The notes below the pieces were generated by a model. It was not told where the DNA came from. It did no database searches and worked only from the letters and a program-made list of their open reading frames with translations. A stretch of 64,000 nucleotides of DNA from Psammoneis japonica (taxonomy: Eukaryota): contig QPGO01000068.1 in the NCBI GenBank assembly GCA_008632985.1, positions 186,001-250,000 on the forward strand. Reading direction: 5' to 3'. Below are positions 1 to 64,000 of this stretch, one piece after another. The position numbers and the translations under genes were made by a program. Within the stretch, counting starts at the first letter, position 1. Every line of letters starts with the position of its first letter.

Positions 1-1554
1 ATTACAGGAGTATATCGAAGTTGGATACTGGTTGTTCTGGGCTATGCGTCTTACAAGAAATGCCATGCATTGAAAAGACCGAGTCTATAGTTGTTACGCA
101 TGTATTTACGGCCCTTGTACATGGAACACCACCACAGACTGGGACCGAGTCGCCCATCATTCTACAACTGCAGAAAACTAGAAAATGGAGAAATCGTGGA
201 CAAGCTGTTGATTCGGAAAAGTCGAACAGCACTGACAATGATAAAGGCAATTCTCATTGCCCTGCGACAAACGAGCCAGAGACGATCTGCATCGAATGCA
301 CTGAGCAAACCAACTGCAACGGCGCTGCGGAGCTATCTAGTCTGAGGATTACAACCAGCTCAAACTCCTCCGGTCTTTGCAACGCCATCTGCTATCAACT
401 AAGAAAGCTCGGGCACCCAGTAGTGAATGACCGACTATGTCAAAAAGAGTTCATGGCGTTGCCTCGACCTATTCGGAATACAATAAAGAAAAAGCTTTGC
501 ATCGGATGCTTCCATGTTGAGATTTCAATCGGTAGCAAAGCGGTGGTCCCTATTTCAATTAATTGTCCAGACCGGTTGAGTGCCTTATTTTGGGAAAAGC
601 AGCTTTTGGTTAAGCGATAGGCCTGTTCCTTTCCCATTGTACATTATTGAAAATGTATGAATGCACCTTTTACGTTTCAATTTTCATGATTTTGTCTCTT
701 GTCGTCCTCTGCCCCCTGTGCCCCGCTGTTGTTTTGTTTCTGTTTGTTTTTTCTTTAGCATTTCAATCTGACTCTTCAAGTCTGCATTTTCCTTAAAAGA
801 GCATCACATTGACAGTTGATTCTGTGCCGAGGTTGCGTGTACATAATCAATGGCGTCAGCAGGCCTTTCCGGTTCTTCAAACAATCCAACCATAACTTCG
901 TCAAGGCATCCATCAGACCTGACTCTTGAGGTATTTTCTAAATTCATGCTTCTTTACTTCAGTCTAAGAAAGAGCGTGCAAATACATGAGGTACTACGCC
1001 GTTCATTGGGAGAGGGGGGGAGTCGGCTTTTTCAATGCGGCAAGATCATTTTCAGTTTCAACTTGAGACTCCGCCATTGTAAGTCCTACCTGATTTCGAT
1101 TATTCGAGGACATTATTGATTACCAGTCCTACAAAGAACTTGAATCGGAACTGAAAGACTTTATCGAAAGCGGGTCTGGGCGGCAATAACATTAGCATAA
1201 CGACTGCTACTCTGTTAGGAAGAACTAACAGCCAGTGTATGGTCAGTGGTGATGGTGCATGGTTTTTGCGACAGGGTTAGGGTTGTGTGCTTTTGTCAGG
1301 AACTGGCAATTCTATCACAAACAATTATGAATATAAGTCATTGCGCTTGGATGGAGTTTCGCTGGTACTATTTCTACGTATTGCTACGGAAAAAAGAAAA
1401 ATCGACAACGCAACGCAACGCAACGGGGGCACGGAGCGTTGACGGGAGTTGGGACGGGATCTTGAGATCGAGAAAGAAACAAAACGCAACATCGCAACAC
1501 GACTTGAGTTATTCAGAAGTCGTCTCCACAAGAAGTCAAAAGAGCAAGAAAACA

Positions 1555-3452
1555 GATGGCTATCGGCTGAAAAGCGTTCGGTATCAGGTAAGTTCAAGGT
1601 GGTGTGTTGCTTGCGATTTTATAGTGCCGTTTGATCATTTCTTGTAACACCCTGCTTTTTTTTCTTGCGTTGATTTTCGTAGGCGTCGGATCGTAACATT
1701 CTGTTGCAAAATGAAAACGGACCTTGCCCTTTGTTAGCTGCAGCCAATGCCCTGTTGCTGCGGGGAGCCATTTCTCTTCCACCGGAATGCATTCGAACAC
1801 GCGTTGCTAGCATTGAGGACGTGGTAAATGTTTGGCAGAGCGTTGTCTTGGAGTTGAGGACAGCGAGCACAGCCAACACCACTTGAATGAGTTGCTTTCT
1901 ATATTTCCAAAATTGCAATATGGAATGGACGTCAATCCGAAATTTACCGGCAGGACCTACTGGAGTCGAATACACATCCAATCTTACTGCGTTTGATTTA
2001 CTGAGTGTGGATTTGGTTCACGGGTGGCTGTTAGATCCGCAAGATTCAGAAACCCACAAAGTCATTGGGACTCAGACTTATAACCAATTGATTGAGCATG
2101 TGATTCGAGGACAGGAGGCATCGTCATCATTAGAGAGACTTCGAGAGGAATTGAAACAAAAGGAACTTCAACTGGAGAAACAATCAGGGCAAGAAAACGA
2201 AGAAAAAGAGCAAGCCGGTGATTCTGAACAAGAGACAAAATCTGGTGCAGAAAAGAGTCCAGAGTCATCGTGGATACAAGTGCAGCCTGAAGAAGGTGAA
2301 AAGGTACCAGAGACTGATGTGCCTCCCTTGGAAGATGAAATCACTCCGGATAAAGCTGAAGGCGAAAAGGGCGATGCCGAAGGCGGTGCTGCAGACGCTC
2401 CCGAAACTGATAAGGATGCAAGTGAAGAAGACGCCAAAATGGAAGAGGTAGAGAGCGACGCGAATGTGACTGCGGATGGCTCTGGTGACACTTCCATGAA
2501 GGAGGACTCAGATGCGACTGAAGCTTTGCAGGTTGCCAAACCGGTGCAGGACGAGACAAAGTCCGAACCAGAGGACATGTTAAAAGACCCAAAAGAACTG
2601 GAATTGGAGATGTCGGAGCTTCGAAAGAAGATGGACGACCTTTCTATTGTTGTGAAGGAGGGAAATCTCATTAACTCGTTTCTCTCTTCCTCCTCTCATC
2701 AACTCACTCACTATGGATTGCACGAGCTGTATGACTACGTGTCGGAAGCGAGTCTCTCTGTCTTCTTTCGGAACAACCACTTTGCTACGCTTACAAAGCA
2801 CGATGGAGTCTTGTATTTACTCGTGACGGATCTTGGATACGCCAACGTCCCTGAAGTCTTGTGGGAAAAACTGGATGGTATCGATGGCGACACAGAATAC
2901 GTGAATTCGGATTTTGTCAAGCCCGCCGCGCAAGCAGAGTTGACGACTGGCTCTGGTCCAAACATCAATCCAGAACAAATGCTGGCGCAACGTGGACAAT
3001 CCGAAGCGGATTATCAACTAGCATTAGAGCTAAGCAAGCACCAAGGAGAGGGATTGCCTCACCTGCAACTGGACGACCAGGAGGGCAAGCTCGTAGCCGC
3101 GGCTACGGAAGCAAGTCTTCGAGAATTCAATGGTGTATCCTCCGAGACTGGAGAGACCAAAGATGACGACAAAGTGACTGCTTCTCCCACGCTTGTAGAT
3201 ATCCCTCATGTGGGAGTGCCACTTGTTCAGAATTCCAATTCTGCCTTGGAGGATCAGGACCGTGTTATCGCAATGCAACTTCAGGCTCAAATGGAGCGCG
3301 AGGAGGATCCCAGTGAACGCCTTGCCCTTCAACTCCAAGCGCAGGAGAACCGACGTGCCGTCAGCAACAACAACTCCAGGAGAAAACCAAACAATAACAA
3401 CAACGCTGCGTCCAAAGCGAGTGATGACAAGTCCAGCTGCGTGATTTCGTGA
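1555..3452 (+). CDS. MINDY-family (FAM63) K48 deubiquitinase with C-terminal MIU-like motifs and CaaX; true start uncertain
   Basis: Catalytic QNENGPCPLLA (1707-), HGWL, FFRNNHF and LLVTDLGY motifs; MIU-like DYQLALEL and RLALQLQAQE; ends CVIS*. Intron 1588-1682 (GTAAGT..TAG). Two opposite 1-nt indels (~1830, ~1948) hide the conserved LAER...LQYGMDVNPKFT segment. Confidence 0.9.
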
Positions 3453-3536
3453 GATTGCGGCTTGGCACACTCGTATGGAGCAAGTCTGTCAATAATTAGA
3501 AAACCATTTAAAAGGTACTCTCTAGTCTAGGACAAG

Positions 3537-5037
3537 TTATGATGTACTGTCGGTGCCGCCAGTGTTTTCGGCTAGGCTGTCTAGCAACTCAGAAGCCGCA
3601 ACGCGAGGGGTAATCATTCCTCCGTTAAGCGCCTTCTCCATCTCGTTTGCCTTTTGCTGAAGGATAGGGTCGTCGTGAGTCCTGCTCAGAATAAGGTCTT
3701 TCACGGTCTGCCACATCCAATAATGGTTTTGCTCTTGCCGCAAGCGTTGCATTTCTCCGGTTGCGATGAACTCGCGTCGATAATTGCAGATCTCTTCCCA
3801 CACTTGATCCATGCCATCTCCAGTGTAGGAGCTTACCAACAGTACCTTCGGGGACTTTGCCATTAATGTTGATTTGGGACGCACAAACTTTCCAGCAGCT
3901 CCGTAGTCTGCCGCAGTTGATCGTGCGGTGGGCAGCAAGTCACCATCCGCCTTGTGGACAACAAACAAAATTCATACCGGTCAATACACAAGGATGAAAG
4001 GCCACCAAGTACTGTACACTTGGTCCATCAAAGTCACGTACCTTGTGAACAATGATCATATCTGCAACCTCGACAATGCCCTTTTTCACCCCCTGTAGTT
4101 CATCGCCGCCACCCGGAGGCACCATGAGTATCAACAAGTCAACGCATTGAGCAATCTCAATCTCGCTCTGACCCAACCCAACCGACTCGACAATGGTCAA
4201 TCCATAACCAGCCATCTGGCACAACGATACAACGTTGAACGTGTCAAACGATAAGCCACCCAACATGCCGCCATTGGCACACGGCCGAACAAATGACTTT
4301 ATCAGAAGATTGAAAAATGCATAACGCCAGTGTTAGGAAGGAAACAAACAAGCCTTATTATGCGAAGTCACAAGATGAGAATGGCTGCAACTTGAAACTC
4401 ACCCGTTCATGTCTTGAAAGTTCAATCATTCGGGTTTTATCGCCCAGTATGGAACCACCACTTACACATGACGATGGATCAATGCAAACTACAGCAAGTT
4501 TGTTGGGTTCAAAGACATCTGTGCCCCAGTTTGATTCTGCTCGTTGTCATGAACGTCTTTGAATTTGTCCAGCACAAACAGGCCAAACCTTTCAATAAAT
4601 GATGATTTACCAACACCCGGCGCACCTGCTATTCCGACTCGAAAGGAAGCTTGCAGACGAGACAGACCATCTTTGGTTTGTTGCTTCGCCGTCGCTTGCA
4701 ACAAATAGGTCAATAGCAAATCCCCCTGACGCCGTTGTGCTGGAGCAGTGCTTTCCACCAGAGTAATGGCTCTTGCCAGAGCTAGTCGTCGTTGATTCCT
4801 CAAGTCAGTTTCGTCGTCATGGCTAGAAGACGACGACGACGACAAGATGCCTGCGAGCTCTTGTGTTCTGGCTGTCATTTGCGCCTTGAGCGCCGACAGC
4901 GAGTCATTACCACGGCCAAGCAAGGCGGAACTTTGCTTGGAAGCGGAACGAGAATAAAACCGAGCTGAGGGCAACGCAAGTCTGCATTTCGCGACAAGCG
5001 TATTCGGAGTATATCTAAGAACTTTATAAGCGTTCAT
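3537..5037 (-). CDS. MMAA: MMAA/MeaB methylmalonyl-CoA mutase-associated GTPase, mitochondrial
   Basis: LARAITLVES, P-loop GAPGVGKSS, IDPSS..GGSILGDKTRM, ESVGLGQSE, PPGGGDELQGVKKGIVE, VHK|AD. Introns ~4402-4298 and ~4041-3952. One 1-nt frameshift near the C run at ~4525. Confidence 0.92.
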
Positions 5038-5540
5038 AAGGGCCTGTGATAGAACGAGCAACTGGTTAGTGGTCAGGTTGTGTCGCTAATTCTCAATCTT
5101 GCGCTCGCATCTACCGGTACCGGTACCGTATCTCGCATCTCGCATCGGCACTTTTTCGAACCCGGCGTCTGTGCGACGTAAGCGACCACCGACAGACACG
5201 GCGCTGTTGGCATGTGATTGATCGCACCTCCTGGGGGCATTGACTATTCAGAATGATTGCACAACTAGCCCAGTCACCTTCTTGAAGTATGGTCACGCGA
5301 CAGCGAAAGCTAGGGCCCTAGAGGCCTAGGTACAGTAAGACAATCTCGCTCTCCCGAGAGGCACTGGGAGTTGTGCCAACTTTTCAAGCTATGGATCTAA
5401 TAGTTACATCACTGAGCTTGGTTTGAAGCATCTATTCGGATAGTTAAACACACAGTCGTATCGTTATTGTGTTTCAGTCAGCACAACGTATTGAAAAGAA
5501 TCAACCATGCCATCGCAGACACAACAACGCACTGTTGTTT

Positions 5541-6277
5541 CTAATGTCCATCTCCGCCTCCATGTTTTTCATAGTATTCGGCCAGTGCCTTCTTTTCTAT
5601 TTCCCGACGAGCCTGAACCTTGGCGCCTGTTAGAAACAAAAACGTCAATGCAAATGAGAACAATATTGAAGGGTCCTTCCACTCTGTGATCACAACGCGT
5701 TTCGCTAATCATTGAACTTACCCTTTGAAGAAATGTAGGTAGCCGAGTACATTACCACCGACGTGGCAATCATAATATGCCAAAGCGGGGTTACACTATA
5801 TCCAACATAAAGAATAATAATGTGAGGGATAACGATAAAAGATTCGGAAATCATGTTTTGTAGAGCAGAGACAGCAAACAATTTCGTTCGTTGTGAAAAA
5901 CAAAAAGCAGACCAAGTAGCTCTTGCTTCGTCGTTCCGCCATCGGCACAAACAACACTGAGTGAATCTCTTGAAAACTACCGATCCGACATGCAGTCGAG
6001 TCGGACCCATCTCAAATAAAGCAACGCCAAGATCATCATCAAATACCCAAGAGAACAACAAACATGCCGATTCCCAGCCATAATAACCCGGATATACATC
6101 AGTACCAGAGTAAACGTAGGATTCTACGGAGCATCAACAGCCAATGGCCTCAAAAATGCCTCCTCACCTTCCAGCCCGAAACATTGGCCTGTAATAGTTT
6201 GTGGCCGATGTCAAGAACCCATTCCACTGCGTCTTGTAGAATTGGGGTGTGACCAACTTTTCAACGAGATTCGCCAT
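5541..6277 (-). CDS. Small membrane protein resembling plant/algal-type mitochondrial ATP synthase subunit f (3 exons: 6277-6168, 5795-5722, 5626-5541)
   Basis: Canonical GT-AG sites splice in phase to MANLVEKLVTPQFYKTQWNGFLTSATNYYRPMFRAGSVTPLWHIMIATSVVMYSATYISSKGAKVQARREIEKKALAEYYEKHGGGDGH. NY..SV.PL.H + one TM + His/Gly tail recalls plant subunit f (from memory, not searched). Confidence 0.7.
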
Positions 6278-6572
6278 AGTGTTGTTGTTTTTGCTGCGAA
6301 GCAAGTGTGGCCGCCGACGCTGCAAATCTTGCGCCAGTACAATTTCATGTCAAATGATCGTATGTAGAGATTATATAGATTATTACGTAGAAATGCGAAC
6401 CGCATTTAACCGATAGCGAGCAGACTGATTCATTCGACTCACTCACGCACTTTTTCGTTGCGTCGGTGGTGCCGGTGCGTCGGCAATCGATCGGCGCAAT
6501 GACGCGAAAAACGTTGCGCCTCATTGCATACTGTACATCACACCCCGCTTACCGTTGCCCCTGTAACGCGCA

Positions 6573-7886
6573 ATGACAATTGTATCAACGCTCATGTCGG
6601 TTCCAAGGAGCCTCAGAACTCCCCGACGAACTTTACTCTCCAATGGAAATCTTGAATTGCTCGTGTCCTTTCTGGGAATTGTAGCCTTTTCGTCGATTGC
6701 AATTTGGGCGTCTATTTTCGGATGGATGCCCAAACCAAATTCTCCTCATGCAATGTTGCAAAAGGAAAATCTACCGACGGCTACAGTACCGAAAACAATC
6801 AAGCAACAAGCTGAATTGAAAGACCCAAAGTTATTTGAGGGGAAGCAAAAATTTGTAGACATTTTAAAAGAGATGGATGTGGATCCAATGTCGGTTGATG
6901 AAGATACGTGGAAGCAAGTTCCGACGTGGGATCTGGTGGAAGAGCTCTATGGAACTGGCCCTGTGGTTTATGGCTTGGATCGCTGTGAAGAATACCGCAA
7001 CAGCACGCCTCCCATTGATCGACGAGTTGGTGCCGCAGGCATTTTTAATTCTGGAACAAATGCTATTGCGATTCTCTTGCAACATAATTGCCAGATTCCA
7101 GAACGAGTTGCAATCAAGGGACCGAGAAGAGGACACGGCATGGAGTGGCAGGTGATTTTATTTTTTGAACTCCGAAACGTGTTGCTTTTGACTTTCAGCT
7201 GATTGTTCTTTTTTCATACATAATATACACAGGTACCGTGGGGAAAACATACCCCTGGGCAATTTCGAAAGGAACACACCATAAAACCTGGCAAACCGGG
7301 AAGTGATGTGCCAAAAGAAAATGTTCTACCGGTGGTTTCTATTCGAGACCCCTTTGTATGGATGAGATCCATGTGTCGCCTGCCTTATACTGCTAACTGG
7401 CCGCACGGTCACCGGTGCCCTAATTTAGTAAACAACCGAGGCAAGCCAAATGAACTCAATCTCAAGCGTGTCGCTGGAGGCAAGGAAGTGAAATATGAAT
7501 CTCTGATACACTTGTGGAATGACTGGTACAGACAATACTACTCTATAGCGGAATACCCCCGTCTCCTGGTGCGATTCGAGGATTTGATCTTTTACCCAAA
7601 AGAAACCACCGAACTCGTTTGTTCTTGTGCTGGAGGCATTTTGGTGGCCAACGACTTTGGAAAAGTGACTCCAGGCAAGTTTCAATACCTCATGCAGAGC
7701 GCCAAGAAAGGTCCGGCACATGGAAAAGTTGAGGAGCGAACCGATCTCATGATGGCGTGGATTAAATACGGGAAACGAAAAGATTACAGCGATTATGCCA
7801 AGGACGACATGGAATATGCTCAGAAGAATCTAGACAAGGAAATGATGACAACCTTTCGATACACTGGTCCGCCCAAGCAAGACTGA
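6573..7886 (+). CDS. Sulfotransferase-like type II membrane protein, paralog A (intron 7152-7232)
   Basis: N-terminal TM; GIFNSGTN (5'-PSB-like), WQ|VPWGKH, VSIRDPFVWMRSMCR (3'-PB-like), VRFEDL motifs. Confidence 0.8.
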
Positions 7887-8399
7887 GGACTTGTTGTACG
7901 GGATAAGAGTTTCGAGTTACGCATAGCAATGGACGCTCTGTGTACTGCATCGGGACACTCTCTGAATCCGTTCGTATGGTGTCTCCATGAAAACTCCCCA
8001 AGCCAGAGCAGCCCATGCCAATAGTACTGGCGATTGCAACTGGTCGACAAAGGTGAAGCCTACTGACTTAATCGTAAAGCCGCAGTTGGTTGGTTGCCTT
8101 GCAGCTCGAGTCAAATAACGATTATTCGGTATTGAAAGCTATGCGACACTTTGACTTTTACTAGACGTCGCTGGCTCTCTGTTCCCGCCATGGCTGTAAG
8201 GAACACCTGATGATCGTCGTTGATGCAATACGGACCGGTCTTGAAAACCGATTATTGTTGTGTGCGTTGCCAATTTCTGTCATACTTCGGTGACAGTTGC
8301 CGAGCCACCCTTCACCCCTGGCTGCAGCCTGCAGGATATTCCATCCTATTCATGTGAATACTGTCGAATCTTATTGCGCACCGTCAAGTGACGAGGGTC

Positions 8400-9092
8400 A
8401 GTCCGTTTGCCTGTCGTTCACGTCTCTAGCGAGCTCGGCAAATTGGGCCACCGTTTTGACTCGTCCTTGCACTTCCTTCCATCTTTCTTCATCTTTCTCA
8501 CAGATCAACTTTTTGAGAAGGCGCACATCATCTTCGCTGTCCACGAGAAACCAATTTACATTTTCTATGGCAACTGTTTGTCAGTCTTGGTATTTTTCGC
8601 AAGGACCAAGCCCGTCCATCCATAGCTTCCTGCAAGACGCAATCGACAAGTCCAAAACGAACCTTTCTGTCCTCTCTCTGTCTTTAGTTTTGGTGTCGAA
8701 TCAGAAGAAACCTGCCCAAGCACACCGCTATGTATAACATTTGCCAGCGTGCGAACAGCGTGTCCCTCTCGTGAGGACGGGGCTCGAACAGCAAGCGGAT
8801 TTCCTGTCCCATGATGCTGGTAGTCTCCAAAGGCCTTCTTGATAGCCTCAATATCATCATCACTGTAGGCTATTGTCTTTGAGGATCCCTCAAGCTTCCG
8901 ACGTCGGGAGACGCTTGTGCTTTGTTTTCCGCCAAACACACCCCAACATCGCTTCCTTCGGGAGACTCGAGATGCAATGCTATCCTCTCTTTCCATTCTA
9001 TTCCCGGAACTATCAATTGGTGAAAAACTCGATTGTGCTAATGCAGACAATACAACTAGTAGAAAAACCACAGTGACCGCTCTCCTCATCAT
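8400..9092 (-). CDS. Hypothetical secreted protein; 3' part and frame uncertain
   Basis: ORF begins with a clear signal peptide (MMRRAVTVVFLLVVLSALA). A protein-like continuation lies in another frame to ~8400. No family recognised. Confidence 0.3.
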
Positions 9093-9153
9093 CTAAAGAA
9101 CACTCAACGCACCCGCCGCCATTGCGTCGGTCCGGAGTCCGGAGTCGTCGGAA

Positions 9154-11697
9154 TAGGGTGTCCTACCGGTAGCACGCGCGCTGGTTGGTTGGTTGGCTCG
9201 TGGAGGGAATCCTGAGGGAATCCTGAGGGAATTCTCCTCCCGCGTAACTCGGACTTTTCAGTCTTACGGACCAGCCGTAGCCGCTGCATGAAAACATGCC
9301 AAAAAAACCAACCGCAGGGGCTACAGTAAAAATCAGTGCTCCCATTCAGTCCCGGATTTCTCGTTTTTGTCGCTCCAGAAAATGACAAAAAAAGAGCTTC
9401 GAGGTTTTGCCCACTGCCAGCTGCTGTGAGACCCAGGCCTTGAGGTGGTGCGGGTGCAAAAGTGTGTGTTTTCTACAACGCAGAATCTGGCCCACTTTTG
9501 CACCCGTGCCACCCCAAGCAACTTCAAACTGGCACGGCAGGCGCGCTCCGGATTGGCGCACAGACCATCGCCGTGGTGACAACACGGAGAACTTGTCAAA
9601 AAACCGCCGGAGCCGACGATGACATTGATGCGGTGGGTGAGGTGTCCAAACAATCATCGTTTCCAGCCCCATCACTGCAGCAGGTTTGTTGCACTGTCTT
9701 TCGTTTGGGGTTGTAAAGGGGCCATCAGATGACGGCAGTGAGTCGAGCTTCATGCAAACATGCCGTTGCACCCGTTCGTGATGCCATGTTCCATGCAGAT
9801 GATGCATCAACTCACCATTTGCCGGACATTCGGCACCCACTGAGTTAAAGTCCAAGTTTGTAAAAAGGCAAGTAAATTGAAAATCAAAATGGTGCCATCA
9901 ATGTGTCCAAGGCTCGCCAATTGTTGTCTCACTCAACTTTCTTGCCGCTGCAGCCAACTCTTGTTGTCTTTCCTGGCATGAACACATCGACGAATCCAAC
10001 ATCTTCGTCACATCCTCAAACCCATTTCATCAATGGCATTGACCAGACGAGCATTTTTGAAGACTTTGACAAAGCAGCTGCAGTGCGTTCAGCCAAGTGT
10101 TCTTGGGTGGGAGAGAGTCGGGCGGATGAGAGTGAAAATGAAGAATGAAGTTGGCGTGCATTCTAGAAAAAAGCAGCCAAACATGGTTGACAAAACACTC
10201 TGATGCTGTCACTCTATAGAATGACAAACAACAGTGAATGGAGCTCCTCCATGGCTTGTGCACACTCTAGATTGATCGCAAAGACACAAGTGCCAAATCT
10301 GAAAATGGGAAAGTGTGGCATGTGAGTGAGCATTCGTGGATTGCTTCACCCATTTGCAGCATGAAAGAGGTCAGATGCAGTTGCCACGAGGTCAAAGACA
10401 AATTAGAAAGCAGAACATTGCCACAAAATTGGTTTGTGATGATGTTGTCATCTCAATCTCGGTGTTGAGAACGGGTCAATTTCGCTTGATCGTGCAGTGA
10501 GTCACGTGTCTTGAATCCCGCATGACCCACTCGACTCGAAGTTTTTGGAAGTTTTGGCTAGACTTTGACCCCAGCTAGAGCCACAAAATGCACAAGATGT
10601 GAGCATTGTTGGTCTCATGCTCTTTAAACGGATGTCTTGCGAGAATGTGACAGGCACGCATTGTTCATGGCATCTGGCATTTCAAAACAGAGCCAACTTT
10701 TCGTGGAGCACCTTTTTCACACGGGCAAGTGTGAGGGACAATTTTCAGTGATTGGTCAGCAACTGACGTTCACCCCCATTCTGGGCCCCCAAAACGGTCA
10801 TGAAACTTGTGTCTGTGCATTGTCAGTCGATCGAGGTGGGCATTTGGTTAAAAATGGGGGGCCAATTTTTACACGTGGTGTCATGGAGCTGGGGCGGAAA
10901 GCTGCAACATTTGTTGTGTGCACTCAACCTGCTTCGACCCACTTGGTGAATGAAAACATCCAAAGTTTGCATTTGCGCTGGAGAAAGCGAGCCATTTCAG
11001 ATTTGTCGCAGTGCCACCAACAAGCTGCCGGTGCACAACGATCTGCCACCAAACTCGCAAAGCAATGACAGCTGCAATTCGGGCAATCAATTCCTCTGTC
11101 GTCGCAAAGTTGAAATGAAAGACGTCTCAACAGCATGTGGAACGGCGAGGACATCACGTTGAGACAGGGCATCATGCTGATGCCTCCAGTTCGTACGCCG
11201 ACATTCATTGCGATGAATGATGTGGTCATCAGCATCCATCTTCTCGGTGTCGACGCCGAGAATGCCTCAGCAGAGGATGCGGCAGCAAGGTGACAAAAAC
11301 AACCCCGTCAGCTGTGAGTGTCTGATGTGAAATTTTTTTTGTGACTGTCAAGGTGCTGGATTAAAATTTTATTCACAATGCACGTTGTACCTTGAATCAT
11401 GTACATGACGAGAAAAGGTTGTTATGACACTTCTTTAAATGATGTCCATGTTATGTGGTGTAACACATGCCGTGACCTTGACATGTTCTGTGTACAAGAT
11501 AAGACCGGATCGCATTCCACGGGACTTAACGGGACTGAGATGTTTTGACAAAACGGAAGCTCGAATCCACCGATGGAAAATCTTGCTTTGCACGGGCATC
11601 GATCAGATGGTCACACAGCTTCACAAACTCACGAACAGAAACGGAATCTTCGTCCGCGCCGCGCCGAACCAACCAGCGCGCGTGCTTGGACACCCTA
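9154..11697. mobile_element. Degenerate TIR DNA transposon (TAGGG...CCCTA ends; hAT-like termini or TA-flanked)
   Basis: Left TAGGGTGTCC(taccggt)AGCACGCGCGCTGGTTGGTT at 9154-9190 is inverted to right AACCAACCAGCGCGCGTGCT-TGGACACCCTA at 11667-11697. Interior is TpA/CpG-depleted; no 8-bp TSD visible; no recognisable transposase. Confidence 0.7.
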
Positions 11698-11761
11698 ATG
11701 CCGTCGCCTTGGCGGCTGCGCGTCGCACGTCGCCGTTTCGTGCGTTGAGTCCGTCAAATTT

Positions 11762-11945
11762 CTGTATATATGTACGTATTTATGTATACATGTATGTATG
11801 CATGTTTATGTTATTCAAAGCATTCATACACTAATTACTATGATATACTATTCATACTGTCTTTACATACGCCTACGTACAGTACTACTAATTATGGCGT
11901 ATGTAATAGTATGTATGAATATAATATATTACAAATATACGACTT
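11762..11945. repeat. Low-complexity TA-rich (TATG/TATA/TAC) tract
   Basis: e.g. tatgtatacatgtatgtatg, tactactaattat, ataatatattac. Confidence 0.7.
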
Positions 11946-12194
11946 TTATCTTGTGTAACGATATTCATGGATGAAGAAGGTATTTTAAATTTTATATTTC
12001 GAATTGAAAATTTCATTCAATCGATGACGAAAAATCATGACCACTACAAAATTTTTGGTGAAATCTTCGAAATCAGGGTTATGTTATTGGCTTTTTATCG
12101 GACGACGACTCCTCGCCCACGTTACTCACCATCGCCCCCATCGCAGAGACAGTTTTTGTTTCATTCTTCGGAGTGAGGGTCGCCGTGTATTCAA

Positions 12195-13424
12195 ATGAAA
12201 ACTTTCACTCGAACGATCCCACAAAGGGAAAAGAACGTGCCACGAAGATTTAAGAGGACGAATGGTCTTTTCTGTTCCGCTGCGATAGTGATCCTCCCTT
12301 CTCTAACACTAATTTATCAGGCAGCTCATTCTCGTTTTGCTGCAGACATAATAGAATTTCTAGAACCGGTTGCGGAGCCAGCTGACCCCAAAATAAGATT
12401 TCTTAGTATCTTGGAAGACATGGACGTGAATGTCTCGGCAATCGATGAAGATACTTTGAGACAACTTCCAACGTGGGATAGTGTCGAAGCGCTCTATGGC
12501 CCAAAGCCAATTGTTCACGGATTGGAGGTTTGTCAAGCATACCGCGACAAGGTTGCGGCGGTGGACCGACGTGTTGCTGTGTCGGGATTGTTCAATTCTG
12601 GGACCAACGCCCTCTACATTGTTTTGGAAAAGAACTGTCATATTCCCGAGCGCGTCAAGGAAGTAGGTCCGAGACAACACGGCATGGAGTGGCAGGTGAT
12701 TCTCTTATTTGAATTTCGTTACATGTTCGTCGTACTTGTCTTGGCTGATTCTTTTTTTTTTGTTGAACATAATCACGCTTAGGTGCCGTGGGGCAAACAC
12801 AGTCCTCTCCACTTTCGCTCAAACTTGACGGTACCGCGATACAAGAATCACTCGGATGCAAAGAAAGATCATGTGTTGCCGGTAGTTTCCATTAGGAACC
12901 CGTATGAATGGATGTTGTCCATGTGTCGTAACAGGTACGCGGCTTCTTGGTCACATAACCAGACGCACTGTCCTAATCTTATCGATGGTGAAGGGAACCC
13001 AAATCCGTTAAAGTTTAGAGTTGCGCCGGATACCTTCGTCCACTATGACTCACTGGCGCATTTATGGAATCAGTGGAATCGACAGTACTATGAGTTGTCG
13101 GAATACCCACGCCTCATGGTACGACAAGAAGACCTGATCTTTTATCCAAATGAAACAGTGGAAGCCATATGCACTTGTGCTGGGGGTGTAATGATGTCAC
13201 ACAACGATGGTAATTACACTGAAGGGCACTTTCAATATTTTTTGGGAGAGGCCAAAGACCACGGCAAGGAGGAAGAGCGGACAGATTTCATGAAGGCCTG
13301 GATAAAGTATGGTCAACCAACAAACTGGAGTAAGTTTGAAATTGGTGATACCAAATATGCTCAAGGGGTTCTCGACAAGGAAATTATGGCAACATTTGGC
13401 TATTCTGATCGTCCGCCGCGGTGA
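12195..13424 (+). CDS. Sulfotransferase-like protein, paralog B (intron 12696-12782)
   Basis: GLFNSGTN, WQ|VPWGKH, VSIRNPYEWMLSMCR, VRQEDL; intact spliced frame. Confidence 0.82.
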
Positions 13425-14517
13425 TTCATTGCCCCGTCACGGCTTAGAATGAACGACGTGTGGTTCTCAGTGGCAAACAGATTCAGTCTTAGCTATTTGT
13501 TTGGTCAGATATGCTCAAAGTGTTCGACTGACTTCTTATCCATGGACAATGCATGGTATTCCTTCAGCGATCAGATTTTAGTCGTACCAGGTAGCTATCA
13601 CAATAGCAGCAGTCGTAGCTATCACAATAGCAGCGCTCGAGAGCCACAGAAGTGCATCGTTTTCAATCCTTTTGTTTGAACCGCGTTTGCCTCGATCGCC
13701 TTTATCTTGATGAGATCACCGGAGATGAATTTAATGCGCAAGAGGGCCGCACCGGTGAGGTGAACCCGCCCGGCCGGGATCAATCGGATCGCCCGACGGT
13801 GCGGTCATCACTGCAGCCTCAGGTCACCGACTTTAGAATGGGCAAGATGACGAAATGGTGACGACTCTTGGTCCGTTGAGAATGGCACCACCAGCTCAAC
13901 TGGGTTTGCCCCTGCAGAACTTCCATTTCCAAAAATGAGACATGGAACCACCACCACTGATGACTTGTGTCTCAACACGCCAGTGGCATTCAGCACTGTG
14001 ATCAATGGCATCATCAGAAGCAAACCATTGCTCAACATGGAGACATTTTCCATTTTTGAAGGTTGGAGGGAAGTGAGCAATGGTTGGAAAGAGGTTTGAC
14101 AGATGTGGAGTTGTCAGAAAGTGGTTTGTCATGTCAACCGGTGGGCACAGCGACCAATGGAGGGAAGGAGGGAGGGAGGGAGATGTTGAGAACTCCAACT
14201 GGACAAAGACCAGTGTGACTCTTCTTGGTGGTTTGCAGCTTCCAAAGGGCTCAGCTTCTTTTTTTTTTTGTGAATTCCTTCATGAAGCAATGTGGCCATT
14301 GGGGGACATTGCCAACCCCAACAACCTCAAAACTGTGGCCGTCCTTTTAAGCTGAAAAAAGATTGCAAATTTCAAGCTTCAACATTGCACTGGGCTCTCT
14401 GCAGTCACATGTTCTCTGCCTGGGTGTGAGCATCTTTTGACAGCCCCAAGCCAACAAAATCTCAGGGGGGGGGGGGGAAGCACATGCAAAAAAAGAAGGG
14501 CAAGAAAAGGCAGCAAA

Positions 14518-14964
14518 TGCAGCATGCATGCAGACAAAAGGTTGTTTTTGTCACGCCCTTTGTGACATTTAAAGGCTGCAACACGTCGCCGTGATGCACC
14601 AACTCTTGTTGGCAGCTGTGTGTTGCACTCCTCCCCATGTGTCACGCGTCCACACGGCTCTTTGCCAATGTGTGCTGACACTGCACGGTTTTGGCGGAAC
14701 AGTGTGGGCACGTACGAAGGAACGTGCAGAACTGCACAGAGTTTTGCGCGTTCGACAGTGATCAACGTTGCTGCAGACAACTCCCACTCAGGGTTTCGAA
14801 CCCCTGGCCTCCTGCCCAATGGTTGCGATGAACCACTCCGCTGTGAATTCACAGTGCAGCATGCACGCAGACAAAAGGTCATTTTTGTCACGCCCTTTGT
14901 GACATTTAAAGGCTGCAACACGTGCCGTGATGCATTGACTCTTGTCGGCAGCTGTGTGTTGCAC
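14518..14964 (+). repeat. ~110-bp direct repeat (14518-14628 and 14855-14964)
   Basis: Shared cagacaaaagg..tttttgtcacgccctttgtgacatttaaaggctgcaacacgt...ggcagctgtgtgttgcac; most differences are at TG/CA/CG positions. Confidence 0.9.
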
Positions 14965-15901
14965 AAAGCCCCCCCCCCCTGGGATCGCTGCAATGATTTG
15001 CTGGAGCAACAGATGGCGGCACTTTGCCTTGCAATCATGTTGTTTCTTGGAGCACATTGGTTTTGGTGACTCACATTGTGGCCCACATTTTGCGCGGGGT
15101 CTTTTGACAACTTGTTCTGCACCTTTCAACCTTCTGTGCTTAAAACAACTGTTCTTTGAGCACCAACAAGCAGGGCATGCCCATCAAATGTGTGCAAGGT
15201 GGCTGCAGTTGGAACATTTGCAAAACTCTGCTTGACAATGTCAGGTTGCACCACGTGTGTGTCACGAAACATTTTGCATTTGCGCAGCCTGGACAAACAT
15301 TGTGGCAAATGTGCAGAAAGTCTTGACATGTCTGCATTGTTGCTGGGTGACATCCTGGCTCCTGTGCATCAGCGAGTTGGGGCGCATGCCAAGAAATGGC
15401 AAGTTTGTGCTGTGCCTGCATTTCTCAAGCATCTTCTGATGGCACAGCTTCCAAAAATGCAGTGCTGGCTGACCAGCTGCACCTTGCTTTCCAGGTTGTC
15501 AACCCCATCTACAGTGCACCAGGTGGGCCACAACTGAGTGCTGCGTGTCATTCTTGTTTTTGCTGGCAACATCATGGTCATCTTCCAAAAAAGTTTGTTC
15601 TTGTTTTTGCTTCTCTTTTTTTCTTCACACCAAATGTCTTTGGTGGTCAGCTGCCAAGATTTTTTGTTCTCTTTTCTGGCCTCTGGCGTGTCCCATTCTG
15701 CCCTTCTGTTTGTCATGCTGGGAGCAAAACTTGCCACACTCAACATCTTTTGAAAAAGAGATCATCATTCAAGTGCGTCTCTGCTTCCTGGAAAGCAGAA
15801 AAAAGAAATCCCAGGCAAAGCAGCTGCCACATTCTGGGGATGTTGCAACTTCTTTGTTGGGTGTCAAAAGCTCAAGACACACAATTGCACCACTCTGTGC
15901 A

Positions 15902-16395
15902 AACCCCACTTTGCAAATCAGTTGACACAGATTGATGCTTGGAAAGCAGCCCATTTCTGGTTTCTTGATGTCCTGCACATCACAAGATGCATTTCCACTG
16001 CCCCTCTTTGGTGGGTTCATGATGGCTTTTTTGTTTTTCTGAAGCACCGCCCACATTTGCTCCTCCTGTGCCCATCTTTTGCACAACAAAAGAGCAGTCT
16101 TGCAGCTCTTTAATTTGGGAGAGCAAAAAATGAGGTGTGGTTGGGGCATGAAGACCATTCTGTGAACCCCACTCTGCAAATTAGTTGGTGCAAATTGGCA
16201 CTTGGAAAGCAATGCATCTCTGTCTTCAGCAGCCTGCACATCACAAAATGCACCACCGCTGCCCTTCTTTGGTGGGTTCACATTGGCTCTCTGTTGTTAA
16301 AGCAGCACATTGACTCCTCCCATGCCCACATTTTGCACAACAGAAGAGGGGTGGTCTTGCAACTCTTCAACTCATGAGAGCAAAAAATGAAGTGC
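15902..16395 (+). repeat. Diverged tandem repeat, unit ~260 bp
   Basis: aaccccact.tgcaaat.agttg...cctgcacatcacaa.atgca...ctttggtgggttca...gagagcaaaaaatga.gtg occurs twice. Confidence 0.85.
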
Positions 16396-19076
16396 AGTGA
16401 GTTGCAGCATGAACAAACTAAAAGTGACTTCTTCCAGCCCACTTCTCTTCTTTTCTGAGCCTTTCTCATGAGTTGCCAGATGATGCTCTGTGTGAGCAGC
16501 AGAGCTGTCCCAACCCCCCCCTCCCCAAGATTTTGTTCTTCTTTTTGTTTGAATCTGTGGCATTGATTTGTGAGAAACAAAGTGTTGCACTTTCAAGTGT
16601 GTCATTTGCTCTGCTGTGCTCAGTCTGCACTTGTCAATGCTCAATTCTTTCAGCCCCCCCCCCCCAAATGCCTGTCTTGCACTCCCCAAATTGTGTTCAA
16701 GGCAACTGGAGCATCATTTTGTTGGGAGGAAACTTTCAGAAAAAAGGTTCCTTTGCCTGCTTTTCTGACAACCACAACAACCACAGAGTTGCCTTGCTTT
16801 TGTGCATTTGCCAAGCCAGCATGGCTGTGCTGTTTAGCTGACACCAAGAAACTGCTGACTCAAGAACAAAACCATCACAAAAATGTGCCTGGTGACAAAG
16901 ATTTTGTCACAGAAGACACCATCAATGTGCAAGCCATGCAGGCAGCTGTTGACTTGCCCAGCTGTGCAGAACCTTCCTCAGGCCAGATCCTTCCTCATGC
17001 TCAACAGCCAGAGCCAGCAGGGGGGGGGGGGGGCATTTCAAAGTCACCAGCACTGGGCTGTGGGACATTGTGTGCTGCTGCACCAAGATGAAAGATGTGC
17101 TTGACTTTCAATTTGCTGCCAAACAACTGGATGCTCCACCCAGCACCATGAGTTTCCCAACACCCCTGACATCCTTTTTGAAGAGCTTGCTGCATCTGCT
17201 CAAACTTTTGGCTGGAGCAAGGAGGTTCTGAGCACTGACATTGACAAAGCAAGGCTCCTCCTCTTCAAAAAGCAGAAACCAAAGGCACACGCCTGTTGAA
17301 TGTGGTCAAATCTCAGCTGAGTCACAGCTTGCATGGTTTCAGCTTTCAGGCATCTGCCTCCATGTCAAGATGCCAGGGGTGTTCACCAAAGCAGCTGCCA
17401 ACTCTTGTCTGTCTTGTCCAGGCTCCAGAGGGCACCACTCTGGGGATGAACCTCCAAGGTTGTCACAAACTGTTGACAACAATGAGCATTTTGTGAAAGG
17501 CAGAAGTTGACTCCAGTGCTGCAATGTCTGTCACCTGGGACTGGGTCAGCAGCCTGGGTGCTCACATGACCATTGTTGAGATGGTCAGATGACTGGTGCT
17601 GGGGCATTCCAAAATCATGCCAAAGCTGCAGAAAAATGCTTGGCACTCATGGCTGCTTGCTCCAGCTCCAACCTGTTGAACAATGCACTCAAAACACCCA
17701 TCCCACAGGTGTTGATGAAAACTTTGCAACTGCTTCCATGCTAAAATGCACAAGAGCACCAGCCATGAAAATGGACCTGATGCTGACCCTTGGGCACCCA
17801 CACCACCACATCTGAGGCAGAGAACATCATGCACCAGATCCTTGCAGAGTTGAAAAGTGGGTGGCTTTTGCTGAGGAGCCACAAACCATTGTCACACTTT
17901 GAGCCAAGACAGAAGCTTTTTGCAAGGCCAAAAACATGTGACAAGTGGTGATCATCAAAAGCAATGCCTCAGCTTGCCTCGCGTTCCTTCCAAGAGCAAC
18001 CAAGCCAAAGGAAAGGGTTCTGACAATCACAGCAAGCACATCAGAAGTTCCAGATCCTGTCAAATGGATGCAAGAAGCCTTTTTTCTATGGCAAACATGA
18101 CACCCAGCTCCAGAAAGGATTGACAGTCTCATTTGCCAAGGCTGTTGATTGTCATGTGCACAAGCGCACAGCAAGTGCCATGAGCACTGGGCTTCTCAGA
18201 GGACAAAACCATGTTGGGAGCTGCTGTGCTCTCTGGGAAGAGCGCACAGCATGCCAAGTGCTGCCTTGTGGCTGCTCTGTTGCATGTGCTCCACTCTTGC
18301 AAAGTGTCTTTTGTGCATTGACAGAGCTGCGGCAACTCCTCTTCCCATGATGCTAAAACTCGCTGGCGAAATTTTGCTCGCACAGCCAACACAGCTGAGT
18401 TTTGCAGCACACCCCAATTGCCAGTGTGTGACCACTTTTTCTCCAAACCCAAAGACTCTCATTGTGCAGCTGAAAAACACATTGTGCCGTGCCCCTTCTT
18501 TGCCACTGGAAATGAGAGGTGGTGCAACATCAAGCCAAGTGGCGTGTTTGTGGCCTTGCTTGTTGATTGGTGCCTGGATGAAGACTTCTGTGGGGCAACC
18601 AGGACGGACAAGTGTGTCACAGCAACAGATCATCCTTCCAGGTTGCCCATTGGCACTGCCGATCAACAAACCGGCATCTTTACTAAACAGCTGTGACTGC
18701 CAAAGGAGCTCTTCTTTTAAGCTCCGTCGTTTGCCATTCGGCTGACGTCCATGTGTCATGTTGTGAGTTGTGAGGCATGTATGTAGGGCCCTACTGTACC
18801 GTATGTGACCACCACAATGAAAATGTCAAATGTCAGATCGACCGTCGCCCATAATTGTTGGTCCTATAGCCCCCTAATTGTTCAAGACATCTCGAACATT
18901 TATTGGGAAATCCAATACCGCTTCATTAATAGCTCACTTCTCAACATTCCGACGTTGTCCCCGTTTAGTAGAGTAATCACTAATGCATGAGCGCTGCTAC
19001 TAACTGAACTCAAAGAGTCAGTTTTGTTTCATATTTGGAGTGAGGGGTGAGGGTCGCGGTGCATTCAAAACTCGAG

Positions 19077-20306
19077 ATGAAAACTTTCACTAGAAAGATC
19101 CCACAAAGGGAAAAGCACGTGCTACGAAGATTTGAGAGGAAGAATGGTCTTCTGTGTTCCGCCGCGATAATGATCCTCCCTTCTCTTGCACTGCTTTATC
19201 AGGCAGCTTATTCTAGTCTCGCTGTAGACAAGATAGAATTCTTAGAACCGTTTACGGAGCACGCTGAACTCCAAAAAAGATTTCTCAGCATCTTGGAAGA
19301 CATGGACGTGAATGTTTCGGATATCGATGACGACACGTTGAGACAACTTCCAACGCGGGGTAGCGTCGAAGCGCTCTACGGCCCAAAGCCAATTGTTCAC
19401 GGATTGGAGGTTTGCCAAGCATACCGCGACAAGGTTCCGGCAGCAGACCGACGTGTTGCTGTGTCAGGATTGTTCAATTCTGGAACCAACGCCCTTTACA
19501 TTGTTTTGGAAAAGAACTGTCATATTCCCGAGCGCATCAAGGAAGTAGGTCCGAGAGAACACGGCATGGAGTGGCAGGTGATTCTCTTATTTGAATTTCG
19601 CGACATGTTCGTCGTATTTGACTTGGCTGATTGTTTCTTTTTTGTTACACATAATCACACATAGGTGCCGTGGGGCAAACACAATCCTCTCCACTTTCGT
19701 TCAAACTTTACGATACCGCAATACAAGAATAGCTCGGATGCGAAGAAAGATCATGTGTTGCCGATCGTTTCCATTAGGAACCCGTATGAATGGATGCTGT
19801 CCATGTGTCGTCACAGGTACGCGACATTTTGGTCGCATAGTGAGAGTCAATGTCCCAATCTTATCGATAATGAAGGGAACCCAAATCCGTTAACGTTTAG
19901 AGTTGCACCGGATACCTTCGTCCACTACGACTCGCTGGCGCATTTATGGAATCAGTGGAATCGACAATACTATGAGTGGTCGGATTACCCACGCCTCATG
20001 GTACGACAAGAAGACCTGATTTTTTATCCAAAGGAAACAGTGGAAGCCATATGCACTTGTGCTGGGGGTGTGATGATGCCAAACAACAGGGGTAATATCA
20101 CTGAAGGGCACTTTCAATATTTTTTGGGAGAAGCCAAAGACCATGGCAAGGAGGAAGAACAGACAGATCTCATGAAGGCCTGGATAAAGTATGGAAAACC
20201 AACAAACTGGAGTAAGTTTGAAATTGGTGATATCGAATATGCCCAAAGGGTTCTCGATAAGGAAATTATGGCAACGTTTGGCTTTTCTGTTCCACCGCCG
20301 CGGTGA
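19077..20306 (+). CDS. Sulfotransferase-like protein, paralog C (intron 19578-19664)
   Basis: Close paralog of B with the same motifs and intron position. Confidence 0.82.
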
Positions 20307-20639
20307 TTTATTGCCCCGCCATGGCTGAGAATGAACGACGTGTGGTTCTCAGTGGCAAACAGATTCAGTCTTAGCTATTTGTTTGGTCAGATGTGCTCAA
20401 ATAGTTCGACTGACTTCTTATCCATGGACAAAAGCTTGGCATTCCTTCAGCGCTTAGATTTAGTCATAGCTATCACAACAGTAGCGCTCGAGAGTATTAT
20501 AAACATCGTTTACACGCTTCTTTTTCGAACCTCGTTTTGCCTCGATTGCTTTTGTTTTGACGAGATCACAGCAGACCAACACAGACGAAGTCAAAGCTCA
20601 AGAAGGCCGCACCTGGTGAGGAGAACCCGACCGGTGTCA

Positions 20640-22767
20640 GCGCCGGACGAGAGCTTGGGGGACTCCTACGATGCGTTTTGATTTGGATCTGTGTCGCTGT
20701 CCACAGATGGAACAACTCTGGCTCGTATGACGACGGCATCAGAAGTGCCAGCAACGCTGGAACAGAGATCCATGCAAGTGAAACAATGCGTGGTCGAAGC
20801 CAGCTCGTACTGTCATTTTGTCTGCTGTTCTTGAATGTCTCAAAAGCTTCTTCCAGTCCACCAAGAAGGAATTGCAAAAGTCCTGGTGGACACTGTTGTT
20901 CGGAGCAGCCAAGGCAACAGGACCGCTGATGAAATTGTGCATCTGCACATGAATCACATGGATGTTGGTCAAACTGTGTGCACTGGACCAACAAGCAAAA
21001 TGAACCCTGATCCAACAGCTGAAGGGATCACTGCCTGACTGTGCTGCAACAGATTGCAGCAGGAATGATCATGGACATGAGAAAAAGAAGCCAGATTGCA
21101 AAAAAGTTTGCACAAGGGCGGGTTGCAGTGACAAGACATGTTTTCTTACTTTGGCAAGCATTCACAACAATGATGTCAATTGGCTGGACTAGATGAGTGG
21201 CAAGAGGTTGTTTCAAGATGTCAACAAGTGTGACTCACATTGTTTCTTGCCACTCTTCTGCACCTCCTTTGAACAATGGATGGGAGGGAGGACAGCAGCC
21301 ACCTTTTTGGAGTGAAACATTTTGCAGTGTCACCCTCCGCCAGCTGCACTGCAAAAAAATTGTTTTTTGTTCTCGTGAATCACTCTTGGTGGCACCAAAA
21401 ACTCATCTTGTTTTTTTTTTCTGTGTCAGCACCCAAACACTGTTCAAAAGGGGAACAAGGCACAGGACCAGATGCAAAGAGCCTGTCTGGAAGCAACACA
21501 CAAGTGGGACATGCATGACCCCATCATCAAATGGCAGCATGGCAAAAAACACCATTTTTGCTTGTTTGTGCTGAAAAGCCACTGCAGCTTCCTCCCACAC
21601 CCACGCTGCATTTCATCATCATTCAACAGGAGTGTGCATGCTGGTGGTGCTGGCTAACTGGAGGTGTGCCTGTTGAGCAGCAGCACATGGACAAGAAAAC
21701 AGAAAACACAAATCAACACACAGCAGAGCTGAGAAGAACATCTCAATCTTTCACAACTTGCTCCTGACACTTGCACTGCCAGTTTCTTCCATGGCAGCAG
21801 TGCACATCATGCATCAGAAGTGTGCGAGAGATGAGCTGTGTGGCAGCTCATGCCTGGTTGCAAAACACAAAAGGAGTGCACAAAGGCAGGCAAAAGAGGC
21901 ACCACTGTCTTTTGGGGTGGCAATTGTGTTGAAAAAAAAAAAAGAGTGCTGAGATTGAAAGCCACTGTGAATGTGATGGGTGCTCACAATGGGGGTTGTC
22001 AGATGCAAGGATTTCAAATGTCAGGTGTTGACACATGCGTGGCTGTCAAAACTTTTGCACACTTGCACAAGAGAGGCAGACAAGGAGACACAGAATTGAC
22101 CCAAAACACCACTTCATGGATGGAGTGAACAAAGCACACAAAACCTTCAGCTGTTTTGCGCGGCTGTCAAAAAACATCTGCACACTTGCACTGACAACAA
22201 GAGGTGCAAAATCTGCTCAAAGCACCGTGCATTGTAAAACACACAAACAAAGCAAAACATTTAGAAGCTGATTTCATGCACAACTGAGGGAACATTTCAC
22301 CTGCATGTTTTCAATGCCAGGCTTGTCGCGCCAAACTTTCAACATGCCACACGAAGGTGTGCCCCTCCACACTGACCTGCTGCCGTCACCAATGAGGGTG
22401 TCTGTGAGGAGATCTCAACCTGCCACTTTAATGATTGTGACCCAAAAACACCTGCTGCCAGTGAGCCACTCTTGTTGAGCCTTGCTGTTGGGTGCTTGGT
22501 GCACAAAAAGCTTTTTGCATTTGTCATGACGAGGAAAAGGGTTTCCTCAAGACATTTGACAACAAGAACAACAGCTGCGCCACTCAGATCAATGCATCTG
22601 ATTGGGCAGCTGCTCTTTGCCACTGTCTCTACTTTGCTGTTTCTGTGATGTACAGCAGAGTGGTGTGATTCTCGCCCTGCTGTTGTTTCTCACAGCACAG
22701 TTCATGATGTCTCCAGGCAGGGGTGTCGAGGGAGATCCCAGAGGTTTTGGCACATGTGCTGGTTGCT
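20640..22767. mobile_element. Degenerate TpA/CpG-depleted repeat sequence, probably an older element interrupted by the 22768-28885 element and resuming ~28894-29050
   Basis: Same dinucleotide signature as the other islands; no recognisable protein. Confidence 0.5.
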
Positions 22768-23197
22768 CATCTGGGACACCAACAATCCAGGTGTCGCACC
22801 AGCCATCAAGATTTCTTGAAATAAAACCCGACATTTTCTCCCTTTAATTTGTCAAGTCAGCTTTTCTGAAATGTTCAACATCAAACATCCATGTTCCTCA
22901 ATTTGGCTGTTTGCCCCCCCCCATCCGACAAGCCTCATGTGCACATTTAATGCCATTTTAATTTCTGGATTGTGTGTCAATCAACTTTCTGGATCAAAAT
23001 CGTTGCCTGCATCCGTCAATCTAGATTCTAATTGTTTTCTCAATTTTCTCTCCCTGCCCATTCCATCCTTCCTTCCCATCCATCCGCACGTTGCATCTCC
23101 ATGTTTCTGCCCTCACCACATCCCCAAGTGATTGTTGCTGCACCCACTCTTTCCTTTCAATTCTCTTCTCAACTCCTTCATCTGTGTGCACAGGCCA

Positions 23198-24300
23198 TGT
23201 CATCTGATGGTCTTGTTTGTCCATGGTGCAAACGAACCGGTTTCTTTTCCGAACGTGGCCTCAGCAGGCACATCACAACTAACTGCCTCCGTTCTGCCAT
23301 TTCCACCAAGTCTTTCAGTTGTCCTTGTTGCGGACAACGTGGGTTTGACTCTGAAAACAACGTGCAGCATCACCTGTCTTGGCACTGCACCGCAGCATCT
23401 GGTCTCCATCCCCCATTGACACAGTTGTGCCACACAACCCAATTGTCTTCTTCATCCGGCAGAACATCTCTTTCCTCTCATCCTCTGGATTCTGCCTCCG
23501 TCGGCTCCCTTGGATCCAACACCAACAAACCCAAATGTCCCCATTGCCGTGTTCCCTTTTCCAACATCACCCTTCATCTACAGAAGTGCTTGCCCTGCCG
23601 TGAAAAGGAGGAAATGTCCCTTTGTCTGCATGCCGCATCTTCCACTGCCGCCCACACACTTCCCCCTCCAGACGACGACCATGATGAATCACTGGACGAC
23701 CATGATGATCCTGCTGGGTTTGGTTTCTCCGACGACGAACCCCCTCCTCCCCTCCCCGAAGTCCTTTGGAATCCAGCTCCATCTCCTCCCACACCAACGG
23801 ACAATTCTTCTCCAGCTTGTCCTCCCTCTGCCAGAAGTGGACTGCGCCCACCCTCCATCAGACGCTCTGGTTGATTGCGTTCAGCCGCCAATGCTGACCG
23901 CGTTCATTTGCCCAATGTGTGGGAGAACAACACAGCCTCAATTTGGTGTCAAGGCTGTTTCCTGTGCCAAACGGGGCCAGATGCACCGGCGGGGGACAAT
24001 GCCCAGATGGATCATTGGTCAACACTGCAGGTTGAGTGGGGTGGAATGTCATCGGGAGAGAAGTGCGATGTGTCGGATGGAAAAGAGATTCATTGGTTCC
24101 ATTTTGGTGATGTGGCCCAACAGGTGAGGGACTGGGTGTGATTCTTTGGGGTGGGATCATTTTGAGGTTGTTGTTTTGCAAAGGGAATGACAAGGCCACG
24201 GAAGACAAGAAATGGAGTCACCCAAATGATGTCTGTTCGCTGCTCAACATGAGTTGATCAGTGACTTGGACAAGATTCGAGGAGAATGTGGTTTGCTGTG
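23198..24300 (+). pseudogene. Degenerate TE ORF with three C2H2/C2HC zinc-finger-like motifs and a Pro/Asp-rich linker
   Basis: CPWC..FSERGLSRH..C, CPCCGQRGF..QHHL..HC, CPHC..F..LHLQKC; downstream frames broken. Confidence 0.55.
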
Positions 24301-24353
24301 GGAGATGCACTTTATGTCACGACACTGTACAGGCTGGCATCAAGTGCACAAGC

Positions 24354-24880
24354 AAAAAAGTGGCGCCAAAGGCATTCATCACCAGACACATGTGTCAACA
24401 AAAAACTGATGCCAAATTCTTCTGTTGACAAATGTGTTTGACAACAGAAAAAGTGATGCCGAATTGCTTTGTTAACAAACAGTTGTGGCAACAAAAAAGT
24501 GACACCAAATCACTCTGTTGACAGATGTGTGCATTGCCAAAAAAGCAACAGTTTGTTTGTGGTGCGGAATGTGCGGTGGATGGAAGCTTTTGCTTTGTGT
24601 CTGCTGCTGTGGTGATGTGAAAATATCTCACATCATCACTGACAGGATTGTGAGCAACAAAATTGTTTTCTGTGCTTTTGAGATAGCTGGGATGACCCAT
24701 TTGGTGAGATCATTCAGCAAACAGGATCGACGAAGATCACATCACACGTGACCATTTACGAAAAAAACGTCTGTGGTGCACCCGACAGATGGACTGCCAT
24801 TGTCAAAACATCACACGGGACTGTTTACGAAAAAAACACCCGTGGTGCACACAACAGACAGACTGCCATTGGCAACACAT
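24354..24880 (+). repeat. Internal tandem repeats: ~46-bp unit x3-4 (24354-24530) and ~70-bp unit x2 (24740-24880)
   Basis: Repeated aaaaagtga.gcc.aat...tgttgaca and cacacg.gac..tttacgaaaaaaac....gtggtgcac....acaga..gactgccattg. Confidence 0.75.
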
Positions 24881-24913
24881 GTTTGGCGAGAAAGCCATTT
24901 TCGTTGGAAAGCA

Positions 24914-25774
24914 ATGGGTGCAGACTTTTGCTGGATTGGGTCTGTTCCACTGAAAGAAAAAGACTGGGTGCCATTTGATTTGGCAGAACAGGCATTTTCA
25001 GAGAATGGCGCGGAAGTGTTCTGTGAACGGATGCCGGAAATTTGCCGTTGGCCGACAACATCATGCCAGAAACATGGCAAGTTACTGACACACCCGGGCA
25101 AAATGAAATCTCATGTTGTCAAGAGTGAGAAGGCGGGGTCCAAAGAAAGAGAGCACCAGGAAAGAAAAAAAGGCCACTTGCAAAAATTCAAAACACCACC
25201 ACCCCTGCTCAACAAGATGACAACACTTGCAAACAAGGCACCAAGTGGGAAGGGAGAAAAGGAAGGACACTGTTTTGTTGGTGAGTTTGCCATCAACAAA
25301 AAGGAAAAGGCAGAAGGTGTTGGGTTGGCAGAAAAAATGTTGGAGTTAATTCCTGGCTTTCCCCTGGCAGGTGATTCAAGCAGAAAGATGTCCCGACACA
25401 CAGCAGCAAACGCTCCTGCTTCAAGTTCAAGATCTAACTTCTGGTCAAAGGGGGAAATTCATCACGATTACGTGGAAACAAAATTGTCACCTGGTGACAA
25501 AATTTTCACCATGTTTCTGTTCCTCGATGACACAATGGAGCACAATGGTGCAGTGGAGACATGGCCGGACAGTTGTGAGGCAACATTGAATGAGAAGGAA
25601 CGCGAAAGACACTTGGTCAGGTTGGGTTTGGAAAAACAATCGCTGGTTGGAGAAGCAGGCACTGCATTTGTTTTTGATGCAAGAATGTTGCACCGAGCTT
25701 TGCCTGACAAAACGAATTCGGATCGAAGGAACATGGCATGTCCAGTCCATAATTTTGACGTGGCAAGCATGTGA
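24914..25774 (+). pseudogene. PhyH-like (phytanoyl-CoA dioxygenase family) 2OG-Fe(II) oxygenase carried inside the transposon; mutated
   Basis: HHD (HxD), TMFLFLDD...NGAVETWPDS, GTAFVFDARMLHRA, T.SDRR match the PhyH double-stranded beta-helix signature. Confidence 0.7.
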
Positions 25775-25899
25775 ACATGGCAAGAGTGTGAACAAGCATG
25801 TGTTGGAATGCAAAACTGGCAAAGTGGCAAGTTAACACAGGCGCAAAGCAGGTTTGTGTAAAGGGCCAACCAACAATGCATTGCTTGCATGGACGACAG

Positions 25900-26376
25900 T
25901 CACATCACAAACAAAGTGGAATTGCAAAGTTGCCCACTTTTGGCAGGCTTGAATTTACGTTTGATGTCAGACCCTGGGTCGTTCCCAGTGGAATGCCCAG
26001 TCTCCACGGCATCGTCTCTTTTCTTGGTGCACTTGTGAAGCAGGTGCCCATCGACACCGCCTCCCCACAACAGATCGTCTGGACAGGCAGGAACAAAGAA
26101 TGCTTCGTGCCTCCATTTGTGCGCACAAACACAAAACATCACATCCAGTGAAATGACAATGGTGCCTTCAGGACACTTGTTGGACAGTGTCTCCTTGAGT
26201 TGGTTCTGTGTCGCGTTGTTGTCAAAAAGCATTCGCCCATTGCAGTTGTTGAAGAAAATCTTTAAGTTGTTCAGACGGTGCAACCGACACACAGCATCGT
26301 CTTCGGAGAGGAAGCCCTGATTGATCAGGGTCGGAAAGCGACTGGCACTGTTTTGTGCCATGTGGCATTGCACCAC
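25900..26376 (-). pseudogene. Unknown degenerate TE-borne ORF
   Basis: 158-codon open frame with protein-like composition inside the TIR element; no family recognised. Confidence 0.25.
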
Positions 26377-27358
26377 TGAGAGCCAAGATCATGACGGGGA
26401 CGGTGGAACTCGATGCTGCAGGCATTGCAGGCAGGAACAAGCAGACGACAGGCAATCGCAAAACCGCCAACACCACCACCAACGTCGAGGAAATTAAAAC
26501 GGCTTCGAATTTGTGCCGCAAAGAGAGCGGGGTTACAAATGACCTTGGCGGAGAAGGCAAAGCTTGCCGTGCCGCCGTGTGATTCCACACCACCACCAGC
26601 AAAACGACCAATTTGATCATCAATTGGCGGCATGTGATTGTGACAGAGGGAACACGTGTTCCCATGACGGGAACGACTCACGACAACCACATCTTAGAGA
26701 CAACAACACACTTCAGTGGACATTAAAGTGGACTGGAAAATTTGGGCAACAGAGAGAGCAGTTGGACAAACATGGTGTCAGGGAAGCAGAGGGAATGACC
26801 CATTAAGACAGGGACAACAAATGGGAGGTTTGACACGACTTGACACACCAAATGAAGCAGATGTTGCATCCAGAAGGAAGCGCAATGCATGCATCAACAT
26901 GAGGAGATACAACACATTGTTTGGCATTGATTCAAATGATGTGGCAATCTTCATTGGTGCATTGGATTGGCTGACAAAGGTGCACAATTCAAAACAGTGA
27001 AACGTTGACAGAAATGCAAACATGGGGTTGGGGATGAGCACTCAAAAATGATGCAAAGACCTGTTTGAATCGAGAGAGGACACGCGAGCAACGACAAAAC
27101 CGAGAAAATCACATGCAAAAGTGCGTTCTTTTCACAACTCACCTTTCACAAAGCGACAGGAAAGGACGGAAGTTCCAAATGAGAGGAAGCCATTGGGAAG
27201 GTAAAAAAAAAAATGGAGGATGCGGTTCTCACAGGAGCAACGGAGGGAGGAAGTGTGACTTCCAGTGGCAAGTGAGATTGAGAAAGGACATGACAAAGAG
27301 TTGCTGATGAACTGACATGGTCATTGGATTGATCTGTGTGGTGTCACATGAAGTCACC

Positions 27359-28468
27359 ATGAGTCCTGCGGTGGCGGCCTTGTTGCATGCACAAAGAAAC
27401 GAACATGGGGAACTGAACAGATTCCAGCATGCAGGTGGCGATTCAAGTTCGGCGGTGACTCCCACAGAGGGATGTCTTGTGTTGGATCGTGCACCAGCGG
27501 TGGGCAAGAAATTGACAGCATCGATGTTGACTGAGGTCATCAATGAGAGTGTTTGGCCATGTCGCAAGTTCACAATCTTCGATCATGAACTCGCCGTGGG
27601 AGGAGATCACATGAAATTGGTTCTGCAGGAGTTGAGGAGCATGGCGTCTTCACCGGAGAAGTTCTGGGAAGAATGCAAAGAGGTGTTCAGGACCAAACTC
27701 AACCGAAAGAGGAACAATGTGCAGGACAACATTGGGAGGAGAATGACAGGCAAGCAGATGTGTGCGTGCCGGTGATTGTGTTGGAGGCGATTGTCCAACG
27801 GGATGAGTGTCTCTTCCTTTGCCATTGTCTGTGCAGTTGCTGCTTTAGAGGGATCGCTGGTGGCTTACGAAGACTTGATAAAGGGAAGAAATGACAAGAA
27901 CACATGCGCGTGGTTCTTGGAAACTGTGGTGCCGATGGTGGCGGGACAAGCGCAGTTTGGTGGAAGCACAACCGACATGCTTCAGGAATGGCTTTCGGTT
28001 TCGTTGGAGGCGTTTGCTCTGCCAGTGTACTTGAACTGCTGCAACAAGGTAAAGGACATGGCAGAGAAATTGGAAAAGGAAGAAAATGTTGCAAGGAGAA
28101 GAAAGCCAACTGTGAACGATGCTGCTCCTGCAAAGTGCACAGCGCAGGCAGCGGGGGAATCGGCAAAGAGGAACCAAGGATGGAGCAAGGAGGGGATCAA
28201 GAAGCACAATGATCTGTGTCAGTGGGTGGTGAAAGACAGAGAGAACAACCAGGGATTCGGTGCATGGTTCAAGGACAGAAGGCGAGAGAAGACAAACTTG
28301 TCTCAGGAGGAAAACAAGAAACGCAAAAGAGAGGAAAAAAGAAAGGAGAGAGAGGAAGGATGGGCGGCGCCAATGGGAGAGGACCTGCCATTGCAGGCGG
28401 TGGATGCAGGCAATGGAGCGGTAGCAAATGCCGCAATGGCCACCAACCAAACTGGTGTGCAAACGTAA
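27359..28468 (+). pseudogene. TE accessory protein, two exons (mutated intron 27750-27836)
   Basis: ORFs 27317-27775 and 27776-28468 join in phase across an 87-nt intron. Motifs KFWEE..F..KLNRKRNNV, SLEAFAL..Y.N, GWSKEGIKK(H)NDL and a charged coiled-coil tail. Confidence 0.6.
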
Positions 28469-29120
28469 TTTGAAACAAACAATAAAATCCAGACAAGTGA
28501 AAATTAAAAAAAACATTGTGCGATGCGGTTTAGATGCAATGGCGTGTGGCAATTGGGAATTTGGATTTGAAAACGGCATGGCAAAGAGATAAAATGTAGG
28601 ACGAGTTGGTAGAAAAGGAGGGTGGATTACAAGCAGCAACATTTGTGTTAAAAGAACGAGAAACCCCAAATGTCAATTGGGGCGCAGGTCTGCATTGTGT
28701 GAAAGGAATGACCACACTTAAAAGTGAGAAGCGATTTGGGTTTTAGAAGCTTATAAACTTGTGTAGTTCTCATATTATATTTAAGGAGAGAATTGGCTTG
28801 TAAGTTGACAACAATCTGGCATTAAAGTCAAGAAATGCCCAGATTGTGGCAGACGGTCAGACCCAGATTGTTGGCGTCCCAGATGCTGGTTGCACCACGA
28901 AACAACCATTTTATGTCCCGCTGCTTTCACAAGGCACTCCATTGACATTCTGACCAGTGGTTTGAGAATGTGTTTGCATGAAAAGCATGGAGAAGTCACT
29001 CTCAGAGTTGTTGACAATGTTTGCTCCTGTGCATGGGGAAGAGGACAGAGCCAGGTTTCCTCTCTATTGCTTGTAGGCTACTGCACCTTATCGAACTTCG
29101 TCGTCGCCGGCCGCACAGCC

Positions 29121-30338
29121 ATGGGGCCATGGCCAACCAGCGCAGCAAAAATGACGCTGTTCTCGAAGACGAAAAGAGGCAGAGGCCCTCCTTACTTCAT
29201 CAGCACCTCGAGCTTTAAAAGGTGTCTGCTATTTCTAGGAGCGGCCTGTTTTCTTCTGGCCTTTGCAACCATAAATGTGATGATACACCAGACGAGCAGT
29301 TCGATCCTTGTGCACCCACAGTGGTTTAAAGATCAGCACAATCTACTTGACTTACATAACACATTGCAGAAAGAAAGTCACCAGATTGCGAAAAGTCAGC
29401 AGAATAAAGGCGATCCTATATCAGGCAAAGAGCGTCTGGTGGAGATACTAAACACAATGAACTTTACCGATATGATTGCAGAGGAGACGTGGAAAGCGAT
29501 CCCTCCATGGTCTCGAATATCTAGGCTGTATGGCAGTGAACCGATTGTTGTTGGAATGGATCGATGTGAGGAATTCAGAGAAAATGTGTCGGAGGAAAAT
29601 CGTCTGATTGGACCGGCAGGTTTATTCAATACCGGAACTAATCTCTTGGCTGAGTTGCTCAAGAGGAATTGCGTCATGGAAGCAAGACAAAAGAAAATGG
29701 GAAAGCGCAGGGACGGAATGATTTGGCAAGTTCCTTGGGGAAAACATACGCCACTAGATTTGAGCAATCACACCATCCAGCAACCAGAGTATCAACGCAT
29801 AAACAAAGACCACGTGTTGCCTGTAATGACGATTCGTGAACCTTACGAATGGTTCAACAGCATGTGTCACAACAACTACGTGGCAAGATGGCCTCATCAA
29901 CATCGCTGTCCAAACCTCATCTTTCCAAACCAAACTTTTGTGACAGTCATGATGCAGTACTTTCATGGTTCGATCAAGCAATATCACAAAACACTCGCGC
30001 ACTTGTGGAATGATTGGAATAGACAGTACTTTGCAGAGAACTTTACACGCCCGCGCCTCGTTGTCCGTCATAAGGACTTGATTTTTTATCCAAAAGAACT
30101 TACGAAACTTGTCTGTGGTTGTGCTGGTGGAGTCTTTAAGGACCAAGACTTTAGCTATGTCATGGAAAGCGCCAAACCCAACAGGAAAGGGGCAAAGCCA
30201 TTTGATGGACTCGTGGGAAACTGGATCAAGTACGGAAAGGAATTTGACGCAACTATTTTCCCTGAGGAGGACTTGCGAATCGCAAAGGATGTGTTGGACC
30301 AAGACATTATGGATCAATTTGGCTTCAAGGGTCCCTGA
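29121..30338 (+). CDS. Sulfotransferase-like protein, paralog D (intronless)
   Basis: TM, GLFNTGTN, uninterrupted WQVPWGKH, MTIREPYEWFNSMC. Start ATG is 29121 or 29151. Confidence 0.82.
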   Translation: MGPWPTSAAKMTLFSKTKRGRGPPYFISTSSFKRCLLFLGAACFLLAFATINVMIHQTSSSILVHPQWFKDQHNLLDLHNTLQKESHQIAKSQQNKGDPISGKERLVEILNTMNFTDMIAEETWKAIPPWSRISRLYGSEPIVVGMDRCEEFRENVSEENRLIGPAGLFNTGTNLLAELLKRNCVMEARQKKMGKRRDGMIWQVPWGKHTPLDLSNHTIQQPEYQRINKDHVLPVMTIREPYEWFNSMCHNNYVARWPHQHRCPNLIFPNQTFVTVMMQYFHGSIKQYHKTLAHLWNDWNRQYFAENFTRPRLVVRHKDLIFYPKELTKLVCGCAGGVFKDQDFSYVMESAKPNRKGAKPFDGLVGNWIKYGKEFDATIFPEEDLRIAKDVLDQDIMDQFGFKGP

Positions 30339-30554
30339 AGAAACTTAGTGAAGCCTATCTCTTTGTTTCATGTGCGCTAGACGTGTGAGAACGAGTCGAG
30401 GAGCTTTTCGAATGCAGGAGGTCGGTCGGGCCCGAAATTTACTTACAAACAAAAGGAATCAGCGAATATGAATAACTCCTATTTCTTTTAAGTGGTGCTG
30501 GTGGGTGCCATATGGCGGCATCCGTAGGGCAGAGGAGATAATCAATCACTGATC

Positions 30555-31712
30555 TCAAGCACCGAAACCGCCTCCGCCAGATTTTCGTTTGTTCTTCTTT
30601 TTCTTACCACCGCCAGAACCAAAGCCCTTGATCTTGCTTTTGATTTCCGGGAAGGTTCTTAACGCTTCGAGTTTTCGTTCTGCCATGAATTTCTGTCCAG
30701 GGTCTGTCGATACCAGCTCTGGGATCTCTATGCAGTCGTATATGAATTGAAGTGCTTTTTGTTCGACGGGCGTCAAGGACGGATGCCACAGTCGAAGCAT
30801 TAGAATATAACGCATTTTGTCACTCTCATTCACAGCATCGTGCAAGATGCTTGTATCGAACAGCATGACTTCTCCGTTGATCCATTGTCTCGTATCATCT
30901 CCAACAGTCAATCGGCATTTGTTCTTTCCACTCTCTGGAATGTCCAGAGCCAAGTGTGAGGTCAAGACAAAGTTTGTAAAGTCCGAGTGCATCTTGACGT
31001 TTGTGTTTGGCTTCAAGCTGGCAAAGAAGGCCTCTACCACTGGAGCTCCGCATTCATGAACGGCTGTGGCGGCCTTGGGAAAGATATTGACATTGACAGG
31101 ATCCCACGCCCCCCTATCGTACAGAACCAACGTTCGCCATCCTTCTCCATAGGACGAAGCGTCCTCTGAGAGAGCTCCAGCCCATACGTTGTTACCTTCT
31201 TTGGTTAGCTTGTCCATGTCAGCTGTGGCACTCAGGAATTCCTCCTTAATTTCTTTGTAATGCGAGGCAAGCTTCTTGGTCCACTCAAAGTCGTTTACAT
31301 CCCAGAAAGTCCGAGCAGGAAGTCCAGGTACAAATGAGGGCGCGTGTTGATGACAATTACTCGTTTCAGGTGAGTCGACCGGTGGGTCTTGTTGGGACCC
31401 CACAAATTCATGATGTTCATAACCGGTCTCCGTAAGTCGCAATGATTCCACAACTCGAGAAGCATCGGATCCAAAACGCTCAAGAATTCCCAGTTCGATC
31501 TGTCCAGCAAACGTATTGGGGTTCAGGGGAGTCGTCAGCGGAGGAGTTGTCTCTGCCGGTCTGCTGCTAGAAGAGCTGACCATGTGGTTGCGCACAAGAG
31601 CTTGTCGGCTTTTCTGCGAGGGAGAACTGTGCAATACTCCCCATGACGATCCAACCGAAAAAGTGTGACACGCTGGAACACTCGTCGAGAGAAGTAATAT
31701 TGCGATTCTCAT
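30555..31712 (-). CDS. Aspartyl/asparaginyl beta-hydroxylase family 2OG-Fe(II) dioxygenase, probably plastid-targeted
   Basis: FFASLKP..VKMHSD, LTSHLAL, W..GEVMLFDTSILHDA.N, RYILMLRLWHP; signal peptide followed by F (CHT-FSV). Confidence 0.88.
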   Translation of the reverse strand: MRIAILLLSTSVPACHTFSVGSSWGVLHSSPSQKSRQALVRNHMVSSSSSRPAETTPPLTTPLNPNTFAGQIELGILERFGSDASRVVESLRLTETGYEHHEFVGSQQDPPVDSPETSNCHQHAPSFVPGLPARTFWDVNDFEWTKKLASHYKEIKEEFLSATADMDKLTKEGNNVWAGALSEDASSYGEGWRTLVLYDRGAWDPVNVNIFPKAATAVHECGAPVVEAFFASLKPNTNVKMHSDFTNFVLTSHLALDIPESGKNKCRLTVGDDTRQWINGEVMLFDTSILHDAVNESDKMRYILMLRLWHPSLTPVEQKALQFIYDCIEIPELVSTDPGQKFMAERKLEALRTFPEIKSKIKGFGSGGGKKKKNKRKSGGGGFGA

Positions 31713-32259
31713 TATTATCGAAAATATCAAAAGCCGCGTAGTGGCAACAAGGGACTGTTAGGATGCACACTGCAAACAGGAAGCAGAACAAGAACAGCGG
31801 CGCTATCTCAGAGAATGTTTTGATGTTCGGATGTCGAGTGATAGATGTGTGCTGTTTGCTGATGTGCTGATGATGCGGTGGAGGGAGGTGACGCGTCGGC
31901 GGCAAGACCGTCATCGAAAGATCGATTTCTTTCATCTCTTTGAATTGTTCCTGCTTGTTCCTTGTTCCCGACTTCTTGTCTCGACTGATGATGGTGTCTT
32001 CGTTGACCCATCAGCGTGAACAAAGGGAAGATGCTCCAAGATGCTCTAACAAGAAAACAAGGTTATAGACGACTGCAGGAAAAGAAGCGAGCAACGAAAA
32101 AGGATGAAGTACGACTTAATTTTATGGATCATCTTCTAATCAATCATGTTCTGCTCTCAAGTGATCCTTTCGTTTTCGTATTTGTCAACTCTCGCAATAT
32201 GAAGGGTTTCGTAATAAAAGATAATGTACAAGTGTAGGTTTCAGAGTACACTTTTCTCT

Positions 32260-32421
32260 CTAGGTCATGTGGAGGACATCACCTAGCCTGTTGCTCTTGA
32301 CTTGATGGGCTTTCCCCTTGGAATCCTTCTTGGCGTTCTTCTGCTGGTTGTTCTCGAAGCGAAGCGGCTTGGGCTGCTGTAGCTGTTTAGGATTGGACTG
32401 GTGGTTATCTTTGTTAGGCAT
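32260..32421 (-). CDS. Possible small basic protein (53 aa)
   Basis: ATG..TAG ORF MPNKDNHQSNPKQLQQPKPLRFENNQQKNAKKDSKGKAHQVKSNRLGDVLHMT with C/G-ending codon bias; possible 5' UTR splice acceptor just upstream. Confidence 0.35.
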   Translation of the reverse strand: MPNKDNHQSNPKQLQQPKPLRFENNQQKNAKKDSKGKAHQVKSNRLGDVLHMT

Positions 32422-33290
32422 GATTCTGTGTATGGGGCTCAGATTAAGAGGAACAACGAGTGAGTGGCGACGAGAGAGATGATTCGCCGAATCAGAGAAC
32501 TAGTAGGTGACATTAGTGCTCGCTGAACCGTAAATCAATCCATCACATAAAGCGATGCGCAGATTCCAGTACTTCGCCGCATCCGTACCTACTGTGCTCG
32601 TAGATTATCGTCCTGTGCACATGAACAAGCACTTACGTTTTTTGTTTACAGGAAGCTGGTTGCTGTGCTCTTTTCAGTTGAAGGCCGTGTCGTTCAATGT
32701 TGTGAGAACGAGAAGCTGGTGTCGTATGGCTGTACGCGGAAGAAAATGGTACGGTACGAGCTTGACACCTCGGGTTCTCTTGGGATGATGTTGTGGTGAT
32801 CCGTGTTGCGACAGTGTGACCAAACAATTGCGTTCGGATGGAAAATGTGACACCAAGTCGGAAATGAAAATCGAAGTTAAATATTCCTGACGTACCACGT
32901 TTTATGTACTTAGGAAAGATTTTCTTATTATCTTTCTCTACAATACCTAATGATTCCAATATAGAGATATAAGGTTTTACTTGTATATATATTGACATAA
33001 ACATGTGTTTTTATTTGCTGACTGTGTCTTCCGAACACCGATTTCGCTCGGAACGTAGAAATAGTGCGTACTCTCATGGTATGTACAAATTCTCAGAAAA
33101 GAATGATGGCACGGTCGGCGATTCCTGCGTGTGTCTGTATTCGTATTTGTAGACATGTAATTTCTCTCAACGGTCGGTCACGACTTGCGACCGGTACTCA
33201 TTCGCGATACTGAAGTGTCTTGGGTATGTATGAGCGTCATTTCCTTCCATAACAACATCGAACAAACGCCGTTGCCTTCTGTTTGAGACC

Positions 33291-34343
33291 ATGGTGTGCG
33301 GCGCTGTCCAAGCGACGCTCTATCCGTCAGGCGATGGGCCTGCATGGTCCTTATCAGCATGGTTACACTCTGAAAAAGTGACATCGTGGGAATTGGCGTT
33401 TCCGAGCTCTAAGTATAATCCTGCTATTTTGCATTCCCGAGTTGCGGAGGCCCTGGGCATTGCAGACAATGATGAGGTGGAGTTTGAGATTCATGGGAAG
33501 CGAATGAAGCTGCCTGTGACTGTCAATAGTACGATCAACTCAGACTTGACTATCAGTTGGGAAGCAGACATTGTGAAAAGCTCTACGGCTCATGAACTTG
33601 GGGGCTGTACCGCCGTGCTTTCAACGGGTGAAGAACTGTTCTTATCGGATCAAGAACTGTTTGCGCCCTCCAAGCCCGCCGAGACTAGAGGCAGAGGAAT
33701 TTTGTATTTTGATGGAGTCAGCCGTAAGGAACCCCACGTTGGTCCTGCCGGTATTGGATTTACCATTTATGCGATGAACGATAACGGCAGGGAAGGGAGT
33801 GTTCTCGTGAGTGGTTATAGATACTTGGGCACATGCACTTCAAACCATGCTGACTACCTCGCATTCATCGAGGGTTTGGAGTGGGCGATGCGATTCAGCT
33901 TTCACAAGTTATGGATCCGTGGAGATGCTCAGCTCGTTATTAACCAACTCTCGGGCAAGTTCCGTGTCAAGAGCTCCAACTTGAGAAAGATGTTTCACGA
34001 GGCCAAGGACTTGTTGGACACTGCCGAGCAAGACGGTACTACGGTGACTCTGCAGCATGTCCTTCACGACAAGAATCTTGCTGCCGAGGCTCTTGCCAAC
34101 TGTGCCGTTGACTTAAAGGCGAACGCAACTGCGTGCAACTGGAAGCACATCAATTTGTTTCTCAATCGCGAAAAATATCAAGCTCTAGCGGCGCTGGAGG
34201 AGGAGGAGAGATTGCGACGGGGGAGGCAGTTGGAGGCAGAGCATAGAGCTGCAGCAAAAGCAACCGAAGCAGTCGAAGGAGAAGAGCAGGCAGAAGCTGC
34301 ACTTGAAGAAAAGGAGGAAATCGGAGAACATGCTTCTTCCTAG
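33291..34343 (+). CDS. Protein with a type I RNase H-like domain and C-terminal coiled coil
   Basis: LYFDG.SR..P..GPAGIG, TSNHADY.A.IEGL, IRGDAQLVINQL, HV...N.AAEALAN. Confidence 0.8.
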   Translation: MVCGAVQATLYPSGDGPAWSLSAWLHSEKVTSWELAFPSSKYNPAILHSRVAEALGIADNDEVEFEIHGKRMKLPVTVNSTINSDLTISWEADIVKSSTAHELGGCTAVLSTGEELFLSDQELFAPSKPAETRGRGILYFDGVSRKEPHVGPAGIGFTIYAMNDNGREGSVLVSGYRYLGTCTSNHADYLAFIEGLEWAMRFSFHKLWIRGDAQLVINQLSGKFRVKSSNLRKMFHEAKDLLDTAEQDGTTVTLQHVLHDKNLAAEALANCAVDLKANATACNWKHINLFLNREKYQALAALEEEERLRRGRQLEAEHRAAAKATEAVEGEEQAEAALEEKEEIGEHASS

Positions 34344-34861
34344 ATAAATTGGCTTAAGTTTTTCGGTTGTTCTGAGAAGCATCGAGCTATAATAGTGCAT
34401 GTTTAATTTTGTATTTTAAGTAGTGCATCATCATCAGTATTTCTCATTACAGTATATATGGCGGTCTCTAGTAGACTAGGTATGCTTGGACATCAATCCC
34501 AGCATGTCTTGCTGGGGGGATATCGTTGACGACTGAAGTGGTCAAGCATCCTTGGCAACCGAAGCAGTCGGAGGAGAAGAGCAGGCAGAAGCTCCACTTG
34601 AAGAAAAGAGGAAATCGGAGAACATGCTTCTTCGTAGATAAACTGGCTTACGTTTTCGGTTGTTCTGAGAAGCACCTAGCTATATTGCATGTTCAAATTT
34701 GTATTTTAAAAGTGGTGAAGTATCATTAGTATTTCTTATTTCAGTATATACAGTATGGCCGTCTCTAGTAGACTATGCTTGGACCTCAATCCCAGCGCTT
34801 CCATAGTCCGGTGCCTCCTGCCGAACATGTCTTGTTGGGGGAATGTTGTTGACGACTGAAG
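34260..34861 (+). repeat. Tandem duplication (~295-bp period) of the convergent 3'-end junction
   Basis: 34260-34538 vs 34556-34861: gcaaccgaagcagtcg.aggagaagagcaggcagaag...tctctagtagact...tatgcttggac.tcaatcccagc...gttgacgactgaag. Confidence 0.92.
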
Positions 34862-36130
34862 GAGTTAACTTCTTCGGTAAAGGATCGTGCTCTGATATGG
34901 CATGTTCGCCGCCACCAGCTATGAGTACAGCTGAGTTGAACTCTTCCCAGTTTTCCAACATGAGCAGGTGACCTGCATCCTTTACGACGAAGACGTCAAT
35001 GTCTGGCGAGTGCATGCCACTTGCGCGATGTTCTCTGCAGGCATCGTGAGCCGCCAAGCCGCCCGTGTAATCCATCCAGTCGTTCTCCCCGTACAGGAAG
35101 GAAACGTGCGGGACCTTGAGCTTGGGGATTCTGTGAACGACTGGTTTTTTGGCAAAGGCCTGCGCGTCCAGGACACGGTTCAAGACATATTCGCCGCTAC
35201 CAGGCAGCATGCAGTTCGTGTGAAGGTAGTCTCCCAGGGCACTTTGTTCTTCTTCTTGTGAAACTGCTGGTAGTCGATGCTCCACATATGATGAAATCCA
35301 ACTACGACTCTTCCGCTCTGGCATGGCTCGAAGAAAGCTCGGCGGCGTACTTCCTCGCTCAAAAAGCATTGCAAAAAACGAAAACATTAGTCTCCTACTA
35401 AAAGAAGCTCGTGCCCTCATCTTGCCGGCTTCTTCTTCATCGCGCTCTGGTACACCAACAGGACTCAGCAGAATAAGACGTTCCACTCGTTCGGGGTACC
35501 TTTCGCTGTAAGCAACACTCAAGTATCCGCCCATACTGTGCCCAGCGAGTGTCATTTTCTCTATCTTATTCTTGGAACGCCATGCTTCTAGACTCTCAAC
35601 GAAAAACTCTTCTGCTGTTTCGACGGAATCGTCCTTGAGACAAAACTTGGGACGAGAGCTTAAACCCCAACCCATCAAATCAAGAGAAAAGATAGTTTTA
35701 AAGTGCCTATTCAAGCCCACAAGATTTCTATAGAAGTAAAGAGCACCTACAGGGGGAGCAGGAGAGAGCATGAAGACATAGGATTAGTCGAGGCATGAAG
35801 ATTGGGGAACCACCAACCATCGACAATACTGAACTCACCATTCATGTATCCGTGCAGCAGAACAAGAGGGGTCGACGTTTGACCTGAAACGACGTCCCTG
35901 TTATCGGAGCTGGTGACTCGCACACCGTGCATTACAAAACTCTCATCTTCTTTAGCTGCCTTTTTCAGGGGAATAGCAGATGCGGGAATTTCAGTGTCAA
36001 ACAGTTCCATCGCGTAGTCATCACTATTTCGGTTTCCGAATTCTCGAGCCAACTTGAAAAGACGAGCTTCCGCCGATCTCATAACTTCTAGCTTGGCGGC
36101 AACTTGCGCGCTGGACGTCCAGAAGAACAT
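34773..36130 (-). CDS. ABHD4/ABHD5 (CGI-58/Ict1/Cld1-like) alpha/beta hydrolase (intron 35838-35747)
   Basis: LHGY, DLMGWGLSSRP, GHSMGGY nucleophile, LILLSPVGVP, YGENDWM, AGHLLMLEN. Confidence 0.88.
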
Positions 36131-36489
36131 GTTGATTCTCGCGAGGGAGAGCAGGTGCATTCACTTTTTCTTTTACTACCAGCTACGATAAACCGTGTCA
36201 GATCAGTCACGATATCGCAATTTTTTGACCTTTCTTGTCAAAAGCTTAAGTCTGGCTGTGTTTCTTATGTCTTCCTACTTCTATTTTGCTGTCTTCGAAT
36301 TGTTTCCCATCGTCGATTGACGACTCACTCGGTCTCTCCCCTCTCCCGCCGACTGACGCGACCAAGACCAACAACGAAGTCGCGTGCGTTCTTGGATGTT
36401 CCTGATAATTTTGTGTGCTCTCAACATACGGTAGGGCCCCTACCATAACTACGTACGGCTGCGCGTTACGCGGGTCTTTACGCAATGAC

Positions 36490-38900
36490 AACAACCAACT
36501 CGTCGTTGGCGTCAAAGGCGGCCTTGATTACCTCGTCCATTCTGCTCACGCCAACATTGAGCGCTGCCTTTTTTCGGCCTCCTCTGCCAATGCCTTGCTC
36601 CTCTTGGACCTTGTCAACATGTTCAATGAGGTCCCTCGCGATGCATGCAGTGCCAGTGCTGATGCCCTTGATTTGTCACCTCAGGGGACCGAAAACACCC
36701 CTCGCCTGCTTCTCCCCTTTTTTCGATGTGGTGCATCAGAACTCCAAAGGTGTTGCCAGCCCAACTCATCCTAGAGCTCCTTCATGCAAGAGGAGGGCTT
36801 TGCTCAAGGCTGTCCCCTTGGCCTGGTCTTTGCTTGCCTTGTTCCCCCCCCGCCACTCACTCCGCCCTCTCTCAACCAAGAACTCCTTGAATGCCTCCCC
36901 TCCCACTCTCCCACTTCTGTCAGTTTCCACATTAATGATGCTCATGCTTTTCTTCCCCACTCCTTCACACCTTGGTTCCTGCAACCCCCCAAGACTCTTG
37001 GTGCTCCCCGTGGCATCAAGCTCAACCTGTGCAAGACCGGGGAGGAGTTTGTTCACTTTGGATGAGAGAGTGGCTGGAGAAAGTGTCGGAAAGGAAAGAG
37101 CTGACAAGTGCACAAGAACCCAACCTGTGTCACAACTTGAACCCTGACATCCCACCTGATCTCTTGCTTTGGACTTTTCCCTTTCAAGATTCCCCCCTTG
37201 CTGCCACCCATCACTTCCTTTGCTGTGCCCCGCTGTTCACACCAACCACTTCCTCCTCACTGACTCACTCACTGGCTCACTGACTCACTCACTGGCTCAC
37301 TGGCTCATTCACTCACTCACTCACTGGCTCAGGGTTCACTCACTGGCTCAGGGCTCACTCACTGGCTCAGGCTCACTCACTCACTCACTCACTCACTCAC
37401 TCACTCACCATTGCTTTTCTCTCTGCTTTCCTTGGTGGCTTTGGCCTCTGCAATCCTGCTGCTGCTGTCATCTCCTCCTTCCTCATGACTCCACTTTGCT
37501 CCTTCTGCTTTGCCATGCACAGAGCATGACTCCCATCTGGCAACTCCCTCAAACTTCTTCCCAAGGGTTTCTGTCTGTCTCTCTGTTCCTGGAGCAACCC
37601 CAATGCCCACCTTCACCTTTTTGCATTCTCTTCCAATGCTGTGCTTCCACCCCCACTTCTGACTCCTCATCATTCTCTCCACTTGTCAAGTTCATCACAC
37701 TCCCCGGCCTGGTGCATCCCCTCTGTCATGCTTTCCAGCTGCACATCACCAATGCTGCCCTTGCCAATGCTCCCCTGAATGTTCAAGCTGCCCTGCTTTC
37801 TCTCCTGTCTCCTCTCACCAGCCTCCTGCTCTGCTCCATCTCCAGCTGCTCTGGTGCCACTCTCTCAGCTTCTGACGGATGTGCCATTGTGGCCCAGACC
37901 AGCACAAGCTTTGCCTCCCTGTGCTGCCCCCATTCCTCACAGGCACCCCCCTGCTGCTCCTGTGGTCATGCCTTCCTTGACACCTGTGGTGACCATGCTT
38001 TTCTTGCCTGCAAAAGCAATCACAAATCCAAGTTGTCTGACAGCACTCATGACACTGTCTTCATCATCACCCAAACCTTGGGCCCCCCCTTGCCAAACTT
38101 TGCAACTCACCCAACAATGTTCATCTCAAGCCTGCAAACCTCCTTTTAAATTGCCCCCTCTGCTTCTTGCCCGGCCAACGTTGGCATTGCCACCCCTCCT
38201 CCTGCTGCTTCCATTGCCACCCCCTCCCACCATCACTGCATTGCTGTTGATGTCACTGTGCCCAAAGCTCCTCCTTGCCCTTCTCCCAGTCTGCCTGCTC
38301 CTTCTTCTCTGGCTTTAACTGAGGCACACCACACAAGTGCGAGGTCAAAGTTTCTTGGCCCTGTTGCTTGCTCCCTTGCCACCCAGTCTCTTGGTGACAG
38401 TGGGGGGGTCTTCTTTCTTCCTTTTGCCATTGATCACCTCAGTGGTCTTGGTTTCTTCTTTCATCACTTCCTTTTTGGCTCCTTGCTCCTCCTCTTCTCT
38501 CTGCTCCCAAACCAAGCCTCCTTGGTCTGATTGTTCTGCCCTGCAACACTCTGACACCCTGCACTGCCTTATGCCATGCCCTTGCTTCACCATCCGCTCT
38601 TCTTTTCTCCACTGACTCTGCCTGGTGCCAGCTTGCTACACAGACCATTTTGTTGGCTCTCATCACTCTTCTGCTCCCTCCCAATGGGCCACTCAGATTC
38701 TTGGATGCAACATCGTCCACCATCTCTACGTCCACACCCTTCGATTTCTCTCTACCCTTCGTACAGATGCTTCCGCAATCCCTTCTTTGACCCTTCTTTG
38801 GCTCCCGCTCCTGCAGCCATTTCCATACCTCCTCTCGCTGCCTCTCCATCCTCCATTGACTGGGCTCTCTAACTCTTTACTTAATAATCTCTACATACCA
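36490..38900 (+). mobile_element. 5'-truncated, degenerate non-LTR retrotransposon with restriction-like endonuclease (CRE-like)
   Basis: RT remnants QLVVGVKGG, LLDLVNMFNEV, QEEGFAQGCPLG, F(H)I(N)DA (=YxDD), GIKLN..KT; CxCG..LD.CGDH.F.C knuckle; (C)PA(N)VGI and AVDVTVP (=RPAD/DVT); FLPFAIDHL.GLG. Confidence 0.85.
37257..37408. repeat. (TCAC)n microsatellite with TGGC interruptions inside the retroelement
   Basis: tcactcactcactggctcac... visible directly. Confidence 0.95.
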
Positions 38901-39090
38901 GCATAGGGCCCTACTGTACTCTCTCTCTAGCAAAGTAGAGTAGCTCTATTAGAGAGCCAACTTGATACTGCCCACCCTCTACAGTAGAAGTGGCTACTAA
39001 AGAGCGCTGTCTCGAGAAACCAACGAAGTATAGAACAAACGGTATTCTTTAGATGGAAAAAAGTGTAGGTTCTATTACATTGAATATTTA

Positions 39091-42000
39091 TTATAGCTTT
39101 GGTGCTGATTTTCTCGCTGAGCTGTACGTAACAGCTCGCTCAGCTGACAACACTTGTCGAATGTTGCGATTCGCAACGTTCACGGCAAGGTGCGGAAGCT
39201 GTATAGATTCTCCAATCTCCTCCCTGTAAGCTTCGTACTTTAGGAGTAAGTCCTGCCACGTGGTGCCTTCTGTACTTTCGTTTTGTTCACCGATAAGAGT
39301 TGTACCGGTCGCCATCCCTGTATCAGCAGTGATTCCTCGCGCCTCTTTCAGAAGGACTGAAATCTTCTTTCTTGTCCCACCTAGGCGGGCCCCGCAGAAC
39401 AATACAGATGCGTAGAATGACCCGTCGCAGGACAAATTGCGTCGTTGAATCGAGTCAAGTACAAAAAGCAAAAAATCGAATGATTCCTCTTCAGGCTTTT
39501 GAAGTGGAACATTTTTCTTTGGGCCAAGGTCCAACGCATCAATCATTTTCTGGTACGTCACCTTTGACGGGATGTACCCTTTGAGGAGGAGCTCGGACTG
39601 TTTTAGAACAAACAAGGGGACAAAGAGAGTGAGTTTCAGGCTTCACGACACCATGGCAAAAGAATCGAACCTTTGAAAGCAACAAGTAAAACTCACAAAC
39701 GTCCTTCTCGCCATAGAGAAGTCTTTTGCCGAAAGAGCCGACTGAAGGAGCTTGTTGTAGGAAGACATAATTTCTCTACCCGACAGGTCACCGCGTCCGT
39801 TGCATTCCCCAGACAAAAGCTCGGCGGCCGCGACAAAATTGCCGGCGTCACAGAAGGCTTCTATCGCGACAGCTTTCGCATATCCATCTGGTTTGTCAAT
39901 CCTGGCAAAAACGTCCGTCGCCATGCCGGCCTTCCCCGATGCCAAGCAAGAGCCCATCAAAGAAGTCAATGTCTTGAGGTTTGGTTTCACCCCAGCTGCG
40001 TTCATTCGTGAAATCAAATCCAGCGCTCTTTCATAGTTTCCCAGGGCCGCTGTTGCCGCTATTGCTGTTGTATATAGATGAACGTTTTCGGTGACTGCCG
40101 CGGTTCGTGTATCAGAGCACGCGGTCTCAAACAGTGTGAGGCACGCAGAGGGTTTGTTGGCCTTAAGCAATGCATTCATTAGCAGCCCATAAGTCATTGA
40201 GTTCGCAGTAATTCCCCTTTGCTCCATCTCTGTGACGAGCTTCTTGGCCTCAAACCATTTATACGAATCGCAAAGGGCTTTGATTATTGTGTTGTAAGTT
40301 ACAACATCAGGTTCGACGCCTCTTTCTTTCATGTCGATGAGTAGTTCCTGTATGTCTCCGTCTCTGACACATGCCTTGATCAGCGACGTGTACGTATATT
40401 TATCAGGTTTGACTCTGGCCATGTTCATTTGATCAAAAATAGCGAACGCGTCACCCGACATTCCAGCTTTCGACAAGACCCCAATAATGGTGTTATAAGA
40501 GACGAGGTCCTTCTCTGGTCTGTCGCTAGAAGATCCAGGATCTTCCAAGCTCTCAAACAACTCGAGAGCCATATCTATAGCTTCGTCACTTCCGTTCTTG
40601 GCCGCGGCAGCAAGAGCAGTGTTGTAGAAGGTAGTGTCCAGGGTGATCGAGCCACTTTCTCCGGTACCCGGCCATGCCGCTACTTCAACACCATTAACCA
40701 TCATACCTGAGCGCCCCTCCATCGCCGCTAACACACGCTTCACAGACTGCAAGTTGCCCGTTCGCGCATGTGCCCTTAACAAAGACGTACCCGTGTACAA
40801 ATTCAAAGCAGATTCATCAGCAACGAGGCGCGCATCACCCTCCTTTTTACCTTCAATGACAGTTGTAACATGAGCGGGTGATCCGTCAGCCTTCAAACCC
40901 ACGGCGGCCTCAAACGCGCGGATAGCGCTCTCCGGTTTTCGGCATGAAAGATAAGCACTCATCACCAAAGAAAGTGTCTCGGCATCGAGGCTTGCTGATG
41001 CTGTCGCGACTGCCTCTAAAACGCGATCAGCTACCATTGCTGGGACCGCATACTTATCTTTTACCTGCGTTTCGGCTTCTGACATGTATCGGCGCAAGAC
41101 GCTCCGACATCGTGACAAGAGCGCGTCCTGGGATGTTCCAGGGGCGTCCCTCGTCAGTGTCTGCGCCAAAGCAGAGTCCATGGTGGTAGCGTCAACGTTT
41201 ACCTCGGGCACCTCTAAAATTGCTGCCTTTCCTACTGCTGTTTCGCTACGACCCTCCGAGAAGGGTCGTGCAAATCTTATTTTGACTGCTTGGCCAGGCA
41301 TCCGGGTGGTGCAAGCTGATATCACGCCATCCACTGTTGAAACCGGCCAACTCTTTCCTGCAATCGAGTCAACCGCCACTATTCGATCTCCCAACTGCAC
41401 CGCATACTTTATGAGTCGAGGAGCATTCTCTGTGAAACCCGACACCTGGACGTAACCGTCTTCCGTCTCCTCTAGTTGCAAACCGATCGGTCGTGGTATT
41501 GTCAACTCATATTGTTCGGCTATCCCTGTAACATCAGTTCGCTGGAATTCGAATTTCATGTTCTGCGACAGATTTTTCCTCGACCCGATGGCTGATCTAA
41601 CTCCTTCCAGAGTGCTCTTGGGCCATAAAGCCTGCAAAAAAAAAAAAGGTGAAAGAGTGAGAATTGGTGAAAGTTCGTCATCGTAATAGGCCCGAGAAGA
41701 ATTTCTTACCTCTCCAAGGGTGGCAGAAGTTGCCACGAGGACATGGCCCGGTCGGATTCCTTTTCTCCATGTGATGCTGTCAGTGGCAACTGATGCAACC
41801 ACCACGCCACGAAATGTTGGTCCCAGGCGTTTCACCATTGATGATTGGTCCATTGTCTCTATTACTGTGTCTGCATCTCGAATGTTGTTGATCGAAGACT
41901 CCAGAGTATGCGACTGGAAGCGCAGTGTGTCGAGATCTAAATCTACATCAGACACTTCCCCGCGGTCAAACTCACACAGCGTCATTCCGATCTCCGCTCC

Positions 42001-42336
42001 ATTCACCAGAGGCAATGACACTTCATAATTCCCGCTCCGCTCTCTGATCGTCTTTTTCTTGAGTTGTTTCAATGCTTGCTCTTTCTCATACGGATCCTCT
42101 TCGTCTGAAGCTTCGGGAAAGGTATCCGCATATGCGGCAGAAAGCGTTGCCCGGATTGAAACGGAGCCGTCGTTATTATCTCCGTAGTCGTAGAGCCCAG
42201 GTGCGGAAACATTTCTCTGCAGTGCACGAACAGAAGCTGCTCGACGCGATGACGACACTGTCGATAGCCGCGGTCCAAAACAATCAACAGATCCTACTGA
42301 GAGCAACACTGCAATCGCCGCTCCGTACTTGACCAT
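39091..42336 (-). CDS. Plastid-targeted pentatricopeptide-repeat protein with N-terminal PDZ-like domains (introns 41709-41632, 39696-39598)
   Basis: PPR repeats (DLVSYNTII, PDKYTYTSLI, PDVVTYNTII, ANSMTYGLLM); PDZ-like RPIGLQLEE...VQLGDRIVAV; signal peptide with VDC-F. Confidence 0.9.
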
Positions 42337-43139
42337 TCTTTGCAACTTCTCGTCGACTAATCAGCGCCACAGGTTTCCCGCCAAATTCAGGGTCGCAAAA
42401 CGTTGCACTTTTCAGTCGTTTCACGCGATTATTCGACCTGAAATGCGACTTTATGATATGGTCAGCTGATATATGTCTCGAGCAAGGGCAGAGTGAGTCA
42501 CTATGTTTGATCAACAACAAAGAGAAGAGCAGATGTCGGCGCTCACGATGCAGTGCTGATTCAGGAGCATGATGTGAGAAACGGAAGGTTGGGTACACAT
42601 CCGGGTCTTTTTCTGAGTTCAACTTGCTCTTTGATACCGTAGATCCCGTGGAAATTAACGTACAGAATTTTACGTACAATGTGTACGAAGATACTATTCA
42701 CGTCACGATTATTTATGAGTCAGGAATGTCTGGTGACGTCGGCACTTTTATGTGACTCTCCAGGAGCGTGATACCCGGTAGGGCCCTATGCTCTACGCTC
42801 ACATTTTCTCGTGCGGTGCATTTTTCGCTGTCGATGATTGATTGATATTCTGAAAAATGTGGAAGAACTCCTTACATTATTTGCCAATAGACACTGGTAT
42901 TTAGTGACATGAATAGAAAGCGAAAAATAGAGCCAGGAACTGAGCAATGTGCTCCTTCGATGAGGTCACTCAGCACAAAACTGTCATCAAGTTCAAGAGC
43001 AACAGGCACGGCATTATTCCGGAATGATTCTCAGCGGTACCCTCTAGAGAAGAATGCGTCGTGACCGAGTCGTTGTACGTCGTCAGAGGACAAGCGTTTC
43101 CTTCGCCTCGATGAAAACTGGGCAAGCAGCTCGACATCC

Positions 43140-44893
43140 TCAGCCAAATCTCGAAGGCGGGCTTCTATTTTTGGGGCAACTCAGGGTGTCTGCCAATGCT
43201 TCATTGCGGGTAGAGTTTTTACTCTTGGGTGATCTGCATACGGAAGGGGGCAAATAAACGGCTCTCGGAATATCGGACGTCTCCACACCAGAAGTCCGTC
43301 GTCTTCTTCTTGTCCTAAGATACCTCAGAGCACTGTTGCGTGATATTGCGCCATTTCGTGTTCTAGATTTGTCACCGACCGAGCTACTCGTCAAGGTTGG
43401 TTCTCTGGCTCTCTGGACGGCAGCCGCGGTGTCATTCACGAGGTGTCCCACACGCGGACGAAAAACAGCGTCTTCTGTAGATGCATTGCTCCCGTCATCG
43501 GAGGTCTTTTCCGTCGTAGTTGACGATGCCACACTGTTGTCATGAAGCCGAGGAAAGCACTCATATAACTCATCAATTTCGGGATCCTCTGCTCCGGTGT
43601 ATCCAGAAGCTAGAAACCTGCCAACGTCAATGTATCGGGAAGCCAAGACGGGACGAGGTTTGATACTTCCTTGGCTCCCGTCTTGTAGGAATCGTGTTCC
43701 AAGGGGTGACTCCGGTTCTTCCTCGGGGTAAGGTCGAACGTTGGCCTCTACAGGTGTGGGAGGGTCTTCATGATGAGGCGTTTGACAGTCAGAGGTAAAC
43801 GTGAACTTCGGGGAAAGCCTCTCGTTGCAAGTGGTCGTATGGATTGGAGCCTCGAATGCTTCGCACTCCATTGATTGCTCAATTTTCGCTCCATTCAACA
43901 CATATTGTTCTGATGAATTGTGCACTTGTTGGTTTGAGGCGCCGCGAAGTCTACTTCCACAACGCAATAAACGTATGGGTCGTTGCGGAGCGAGATGAAC
44001 AGGAATGTTTGAATTAGATGGGTTGAGGTGCTCAGATTCCTTCCTACGATACTCGTAGGCTTGAGGTGCTTCCTCCAGAGATCCATTGATCGGAGAAGCG
44101 TTTTCATCCAGTTTCGAGGGAAGCGTGTTCGGAGTTGGAGACTCGCATCGACCTGTTGGCGGGGTAGCTGAGCCCTCTTCATCCGTCTTTGTTCCGTGAT
44201 ATTCATTTTGCTTAGATGGATTAGGCTTGAGCGGCTTCTGATGTTTCGAATCAATGGAAGGATTTTTTCGTTGGCTGAAGCTTTGACCTGTAGACCGAGA
44301 TCTAGCCGTACTCTTTGATTCGAGCTGACAGGATTCCAGAGACTGTACACTCGTGTCATCAACATCTGCTTCAGAAATCCACTGCGAGTGCTGGTTAGAA
44401 ACGACCTTCCAACGGTGTTCTCCCATCACCTTTCCGTTGTCTCGTAACGCCTAAACTCAGTTCCACAGCAGGAGAGAAAAGAGTTAGGACTAGCAGCATC
44501 GCAGGAAATGCATACCTTGCGACCATCGCTACTTGCCATTATTCTGCATTCATAGTCTTCCCAAACGCGCTTGTCAAGAGAAGCTGCGCATTCTAGCGCT
44601 AGTTGCATTGGGTCGTATTCATCACGTTCCACCATAGAGTCGTCTTTTCCGTCATCTTCGTCCGAAGGTCCAATAGTAGAGTAGTCCTCTGGAGTTTTTC
44701 GACGAGAAAAAGTGTTTGGGTGGCCATGTGCTGTTCCTATATCTCCGTTGGGAACAGCAAGATTGTGTTTCGATACAAGTCGTTCATTCTGGCCAAAGTT
44801 CAGAAAAGACCGCCGCTTTCCGGAGGGGAGCAACCTCATGTTGCCAGCAACCTTGATAGTTCGTGAAGAAATATGGACTGCGCATAAACACAA
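43140..44893 (-). CDS. Hypothetical low-complexity protein, third member of the AASLDxRVW family; 5' end uncertain
   Basis: CAASLDKRVW motif; phase-0 intron ending at 44451 joins ORFs 44426-44893 and 43140-44429. Confidence 0.5.
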
Positions 44894-45315
44894 CAGCGAT
44901 CATCTCCAAGGTATCTTTGTCGTCAATCCCACATATCTGACACGTTTTCCATCTGTCAGCCATGCGTGAATGAATATGTGAGAATGCACCAACGGCCAGA
45001 AGGTAATAAGAGTGGGAAATGGGAATCAAGTGTCCACGGCATCATCCTGCTCAATGCAGTCTGTTTTGTTGAGACTATGAAGTTGGCATTGAAATGTGAT
45101 TCCCGCATCCGCGAAATCAAAACTGGCAGACTCCGCGCCGTCATCTGATCAGAATATCAGCAAGAAGATAGAAGGTCGGTGTCTTTTGCCCACCCTCTCT
45201 ATAATATGCCATGCATCGCGTGCACTGTCACCCTAGCTCTGTTTCTACTATGGAGTACCCACCAACTGGTTTGTGTAAACTGTGATTATAACAACGCTAG
45301 AGAGACACCTCGAAA

Positions 45316-48300
45316 TCACGTAGCAATGTCGATCCTACTTCCACCGTGAGACGACTCTGAAGAACACGATGAGTACTCCAATTCGATATCAGAACTTGTG
45401 CCACGAAAGCTTGTATTCTTGTGCTTGGGCGTGGCGGCAGTTGCACTGGTTGACACATATTCATAGACTTCGCCACCTCGAGCAGGCGATTCACAGGCGT
45501 CCTTCTCTTGTTCTTGGTCACCAACGTTCTTTCCCCTTCGCAAAGATAGCAAAGAGAATCCACTCTCTTTCTTACTAGAACGGACGCGTCCGCATGGTGC
45601 TTCGTTTCGTTCAAAGAGCTCTTTCAAATTGAATAGTTCACTCCGTTTCAACTGACTAATGAGATATCCTGCGGTAAATCCTCGTCCTTTCAGAGGATCG
45701 ATTCCAATTCTTGAATCTAGAGAAATGTCCGTACCAAAAACGTCTGACTCGGAGTCCTCGTCGCAAAGTTCCACCTCGACTCCGGTTTGAGTAGCTTGGT
45801 TACGGTGCATCTTGCGGTCGAGCTTCTGTACAGCTCCACTCTGCAACCTTGGTTTAGTCCCCGGATCGTCGTCAATCTTGTCAACTCCAGCACCATGGAC
45901 TTGCACCTTCCGCTTTCGACGATCTTGGGCATTCTCGTAGCGCGCCAAGAACCGGGACACACTCTGCACTTCACGCACCATCTCATCCGTGGGCATTGAC
46001 TCCAAATCATCAGTTGCTTCATTGTCTTTGATATCTTCTGTTAATGTTGGTTCCTTGATTTGACGGGTTTCGGATCCTCCATTTTTTGTCTTTGGAGTAA
46101 CCATAGATGATTGGCTCTGCCTTCCTTCTGAAAAATTCCTAAACACGAGGCGATCAGTCGCTCTCGCACGCGTAGTTCTGGAGACCGATTTCCGTTTGGA
46201 TGATCCTCCCAAACCCCACCAGGACGGAATTTCGGGTATTTCTGGTGGTCCATCGTCGGTCGATTGTTCTGAGCTGCTCGAAAGTAATGAAAAGAAAGGT
46301 CCTGGAGAGCTAGGTTGGCTAAGCTTTGGCGGTGAAGACACCTTGGCTTCGTCAGACTCCGTTGAAGGGACGATTGCAGATATGTCCTCACTCCAGTCAC
46401 TACTGTAAAAGCCATCATTTGATTCCACTGGGGCGAGATCCCTAAAATTCTTATGCCCTCCCATGATAAAACTGCCGTCACCACCCGTGACAGGTTCTTG
46501 AGGAGGTGGAGCGTACAGCTTTGCTCTTTCTTCATGTGCGCTATCAATGACAGGGATGCTCCCATCAAATGTACTCATTTGCTCGGGCTCTCTTCCATGG
46601 CGAGCGACCAGCAACAGATTGGGTGCCGCTATAGGCTGCGGGGTGTTTCGGGTTTCTTCGACTTGATCAAAGCCGGTACGAGCCTGAGAAACAGTAGGAG
46701 ACCGATTCTGTTCAACTTGGTCCAAATCAGTGCGACCCTTTGAGAAAGGAGAGCGATTCTGCTCAACAGCGTCCGAATCGGGGCGACCCTGGAATCAAAC
46801 GAAGCGTGAAACACGTTAGTCACTGGTACCTTACCGAATTCAAAATAAGAAGAAGAACTTACCTCAGACGAGTACGGCTTTGTTTCCCATGCTTTGTAAT
46901 CCTGAGAAGCTACCGCATTAATCTCGCTTTCAAAAAGATCTTCCTCCGACACTTCAAAGAAAAACTCTTGGTTGGAAGGAATCGTCGACGGGCTAGAATT
47001 GATATACACGGAGTTACTGTTCGGGCTGCTCGAGCTTGTGAGATTTGGAGTCATAATCGTCATGGGTGGGGAAGGCGAACAGTTACTGCTCTGATCTTGA
47101 GTCGAAACGTCACGACGAATCTTTCCGCGGCGTTCCTTGCGCTTCTTCCAATAAACCAAAGCGTAAAATGACAGACCAAGGAGCGCCACAGCAACTAGAA
47201 TGAGCCCAAAGGCAATAGAAACGCCCCCTGGTTTCTCGTTCGTGCTTTCGTCCTTGATAGCAGCAGGTGCTACTGTCCTGCCGTTGATAGCAACGACATG
47301 TCGCAACAGGTCAGCATCAGGATGATTCTTCATGAATTCCACCCGGTAAGCTTCGTTGGAATCTTGCAACAGAGAGTCAATGGTAGTGTCGACGTCCCAT
47401 GCCATCAGTGGATCACTGGTAGCGTTCGTATAGTTGGTAGTGTGAAAGATAGAACTCCCATTCACGTTGAATGATGCAATCTGGAAATTCTGTAGGTGCC
47501 TGTCCCACCCAAACTCGTTGTCGCGGAGCACACGTCGTTGGTCAATAGCCGAAACGGTAATTGACACCCCCACCAAGGACGGATCATTCAATCGAAAAGC
47601 CTCCTTTAGCTCTTGAACCATGTAATCTTCCAAGACGATATCCAACTCGTCGGACAACGCATCCAGAATCGTGTCATTCAGGGTCAAAACTCGACTTTGC
47701 AATCGCCGCTCAAGATCCAGTCCGATCGTCAACTTGTAGGGCGAAAACGGAACCATAAACATGGTCGGTGATGCTACATTCGTTGGTGCATTTGTGTCCA
47801 GTGTCATATCGCCATCCGACGCGCTTGGGCTTGGACTCGGAGGGACATACAAGGTTGGAGCGGAGGTTTCCGTCGGAAACACCGACAGTGATGGATTTTG
47901 ACTCGGAGGCAGAGATAAGTTTGGAGCAGAGGATAATGTCGGAAGCACGGACTGTGATGGTCTCGGACTTGGTTCCAACGTTACAAATGGTGATAGAGAA
48001 TCTGTCGGAGCAAAACTGGGATATGTAGACGTCCTCGGATTCTTATTAAACGTTGGACTTGGACTTGGTTCCAAAGTTACAAATGGTGCTGGAGAGTCGG
48101 ATGGAGCAAGACTGGGATATATAGACGTCCTCGATTCCTTATCAGGGGTTGTGGTTGGCTCCAGAGTTGTTGTAGGGAGGTAGGTCGGGTTCTGAACTGG
48201 AGAAGTGCTTGGACTTGTACTCGGTTCCCGTGTAAACGTCGGATTTGGAGATTTCGGTTGAACCGAGCTAAGAGTTGGAGCCAACGTGCGCACATGATTT

Positions 48301-48587
48301 GACGACGGCTGTTTCGATACCACAGGATCATGCGCACAATCCGTCGGAAGAAAGCTCGGTGACGCTGTTGGTGTTGCGGTTGGAGCACTTTTGATTGGAA
48401 CTGGCGTCTGATGTGGTGCACAATCTGGTGATCTCGTGGGATACGAGAGAAAATCCTGGCTATCGTTTGTTACATACGTAGCTCCATCAGGCGAATGTAT
48501 GATATAGTAGCTTTTTGATGGACGTCGTTGAAAGATGTTGTTCACTCGACGGCGACGAGTTGCCAAATAAACATTGTCGTTCGACAT
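45316..48587 (-). CDS. Single-pass membrane protein with Pro/Thr/Ser-repeat ectodomain and long disordered tail (intron 46862-46738)
   Basis: PT/PS repeats, TM SIAFGLILVAVALLGLSFYALVYW + KKRK, tail motif EMVREVQSVSRFLARYE; GTAAGT..AAG intron in phase. Confidence 0.75.
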
Positions 48588-49109
48588 GGTGTTTGTTGGT
48601 GTTACTAATACTCATCCACAAATTGTGCAACAAGTCTCCGGAGCAGTCACGGATCCTGCTGCTCCGAAGAACAACTCTTGTGCAAACCTCGTGCCCCATT
48701 GTTTGAAATCGCCAACGGTGTCGTTGGATCATTGTCAAGATCGTGCCGACTCCGTGAGAGTGCTTCAAAGATTTTTCTCGGCGGCAGTTTTGTGTGGTTT
48801 GAAATTTTTTGTAGGAATTCCTACTGAAGGAAAACGTATGTAGAATGAAGTACATGTCCTACCTACAGTATTCCTTTCTTCGCGCGCGCTCCACGCGGAA
48901 TCCACGTCGTTCTTTTTAATTGTGGGTGACGTGGACATTCGTCACCAGAGTTCGCTGCATGCATGCCTGTTGAAAGGATGACGAACAGATCTCGTACGTT
49001 TTCTACTTGGTTTCTACGTGTGGTGGGAAACAGCGGCGCAGCTGCCTGCACCAACTTGACGTTCACACAAAAGGATCGGACAATGATGAAGGAAAGAATT
49101 CCGTCGTCC

Positions 49110-50929
49110 ATGGCGTCATTTCGAGTAGCCTCGTGTATGGCACTCTGCCTCTTGTGTTCCAGTGAAGCGTTTGTTCCAGCGACGCAAAAGTCTCGAAATC
49201 ATGTTTCTATTCGCCACAAAGAACCGCTCTTTGTCGCGAAAGAACTCAAGAGTGACCTGGCCCAAAAGAAGCAAAGACGAATCAAAGTCAAAACAATAGA
49301 TCCACAACGAACGAAAAAGAAGAAAATCTCTGATGGGGCTGAATACCAACGGTTGGAAATGCTGAACCACGAATTGTTGACAAAAGAACAAGAGTTTGAT
49401 CTCGGAAGCAAAATTAAAAAAGCCAGTAAGCTCCGGGAAGATGCAATTGAATTTATTGAGAAAAAGAGGGCTGAATCCATAAACGACGACGAAGTCAACT
49501 TGATGGCTGCGGAGGACTCTTATTTATCAGAGCTTGTAGAGGGCGACGATTTTGGCCACTTGTCGATTCATAACATGGATGATTCAGCGGTATCTTCAGA
49601 GATCGAATCTGTACCGCTCATTGACGTGGAGTACCTGTCGACGAGCTTTCTGAAAAATAATGTAGCGGATGGAACACAACAGCTCTCGGATGTTGGTCCG
49701 CCTCTGGATGATGGGTTGCTTACAGACGAAGATATTATTGTAGGACTCGGACTTAAAGGTGGCCGGGCCGAACTTCAGCAAACACTGGTCGATGGTGCGC
49801 TTGCTAGAGATGAATTGATCCGGAGTAACATTCGGCTTGTAGTGAGTATTGCAAAGCGGTGGGCCAAGCAAAGCGCGAGACACACGGCTGCAGAGGGTTC
49901 AAGGTTGAGTCTCTATGCCGGTGGCTGGGACAGACCGAGTCTGGATGAAGCTATACAGGAAGGGATATTGGGACTGGCTCGTGCTGCGGACAAGTTTGAT
50001 CCCAACCGCGGCCTTCGATTCTCCACGTATTCTACCTGGTGGGTGACATCTCATGTCAGAACCTGTTTTCAGCGAGCAGTGACTGGCTGTCTTCATGTTC
50101 CGGCGAATCTGCACGAGATCAAGGTGCGTGACTTCGACACACTTCTAAGTTTTCTTCTTGCTTTCGTCGTCGTCTTACCACACATGCCCCCGTCTCTTCA
50201 TTTCTTAGCTTTCGCACAGTTCTATTTTGAAAAGATGCTACAGTGCCAATGAAGAAATTCCTTCCGAGGAGGACATTGCAGAGGAGATTGGAGTCACTGT
50301 TAAACGGCTCAGAACAGCTCTTCGTTACACGCAGTCTCTTCTGTCGATTGATGCCCCGGTTGGAACGAGTCCAAGCTTTTCAAAGGGTAGCAATGCTGGT
50401 GGTCTGGATGGCAATGTCATGCTTCTTTCAGACACCTTGCAATGGTGAGTGGCAAGCAGTGGTGTTGATTTATGCTTGACACGCTTTTGTGTGTGACTCA
50501 AGTGTGTCAATGCGTTCTTTCAGTGGCGAGGCTATTCCCGAGGATTGGGTAGAATTATCTTTTCTAAGACAGTGCTTGGAGAATGCAATGGCCGCTGAAC
50601 TCTCGCCACATGAACGGGATGTGTTGCGGTTACGCCTAGGCCTCGACGATGGTGTCACGAGGACCGTCAGAGAGGTGGTTGAAGTATGCGGTGGATCAGT
50701 TAGCATAGCAGGTAAGAAATACCGAGATCGGTGTTAATGTTCTCTCCTCTTTATCCAGTCCTCTCAATTCTGACGCCACCTCTTGTTTTGTACTACAGAT
50801 GTCCGTCGAGCAGAGAAACGTGCATTCAAGAAACTGAGGTCGCCTTACGCAGTTCAAACCTACCAGCTGCTTTCATATCTGGACTTTGCAGGTGTGGATG
50901 CAAGAGAGCATGCCATTGCTGGTAGATAG
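49110..50929 (+). CDS. Nuclear-encoded plastid RNA polymerase sigma-70 factor (introns 50124-50208, 50445-50523, 50712-50798)
   Basis: LLTKEQE, NIRLVVSIAK, IQEGILGL.RAADKFDPNRGLRFSTYSTWW, ERDVLRLRLGLDDG, VRRAEKRAFKKLR; SEA-FVP targeting motif. Confidence 0.95.
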
Positions 50930-50967
50930 CAGCCGTTCAAAAACAAACAAAAACTTTAGATTTCTCA

Positions 50968-51821
50968 CCAACGCGGACGGATTTAAATCTGATAGAAGAT
51001 ATTTTTTTACTCTGAAGGACTTCTTTCTTAGTAAACTTGTTCCCATTACTTCGTTAGGTCGGTTCGTTCCCCTAGCAGAAAATCGTAATCCCCATCTAAA
51101 AGGTTGTGCATGGCACAACAAAGTCGAGTTATTGCTGTGCCGATGCCTTCTGGTGACGACGCTATGAATATGTTGTGTTTCTTTCCTCAAGAATTGCATT
51201 GCCAATTTCTCTCGGAGGAACAACGGAATTCTTCGCTTTTGCTTCAGAAAGGGGATACGATGCTGGTGAAGCCTTTGTTTCGGCTTCCCGTGCGCGGGGA
51301 GGCCCTTCGGGTGCCGGGAATTCAGTGGTATTACACCACACGGACGGATTTAAATCTGTTAAAAGAGAAAAAAAGTGTCGATTCACTTTGAAGAAAGGGC
51401 TCTATTAGTAAGATTATTCGCTTTGCTGCGTTAGGTTGGCTCGCTTCGTTTCCCCTCGCAGCATCCGTCAAGAGAGAAAGTGTCGATTTACTCTGTAGAA
51501 CGTGCTTTATAGTAAAATTATTCGCATTACTTCGTTAGGTTGGTTCGCTTGTTTCCCCTCGCAGCAAATCGTAATCCCCATCTCAAAGGTTGTGCATTGC
51601 ACAACAAAGTCGAGTAATATCGCTGTGTCGATGCCTTCTGTTGACGACGCTATTAATGTGTTGTGTTTCTTTCCTCAGGAAGTGTATTGCCAATTTTCGC
51701 TCGGAGGAAACACGGAATTCTTTGGTTTTGCTTCAAAAGCGGAAATGATGCTGGTGAAGCCTTTGTTTCGGCTTCCCGTGCGCGGGGAGGCCCTTCGGGG
51801 TGCCGGCGATTCAGTGGTATT
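50968..51821 (+). repeat. Tandem duplication of the convergent 3'-end region (~50968-51331 vs ~51336-51821)
   Basis: cggacggatttaaatctg, cattacttcgttagg and gatgctggtgaagcctttgtttcggcttcccgtgcgcggggaggcccttcggg each occur twice. Confidence 0.92.
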
Positions 51822-54800
51822 TCCAGGAGAGTCCTTTCTGACTGGAGGAGTTGCGGGGCTAGGTGCCCTTCCTGCTTTTAGCGAGGGGCTAGTAGGAGCC
51901 CTGTCTGATGTAGGCGCGGGACTAGGAGCCCTGGCTGTTTCAGACGCAGGGCTCGCGGTCCTAGGGCTAGGAGCTCTGGCTGATTTTGGCGGCCACTTGG
52001 GTGAGTCCACGACGACCTTCTCAGCTTGACTGACACCATTTCCTTTTTCTTTCGATGAATCACTACTCGCACCGTTCTGCGTTGCTGTTGGCACCGCAAA
52101 CTTATCCGGGCCCCACCTTTCCTCTATGTCTGATACCGTATCCTCGACGGAGTTGTTGTTCTCGCCTCTCCGTCGTGATTGCCGTTGAGATGACGCTGTT
52201 GCAGTGTGGAAGTCCGAAGATGCATCTGAAGGTGGAGTTTCAACAAACCTTACTCGACCATTTCTCGGGGCTGTGTACTCGTTTCTTTTTGATGGTTCTT
52301 GAGCCGGTACTTCGACAACCTCTATCGGTTCGACAGCACGCGATTCGCGACTTTTTGGTTCGGCGCGGTCTCTTGGAATCATCAGATTCTTTTGAGCGGC
52401 TACGGATGGCACAGAATAGGGACTTAGCAGTTCGGGTGGTTCTGAATTAGCGCCACTGCCGCTAGTGGGAGACGACGCCCAATTGGCATCGGAGTTTGTC
52501 GTATCAATAATCGCTTCATGTTGCCGAAGATCTGACAACGTAGTGTTCATACTCAAGTTAGGTTGCTCCAGTGACATTTTGAGCTCTCGCAGAGACGAGT
52601 TGAAACGGTTCGAATCCGTGCTGTCGGGACTAAGGGGTGGGTCTTCGCTATCTGTAATTGGCTCCTCTGGACTAATCTCTTTCATCATCGCCCTTCCAAA
52701 CAGAGCACTTGCATATGCTTTTACCGCCGATAACCCTGGCTCCGGCTCTGGAGACCCGACCGATCTTGGGATTGCAGTTTCAGATTTATCAACGGAAGGT
52801 TGCGTCGGCGGTTTTTGCACTTTGAAGGGGGTTATTCCTAGTCTTGATTCATCCGATATCTCACTCACTTCTGGGGTATCACTATCTGAATCGTCCGGGA
52901 AAATCGAGCTTTCGTCGAGAGAGCCAAAAGTATCCTCTGAGGTGTCATCAAGAATATCAGGGGGAGGCTGTGCTGTAATCTCAGGACCAGCAGTAGGGCT
53001 AATTGGAACCGGCTTCTGACCACTGGCTGAGTCGCTTAGATTGTCATAACCCATCGGCGAAGACGATGAAAGACCGATATCAAGTCCCCTTCCCTTTTCT
53101 TGATCGCTTTCCCTTCGTTTGCGCTCTTGTTTTTCTCTTCTTTTTTCGTATCGTTTTACAAATCTCGTCAGAAGCTGAACTTCGCGGACGATTTCGGACG
53201 TCAAAAGTGATTCAGAATCATTGCTATGTTCATCTCTTGCGACCGGAACAAGAATGATACTCCCATCTGTTCCATTCGGTAAGGGTACCTCTGATGTTGA
53301 GATCGTTCTCGAAAGCGTCGTTCTATGAGTAGGTACCGAAGAGTCTGAAGATGACAATTCTGGGTTGACGTTTCCCTTGATTGTCTGTGTCGCTGCAGCA
53401 GCTGTAACCGATGAAAATGGGTCCGAGAACCTTCTATTCTCAACGGGAAGGTTGCGATCATTTTTATTCTGCGATGAATTGCTGCTGTCTCCCTCGTCCA
53501 CAACATCTGATATGGAATCCGAGACAGGGCCCGAGAGAGTCCACTCGACTCCTTGGTCCTTTTCGACCTCTTCGTCCCCGTATGGAAAAGATCTAATAGC
53601 AAGTCCACCAACACTACCTCGAGACTGCTGTGATGCAGGAGAGCCAAAGACTGTTGCACCTGATTCTTCTTGTATTGGATGCATTCCCCCAAAGACCCCT
53701 GGTGATCCATAATACCCATCCCCATTGATATTTCTCTTCTGCAATATACGTTGTTGAGCATGCGGCTCCATAGGTGGATACCTCACAATCACCGCACGTC
53801 CTTCTCGATCAGGTTCCTACAAGTAGAAACATTTTTACAATTGGCATCCGGTGAGAAATGGATTCTCTTGTGGCGACACAAAAATTCACAAGGTTGTGAA
53901 CTTACCTCTTGCTGATTCGCAAATTCTCCCCACACTCGTCGATCCAGCGATGCTGCCCATTTCAATTCACGCGCAAATTCATCTTCCCCCGATGATTCTG
54001 AATCAATTGTTTCAGACAGATAGCCCGACGATTCGTCGTCGTTCTGAGGAGTCACGGCGTCGGCAGGACTTCGAGCTATAAAGGAAGACACACCGCTTCG
54101 CGACTTGATGGAGCTCGTTGCGGGCCTCTGTCGTTGGGACGCCAACACTTTTTGACGGTTTCGTTTTTCAATGCGTCTCTTTCGCTTTTTCCACAAGACG
54201 TATCCGTAAAACCCCGTCATTACAACAAGCAACAAGACAATCAACGATCCAAACACAATCGAAACAGCGCTGGGTTTGTCACTGCCCTTATTATCGTTCT
54301 GAATCTCAGCCGAAGCCCCGGCGACATTATCGAATCCATCCGTGTTTTCTTGTGCATACTCTAAAAATTCCTCTTCGTTGAAATTTTCTATTGCCCTAGT
54401 GAGTGCGTCGTTTACCCTTTGTTGAAACTCTTCCTGGTCCACATTTTCGTCACCGTTTGAAACCAACGCTGAACCAGTGACCGTAAAGTCTACTTTGTTG
54501 ACTTGATCTTGCAGAAACCTCCCCAATTGGTTTTGATTCAATTCTATCTCCAGTGCCCGAAACGAACGACCCAATCTTCTTCTTCGTCTGCGGCTTTTCG
54601 GCGTTACTGTAAGGTCCACTGCAACATCGTTTGCTTGATCTCCAAGTTGTTCTTTCAACAATTCTGTCAAATACCCCGTGAGTGCCTCATCTGTCGATTG
54701 TGTCAGCTGTTCCATGTCCACATCTCCCACGACTGTGAGACCAAGGTCAAACGGTGGAAGCGGTGATTGCACGGGGTTTTGTGGAGGTGGAGTGAGCGAT

Positions 54801-55201
54801 GGTGCGCTAGGCTTTGGAGTTGATGGGGCAAGTGTCACAACTGGCTCGGGAGGACTGCTACTGGGCATCAAGGTACTACTACTTGGCTCAAGAGTCGGGG
54901 ACGCAGTTGGCATCGGAGAAGCAGTTGGATGGCTCGTTGGTGGTCGAGGTTGTGGGCCGCCCAATGCAAGGTATGTGGGATAAGGCGACACGGATGGTGT
55001 AGGAGTTACATTGATTTCTTCTTGTCTCGACTCTAACTCATTCGAAACGAAGACGTTGTTCTGCAAGTCTAGTGGCTCGTTTTGTCCGGTGATCCCCGTT
55101 GCTTGTGTAGTGTAGCAGCATGCCAATGCAGCCAAGCAGTAAATTCCAGGCTTCCATCGTATCCGTCGCCGTTTCCGTATTCGCTCCACCGGCATTCTCA
55201 C
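51675..55201 (-). CDS. Single-pass membrane protein with signal peptide, P/T/S-rich ectodomain and long tail (intron 53905-53817); paralog of the 45316-48587 gene
   Basis: TM SIVFGSLIVLLLVVMTGFYGYVLW + KKRKRR, WAASLDRRVW, EIVREVQLLTRFVKRYE. Confidence 0.8.
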
Positions 55202-56308
55202 TGGCGATGCTTCCCCTCTAGGAAATTCTTTCGTTTATAATCGTTTCATGTAAAATAGGATGGCTTTTGTGTTAGTCTCTTGCACCTCGACTGCGAACGC
55301 TTGTTCGAAAACTGCCGAGCAGGGCTTCTATGTTGTTTAGCGAGTGTGATGAGGAAGCGCGGTGATTTGGAAAAGTGCGGGGTCGAATTTTCCCGCCACT
55401 CACTTATCGGTTTCAACGTAATGATGTTACTAATCTATAAATACAAATATAATAATTTAACCTACGTAATTGTATAGACACAACGGAGATTTCGATCGTA
55501 GATAATCGGTAGTAAATTTATTGTACTTAACGTTACACATACAAGTAAAATTAAACTTCGTGAAAGAATGCTTTTCCATGATCGCTCTTTCGTGACATTC
55601 ATTCCCGCGCCACATTTTCCAAGATTAGCTCGTTGCTGTCTTGACCTTTTGTCAGAGCATTGAAGCAGAGTGGATGTTACACACGTTTTGTCGAATCAAC
55701 TTTTATGAAACAATGGAAGCTTCTTCGCAATGTCCTTTTAGCATGAGCGCAAGTGACAGATGGGATCTGTCCTCCTGGGGACGAGGAGACCATAGAAAGG
55801 TGGAAAAGATGGATGAATGGCGGCTGTGCACTGCTGTTGCTGAACTATGCATGGATTATGATACTGGGATAAAGTTATAGAGTCTTTTTTGCTCCACCAA
55901 CATACCGTAGAAGTACATAGACCTAACTAGCTAGCTAGAGTAATAGACGCTCTAATAGAGTAGAGAGCAAGGTACTGTAGGTAGTCCATCGGCAATACCG
56001 AACGAACTTCAGGTTCGCGCGAAACATTTTCCCGCGCAAAAGTGAAAAGTTGATGTCGGCAAAACGCGAACGCATACATACACGCATACACACACACACA
56101 CACACCGTACATGACATGAACATGAACACAAATTGCTCAAGCAACAAAACTGAATTCAATTCAATCCTAAAACTTGCACGACTCTTTAGAAAAAAAGCTT
56201 GGTCACGCAAATTGCCCAAGCAACAAGGCAATAAACCTGACGCACGGCAGAGGGGACAGTGAAACAAAAGCAACTTGTAGCGCCACAATGTTTGGACGAA
56301 CGTAAATT

Positions 56309-59300
56309 ATGAAACCTCTCCGAATATTCGAGATTTTGGTTCTTTTGCTGTGTGCATGCGGCGTCTTAGCATTGAGGAACACAACGTGACAACAAGAAAT
56401 GATCATGTCGTTGAAGCGGCTGTGCTGCCTCGAGGTGCGGATCCACCACCACATGTGTCATGGCATCTGGAACGCACATGGTACAAAAGCAGATACCTAA
56501 ACGCGATCCTGATAAGCCATGGCCACTCTTGACACGTCAATTAAAAGAGAAAACCGTTTCTTGCGATTGATACGCCGAACGAGTGAAGAATGTGAAGAAG
56601 AAAAGGGAGAAGAGCTTTCTGTCGAGGTTGCGTATGAGGACATTTGTAAGTAGTTCTTTTGAAAGAACACTTTTGCAATCGCCACCTTTGCACCTCTGGT
56701 ATTCACTCTCTCGATCCCCACGTAATAATTTCAGACGACACGCTTGTTTTCCTCTTCGTCGTATGGGTCCTTGGTTTTCTGTGCACGTTGATCGGTATGC
56801 CCAGTCTGGTGGGAGAAATATGCGCAGGATTTNNNNNNNNNNNNNNNNNNNNNNNNNNNNNNNNNNNNNNNNNNNNNNNNNNNNNNNNNNNNNNNNNNNN
56901 NNNNNNNNNNNNNNNNNNNNNNNNNNNNGAAGTCGACATTGCGCAATTGAAAGAGACTGGAGCGAGGTCTGTCGCAATAGCGATCACAGGTGCATCCATG
57001 GCAGTTGGAATTGGGCTCGCACTTGCGATAGCTGCTGGCGTAAACTCGAAATCAGCATTTGCTGTAGGTGCAAGCTTTGCACCAACATCAATCGGAGTGG
57101 CCAGCAATGCTCTTTCGGCCGGGAACGTGTTAAACACGCCTGTTGGTCAGCTCATTATCGCCGCTGGTGTCATTGATGATATCATTGGTCTCATCATCCT
57201 TGCAATGCTTGAGGTTGTTGTCGATGAAAACGCCAAGATAATTGACTATTTCATTCCGATAATATCGTCTGTTGGGTTTCTAATAGTCCTTGGAGGTTCA
57301 GCAGTGACATGGATGCCAAAACTGATTCAAAATATGATCTTTCCTCTTTTTGACGAGAAGTATCAAAATTTGGTTGGTTTGTTCTTGATGACGGCATTAG
57401 TTTTGGGCTATTTGCCGCTCTTGTTCTACACCAAGGCTAGCTATTTGACGGGCGCATTTCTAGCGGGTCTTACCTTTTCTCAGATCGAGTCCGTTCACGT
57501 ATCCTTTGTGGAACAGACCCATCACATCATGAAGTGGCTTTTGCGTATCTTCTTTGCGGCTAGTATTGGCTTCCAAGTGCCAATCAAAAATTTTGGGGAC
57601 TCACAGATTATCGCTTATGGCTTTTTGTATTGTAAGTTGTTCGTCCCATCTCCTTAAAAATGGAGTTGGTTTCATTCTACGACTGTTGCTACTGTGTATT
57701 CACTCTTGGCATCTGTTGGCATAACACAGACATTGCTGTCCTGGCGAAGCTACCTCTTGGTATTTTGGCGCCGAGGTTTCATGATTAGTGCCTGAGGGAT
57801 TTCCGTATGATCCGAGTAAACGTGATTCTTTGCTTGTTGGTCTTGCCATGTCTTGCCGAGGAGAATTCAGGTATGTCTCTTGTTCATCGTTTCAAACCAA
57901 TAGGGCTAAGCAGGACACTTCTTTTTTGTAACTCAAAATTGCTTAAATGTTTGCTCGACTACAGCTTTATCATCGCGGCGTTTGCGCTTGGAGAGGGACT
58001 TGTCGATGCTGACTTGTATTCATCTATTGTATTTGCCGTTCTTCTATCGGCCATCACGTCTCCCTTTGCTCTCTTAACTGCAATCAAGTATTTCAACCGA
58101 AAGTCAGAAGAATTCTTGGATAGTAATCCAATGTTGAAAGACGATGCAGGTTCAGATGAGACCATCCCACTGTATCTAGCCATCCAAGGTAGGACGGAGA
58201 ACCAATGGGGACTCCAGGAAACGTACCGGAAAAGCGCAAACAAATTGTCGTTAACCGTTATCGATCACCGCTCCTGGCATCCACGTGGGGCTAATGCTGT
58301 AGTCGTCACCGAGATGTATGTTCAAGATACAATCCTTCGCATCCACAACCCCGCTCTCTATTTGAAAGCAGATGACCCGATCCCAGGTACATCTAAATCC
58401 GATGTACCAAAGGAACTAAAGGCTTCTGCCTTGAATCCTCGACAAGCTCGTCGATTGCCTTTGATATTGAGGCGGAAGATGCGACCGTTGAGTCTCGAAT
58501 AGAAGAAATCCGAGCAGGTGTGTGTCCTGTCGCGTCGTGACTGATCACAGAGACATGCCGTCGATGCTTACTCCTTTCATGTTTTTTGCATACAGGTTTG
58601 TTGAAAGATCTCGGTCCTGATTCTGAGGTTGTTGTTTCGCAATGGCTCCCACATTTGTTTGGAACAAACATGATGGGGGCTGAGGAAGAACCAGAGATTG
58701 TTCTATCCGAAGATGACCAAGAACGGCTCCTTGGTGTACTTGTGCACATGCCTGACGAAGATAGAAACAAGCTACTAAAGAACCTTAACCGTGCGGTAGA
58801 AGAAGCTCACAAAGAGGAGGTTCCGCCTCCACCAGACTTTCCTACCTCTCCCAGGCTTCATCGTTTGCGCACCCGCTATCGTCAGGCGAGTGCACCTGTT
58901 GTGTTTGGCGAGGTTAGCGACGACAAGCGACTGTCGGGTAGTGTCCGACGCATCCGACAGCTAAGCTCTCCACAAGGCGGAACCCAATTTTTCAGACGAG
59001 GCAGTGGAGAAGTCGCGGATTCTGCAGGAAACGTGTACCGAGGAATGAGTCAGCCAATCCTGTCACAAGATGATCTTTGGGACATTGACGAAAAGGCACA
59101 AGACGCGGCACAGCAAGCGGTTGTTCCGCCACCAGAACAGATAGACTTGACGGGAGGACCAGCGTATGGAGGAGCTCATCGTAGAAAAGTAAAATCGGAT
59201 CTGACAGGCCTTATGAATGCGGGGCCGACTCTGGAAGATCGCTTGGGTGGAAACGTTCGTCGTGATTTGAGACGGCGCCCAGCGGCGGGTCAGCAACGAC

Positions 59301-59530
59301 GTCGTCCGTATCGACTTCGTGAGCGTCAACAGAGCTATCCTCCAATGCCAACACTGAACGAAAGCGTTTCTGCGCCAGTTACTGGTCTTTCCACAGTGCA
59401 GGAATCCGTAACCGAAAGTCGCGCCGGACTTGATCGGACCGGCTCCCCGTCCGCGCCGTCCATTGGCGAACATGATGCTCCACATCTCGACGAAGGAATG
59501 TTTGAGGAACCTAATTTAAAGCGATCGTAG
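56309..59530 (+). CDS. CPA2-family Na+(K+)/H+ antiporter with long C-terminal tail; start uncertain, spans the assembly gap and several introns/indels
   Basis: GMPSLVGEI.AG, APTSIGVA, AGVIDDIIGLIILA, GAFLAGL, IFFAASIGFQVP, GLAMSCRGEF motifs. Confidence 0.85.
56833..56928. other. Assembly gap (N run)
   Basis: Run of n characters. Confidence 1.
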
Positions 59531-59636
59531 AAAACTGGGGATGGCTACTTTGACAACATGGTACAAGGTTAAAAAGTAGATACAATTTTAAATGTTTGGG
59601 AGCCAAGCGAAACTACGCTTAGTGTTTCCTTGCCTC

Positions 59637-60830
59637 TTAATCCGCAGTGCCATAAGGAGGCGGCCCACATCCAATGAGTGGTGAATCTGATGCGTGTAGT
59701 GGTCGTTGCACGTTGCGATCCAACATGTGTTTTCGTCGTAGCTTCAAAGTCTCGTAATGCAGCTTCATGTCTGTTCCGTTGGCATTCCCCAAGATTCTGG
59801 CTTGTAAACAAAACCGACTTGTTTGATTTTCATCTTTATTCTGTTGCAATGGTTTTTGTCGTTCGACTAGGTCGTTCAAGACAAGTGTTGCTGCCTTGCT
59901 TGTGTTTTCTTCTCGTGCGTGTACTTCACCCATGACAAGGATCAAATCTCCGACAGCAACGTTGTTGGTTTGAACATGAGTGGGATTGGCAATCACCAAA
60001 ACAGACGGTTGATCCGAGAGACATGAGAGTACAGATTCAATGCCTGTGGGTGTCGCCTTTGGTGTCGTTGCGAGTTTCCGCTTTTTCCCCAGCAAGGAAG
60101 ACGATGCCGAGGGTGTTTTTGGACGATGAACCAGTTTTCGTTTTCCCGCAAGAGAAGATTTTGTGACAAGTCCTGTTCTTGGTTTTATCCCAGTCGAACT
60201 AGTAGCGCTAATGTTGTATGGATTTCTTGCAAAGAGACTATTTCGACGAGCCGGTGCAGGCCGTGCGCCGTCGAGTGAATCGCCCACAACGAGAAGCAAG
60301 AGTGCTTGTCCATCTGGCTGTGTATGTACATGTCGTTTCAAGAGGACACCCGTGATTCGCACCGAACGATTGACATAGATCATACCATGAGTACGCAATT
60401 CTGAGACTGTCAATATTTCTGCTGAACCAAACGTGACATTCCTCGATGGTAAACGTTGCCACGGTGGCAAATGCCCGACACTTTTCCTGACAGCAGACGA
60501 CGCGGCCGACTCATTAGCTGTCCGCGATTGTTCACCACGATTTTCTTCACTTATTGTATTACTTTCTTCTGAGCGATTTCCCTCCTCGTTTGCGGGTGTC
60601 TCTGGAACTGCAGCTGTCGCAGCTATGGGACGATGCTCCTCGACGGCATCAAAATGAGGACTTTTTCGCGTATCAGCAACATCATTACTTTTCGGTGCTT
60701 TAGAAATATTTTTTGAGCTTCGACTTGCTGCATAAGGATTAACGACTCTTATAATAGGCTGCTGATGCTGTTCAGGTGTATTATCCTTTTCTTGGACACA
60801 CTCCGGCTTGCCGTTAGACGATGAGTCCAT
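59637..60830 (-). CDS. TEN1-like (CST complex) OB-fold protein with insertions
   Basis: SVRITGVL, VGDLILVMGEV and LQARILGNANGTDMKLHYETLKLRR resemble the plant/animal TEN1 pattern (recalled, not searched). Confidence 0.55.
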   Translation of the reverse strand: MDSSSNGKPECVQEKDNTPEQHQQPIIRVVNPYAASRSSKNISKAPKSNDVADTRKSPHFDAVEEHRPIAATAAVPETPANEEGNRSEESNTISEENRGEQSRTANESAASSAVRKSVGHLPPWQRLPSRNVTFGSAEILTVSELRTHGMIYVNRSVRITGVLLKRHVHTQPDGQALLLLVVGDSLDGARPAPARRNSLFARNPYNISATSSTGIKPRTGLVTKSSLAGKRKLVHRPKTPSASSSLLGKKRKLATTPKATPTGIESVLSCLSDQPSVLVIANPTHVQTNNVAVGDLILVMGEVHAREENTSKAATLVLNDLVERQKPLQQNKDENQTSRFCLQARILGNANGTDMKLHYETLKLRRKHMLDRNVQRPLHASDSPLIGCGPPPYGTAD

Positions 60831-60979
60831 TGCCTCTCGAGAGAAAAAAAAATGCAACCGGTTTGAGCGCAGAATGCGAGCTCTTTTTTTCGGGAGCGCT
60901 CGGGGGAATTGCGTGACGCGAAAAGCGCGACGCGCGATAAAACAAAAAGATTTCGTCAGAAAAAAAAGCCGACTCAACC

Positions 60980-63164
60980 ATGACGACAGAGGCGGCTGAA
61001 TGCAACATTTCAGAGTGGATCGCACACGCCATTGCCGATTGTGGTGTCACGGTAGTGTATGGAGGTCATGGAGGAGCGCTGGTACCACTCGTAAACGCCG
61101 TTGATGCGCATCCTCAGCTCAAATGGGTTTGTGCGAGAAACGAGCACGACGCTGCCACCATGGCTGCGGCACACGCCAAGTATACGGGAGGATTAGGCGT
61201 TGTTATAGCTACATCTGGACCTGGTGCTACGAATCTAGTAACTGGTCTGATGGAGGCAGTCATGGATCACGTTCCACTCCTTGCAATCACCGGTATGAAA
61301 CCTACCGCACAGCTGGGATACTCGGAGTTTCAAGATGTGAATCAGTCAAGAATTTTTAGTAGTTGCGGTGTTGAATGGTCCAAGGATGCGCCTTCTCCAT
61401 CCGGAGTAATTCCATTGCTTCGTGACGCGGTTTCGACGGCGCTAAAGTGCAGAAGCTGCAGTCACTTGGCGATCCCGGTGGACATTCAAGCAGCACCGTC
61501 GCCACTGCCACTGGATCATCGCTTTTGTGCACCTTCTGCATTTCACAAGCTACACAAGCAACGATGCGTAGATTCAAGTATGCTAGATGACTGTGCCAAG
61601 ACACTTGTTGGGGAGATTGATGTACGAAATCCCAGAAGTATCATTTGCGTGGGACGTCGAGCTTGCTACAATGACTTTGGTGACGAAAACTGGAACATTT
61701 CCGAGACAATTCTGGAGCTTGCCGAAGCCTTGAATGCTCCAGTTCTTACACGACTCGATGCCAAGGGCGTTGTGGATGAATATCATCCGCTTGCCTTTGG
61801 AGTCGTTGGAGTTCATGGAAAACCCGGTCTTGAAGCTGCGGCGACCTTAATTTCTACTTCTGACTTGGTTGTCTCGATTGGCGTTGACGACGAAACTCTG
61901 TTGGTGTGCAATGCGGCTGGACTGCAGGTAAACAAGATGCGATGGTATACAACCTCTTTTCGGGTACTAGCTAGGTTTCGTTCCCTTATTCTTTGCTTTT
62001 TTTCATGTCGTCTACAGATTCGGAAAATTGTGGAAATCGAACCTGATTCGATTTGTCTGAGCACTCGCTTTCATTCTGAGCAATCACTCGTCGGAGATAT
62101 CCGCGACGTTTGCCAAAAGCTGACAGATAGGGTCGAAACGCTGTCAGCCAAGAAGAATAAGAAAATCGCAATTGCAAAAGCGAAAGAGGGAGGAGAGGAT
62201 GATTCCGGTAGAACCTTGGATCTTTTCGACTACATGGCTCACAATTCGCAGGAGGCAACCATTGTAGAAAAAGATGGTTATCGTCGCTTAAGCCTCAAAT
62301 CCGTTGACAGGGAGTCCCTAGGAAAAGTATTAGAGGATGCGGACTATCTGTGGGAGCGAGTGCAAAAGGGAGACTGGCAAAAGCTTTTCGGCGTCCGACG
62401 TGCAATGCATTACGAAAATCTAGAATCGTATGCGGGCCATGAGTCTAGCTCGAATTTCTGTCACCCCGCAGCAGTCCTAAACGCCATCTCGAAAGCCAGA
62501 AAAGATAAAAACGTTTGTTCTGTGGCAAGAAAAGCCGCCCTCACGGTGGATGTCGGAGATGTGACACTCGTAAGTTGTTACGTGGAGTATTATTCCCTCC
62601 TGCTTTACAATTTGGTCTTGACTAATGCTGCCGCTCTCTGTGAATCACGTCTCTCTCTCTCTCAAGTGGTCCGGCCTTTGTCTCCACCTAGGACCTGGCT
62701 CCCGAACACTGTACTCGGAACATCTCGGTACAATGGGATACGCTCTGTGTGCCGGAGTGGCTGCCGTTTTAGCAAACGAAAGTCCCGCTGGAGCAATCGT
62801 TCTTGCAGGAGACGGTGGTTTCCAAATGACAATGCAAGAAGTGGCCACCTTTCAGCAGCACAAGAGGCCAGGAGATAAACTCTTGTGCATTGTGTTTGAC
62901 AATGGCTTGTTGGGTAGAGTAGCATTTGGCTTTGACAATGCTCGTGGATGCGAAATGTCCGGATGGGATTACGTTGGCTTTGCCAAGTCCTGCGGAGGCG
63001 GCGGAGTACGCTTGGATCGATCAGAAGACGCGGATGCAGTGATTCGCAAAGCAATGGAAGCAGACGGCCTCTTCCTTGTGCATGTTATTGTTGACCCTGC
63101 TTGCAAGGCAGACATGGCAGCGTTTAAAAGCGATGGCTCTTTGAAAATAATGGACTCGGGCTAA
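60980..63164 (+). CDS. Thiamine-pyrophosphate enzyme, pyruvate oxidase/acetolactate synthase family (introns 61928-62017, 62570-62666)
   Basis: RNEHDAATMAAAHAK, TSGPGATNL, FQDVNQ, DVGDVTL|W, LGTMGYAL, GDGGFQMTMQE...DN TPP motif. Confidence 0.92.
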
Positions 63165-63407
63165 ACAAAGTACGGTAGTAGCTCATGTGTGACTGTAAAG
63201 AATTTTTACTAGAGAGGATATATCTTATACAGCCTTTCCTGGTCTCCTTCTACAAAAACGTGCAGACGTGACTTCTGCAGTTTTATGAATGACAATAGAA
63301 ATCTAATCGCGACCGATTTCTCTGTTGGAAAGGGTATCCAATACACGTTCCAAGAGAATGAGGCGATCGATTGGTGTTGCAACTACAAGAACAAGCGACG
63401 ACCCTTC

Positions 63408-64000
63408 TCAGTCCGTGGCGTCACAAATTCCCGAAGGTCCCACGGCAAACTGGGCATCCGCCTCGGGCAAGGTGGGACTGTCAAAGACGGTGCAGATGCG
63501 GTTTTCCCCGCGTCCCTTCCTCAAGCGCAAGCGCGTCGTGGACGCGTGAGCGATAATGTTGCCCCAATGGGTTTGGTCGAGTCCTTGGCGAAACTCATAC
63601 CGTCAGGGTTCGCCACGACTTGATTAGTGATGAATACGGCAACGCCAAATTCTTCGGCAATCCTGGTGAGCTGGCGGAGGAACTGCCCCATTTGCATCTG
63701 ACGCTCGGATAGTTCACCTCGCCCGACAAAATCTGAACGATAAAGGGCAGTCGCTGAATCGACCACCATCAATGCATAGCGGTCCTGCGACATGATTGCC
63801 GCCGCCATCTTGAGCAGCTCCATTTGATGCTCCGAGTTGTGGGCTCGAGCGTAGGCGACATTCTCGAGAGCCACGGCGGGGTCCAAGCCGAACCGTTCCG
63901 CAATAGCTTGAAGACGATTGGGGCGAAAGCTGCCTTCCGTGTCAATGTAGATGGCCTTGCCTTCAGCTCCACCCTCGGTCACAGCCATTTGGCACGTGAC
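63408..64000 (-). CDS. RAD51: RAD51 recombinase, 3' part (5' end lies outside the window)
   Basis: [46 protein letters not shown]. After a missing G at ~63563 the frame reads [24 protein letters not shown]...CDATD*. Confidence 0.95.

Follow-up and report, generated by a model that had tools for sequence, protein, structure and literature searches.

Four islands in the 64-kb stretch of DNA analysed here (the window) contain hardly any TpA, which raises the question of whether a mutation process has erased this dinucleotide or whether the DNA was always poor in it. The islands, which appear as spans of low TpA at ~9.3-11.4, 13.6-18.7, 20.5-28.4 and 36.5-38.6 kb, are the following:

9328..11361, no strand: island A, moderately TpA-depleted repeated DNA, weaker than the other islands, with 16 TA in 2,034 bp
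13640..18680, no strand: island B, strong TpA and CpG loss, between two paralogous genes
20512..28421, no strand: island C, composite TpA-depleted block, edges 20511/20667 and 28050/28422
36480..38569, no strand: island D, TpA and CpG loss, C/T-rich, with a CACT-type microsatellite

Blocks were defined by the presence of at most 3 TA per 300 bp (10501-11300, 13701-18700, 20501-28500 and 36501-38700). Within these four blocks (16,000 bp), 83 TpA were found, while ~639 are predicted from the flank density; 13701-18700, 20501-28500 and 36501-38700 hold 19, 51 and 7 TA, respectively. The sequence-only reading had described the islands as stripped of TpA and CpG and enriched in TG and CA on the basis of hand counts that proved exact (18 TpA in 13801-18775, or 3.6/kb, and 23 in 12181-12780, or 38/kb). 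This signature is confirmed by the observed/expected (o/e) ratios:

TA o/e: 0.08 in islands, 0.58 in flanks
CG o/e: 0.37 in islands, 0.99 in flanks
CA o/e: 1.60 in islands, 1.13 in flanks
TG o/e: 1.72 in islands, 1.14 in flanks

The remaining dinucleotides stay at 0.85-1.12 of their flank values, and GC content is about the same in islands and flanks (0.49 vs 0.48). Per kb, the islands have lost 34.7 TA and 33.6 CG (68.3 in total) and gained 27.8 TG and 37.4 CA (65.2 in total). The limits are sharp: 32 of the 34 TA-free gaps of at least 200 bp in the whole window fall inside islands, and island edges span less than 100 bp, as between the TA positions 13628 and 13703. Fourteen of the 64 1-kb windows, with runs of 5 and 7, pass the cut-offs of the Bigelowiella natans preprint discussed below. 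In six-frame translation, Tyr makes up 0.15% of residues in islands vs 2.08% in flanks, Cys 5.78% vs 3.56% and His 4.82% vs 3.10%. The density of TAA and TAG is 7.0/kb in islands vs 34.0/kb in flanks, and the loss of these stops accounts for the abundance of open frames, as had been proposed.

Island A reaches a summed contig depth of 1258-3614, compared with ~61-78 for unique DNA, and its 1-kb window at 10001 has a TA o/e of 0.14 and a TG+CA o/e of 1.62. Island B (13701-18700) contains 72 CG and 1097 TG+CA beside its 19 TA; its windows at 14-18 kb show a TA o/e of 0.02-0.07 and a CG o/e of 0.04-0.44, and its edges lie between TA positions 13628 and 13703 and between 18354 and 18681. No Pfam domain was found in island B, and its depth is that of single-copy DNA (55-66) except at 14336-15002. 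Two features lie within it:

14518..14964, no strand: very high-copy element, two 111-bp direct repeats with a 226-bp core between them
15889..16413, no strand: tandem duplication of two units

The direct repeats (14518-14628 and 14855-14964) are 93% identical, and the summed depth of the element is 63,762. The tandem units share 74% nucleotide identity and 91% identity when coded as purine/pyrimidine, and 6 of the 20 adjacent double differences between them are CA in one unit and TG in the other. Island C has windows with a TA o/e of 0.04-0.12 and a CG o/e of 0.09-0.71. It is at single-copy depth (66-67) up to 22339 and then enters a repeated element (1212-4901), with loose ends marking an element-element junction at 22847/22848 and the repeat depth at the right end running on to ~28.7 kb. 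In island D, 36501-38700 contains 25 CG, the 1,214 bp of 36933-38147 lack TA, and the window at 37001 has o/e values of 0.00 for TA, 0.09 for CG and 1.81 for TG+CA; no homologue of its 329-aa frame was found. The earlier description of the depletion as restricted to transposable elements (TEs) holds only in part: no domain of a transposase, a reverse transcriptase or an integrase was found in any of the 137 island six-frame ORFs of at least 70 aa, and ~6 kb of the depleted sequence (13669-14335 and 15003-22339 minus the gene at 19.0-20.4 kb) is at single-copy depth at a likeness of at least 85%.

We consider it probable (about 0.72) that the repeat-rich islands have undergone in-place, TpA-specific A:T to G:C hypermutation beside CpG decay. 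The direction of change was read by comparison with further copies within this genome, which differ from the window at 718 places, 40 of them listed and classified. Among these 40, 15 are TA elsewhere and TG or CA in the window and none is the reverse, the others being CpG-type (12), other transitions (7) and transversions (6). The polarised sites lie in repeated parts, as single-copy parts have no relative to polarise against. Eight of the 23 listed differences of island A at 9555-10164 are TA in other copies and TG or CA in the window. At seven sites of the high-copy element where the window copy has CA or TG, TA accounts for 33-82% of the family depth, with the maximum at 14653:

14653, 14664, 14666, 14709, 14726, 14746, 14817: TA-polarised sites in element 14518..14964

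None of the three listed differences of the repeat family at 22.3-28.9 kb is of the TA type; its copies may each have been mutated in place or may descend from an already TA-poor master copy. The genes bordering island B offer a further comparison:

12154..13492, + strand: unmutated neighbour gene with normal TA (38/kb), paralogues at 19044-20306 and 28809-30338

This gene is 86% identical to 19014-20634 over 1,656 bp, and a contig of sequencing run X2 in which 12154-12693 is directly followed by 12781-13492 implies an 87-nt GT..AG intron. The homology between the first two paralogues extends ~130 bp into the islands, where the first copy has TA at 13703 and 13732 and the second has TG and CA. 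Of the 37 adjacent double differences between repeats within islands, 12 pair CA with TG, vs 1 of 30 outside (Fisher p=0.004); such pairs would mark independent conversion of one ancestral TA. Judged from these comparisons, the depletion is mutational and not an inherent composition.

Only one gene can be recognised in the islands:

24752..25771, + strand: zinc-knuckle and PhyH-like 2OG-Fe(II) oxygenase open frame

The frame matches Pfam PhyH (E 1.1e-05, 26.3 bits, cut-off 22) and has 86 relatives at E<=0.001 (best 8.7e-17), which align from the N-terminal Cys/His cluster through the HxD...H core. One of these relatives adjoins Mutator-type DNA transposases. Tyr accounts for 1 of the 340 residues, and the 260-residue homologous part has the lowest Tyr and the highest His content among 15 aligned proteins. 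The expectation that TE proteins carry Cys or His in place of Tyr holds for composition only; in the two conserved Tyr columns, the oxygenase has His and Phe.

Thirty-four metagenome loci with oxygenase relatives, several of them near-duplicates, were compared; TA o/e is at least 0.58 in 28 and at most 0.39 in 5. Between the depleted relatives L008 and L011 (5.4 kb), 63 of 91 isolated transitions exchange TA with TG or CA, and 34 of 48 double differences pair CA with TG. Transitions affect 6.1-6.4% of comparable sites at TpA, 1.2-1.6% at CpG and 0.3-0.6% elsewhere; TpA exceeds the remaining non-CpG contexts ~12-15-fold in transition frequency, and TpA is lost 4-5 times faster per site than CpG in these related loci. 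Across three depleted copies, TA, TG and CA are all present at 7 sites. In a small test, 14 TA shared by normal-TA relatives were kept in locus L024 in 3 cases, changed to TG or CA in 5 and to something else in 6. The polarity, the CA/TG pairs and the L008/L011 comparison support the second, TpA-specific A:T to G:C process confined to islands that the sequence-only reading had postulated beside CpG decay. Both observations that this reading had named as able to refute it turned out in its favour, since other copies and relatives do carry TA and transitions are in excess at TpA; its overall interpretation is partly supported.

Both strands are equally affected. TG and CA are about equally frequent all along the islands, and runs tests (44 runs vs 42.5 expected, and 32 vs 25.5) reveal no strand coordination. 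Of the 83 TA that survive, 23 are in TTAA, which keeps 0.81 of its flank density, compared with ~0.02 for ATAT, GTAT and ATAC. At L008/L011 YTAY/RTAR sites, the changed strand is YTAY in 28 of 34 cases, while a pyrimidine follows the changed A in only 8 of the 15 polarised sites among the 40 listed differences of the window. An A before a pyrimidine (5'-TAY) seems to be the preferred target. Across the 16 flanking contexts, the gain of TG+CA does not track the loss of TA+CG (r=-0.25), so the flanks represent the ancestral sequence poorly, and the sparing of TTAA could partly be a product of ancestral composition.

In a variant of this reading, TpA hypermutation would still occur in place but might start from thymine rather than adenine: a 2OG-Fe(II) dioxygenase would oxidise a T in 5'-TA (preferably 5'-RTA), perhaps to 5-hydroxymethyl- or 5-formyl-uracil, and the product would mispair with G to give T to C. 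Oxidised thymine is mutagenic, TA to CA on one strand is TA to TG on the other, a TAY preference is RTA on the opposite strand, and the whole sequence evidence fits equally. The product of the sole recognisable island gene, which carries a Cys/His cluster, is also a 2OG-Fe(II) oxygenase. However, this enzyme is of the PhyH and not the TET/JBP type, its gene lies on the target DNA and not in the host genome, and its relatives are mostly found in DNA with normal TpA, which makes this variant unlikely.

Error-prone repair coupled to methylated chromatin, as put forward in the sequence-only reading, appears distinctly unlikely. T:G mismatches from 5-methylcytosine deamination would recruit a low-fidelity polymerase of the Pol eta type, which prefers WA motifs, and A:T would be miscopied at TA; every island indeed shows TpA loss together with CpG loss. 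Yet AA shows no loss, with an o/e of 1.30 in islands vs 1.17 in flanks, and A[A/G] differences between L008 and L011 amount to 0.52%, vs 6.1% for T[A/G]. Moreover, changes at TA are nearly all transitions in all comparisons among depleted relatives (64/66 for L008/L011, 22/24 and 15/16), whereas a polymerase would add transversions. TpA loss also reaches the same depth in regions of slight CpG loss (CG o/e 0.45-0.71 at 23-28 kb) as in those of extreme CpG loss (0.04-0.20 at 15-18 kb).

It is very improbable that no mutation process was involved and that the elements are inherently TA-poor or selected to be so, or that modified bases caused an artefact of sequencing, assembly or base-calling. 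The lack of TA-type differences among those listed for the 22.3-28.9 kb family would fit such a view, and the sole sequencing run containing this DNA may be the one from which the assembly was made. Against it stand the TA in other copies of the same genome where the window has TG or CA, the normal TpA of 28 of the 34 related loci, and the paired CA/TG differences, which point to independent changes. In addition, contigs of run X1 match 13481-14269, 14924-18905 and 20363-22796 without substitutions, no contig having more than a single 1-base gap, and the same signature recurs in independent metagenome assemblies.

Least credible is ADAR-like A-to-I hyper-editing of RNA (5'-U preference) fixed by reverse transcription and reinsertion, for although A to G next to a 5' T is similar to the neighbour preference of ADAR mentioned in the Discussion of the B. 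natans preprint (bioRxiv 10.64898/2026.01.13.699255) and one embedded element is very high-copy, both strands are equally changed within a single copy, surrounding single-copy DNA is equally depleted with limits that follow domains and not elements, no reverse transcriptase domain was found among the 137 frames, one relative of the island gene adjoins DNA transposases, and the B. natans changes are reported to have arisen in place in mutation-accumulation lines.

In the favoured reading, in-place hypermutation at adenine, the islands would be intergenic DNA of a diatom-like alga that is rich in repeats, probably silenced and rewritten by two processes. The first would be ordinary decay of CpG to TpG and CpA. 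The second, faster one would convert TA to TG when the top-strand A is changed and to CA when the bottom-strand A is changed, acting site by site on both strands equally and without strand-coordinated runs. It would cover whole domains including now single-copy parts, end within ~100 bp of adjacent genes and be near saturation, with chiefly TTAA escaping. The data show the depletion itself, its direction, its specificity for TpA and its restriction to transitions, as well as the strand symmetry and the abrupt limits of the domains. As to the chemistry, an enzyme may deaminate DNA adenine at 5'-TA, with a preference for 5'-TAY, and a deaminase of the CDA fold, such as a relative of ADAT2/TadA, is the candidate agent. 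The target could be set by a chromatin or small-RNA mark, and the putative role would be defence against mobile or foreign DNA. The natural substrate of the tRNA adenosine deaminases ADAT2/ADAT3 and TadA, the latter also the source of DNA base editors, has a U directly 5' of the edited A, a context that matches the 5'-TA observed here. On duplex or chromatin DNA, however, ADAT/TadA activity is putative, and no deaminase gene was found within the 64-kb window.

Repeat-induced point mutation (RIP) of ascomycete fungi is likewise dinucleotide-specific, transition-only and non-genic, has sharp limits and destroys coding capacity. RIP turns CpA into TpA, makes DNA AT-rich and requires duplicated sequence. 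The direction here is opposite, with TpA erased, CpA raised and GC content unchanged, and ~6 kb of the DNA is at single-copy depth. AID/APOBEC and ADAR enzymes also mutate invaders by base deamination in a short context, but they are metazoan and strand-coordinated and act on C to U in DNA or A to I in RNA, unlike the uncoordinated A:T to G:C changes in DNA seen here. Decay by deamination of methylated CpG has been reported for silenced diatom TEs. It resembles the island pattern in the CpG o/e of 0.04-0.71, the gain of TG and CA and the 12 of 40 CpG-type copy differences, but it cannot remove TpA, and here TpA has been lost to a greater extent than CpG. Genome methylation is mentioned for Phaeodactylum tricornutum in the available text of a mutation-accumulation study (PMC6604790).

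The sequence-only reading knew of no description of such a signature; one exists. For NCLDV and virophage DNA integrated in B. natans, Mettrop et al. describe de novo hypermutation from TpA to TpG/CpA (bioRxiv 10.64898/2026.01.13.699255). According to this preprint, two viral inserts of the lines had acquired 231 mutations, of which 230 were A to G or T to C, the GC-biased insert mutations were all at TpA, the genome contains 124 TpA-poor, CpA+TpG-rich clusters, and an ADAT2 homologue is proposed as the DNA adenine deaminase. As far as the preprint describes it, the likeness comprises the same dinucleotide target, the two products and the transition-only spectrum, confinement to non-host DNA with normal flanks, and a lasting footprint of TpA-poor, CpA+TpG-rich 1-kb-window clusters. 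By analogy, the process in the window is probably of the same kind. In B. natans, changes arose de novo in lines of a rhizarian host, whereas here a footprint is read from sequence alone and the host genes of the window look diatom-like. The depletion is far deeper here (TA o/e 0.02-0.12) than the 0.45 given for the B. natans NCLDV insert, and instead of viral inserts the targets are repeats and single-copy intergenic DNA, in which no viral hallmark was found. CpG decay accompanies the process here, as do TTAA sparing and an apparent TAY preference, while neither the word CpG nor flank specificity occurs in the preprint's main text.

Mutation accumulation in P. tricornutum counts against our proposal, since the available text of that study gives a GC to AT bias and reports no such TpA-depleted regions (PMC6604790). 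As the host genes of the window look like those of a diatom, the islands would nevertheless represent a second lineage with TpA hypermutation, a TpA-erasing mutation mark that had previously been reported only once, in the unrelated alga B. natans.

A 1-kb profile and a 300-bp scan of the window revealed a near-loss of TpA in four blocks, referred to here as islands A to D.

TpA-depleted zones (forward strand, window coordinates)
From about 9328: start of a weaker TpA-poor zone, from the positions of TA gaps
10501-11300: depleted block in the 300-bp TA scan (in island A, 9328-11361)
13701-18700: depleted block with 19 TA (island B, 13640-18680)
20501-28500: depleted block with 51 TA (island C, 20512-28421)
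36501-38700: depleted block with 7 TA (island D, 36480-38569)

Pooled over the islands, 83 TA were counted in 16,000 bp where 639 would be expected at flank density, which bears out the TpA stripping proposed in an earlier sequence-only reading of this DNA. The hand counts of that reading proved exact on recount, with 18 TA in 13801-18775 and 23 in 12181-12780. Four dinucleotides changed strongly, while for every remaining one the shift between islands and flanks was at most 15%.

Observed/expected ratios (o/e) of dinucleotides
TA: islands 0.08, flanks 0.58
CG: islands 0.37, flanks 0.99
CA: islands 1.60, flanks 1.13
TG: islands 1.72, flanks 1.14

Per kb, the islands show a deficit of 34.7 TA and 33.6 CG and a surplus of 27.8 TG and 37.4 CA. 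Because the TA and CG conversions offset each other, the GC content is unchanged (0.49 in the islands and 0.48 in the flanks). The island edges are sharp (<100 bp), with normal TA in genes located 150-350 bp away, and 32 of the 34 TA-free gaps of at least 200 bp in the window fall within islands. Two microsatellites were also noted, a TA-rich one at 11765-11797 that is intact about 400 bp outside island A and a CACT-type one at 37262-37408 within island D.

The density of TAA plus TAG falls from 34.0/kb in the flanks to 7.0/kb in the islands, and it is this depletion that gives the islands their many open frames, as had been supposed from sequence inspection. Six-frame translations contain 2.08% Tyr in the flanks and 0.15% in the islands, where Cys and His are higher. 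A Pfam search of the 137 six-frame island ORFs of at least 70 aa did not detect any transposase, reverse transcriptase, integrase, viral or capsid domain; at E<=0.1 it returned a PhyH match plus sub-threshold noise and nothing more. No homologue was found for the 329-aa frame that is the longest in island D. Self-comparison of the window found no long terminal or inverted repeats in the islands, where heavy mutation could mask both such repeats and TE domains, and, in nucleotide as well as purine/pyrimidine coding, no homology between islands beyond short internal repeats.

Copy number was assessed from the contigs of the one sample found to contain this DNA (no RNA sample is listed as containing it), aligned to 9000-28999 at a likeness of at least 85%, the summed depth not being equal to copy number.

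Summed contig depth along 9000-28999
9.0-11.0 kb: depth 1258-3614
13669-14335 and 15003-22339: unique-level depth of about 55-78
14336-15002: depth 63,762
22.3-29.0 kb: depth 1212-4901

The three high-depth parts reach 20-1000 times the unique level in summed contig depth. This contrast, together with tens of distinct variant contigs, shows that the parts at 9.0-11.0, 14.3-15.0 and 22.3-29.0 kb are repeated in the genome. Therefore, the islands are domains that hold repeats, together with about 6 kb of DNA that is just as depleted but, at the 85% threshold, single-copy. The earlier description of the depletion as restricted to transposable elements (TEs) is thus only partly right: the islands do include multi-copy DNA, but the single-copy part is affected as well, and the 137 frames hold no transposase, reverse transcriptase or integrase domain.

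Within island B, positions 14518-14964 form a very high-copy element in which two 111-bp direct repeats flank a 226-bp core (depth 63,762 vs about 60 at unique level). Contig joints step back by about 261-324 bp, which suggests a tandem arrangement elsewhere in the genome. A tRNA T-arm-like stretch seen by eye in the core (about 14780-14850) received no support from ARAGORN or from Rfam at E<=1. Near the beginning of the first depleted zone lies an 80-bp palindromic hairpin (9438-9519), probably a MITE-like inverted repeat, whose two strands scored 32.8 and 30.5 bits against the MITE-derived mir-548 model, far under the gathering score of 90. Contigs of X2, one of two sequencing runs compared with the window, are transcript-like in look and leave most of the islands uncovered, and are not read as evidence on expression.

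The host genes in the window are nearly without introns and encode a MINDY deubiquitinase, a PPR protein, an Asp/Asn beta-hydroxylase, a hydrolase, a TPP enzyme and a sigma-70-type factor. The named best matches of the MINDY protein are all diatoms (Triceratium, Odontella, Thalassiosira, Seminavis, Grammatophora and Cyclostephanos) with identities of 36-46%, the best matches overall reaching 58%, and the named matches of the TPP enzyme include a Bacillariaceae genome. The host would accordingly be a diatom or a near ochrophyte relative of a thinly sampled lineage, and not Bigelowiella. At least four paralogous genes have no Pfam match (6847-7873, 12145-13773, 19014-20634 and about 28809-30338). 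One pair shares 86% identity over 1.66 kb, and the copies at 12.1, 19.0 and 28.8 kb each adjoin a depleted island. An 87-nt GT..AG intron near 12696-12782 is implied by an X2 contig. An ORF at 33234-34343 carries an RNase H-like RVT_3 domain (E 8e-15) at normal TpA density and may either belong to the host or be what is left of a young, unmutated element; it is followed by a tandem duplication of about 295 bp (34260-34796). A run of 96 N at 56833-56928, a scaffold gap, lies in the region of a Na+/H+ exchanger-like gene.

The sole recognisable gene of the islands is a 340-codon open frame in island C (24752-25771, forward strand). It belongs to a family of proteins of about 250 aa, often encountered in contigs of marine metagenomes, whose members combine a PhyH-like 2OG-Fe(II) oxygenase core with a Cys/His cluster at the N-terminus. 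A protein-atlas search with the island gene gave PhyH-like, mostly bacterial clusters with scores <0.9 only, and a search of IMG/VR returned a single weak match to the family (30 residues, E 2e-4). One metagenome relative (L010) sits between two Mutator-type transposase ORFs and a SET-domain ORF; other relatives have unrelated neighbours, and large ORFs near them have no counterpart in the window. The family could be a passenger or a chromatin/DNA-modifying gene of mobile elements.

The family of the island gene is not inherently TpA-poor; the sequence-only reading had named equally TpA-poor intact copies as the sign of an inherent composition. Among 34 metagenome loci encoding relatives, which include several near-duplicates and hence represent fewer independent cases, 28 have a TA o/e of at least 0.58 and one has 0.48, while five (L008, L011, L013, L024 and L032) show 0.17-0.39 with raised TG+CA. 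In L013 (501-5000), an environmental contig of a different organism, a TpA-poor domain (6-14 TA per 500 bp) ends beside a PhyH-like gene of normal TA density (16-27 per 500 bp), providing a further sharp domain edge.

Four lines of evidence, drawn from sequence comparison, point to mutation rather than inherent composition. Differences between the window and other copies in the same genome were classified by context at the best 40 of 718 places, those best supported. The window carries TG/CA and the other copies TA at 15 of these 40, while the reverse (TA in the window, TG/CA elsewhere) occurs at none; 12 differences are of CpG type, 7 are other transitions and 6 are transversions. In the 14518-14964 element, seven sites that read CA or TG in the window copy are TA in 33-82% of the family depth. 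A CA/TG difference, the trace left when an ancestral TA is converted independently in each of two copies, accounts for 12 of 37 adjacent double differences in island repeats and for 1 of 30 in repeats outside (Fisher p=0.004).

Two paralogous genes share duplicated 3' flanks that enter islands B and C for about 130 bp; within this stretch, TA persists in copy 1 (13703 and 13732) but reads TG and CA in copy 2. A clear spectrum was obtained with the depleted trio L008, L011 and L032, which are 94-97% identical. Between L008 and L011, TA is exchanged with TG/CA in 63 of 91 isolated transitions, and CA with TG in 34 of 48 double differences. The partner of TA was TG or CA in 64/66, 22/24 and 15/16 cases in the trio comparisons, and TA, TG and CA are all present across the three copies at seven sites. 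The transition rate per comparable site in the depleted related loci was 6.1-6.4% at TpA, 1.2-1.6% at CpG and 0.3-0.6% elsewhere. In a small test of L024 against relatives with normal TA, TA was the least conserved dinucleotide (3 of 14 kept), but only 5 of the 11 changes led to TG/CA.

We assign a probability of roughly 0.7 to the reading that the islands would have arisen by in-place, domain-limited TpA to TpG/CpA hypermutation superimposed on CpG decay, of the kind recently described in Bigelowiella natans. The repeat family at 22.3-28.9 kb may have been mutated in each copy separately or may have received its TpA-poor state from an ancestral copy. The CpG depletion balanced by TpG/CpA gain (CG o/e 0.37 vs 0.99) would be consistent with decay by 5mC deamination, and CpG decay amounts to about half of the TG+CA gain. 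The TA o/e is 0.02-0.12 regardless of whether the CG o/e is 0.04 or 0.7, and per site the TpA process outpaces CpG decay by a factor of 4-5 in the related loci.

Deamination of adenine in DNA would most likely be the underlying chemistry. A thymine-directed route would lead to the same changes, and the sequence alone does not separate an adenine from a thymine target; we consider this route improbable. ADAR-type RNA editing fixed by retrotransposition, expected to give A to G on the sense strand only and in retroelements, is very unlikely. TG and CA are about equal in every 500-bp island bin, both strands being changed equally, and in L008 and L011 top- and bottom-strand events follow one another at random (44 runs vs 42.5 expected and 32 vs 25.5). 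This random order argues against sense-strand RNA editing and also against an agent that works processively along exposed single strands. Moreover, no reverse transcriptase domain was found in the 137 frames, and single-copy flanks are affected. The errors of a Pol eta-like polymerase at WA motifs are argued against by the restriction to transitions (64 of 66 TA changes) and by the untouched AA, which is not depleted in the islands and, in the related loci, changed at A[A/G] in 0.52% vs 6.1% at T[A/G]. Fungal RIP, which converts CpA to TpA with CpA loss and AT enrichment, is dismissed by the TA o/e of 0.08, the CA o/e of 1.60 and the GC content of 0.49 vs 0.48.

The survival of TA depends on the flanking bases. 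Of the 83 remaining TA, 23 lie in TTAA, which is retained at 0.81 of its flank density, followed by CTAA/TTAG, TTAC/GTAA, CTAG and GTAC (0.13-0.32) and by ATAT, GTAT/ATAC and CTAT/ATAG (about 0.02). In L008 and L011, 37 of the 55 TA kept in both copies are YTAR, and at YTAY/RTAR sites the YTAY strand was changed in 28 of 34. These data would fit a rule in which a pyrimidine stands directly 3' of the changed A, with the order T > C ~ G >> A, although the counts are small and may partly reflect the ancestral composition. A pyrimidine follows the changed A in only 8 of the window's 15 polarised sites (from the best 40 of 718), and the TG+CA gain did not correlate with the TA+CG loss over 16 flank contexts (r=-0.25).

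The sequence-only reading knew of no description of such a "reverse RIP". It is a real kind of process, and it has very recently been described: according to the available text of a preprint on B. natans (Mettrop et al., April 2026, bioRxiv 10.64898/2026.01.13.699255), 231 of 302 nuclear mutations in mutation-accumulation lines fell in one NCLDV and one virophage insert. Of these, 230 were A to G or T to C, the GC-biased ones all on TpA, at a rate of about 6e-7 per site per generation; the de novo rate is given as about 1000 times background. The same text reports 124 genomic clusters of TpA-poor, CpA+TpG-rich 1-kb windows, finds TE domains among TpA-poor CDS and proposes an ADAT2 homologue as the enzyme. 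The cut-offs given there (at least three 1-kb windows in a run, TA o/e <=0.43, CA+TG o/e >=1.52), which were calibrated on B. natans and not on P. japonica, are passed by 14 of the 64 1-kb windows, in the runs 14001-18001 (5 windows) and 21001-27001 (7 windows) plus 10001 and 37001.

As in B. natans, the islands and related loci show transitions at TpA giving TpG/CpA, confined to domains (here containing multi-copy DNA), with adjacent host DNA unaffected; a foreign origin of the single-copy parts would be conjectural. In contrast to the rhizarian B. natans, the host is a diatom-like stramenopile, and the targets are repeats and single-copy intergenic DNA with no viral or capsid domain in the 137 frames. 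A viral target may not be defining, since the B. natans TpA-poor CDS reported in the preprint include TE domains. The islands are also near saturation, with a TA o/e of 0.02-0.12 vs 0.45 given for the B. natans NCLDV insert. New with respect to the preprint text are the host lineage, the near-saturation, the non-viral targets, the separable co-occurring CpG decay, the flank rule and the strand-independence. In the collection of open-access and bioRxiv papers that was searched for a diatom or stramenopile description of TpA hypermutation, this preprint was the only relevant match. Not all diatoms may have the process, since the available text of a mutation-accumulation study of P. tricornutum describes a GC to AT bias and reports no such regions (PMC6604790).

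We tentatively entertain a broader reading, possible but short of even odds, in which a TpA-specific DNA-editing defence would be common to diatoms and rhizarians and so old in SAR. Its target would be whole chromatin domains and not repeats in themselves, given that the single-copy DNA within a domain has been rewritten as well. It would outrun 5mC decay to saturation, prefer 5'-TAY and spare TTAA, and its enzyme would be a natural adenine editor of double-stranded genomic DNA.

Genome defence by targeted C to T hypermutation is established (RIP, APOBEC). For a natural A:T to G:C counterpart on genomic DNA there is one earlier report, the 2026 preprint on a chlorarachniophyte. Here the same footprint, far more developed and shown to be separable from CpG methylation decay, is seen not only in a diatom-like genome but also in independent contigs of marine metagenomes, suggesting that the process is widespread in marine protists. 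The flank motif and the strand-symmetry constraint provide a guide to the enzyme, which is of interest to genome defence and to adenine base-editor engineering; if the SAR-wide reading is true, the fingerprint could serve to identify it. Elements rewritten in this way escape repeat and gene annotation pipelines, and the footprint would account for unannotatable "orphan" DNA with six open frames.

Follow-up and report, generated by a model that had tools for sequence, protein, structure and literature searches.

We analysed a window of 64,000 nucleotides from Psammoneis japonica (contig QPGO01000068.1, positions 186,001 to 250,000), and all coordinates below count from its first nucleotide. Between the two copies of a tandemly duplicated gene lies a block, termed B1, in which TpA steps are exceptionally scarce.

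12073..13788, plus strand: upstream copy of a tandemly duplicated gene of unknown family, matching 18941-20651; TpA content normal (76 TpA, 97 CpG)
13789..18775, no strand: block B1, depleted in TpA and CpG, non-coding, now single-copy, between the two tandem gene copies
14459..14985, no strand: high-copy insertion within B1, between G-run/C-run inverted termini, with 1.3 copies of a 337-bp unit
15898..16407, plus strand: old internal tandem duplication in B1 (15898-16151 and 16161-16407), which records conversion in place
18941..20651, plus strand: downstream copy of the same tandem gene; TpA content normal (74 TpA, 93 CpG)

B1 consists of decayed mobile-element pieces nested together, in what is probably a diatom chromosome. 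Its borders are abrupt, with the TpA density shifting within about 100 bp (at 13732/13834 and 18718/18780), and it contains inverted repeat pairs tipped with poly-G/poly-C. A Pfam search of its 40 six-frame ORFs gave no matches. The depth of contig matches at 80% likeness or more is 61-68 over 15004-18338, equal to that of the single-copy flanks, and reaches 63,955 in the bin that holds the insertion (14337-15003), against about 62 alongside. The insertion carries an inverted repeat (I5) that is 94% complementary and direct repeats (D1/D8) lying 336-337 bp apart; it is CpG-rich, yet holds only three TpA. It includes a tRNA-like segment (14623-14848, minus strand) in which ARAGORN called no tRNA.

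The observed/expected ratio (O/E) in 13801-18775 is 0.06 for TA, about 0.22-0.23 for CG, 1.79 for TG and 1.75 for CA, and 18 TpA remain in B1 against an expectation of about 322 x 0.55. TG and CA are balanced between the strands (553 vs 546). The preliminary description of this DNA had noted abundant AA steps and argued from them against a general loss of A; with AA at 1.36 and TT at 1.29 we therefore also see no such loss. It had further reported that 14 of the 18 surviving TpA sites are YTAR (Y, pyrimidine; R, purine), where about a quarter would be expected by chance. Our recount returns the same 14 sites, namely TTAA (7), CTAA (4) and TTAG (3), beside GTAC, CTAC, CTAT and TTAC with one each. 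The chance share also stands, as four nulls place it at 17-32%: base composition (25%), the flanks of all YR steps in the TpA-poor blocks (22.7%), a first-order flank model (32.3%) and the TpA in the rest of the window (17.4%), giving P values from 4e-8 to 1e-4. Two of the TTAA sites (14570 and 14907) fall inside a duplicated 111-bp segment, so the independent count is 13 of 17, for which P is at most 2.4e-4. The copies of the internal tandem duplication are 75% identical as nucleotides and 91% identical after purine/pyrimidine recoding, with 46 transitions and 16 transversions in 248 columns. CA in one copy faces TG in the other at 9 of the 51 YR steps that they share, compared with 7 for all other adjacent double transitions together and with 2 in 351 YR steps of a control, the neighbouring gene duplicate.

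At least four other blocks of the window share the state of B1, one of them a probable Mutator-like DNA transposon.

9400..11400, no strand: block B0, multi-copy element; TA O/E 0.14, CG nearly normal at 0.70; 19 TpA, 9 of them YTAR; depth 1,400-3,950
20600..22767, no strand: block B2a, single-copy, depleted in TpA and CpG; TA O/E 0.08, CG 0.28; 11 TpA, 4 of them YTAR; depth about 66
22768..28885, plus strand: probable Mutator-like DNA transposon of 6,118 bp, whose 22768-28450 part is block B2b
22768-22792 and 28861-28885: terminal inverted repeats of the transposon, 25 nt, 22/25 positions matching
22759-22767 and 28886-28894: target duplication of the transposon, 9 bp, 8/9 matching
24752..25771, plus strand: relic cargo gene with an N-terminal Cys-rich motif and a PhyH-type 2OG-Fe(II) dioxygenase (Pfam PhyH, 1.1e-5)
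28451..28860, no strand: TpA-normal segment within the transposon, 410 bp; 20 TpA, O/E 0.54
36560..38780, no strand: block B3, pyrimidine-rich and of low complexity; TA O/E 0.08, CG 0.17; 9 TpA, 4 of them YTAR

Terminal inverted repeats, a target duplication of 9-11 bp and a Mutator-type transposase are the marks of a MULE. The terminal repeats of this element differ only by one CA/CG change and one CA/TG double change. Its depth of 1,271-5,006 corresponds to about 20-80 copies, and O/E in 22768-28450 is 0.10 for TA and 0.54 for CG. Pfam recognised no transposase among the six-frame ORFs of this copy; relatives of the cargo gene adjoin Mutator/MULE transposase genes in locus L011. An exhaustive HMMER search found 86 relatives (best 8.7e-17), and PhyH is present in 29 of the 30 matches of an Atlas search. 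The contig of another copy skips 28489-28727, so it is possible that the TpA-normal segment is a later insert. In B0 the strands are again balanced (TG about 202, CA 200), and B3, which carries CTCA-type tandem repeats, gave no Pfam match in a six-frame ORF search.

Together the five blocks (17,060 bp) hold 94 TpA, 47 of them YTAR, against about 682 expected when the mostly coding rest of the window is taken as a proxy for the ancestral sequence. A context-dependent loss describes these counts far better than a uniform depletion (LR 95.6, P=1e-20), also with B1 left aside (LR 61.2, P=3e-13). B1 is the most extreme block (14/18 YTAR vs 33/76 in the others, Fisher P=0.017), and its 78% therefore overstates the typical effect of about 45-50%. 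Set against the undepleted expectation, TTAA is found 25 times (22.9 expected) and ATAT once (45 expected). A model with all four bases 5' of the T is preferred to one of purine versus pyrimidine (LR 36.7, df 2, P=1e-8), with loss exponents of 2.36 for A, 1.34 for G, 0.96 for C and 0.07 for T; CTA sites are thus eroded too, and TTAA is the true refuge. The rule in the window is graded and not strictly one of purine against pyrimidine: the base before the mutated T ranks A > G >= C >> T, which leaves TTAA all but untouched. The simple form fails in detail, as GTAC is retained about equally to CTAG, and an additive two-strand model fits roughly (GTAG 1 observed vs 5.3 fitted, GTAC 8 vs 4.5). The products point the same way. 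A model in which the flank next to the mutated base sets the CA:TG split in each context leads an even split by 8.4 and the opposite model by 44.9 log-likelihood units; it is favoured in 4 of 6 contexts, while the even split fits better in the other 2. Only a 250-bp duplication and a pair of terminal repeats provide evidence from the window that is not compositional.

We also turned to metagenome loci with genes for relatives of the transposon's dioxygenase, the hosts of which are not necessarily diatoms. Three unrelated TpA-poor stretches (L009, L021 and L014:5001-9000; 18,354 bp in total) contain 249 TpA, 126 of them YTAR and 11 RTAY (null for YTAR 25.3%, P=1e-17), and the YTAR excess is significant in each alone. 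L009 and L012 are copies of one element, 95-97% identical over 4,982 columns, and differ by 166 transitions and 35 transversions. All but 18 of these transitions (148/166) lie at TA/CG-type steps, and the differing YR steps comprise 33 TA/CA, 29 TA/TG, 34 CA/TG and 18 CG/CA or CG/TG. The fate of a TpA depends on its flanks: the numbers kept in both copies, lost in one and found as CA facing TG are 36, 15 and 2 for YTAR, 17, 32 and 17 for mixed sites, and 1, 11 and 12 for RTAY (chi2 36.1, P=1.5e-8), so that the TpA is gone from at least one copy at 17/53, 49/66 and 23/24 sites, respectively. At the mixed sites the product obeys RTA>RCA or TAY>TGY in 26 of 32 cases (P=5e-4). The loss in this element splits cleanly between purine and pyrimidine by 5' base (A 1.12, G 1.66, C 0.01, T 0.24). 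When three copies are compared, the third state is TA at 7 of the 8 sites where all states differ, and the steps identical in all copies comprise 11 TpA and 66 CpG. The ORF of L009 differs at 35 of the 521 columns conserved in 13 relatives, most often by Tyr>Cys (7 times); Tyr>His occurs once, after a preceding A, and all 5 Tyr codons preceded by a pyrimidine became TGY. In the same conserved columns the reverse changes are absent (His>Tyr 0/15, Cys>Tyr 0/17).

These data show that the blocks were altered as DNA, with transitions from TpA to CpA or TpG on both strands, and that the flanking base matters: T changes to C mostly after a purine (RTA>RCA), which on the opposite strand is A to G before a pyrimidine (TAY>TGY). 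The earlier proposal that TAY and RTA are the preferred targets is upheld by the other blocks, the metagenome loci, the element copies and the changes polarised by conservation. Its arguments against GC-biased gene conversion and against a WA-type signature also hold, since GC stands at 0.49 inside against about 0.48 outside and AA/TT steps are in excess. RTAY is a target on both strands and is lost first, RTAR and YTAY are attacked on a single strand and give the products that the rule predicts, and YTAR, a poor target on either strand, remains. The CG O/E of 0.17-0.28 in the old blocks is that of methyl-CpG decay (CpG to TpG/CpA in silenced DNA), which accounts for the CpG part only; the loss of TpA is decoupled from it, as B0 combines TA at 0.14 with CG at 0.70. 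The CpG loss is a separate and slower process, most simply the decay of methylated cytosine; young multi-copy elements are already TpA-poor with CpG almost intact.

As a whole we read the blocks as the product of TpA-directed targeted hypermutation with a flank preference, and put the probability of this reading at roughly 0.7. We are confident that the flanking rule is real and think it probable that a targeted mutator causes it. An enzyme would do this, and the likeliest is an adenine deaminase that acts on DNA at T-A-Y, although we hold that identification only tentatively, at somewhat under even odds. The closest known case comes from Bigelowiella natans, where integrated NCLDV and virophage DNA undergoes hypermutation at TpA only, and the process here would be of the same kind, directed at silenced or foreign DNA. 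According to that preprint, two integrated viral regions gained 231 de novo mutations, of which 230 were A>G or T>C, every one of these at a TpA, and the rate was about 1000-fold up in some lines only (Mettrop et al., bioRxiv 10.64898/2026.01.13.699255, April 2026). TpA-poor coding sequences in B. natans are reported there to be enriched for DDE endonuclease and reverse transcriptase domains, and the main text of the preprint gives no flanking-base rule (bioRxiv 10.64898/2026.01.13.699255). As in that system, the changes seen here are nearly all A>G or T>C transitions, taking TpA to TpG or CpA; they are confined to foreign or mobile DNA, single-copy DNA included, while neighbouring genes are unaffected and the genome is otherwise normal. 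The long-term trace is also alike, with TpA depleted, CpA/TpG gained, and transposase and reverse-transcriptase genes among the depleted sequences. B. natans, however, is a rhizarian in which the rate was measured in mutation-accumulation lines, whereas the rate in the diatom of the window is only inferred; the targets here are transposon remains and not integrated viral DNA, and the depletion is much deeper (O/E 0.06-0.14, compared with 0.45 in the B. natans NCLDV region).

Could the pattern arise with no dedicated enzyme? Replication or repair may run differently in silent chromatin, mismatch repair being weak for instance, so that an ordinary T>C bias at A-T-A-like contexts builds up over long times. 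Other eukaryotes commonly show an endogenous T>C signature at ApT contexts, and the oldest blocks are also CpG-depleted, a mark of long-silenced DNA. We nevertheless think this unlikely: the requirement for TpA is near absolute, with AA, AT and TT steps not lost; TpA loss outruns CpG loss in the three-copy comparison; young multi-copy elements with CG O/E of 0.54-0.70 already have TA at 0.10-0.14; the block edges are sharp; and the roughly 1000-fold increase in B. natans affects some lines only. Somewhat less likely still is chemistry on thymine, in which a dioxygenase oxidises the T of R-T-A to 5-hydroxymethyl- or 5-formyl-uracil and T>C follows when this base mispairs with G; what the flank rule captures would in that case be the neighbour 5' of the modified T. 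A>G and T>C on the opposite strand leave the same duplex, 5-formyluracil does mispair with G, the hydroxymethyluracil of dinoflagellates favours TpA, and the affected transposon family carries a 2OG-Fe(II) dioxygenase. That cargo enzyme, however, is of the PhyH and not the TET/JBP type and is a relic in this copy, self-mutation would bring an element no gain, and no modified base is known here.

Selection in place of mutation, with elements avoiding an RTAY word recognised by a host nuclease or binding factor much as phages avoid restriction sites, would suit the palindromic form of that most depleted word and the long intact ORFs of TpA-poor elements such as L009 (1,259 and 1,031 aa). We consider it improbable, as such ORFs are expected anyway when TA loss removes TAA/TAG and makes no in-frame stops, conserved Tyr to Cys is damage and not adaptation, copies of one element show independent CA/TG outcomes at the same sites, and the depletion is strongest in single-copy non-coding remains. 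A fossil of RNA editing, left by A-to-I edited element transcripts copied back into DNA, has very little to recommend it: ADAR-type editing does prefer U before the edited A (bioRxiv 10.64898/2026.01.13.699255), but the preferred 3' base here is a pyrimidine, TG and CA rise equally in B1 and in 9400-11400 where a strand asymmetry would be expected, and the element with the clearest structure, bounded by terminal inverted repeats and a target duplication, is a DNA transposon. Finally, a small-sample accident, or new TpA in place of survivors, is scarcely credible. B1 has only 18 sites and is itself the extreme block, and some TpA in the oldest blocks must be back-mutations; yet the excess recurs in the 76 other TpA of the window and the 249 of unrelated loci, new TpA from CA/TG would have Y..R flanks only about 23% of the time, and the loss rates observed directly differ by flank class.

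Targeted hypermutation at TpA remains our preferred reading. It resembles the repeat-induced point mutation (RIP) of fungi: in both, mobile DNA is the target of transition hypermutation that reads a dinucleotide context, affects both strands and leaves a sharp-edged compositional scar. RIP changes C to T at CpA, creates TpA and stop codons, and needs duplicated DNA. The window shows the opposite direction, TpA being lost and CpA/TpG gained, and contig matches of at least 80% likeness put both B1 (15004-18338) and B2a at single-copy depth, although past copies may have been lost. APOBEC3, which acts on retroelements, and ADAR hyper-editing offer a further likeness, since these host deaminases also mutate invading nucleic acid and favour certain neighbouring bases. 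The substrate of APOBEC is C in single-stranded DNA, and ADAR, as an RNA enzyme, would mark one strand more than the other, whereas here a DNA transposon is affected symmetrically on both strands. An adenosine deaminase of the TadA/ADAT2-ADAT3 kind would yield exactly TA>TG by its A>I chemistry. In tRNA the natural target, A34, comes after U33, and the motif read by bacterial TadA is U-A-C, which would fit a T-A-Y specificity. Amphioxus BjADAT2 deaminates both A and C in DNA, and in E. coli prefers GAA for A and TCG for C (PMC10354150); the one natural ADAT2 reported there to deaminate A in DNA thus differs from the proposed T-A-Y. The target motif is what these data add to the known kind of TpA hypermutation, and knowing that a purine is preferred before the T leaves fewer enzymes to search among.

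In contrast to RIP, the process in the window destroys TpA and cannot create in-frame stops. By the genetic code TA to TG or CA never makes an in-frame stop, so that such an attack disables genes by missense (Tyr>Cys/His and others) and long open frames stay. In the product of the relic cargo gene, tyrosine makes up 0.3% of the residues.

Between positions 13801 and 18775 of the flagged block (13789-18775) we counted 18 surviving TpA steps: seven TTAA, four CTAA, three TTAG and one each of GTAC, CTAC, CTAT and TTAC, exactly as in the preliminary description. The excess of YTAR flanks that it had pointed out was confirmed, with 14 of 18 survivors compared to 17-32% expected from base composition, the flanks of YR steps, a first-order flank model or the TpA of the remaining window (P from 4e-8 to 1e-4, depending on the null). 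As two of the TTAA fall within a duplicated 111-bp segment, 13 of 17 are independent, and P was still at most 2.4e-4. Observed/expected ratios (O/E) in this interval were 0.06 for TA, 0.22 for CG, 1.79 for TG and 1.75 for CA, with the deficit of TA and CG (~540) being roughly equalled by the surplus of TG and CA (~480). AA steps were abundant, as claimed (O/E 1.36, with TT at 1.29).

The window contains further TpA-poor stretches besides the flagged block:
9400-11400, TpA-poor block
20600-22767, TpA-poor block
22768-28450, TpA-poor block, part of a transposon
36560-38780, TpA-poor block

The five blocks together cover 17,060 bp and retain 94 TpA, against ~682 expected, and 47 of the 94 are YTAR. 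The YTAR share of the flagged block was the most extreme (Fisher P = 0.017), and its 78% therefore overstates the effect; without this block the count was 33/76 (P = 3.5e-4, 5e-5, 0.028 and 1e-7 under the four nulls). We fitted a Poisson model to the window, with one loss term per strand that depends on the base immediately preceding the mutated T. The loss exponents were 2.36±0.26 for A, 1.34±0.15 for G, 0.96±0.15 for C and 0.07±0.09 for T, where the expected values use the mostly coding remainder of the window as a proxy for the ancestral state, the main weakness of the model figures. That the TpA contexts are unequally depleted, as the preliminary description had predicted, was borne out over the five blocks (context versus uniform, LR 95.6, P = 1e-20) and with the flagged block left out (LR 61.2, P = 3e-13), and four separate bases fitted better than a purine/pyrimidine division (LR 36.7, P = 1e-8). 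TTAA was undepleted (25 observed, 22.9 expected), and ATAT was found once compared to 45 expected. By the CA:TG split per context, the flank model was better than a 50:50 split by 8.4 log-likelihood units and better than the opposite model by 44.9 units, in a test that relies on the background proxy and in which only four of the six individual contexts were favourable. The context rule is real: it recurs in four independent sets, and comparisons of copies show it directly. In this diatom it does not take a strict YTAR form; the loss is graded by the base before the mutated T, A > G >= C >> T, and TTAA is immune.

The long ORFs of the window encode ordinary eukaryotic proteins, among them a MINDY deubiquitinase, a 905-aa PPR protein, a sigma-70-type factor and a TPP enzyme. 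Relatives of the sigma factor reach at most 48% identity over most of its length, and the named ones are all from diatoms (Chaetoceros, Skeletonema, Thalassiosira, Ditylum and Helicotheca), for which reason we regard the source as a diatom or something closely related. A Pfam search of 128 six-frame ORFs from the blocks yielded only a PhyH relic and three weak matches, with no domain of a transposase, a reverse transcriptase or a virus; the 40 six-frame ORFs of the flagged block contained no Pfam domain. A search for terminal repeats or a target duplication around the flagged block as a whole found none, and no homology to the 20600-22767 block was seen in a purine/pyrimidine-recoded self-comparison. 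The edges of the flagged block are sharp, with the TpA density shifting between 13732 and 13834 and between 18718 and 18780, and it is flanked exactly on both sides by a tandemly duplicated gene:
12073-13788, gene copy with normal TpA
18941-20651, gene copy with normal TpA

This gene belongs to no Pfam family and has four paralogues within 24 kb (6826-7935, 12073-13788, 18941-20651 and 29726-30371), the pair bracketing the block being spaced by 6.9 kb. Copy depth was estimated in contigs from one public run at a likeness of at least 80%, where single-copy sequence gives ~60-68. The segments 15004-18338 and 20340-22340 were single-copy; repeated were 9001-11001 (1,400-3,950), 22341-29000 (1,271-5,006) and the bin 14337-15003 (63,955). 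The last contains the following insertion:
14459-14985, very high-copy insertion, depth ~64,000 compared to ~62 in its neighbours

The insertion has inverted termini with runs of G13 and C11 at its ends. Its 337-bp unit, present 1.3 times, includes a tRNA-like segment on the minus strand, in which ARAGORN called no tRNA. Position 14841 is linked back to 14517 in one contig, and from this the 337-bp unit seems to be tandemly arrayed elsewhere; a 24-nt word of the repeat had no matches in our metagenome scan. The 64 kb contain five homopolymer runs of G or C with at least nine bases, all inside TpA-poor blocks:
14465-14477, homopolymer run
14969-14979, homopolymer run
16654-16665, homopolymer run
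17020-17033, homopolymer run
22914-22922, homopolymer run

Several inverted-repeat pairs in the flagged block have poly-G/poly-C tips, and that several of the homopolymer runs form such tips suggests that they come from a single family of small elements, with terminal repeats and poly-G at the ends. We read the flagged block as a nest of old mobile-element fragments.

The neighbouring repeated sequence has a clearer structure:
22768-28885, 6,118-bp element with 25-nt terminal inverted repeats (22/25 matching) and a 9-bp target duplication (8/9)
24752-25771, relic ORF of a ~250-aa family in which a PhyH-type dioxygenase domain is combined with a Cys-rich motif at the N terminus

Two changes, a CA/TG and a CA/CG, are the sole differences between the terminal repeats. 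The relic gave no matches in a word-indexed protein search and 86 relatives in an exhaustive one. In the metagenome locus L011 a relative of the dioxygenase sits between Mutator-like and MULE transposase genes and adjoins a SET-domain gene. From these neighbours and the structure of the element we read 22768-28885 as a Mutator-like DNA transposon, though no transposase is recognisable in this copy; we estimate roughly 20-80 copies of it. The dioxygenase family, with 86 cluster representatives and with members at 24752-25771, L009:9713-10507 and L011:6241-6990, travels with mobile DNA; against viral contigs its alignment gave a single weak match, at a locus with normal TpA. We dropped the relic as a source of codon polarity, its relatives at 24-30% identity being too distant. 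Inside the TpA-poor transposon a 410-bp stretch, 28451-28860, has normal TpA (20 TpA, O/E 0.54). The contig of another copy omits 28489-28727, so this stretch may have been inserted later, or it may be an end region that is protected.

Within the flagged block an internal duplication records the conversion:
15898-16151 and 16161-16407, duplicate copies, 75% identical in nucleotides and 91% after purine/pyrimidine recoding

The copies differ by 46 transitions and 16 transversions, and at 9 of 51 shared YR steps one has CA where the other has TG. In the duplicate of the neighbouring gene, used as a control, this pattern occurred at 2 of 351 steps (141 transitions, 97 transversions). CA/TG pairs arise because an ancestral TA or CG was resolved independently in each copy, and the 9 of 51 therefore imply that about a third of YR steps, a normal share, were still TA or CG at the time of duplication. 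Conversion in the flagged block occurred in place. CpG loss and TpA loss are uncoupled: multi-copy elements have a CG O/E of 0.54-0.70 while their TA O/E is 0.10-0.14, and single-copy remains are low in both.

Scanning metagenomes with the dioxygenase alignment gave 26 loci, of which five contained TpA-poor stretches (L009, L012, L021, L025 and L014:5001-9000), with a TA O/E of 0.17-0.35, TG and CA of ~1.3-1.4 and CG of ~0.75. We found no match at the DNA level between these and the window. L012 and L025 are 94-97% identical copies of parts of L009 and for this reason were left out of the survivor count; a pooled count including them (190/386) is pseudo-replicated. The non-redundant set of 18,354 bp held 249 TpA, 126 of them YTAR and 11 RTAY, where 25.3% YTAR was expected (P = 1e-17), and each locus was significant alone (L009 83/153, L021 10/19, L014 33/77). 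Loss exponents here were 1.12 for A, 1.66 for G, 0.01 for C and 0.24 for T, a clean split between purines and pyrimidines.

Over 4,982 aligned columns L009 and L012 differ by 166 transitions and 35 transversions. The same YR step is kept as CA at 411 sites, TG at 379, CG at 204 and TA at 55; differing steps are CA/TG (34), CA/TA (33), TA/TG (29), CA/CG (10) and CG/TG (8). In total 148 of the 166 transitions lie at YR steps of TA or CG type, with CpG involved in only 18. Counts of sites kept in both copies, lost in one, or CA in one and TG in the other were 36, 15 and 2 for YTAR, 17, 32 and 17 for mixed flanks (RTAR, YTAY), and 1, 11 and 12 for RTAY (chi2 36.1, P = 1.5e-8). The products were also directional: RTAR gave CA 15 times and TG 5 times, YTAY gave TG 11 times and CA once, and 26 of the 32 mixed sites obeyed RTA>RCA or TAY>TGY (P = 5e-4). 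Loss by flank class and product direction thus uphold the proposal that TAY/RTA sites are the preferred targets. In a three-copy overlap of 1.69 kb, 11 TpA and 66 CpG steps were unchanged in all three, and where all states differed the third was TA at 7 of 8 sites. Base-by-base parsimony on the three copies was misleading, since hits that occur in parallel under the influence of context, and double differences of the CA/TG kind, can pass for reverse changes such as CA>TA and CA>CG; we relied instead on dinucleotide patterns and on polarity from protein conservation. The few CpG differences between L009 and L012 cluster in R-CG-Y (10/36, 4/166 elsewhere; Fisher P = 6e-6). This bias has the flank pattern of TpA and is absent from the blocks of the window; RCAY/RTGY products may have been hit a second time, or CpG may be attacked by the same agent.

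L009 contains two very long ORFs without a Pfam domain, the first of which gave the polarity:
L009:404-4180, ORF of 1,259 aa
L009:4704-7796, ORF of 1,031 aa

The 1,259-aa ORF belongs to a conserved family, its 13 metagenome relatives showing 47-90% identity; it may encode the central protein of a mobile element or virus of marine protists that has yet to be described. Tyrosine makes up 0.7% of its residues, compared to 1.4-3.1% in the relatives. Across 521 columns conserved among the relatives it shows 35 differences, most commonly Tyr>Cys (seven, all TGY codons); the single Tyr>His is preceded by A, and all five Tyr codons preceded by a pyrimidine have become TGY. Reverse changes were not seen (His>Tyr 0/15, Cys>Tyr 0/17). 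The direction is therefore TA>TG/CA, and the flank rule is again obeyed. By the genetic code this change makes no in-frame stop, hence the many long and misleading ORFs in these dead sequences.

These comparisons demonstrate that TpA is converted to CpA or TpG at the DNA level, strand-symmetrically and only in blocks of mobile DNA, faster than CpG decays and with a trinucleotide preference for RTA/TAY. We group it with the hypermutation of foreign DNA at TpA, described only once so far, in a 2026 preprint on one chlorarachniophyte, B. natans (bioRxiv 10.64898/2026.01.13.699255). According to that preprint, 231 of 302 new mutations fell within two integrated viral regions, and 230 of the 231 were A>G or T>C changes, without exception at TpA. 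They arose at a rate of ~6e-7 per site per generation, and in some lines only. The authors of the preprint propose an ADAT2-like DNA adenine deaminase, and flanking bases and diatoms are absent from its main text. Our literature search for the phenomenon in diatoms or other stramenopiles found this preprint only. In B. natans viruses are targeted, whereas here the targets are ordinary DNA transposons in a probable diatom host. New here are the group of the host, transposons as targets, the extent of TpA erasure and the trinucleotide that is attacked.

An enzyme-driven defence of the B. natans kind probably lies behind the conversion. The tRNA target of TadA is U-A-C, and a T-A-Y preference would for this reason suit a TadA-like enzyme. 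For amphioxus ADAT2, however, the preferred context reported for adenine in DNA is GAA (PMC10354150). Chemistry directed at thymine instead of adenine would be compatible with the outcomes in duplex DNA, and we consider it improbable. A more far-reaching reading, to which we give a probability of about 0.4, is that a genome-defence mutator with the target T-A-Y (equivalently R-T-A) is common to distant marine protists, namely rhizarians, diatoms and the hosts of the metagenome elements. Such a mutator would be the mirror image of fungal RIP, erasing TpA from transposons and integrated viruses, and would disable genes by missense alone, as it cannot create stop codons. YTAR, above all TTAA, would then be a diagnostic residue by which the genomes of eukaryotes could be searched for the system and for the enzyme behind it. 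The scar is now seen in a probable diatom, a member of a major phytoplankton group, and its erasure of TpA can be near-complete. RTA/TAY offers a concrete specificity for testing candidate deaminases or other enzymes, and a YTAR/TTAA residue with RCA/TGY products is a simple genomic signature for surveying eukaryotes.

Elsewhere in the window, an ORF of 369 aa at 33234-34343 has normal TpA and encodes an RNase H-like RVT_3 domain; a tandem duplication of 290 bp comes after it (34260-34796). The ORF may be a piece of a retroelement, either domesticated or recent, that has escaped the TpA process.

Follow-up and report, generated by a model that had tools for sequence, protein, structure and literature searches.

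Candidate TpA to CpA/TpG rewriting of a splice donor and tyrosine codons in a repeated two-exon gene of Psammoneis japonica

Comparison of a two-exon gene of the alga Psammoneis japonica with its relatives pointed to a GT splice donor that now reads GC and to family tyrosine codons that now encode cysteine or histidine. The preferred reading, to which a probability of about 0.8 is given, is that the gene is a copy carried in a many-copy element and that, after copying, a process converting TpA to CpA or TpG struck it. The window, meaning the whole stretch of DNA analyzed, covers 64,000 nt (positions 186,001-250,000 of contig QPGO01000068.1), and all coordinates are relative to it (Table 1).

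Gene structure and composition of the TA-poor tract

The open frames at 27311-27775 and 27776-28468 fuse in phase 1 over the intron, the exon junction reading ...AGA ATG ACA G/GCAAGCAGATG...TGTCTGTGCAG/TT GCT GCT... (slashes mark the splice sites), and the spliced frame comprises 356 codons without a stop. The initial annotation had proposed the in-phase joining of two open reading frames across an 87-nt intron with the donor GCAAGCA, which was confirmed from the sequence, and had regarded this length as typical locally, which also held since host-gene introns at 12696-12782 and 19578-19664 are 87 nt and the homologous introns 68-108 nt long. A cryptic donor, GTGATT at 27772, was rejected as its use with the same acceptor shifts the frame into a stop.

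The window has four TA-poor tracts, in which TA is 0.06-0.13 of expectation and CA/TG is 1.57-1.85, compared to TA of about 0.5-0.6 in the neighboring genes and other normal parts. CG in the tracts was 0.2-0.7 of expectation and AT was mildly low (0.65-0.93). The right edge of the tract holding the gene lies between TA at 28422 and the stop TAA, and the intron, like the surrounding tract, is stripped of TA. TGA accounted for 785/920 stop triplets in the TA-poor DNA and TAA plus TAG for 135/920, and the mean open frame across all six reading frames was 35.9 residues in TA-poor DNA compared to 26.4. The motif GTAAGT occurred 19 times in 46.6 kb of normal DNA and was absent from the 17.4 kb of TA-poor DNA. 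Since GCAAGCA by itself is not rare in that 17.4 kb (nine occurrences, both strands) and long open frames are frequent in TA-poor DNA generally, the weight of the case lies in homology.

Table 1. Coordinates of the features in the window.
Feature	Position	Strand	Description
TA-poor tract holding the gene	20501-28500	.	TA 0.10, CG 0.48, CA 1.61, TG 1.69 of expectation
High-copy repeat	24000-28885	.	Summed contig depth 1500-6500 (not a strict copy number); extends at least this far
2OG-Fe(II) oxygenase-like frame within the repeat	24752-25771		PhyH, E=1.1e-5
Exon 1	27317-27749	+	Start at first ATG of open frame; end in phase 1
Intron	27750-27836	+	87 nt, GC...AG, 0 TA, 54% G+C
Donor	27750-27756	+	GCAAGCA
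Candidate former CTAAC branch site	27795-27799	+	CCAAC, 38 nt 5' of acceptor
Exon 2	27837-28468	+	Stop TAA at 28466-28468
TGC (Cys)	27905-27907	+	Tyr in 81/140 of family; would follow from TAC by TA>TG in one step
CCA (Pro) in conserved SEAFALL motif	28022-28024	+	Family Leu 76%; would follow from CTA by TA>CA in one step
TGC TGC (Cys Cys)	28037-28042	+	Tyr commonest in family (49/149 and 45/149)
TGC, Cys of AKCT	28136-28138	+	Tyr commonest in family (97/151)
CAC, His of KKHN	28205-28207	+	Family Phe 76/151, Tyr 64/151
TGT, Cys of DLCQ	28217-28219	+	Cys commonest in family (29/151), then Phe (27/151), Val (25/151), Tyr (22/151)

Homologous introns and tyrosine columns

Seven metagenome loci contained relatives of both exons. 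Exon 1 resembled the DNA upstream of the exon-2 homology in 7/7 of them, the gap between exon-1 and exon-2 homology was 86-125 nt in 6/7, and six loci (five distinct) had an intron interrupting the same codon in the same phase. The homologous donors were GTAAGTA (L001/L007, L002, and L004), GTAAGTG (L003), and GTGAGTA (L005), the acceptor was CAG in all homologous introns, and GCAAGCA sits precisely at the intron position common to these GT-donor relatives. In keeping with the initial proposal of a rewritten donor, GT was found in 5/5 distinct loci and the GC donor of a conserved GC-AG intron in 0/5. The outcome that the initial annotation had named as refuting, a GC donor with Cys/His at these positions in intact homologs, did not emerge. 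The complete window donor is what GTAAGTA would become on a TA to CA change at each of its two TA sites, and the conserved GT now reads GC; identity with the relatives for which there is DNA is only 30-39%, and the direct ancestor of the donor is one that we infer rather than see. The motif CTAAC occurred in 3/5 distinct homologous introns and CCAAC in the window intron may be an altered CTAAC branch site.

The T to C change at +2 turns the donor into GC and leaves the remaining consensus unaltered (CAG/GCAAG). GC is the donor variant best tolerated by spliceosomes, and the change would be expected to weaken splicing without abolishing it. GC-AG introns are a minor class of U2-type introns that is present in most eukaryotes and requires the strong context CAG/GCAAG, which the window donor shares. 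It is therefore conceivable that this is an ordinary functional GC-AG intron in which the Cys and His codons are lineage-specific substitutions and nothing was rewritten, and the gene is indeed open across both exons without frameshift relative to its relatives. This reading is nevertheless very improbable given that GC is absent from all five distinct homologous introns, that TA is erased wholesale around the window donor within an 8-kb tract retaining a tenth of the expected TA, and that the window intron differs in composition from the homologous introns (4-12 TA and 34-41% G+C, or 33-41% G+C with the host introns included).

Exon 2 belongs to a large, unnamed family of all-helical proteins, with 2121 cluster representatives at E<=0.001. 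The columns of 151 family representatives were compared, and those in which at least 30% of representatives have Tyr were classed as Tyr-rich. There were six such columns, and the window reads C, C, C, C, H, and F in them. Cys or His occupied 35/889 cells of these columns family-wide, with a maximum of three per representative and none in 125/151, compared to 5/6 in the window (binomial estimate given 35/889 of about 5e-7), which also counts against lineage-specific substitution. The spliced product retains two Tyr in 356 residues (0.6%) compared to a median of 3.1% over 171 family proteins, comprising the representatives and fetched cluster members. The changes TAC>TGC, TAC>CAC, and CTA>CCA each constitute one TpA-context step.

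The peptides AKCT and KKHNDLCQ are present as claimed in the initial annotation, which had read them as former AKYT and KKYNDLYQ. The tyrosine reading was supported for AKYT and KKYN. The closest relative, P0001, has His at the AKCT cysteine, which is the opposite-strand outcome, while the KK[H]N column is Tyr in L001 and L002 (the two closest relatives with DNA) and His in P0001. The reading did not extend to DLYQ, as the Cys of DLCQ is the commonest residue of its own column (Table 1) and may be original, a point that agrees with an unrewritten gene. The Cys pair at 28037-28042 is less certain as former Tyr because P0001 has Phe Phe at these columns. Comparison with the family thus indicates five Tyr positions that are now Cys (four, all TGC) or His (one, CAC), two of the Cys being less certain. 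Counting against the preferred reading, one Tyr-rich column is Phe in the window, two Tyr-bearing exon-1 columns (2-3 relatives aligned) are Trp and Val and are not single TpA steps, and 3/28 exon-2 mismatches to the 40%-consensus residue are single TpA-context steps.

The repeat, its copies, and the proposed process

The gene lies in a high-copy repeat on which 2656 DNA-run contigs with at least 80% likeness were placed (24000-29500). Its summed depth contrasted with a depth of 62 for the adjoining single-copy contig that starts at 28857. In the mapping of DNA-run contigs, loose ends at 28885/28886 placed the right end of the repeat near 28885, and 189 additional loose ends ran into unlike flanks, the pattern of a dispersed multicopy sequence such as a transposable element. 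Within the window itself, a comparison of 20400-28950 with the remaining sequence by blastn and tblastx retrieved only the duplicated 3' flank of host paralogues. The designation as a transposable element gene in the initial annotation would draw on the high summed depth and on the transposase-like frame beside one relative described below. The window copy has no recognizable transposase: Pfam hmmscan of 52 frames of the tract identified no Plavaka (PF18759) or other transposase and no reverse transcriptase at E<=0.01.

The carrier may be a Plavaka/CACTA-like DNA transposon, elements that may carry accessory genes. In L005 the gene relative is head-to-head with a 498-aa frame bearing an N-terminal C2H2 finger, and the nearest language-model atlas clusters of this frame are Plavaka transposases (score 0.97, 25/30 matches). 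The L005 frame had no Pfam Plavaka match at E<=1, tblastn of the frame against the window gave nothing under E=1, and tblastx of 20400-27310 against the seven metagenome loci gave no match. The full-length relative P0085 had DUF6532 of Basidiomycota as its nearest atlas clusters (score 0.96), and its predicted structure was all-helical (mean pLDDT 75.7) with no Foldseek match in the PDB at E<=0.001. A fold assignment for P0085 from a wide VIA-align search was rejected since the best Z, 6.2 across 69 residues, falls in the range usual for helical models, as was assignment of exon 2 to C2-set, a chance-level Pfam match (E=0.045). Pfam gave no family for exon 1, exon 2, or 10 long relatives, a word-based protein search found no match with exon 1 and neither a match nor fragments of other copies with exon 2 at "shorter" lengths, and no relative was found in the viral contigs searched.

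Differences among the copies on 24000-29500 comprised 440 transitions and 103 transversions. Among the 40 best-supported differences, 12 form six adjacent CA/TG double differences, such that other copies carry the opposite outcome (TG for the window CA) at the same sites, and at one listed site the window has CA and other copies TA. None of these 40 lies within the donor (27750-27756). The direction of change claimed in the initial annotation, with TA ancestral, is supported by the homologous GT donors, the Tyr columns (AK[C]T and KK[H]N), and these double differences, which together also argue that DNA copies were hit separately and on either strand. Counting against this polarity, TA is preserved in the window at 25750 and 28051, where CA or TG accounts for 93-99% of the depth of the other copies; these two sites would be polarized oppositely by a simple majority rule, unless the other copies share a mutated ancestor. 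CpG-type sites were as frequent as TpA-type sites among the listed differences (13 vs 9), so that TpA erasure is not the sole process acting.

Predominance of transitions between copies is also compatible with ADAR-like A-to-I hyperediting of element RNA followed by reverse transcription into the genome, and ADAR favors a U 5' of the edited A, as cited in the discussion of a recent preprint (Mettrop et al., 2026, bioRxiv 10.64898/2026.01.13.699255). This route would leave A>G on the transcribed strand only, in a reverse-transcribed element, and neither was found. Both strands are hit in one gene within ~500 nt, with four sense A>G (Tyr>Cys) and at least four sense T>C (His, Pro, and the two donor sites), different copies show opposite-strand outcomes at the same site, the copies retain an intron that is itself without TA, and the 8-kb tract has no recognizable reverse transcriptase among its 52 frames. 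RNA hyperediting is accordingly regarded as highly unlikely.

A TA-poor composition could further have been inherited from a TA-poor source or selected, for instance by a TA-cutting nuclease or the instability of UA-rich RNA, with no directed mutator. TA is also under-represented across the genome, with normal parts of the window included, and some further family members are likewise Tyr-poor. Selection would not, however, swap conserved Tyr for Cys or His, insert Pro into a conserved helix, or alter a GT donor, and neither form of this explanation accounts for copies in one genome that differ as CA vs TG at the same site or for a tract edge near 28466 that falls inside repeated DNA rather than at an element end. 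It is the least probable of the explanations weighed, with a negligible share.

In the preferred reading, the copy of the element would have been made first and its DNA then hit at TpA by A:T to G:C transitions on either strand, giving CpA or TpG. The chemistry would be adenine deamination in DNA or, alternatively, thymine oxidation, and would be aimed at repeated or silenced DNA. Since such changes would never turn a sense codon into a new stop, genes would instead be disabled through their Tyr codons, through the codons CTA, TTA, ATA, and GTA, and through signals that contain TA, among them the GTAAGT donor and the CTAAC branch site. N6-methyladenine deamination was rejected as the cause, as the eukaryotic 6mA motif is ApT and its loss would deplete AT, which is only mildly low.

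Thymine oxidation shares the polarity and the DNA target, with the TpA thymine converted to 5-hydroxymethyl- or 5-formyl-uracil by a TET/JBP-like dioxygenase and mispairing with G, and the adenine not deaminated. Because TpA is palindromic, a T>C change on one strand looks identical to A>G on its complement. In favor of this chemistry, the 5-hydroxymethyluracil of dinoflagellates is concentrated at TpA, 5-formyluracil forms mispairs with G, and the repeat itself has a 2OG-Fe(II) oxygenase-like frame. This frame matches PhyH rather than TET/JBP, and the sole published analysis prefers an ADAT2-like adenine deaminase, itself unproven (Mettrop et al., 2026). Oxidation of thymine is thus unlikely, although with better odds than the other alternatives considered.

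Known systems and biological meaning

Repeat-induced point mutation (RIP), known from Neurospora and further ascomycetes, likewise acts locally on repeated DNA, is confined to transitions at a specific dinucleotide, and destroys transposon genes. RIP converts CpA to TpA, enriches TA, and creates stop codons, whereas the direction in the window is the opposite: the outgroup polarity is TA>CA/TG, TA is erased to 0.10, TAA and TAG are the minority of stop triplets, and no sense codon would become a stop. CpG decay by 5-methylcytosine deamination in methylated transposons also acts on silenced repeats and yields TpG and CpA. It is active in the window tracts as well, as seen from their low CG and the CpG-type sites listed between copies, but can neither remove TpA nor convert TAC to TGC or CAC.

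The TpA-erasing signature is in print only for the chlorarachniophyte Bigelowiella natans, in a 2026 preprint that describes hypermutation confined to TpA in giant-virus and virophage DNA integrated into the genome, with changes solely A>G and T>C at TpA to give TpG or CpA by strand, TpA-depleted coding sequences enriched for transposon-type Pfam domains, and new mutations measured in mutation-accumulation lines (Mettrop et al., 2026). The preprint also cites RIP chemistry in its discussion. The terms "diatom" and "tyrosine" do not occur in it and "splice" occurs once, in the methods, such that splice signals are not discussed there, and no diatom report of a TpA-erasing process was found in the literature searched. 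The window gene is similar in showing TpA>CpA/TpG at two donor sites, Tyr>Cys four times, Tyr>His once, and CTA>CCA, in the involvement of both strands with CA and TG both raised in the tract, and in strongly TA-poor tracts beside genes of ordinary TA content. It is unlike B. natans, whose mutations were measured directly (Mettrop et al., 2026), in that the process in this other alga is deduced by comparison with outgroups and among copies, in that CpG is co-depleted in the window tracts, and in that TpA-type transitions are accompanied by other kinds of change.

That the alga runs a repeat-aimed, TpA-specific (A:T>G:C) DNA mutator as a genome defense, the chemical mirror image of RIP, is a tentative extension with somewhat less than even odds. 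Under this defense, the element would be disabled without stops by erasing Tyr codons, GTAAGT, CTAAC, and, probably, the signals TATA and AATAAA as well. An activity in more than one organism is hinted at by the low-Tyr members with His for Tyr from other samples (P0001, P0007, P0020, and P0061).

Hypermutation claims based on composition only are weakest in their polarity, which is fixed here by a donor GT that is universally conserved and by Tyr codons conserved across the family, both set against unmutated outgroups. A TpA-erased gene would acquire no nonsense codons, with the damage focused on Tyr, TA-containing Leu/Ile/Val codons, and splice signals, and the somewhat longer open frames of TpA-erased DNA can mislead gene-calling programs. 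One prediction that can be counted genome-wide is how often GCAAG donors occur relative to GTGAG donors in mutated elements, which is informative because a donor changed by TA>TG still works as GT, unlike one changed by TA>CA. If a directed defense is at work, a chlorarachniophyte phenomenon known from one preprint would extend to a second, ecologically dominant algal group.

Splice donor and intron

The initial annotation had joined two open reading frames in phase across an 87-nt intron and had read its GCAAGCA donor as a former GTAAGTA in which both TA dinucleotides had become CA. Direct reading of 27740-27840 gave AGA ATG ACA G/GCAAGCAGATG ... TGTCTGTGCAG/TT GCT GCT, and removal of 27750-27836 (87 nt) joined the stop-to-stop frames 27311-27775 and 27776-28468 in phase 1 into 356 codons without a stop, as had been claimed. 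The size had correctly been called typical, since two host-gene introns of the window, at 12696-12782 and 19578-19664, also measure 87 nt. Long open frames are common in the TA-poor DNA because TGA accounts for 785 of 920 stop triplets (85%, vs 51% elsewhere in the window) and stop-to-stop frames average 35.9 residues vs 26.4, being longer in all six frames; as GCAAGCA also occurs nine times in this DNA, the case must rest on homology. An antisense frame of 275 codons spans the gene as well.

Relatives of exon 2 were encoded in seven metagenome loci, each with an exon-1 relative upstream. For the donor comparison, the near-identical L001 and L007 were counted once and L006 did not contain the junction region, giving five distinct loci. 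All five carried an intron matching that of the window in codon and phase, directly after a conserved ...RKKMT/A, with GT donors (see table), and the acceptor was CAG in all homologous introns. The window GCAAGCA therefore corresponds to GTAAGTA in which the T at +2 and at +6, both followed by A, has become C, which bears out the earlier reading. The window intron contains no TA and has 54% G+C, compared with 4-12 TA and 34-41% G+C in the homologous introns and 5 TA and 33-34% G+C in the two introns of host genes. Of the five distinct homologous introns, three have CTAAC 18-27 nt upstream of the acceptor; no YTRAY motif occurs in the window intron, and its CCAAC at 27795-27799 could, judging from the sequence, be a former branch site.

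Features of the gene, its relatives and the surrounding window (columns numbered by window exon-2 residue)
Feature	Position	Strand	Details
TA-poor tract 1	9301-11350
TA-poor tract 2	13651-18750
TA-poor tract 3	20501-28500		gene at right end
TA-poor tract 4	36501-38750
First host paralogue	12177-13424
Second host paralogue	19044-20306
Third host paralogue	28809-30338
Finger-like frame	23032-23871
Oxygenase-like frame	24752-25771	+	340 codons
Antisense frame	27845-28672
Beta-hydroxylase domain gene	30555-31757	-
L001/L007 intron			GTAAGTA, 108 nt
L002 intron			GTAAGTA, 86 nt
L003 intron			GTAAGTG, 74 nt
L004 intron			GTAAGTA, 74 nt
L005 intron			GTGAGTA, 68 nt
Tyr-rich column	23		window Cys; Tyr 81/140
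Tyr-rich column	67		window Cys; Tyr 49/149
Tyr-rich column	68		window Cys; Tyr 45/149
Tyr-rich column (AKCT)	100		window Cys; Tyr 97/151
Tyr-rich column (KKH)	123		window His; Tyr 64, Phe 76 of 151
Tyr-rich column	144		window Phe; Tyr 96/149

Tyrosine codons and the gene family

Window exon 2 was aligned with 151 family representatives and the six columns with Tyr in at least 30% were taken. Cys or His filled only 35 of 889 family cells in these columns and was absent from all six in 125 of the 151 representatives, with a maximum of three. The window codons at the changed columns are TGC (four) and CAC (one), each one TpA-context step from TAC. AKCT and KKHNDLCQ were present as the initial annotation described, and its reading of the first Cys and of the His as former Tyr was supported by the family counts and by Tyr at both sites in the closest relatives with DNA (L001 and L002). 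The same proposal for the Cys of DLCQ found no support, the column holding Cys 29, Phe 27, Val 25, and Tyr 22 of 151. In the closest protein, P0001 (51% identity), His occupies the AK[C]T as well as the KK[H]N site, and at AK[C]T it is the opposite-strand outcome at the same TA. Positions 67 and 68 are less certain as former Tyr because P0001 has Phe Phe there. A change absent from the earlier reading lies in the SEAFALL motif, where the Leu found in 76% of the family is Pro (CCA) in the window, one step from CTA. In exon 1, two columns in which two to three relatives have Tyr are Trp and Val in the window, neither being a single TpA step, and TpA steps made up only 3 of 28 exon-2 mismatches to the 40%-consensus, the remainder being ordinary divergence in an old family.

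Low Tyr (0.9-1.7%) and His at two to three of the six Tyr-rich columns were observed in P0001, P0007, P0020, and P0061 from other samples, as expected from sense-strand TA>CA; the process may thus affect members of this gene family in other organisms as well. A word search yielded five exon-2 relatives in public data, and an exon-2 profile search yielded 2121 cluster representatives at E<=0.001 and 577 at E<=1e-10, with no Pfam family in any member tested and only "hypothetical protein" as attached name. The full-length relatives P0085, P0083, P0064, and P0093 are single frames with contiguous exon-1-like and exon-2-like parts, from transcripts or intronless genes. The predicted structure of P0085 was all-helical (mean pLDDT 75.7), structural searches with this model gave no convincing match, and its nearest language-model clusters were DUF6532 of Basidiomycota.

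Repeat and host-gene setting

The four tracts have TA at 0.06-0.13, CG at 0.20-0.71, and CA/TG at 1.57-1.85 of expectation, and TA is about 0.5-0.6 of expectation in the rest of the window. At the right edge of the third, TA at 28422 is followed by none until the stop codon at 28466 and is frequent beyond. The fourth is extreme in its strand composition (C 37%, T 30%, A 17%, G 17%; CG 0.20 of expectation) and includes 1214 nt without any TA (36933-38147).

Contigs of one DNA run were placed on 24000-29500 at 80% likeness (2656 contigs), giving a summed depth, which is not equal to strict copy number, of 1500-6500 to about 28967 vs 62 for a single-copy contig starting at 28857; the gene therefore belongs to a many-copy repeat. 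In the approximately 420 nt right of its stop codon (28466-28885), repeat depth is still high (4100-4600) and TA normal (20 TA), and several contigs connect about 28489 to 28727-28858; this segment could be a more recent insertion that is still unmutated, or an element part spared by the process.

In L005 the relative of the gene lies head-to-head with a 498-aa frame (L005:3-1496, minus strand) that carries a C2H2 finger at its N terminus and has Plavaka transposases as its nearest language-model clusters (score 0.97, 25/30 matches). Pfam gave no Plavaka match for this frame and no transposase was recognisable among the 52 frames of the window's tract. These observations offer a lead towards a transposon context and do not establish membership. 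A comparable finger-like Cys/His frame occurs in the window (zf-C2H2_4, E=4.3e-4, below cut-off). The oxygenase-like frame inside the high-copy TA-poor repeat (depth 3000-5700) matched the 2OG-Fe(II) oxygenase families PhyH (E=1.1e-5) and 2OG-FeII_Oxy_3 (E=6.6e-4), with no TET/JBP match seen. TET/JBP genes are associated with transposons in fungi, of which an oxygenase gene in a possible Plavaka-like element is reminiscent.

Three paralogous host genes stand in tandem, with the second and third TA-poor tracts between them. In the first two, an 87-nt intron with a GTGATT donor follows ...MEWQ; the third lacks an intron there and gave no Pfam family. The two copies of repeat D1 (12195-12494 and 19077-19376) show 86% identity, and approximately 230 nt of the 3' flank are also duplicated (13522-13773 vs 20404-20634). 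Directly right of the third paralogue, in normal-TA DNA, lies an aspartyl/asparaginyl beta-hydroxylase domain gene (PF05118, E=1.7e-36).

Direction of the change and its consequences

The window copy differed from other copies by 440 transitions vs 103 transversions (A>G 117, G>A 119, C>T 108, T>C 96), and sequence context was classified for the 40 best-supported rows. Twelve of these form six adjacent double differences, with CA in the window and TG in the others in five and the reverse in one, CA and TG each being a single step from TA and two steps from one another. Among the same 40, the window reads CA at one site where the others read TA. At 25750 and 28051 the window itself has TA, and 93-99% of the depth of the others shows CA or TG. 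CpG-type sites number 13, and about nine are neither TpA- nor CpG-type. TpA erasure therefore works per copy on DNA, beside ordinary CpG decay. The initial claim that TA is ancestral is well supported by the outgroups and the copy comparison; the change runs from TA to CA/TG at the DNA level, acts copy by copy and on both strands, and is restricted to a tract. An RNA-editing route is highly improbable, as the sense strand of the gene carries at least four T>C changes in addition to four A>G, and the intron is mutated too.

The probable chemistry is conversion of adenine to inosine by a deaminase of the ADAT/TadA type, which fits the U before A in the tRNA substrate of such enzymes; thymine oxidation is a less likely route. 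The process is the reverse of RIP, and full-text literature searches on TpA hypermutation, RIP, and adenine deaminase returned no report for diatoms. TA>CA/TG would turn no sense codon into a stop, TAA>TGA would remain a stop, and TAG>TGG and TAA/TAG>CAA/CAG would abolish stops, so that damage would be missense and regulatory. At a GTAAGT donor, TA>TG would leave a good donor, GTGAGT, and TA>CA would produce GCAAGT, so only about half of the changes should weaken it. A GC donor in otherwise perfect context may remain spliced, and for both reasons the proposed inactivation by donor damage is plausible but unproven.

The window signature matches that of Bigelowiella natans, in which TpA-only A>G/T>C hypermutation was measured in integrated viral DNA and adenine deamination by an ADAT/TadA-like enzyme was hypothesized (Mettrop et al., bioRxiv 10.64898/2026.01.13.699255); the text of that report mentions neither diatoms nor tyrosine and names splicing only in its methods. 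The case belongs to this recently described kind of TpA hypermutation. Gene callers are expected to over-predict in the TA-poor tracts, and the gene is of special value in giving the process a direction and in revealing which gene signals are damaged.
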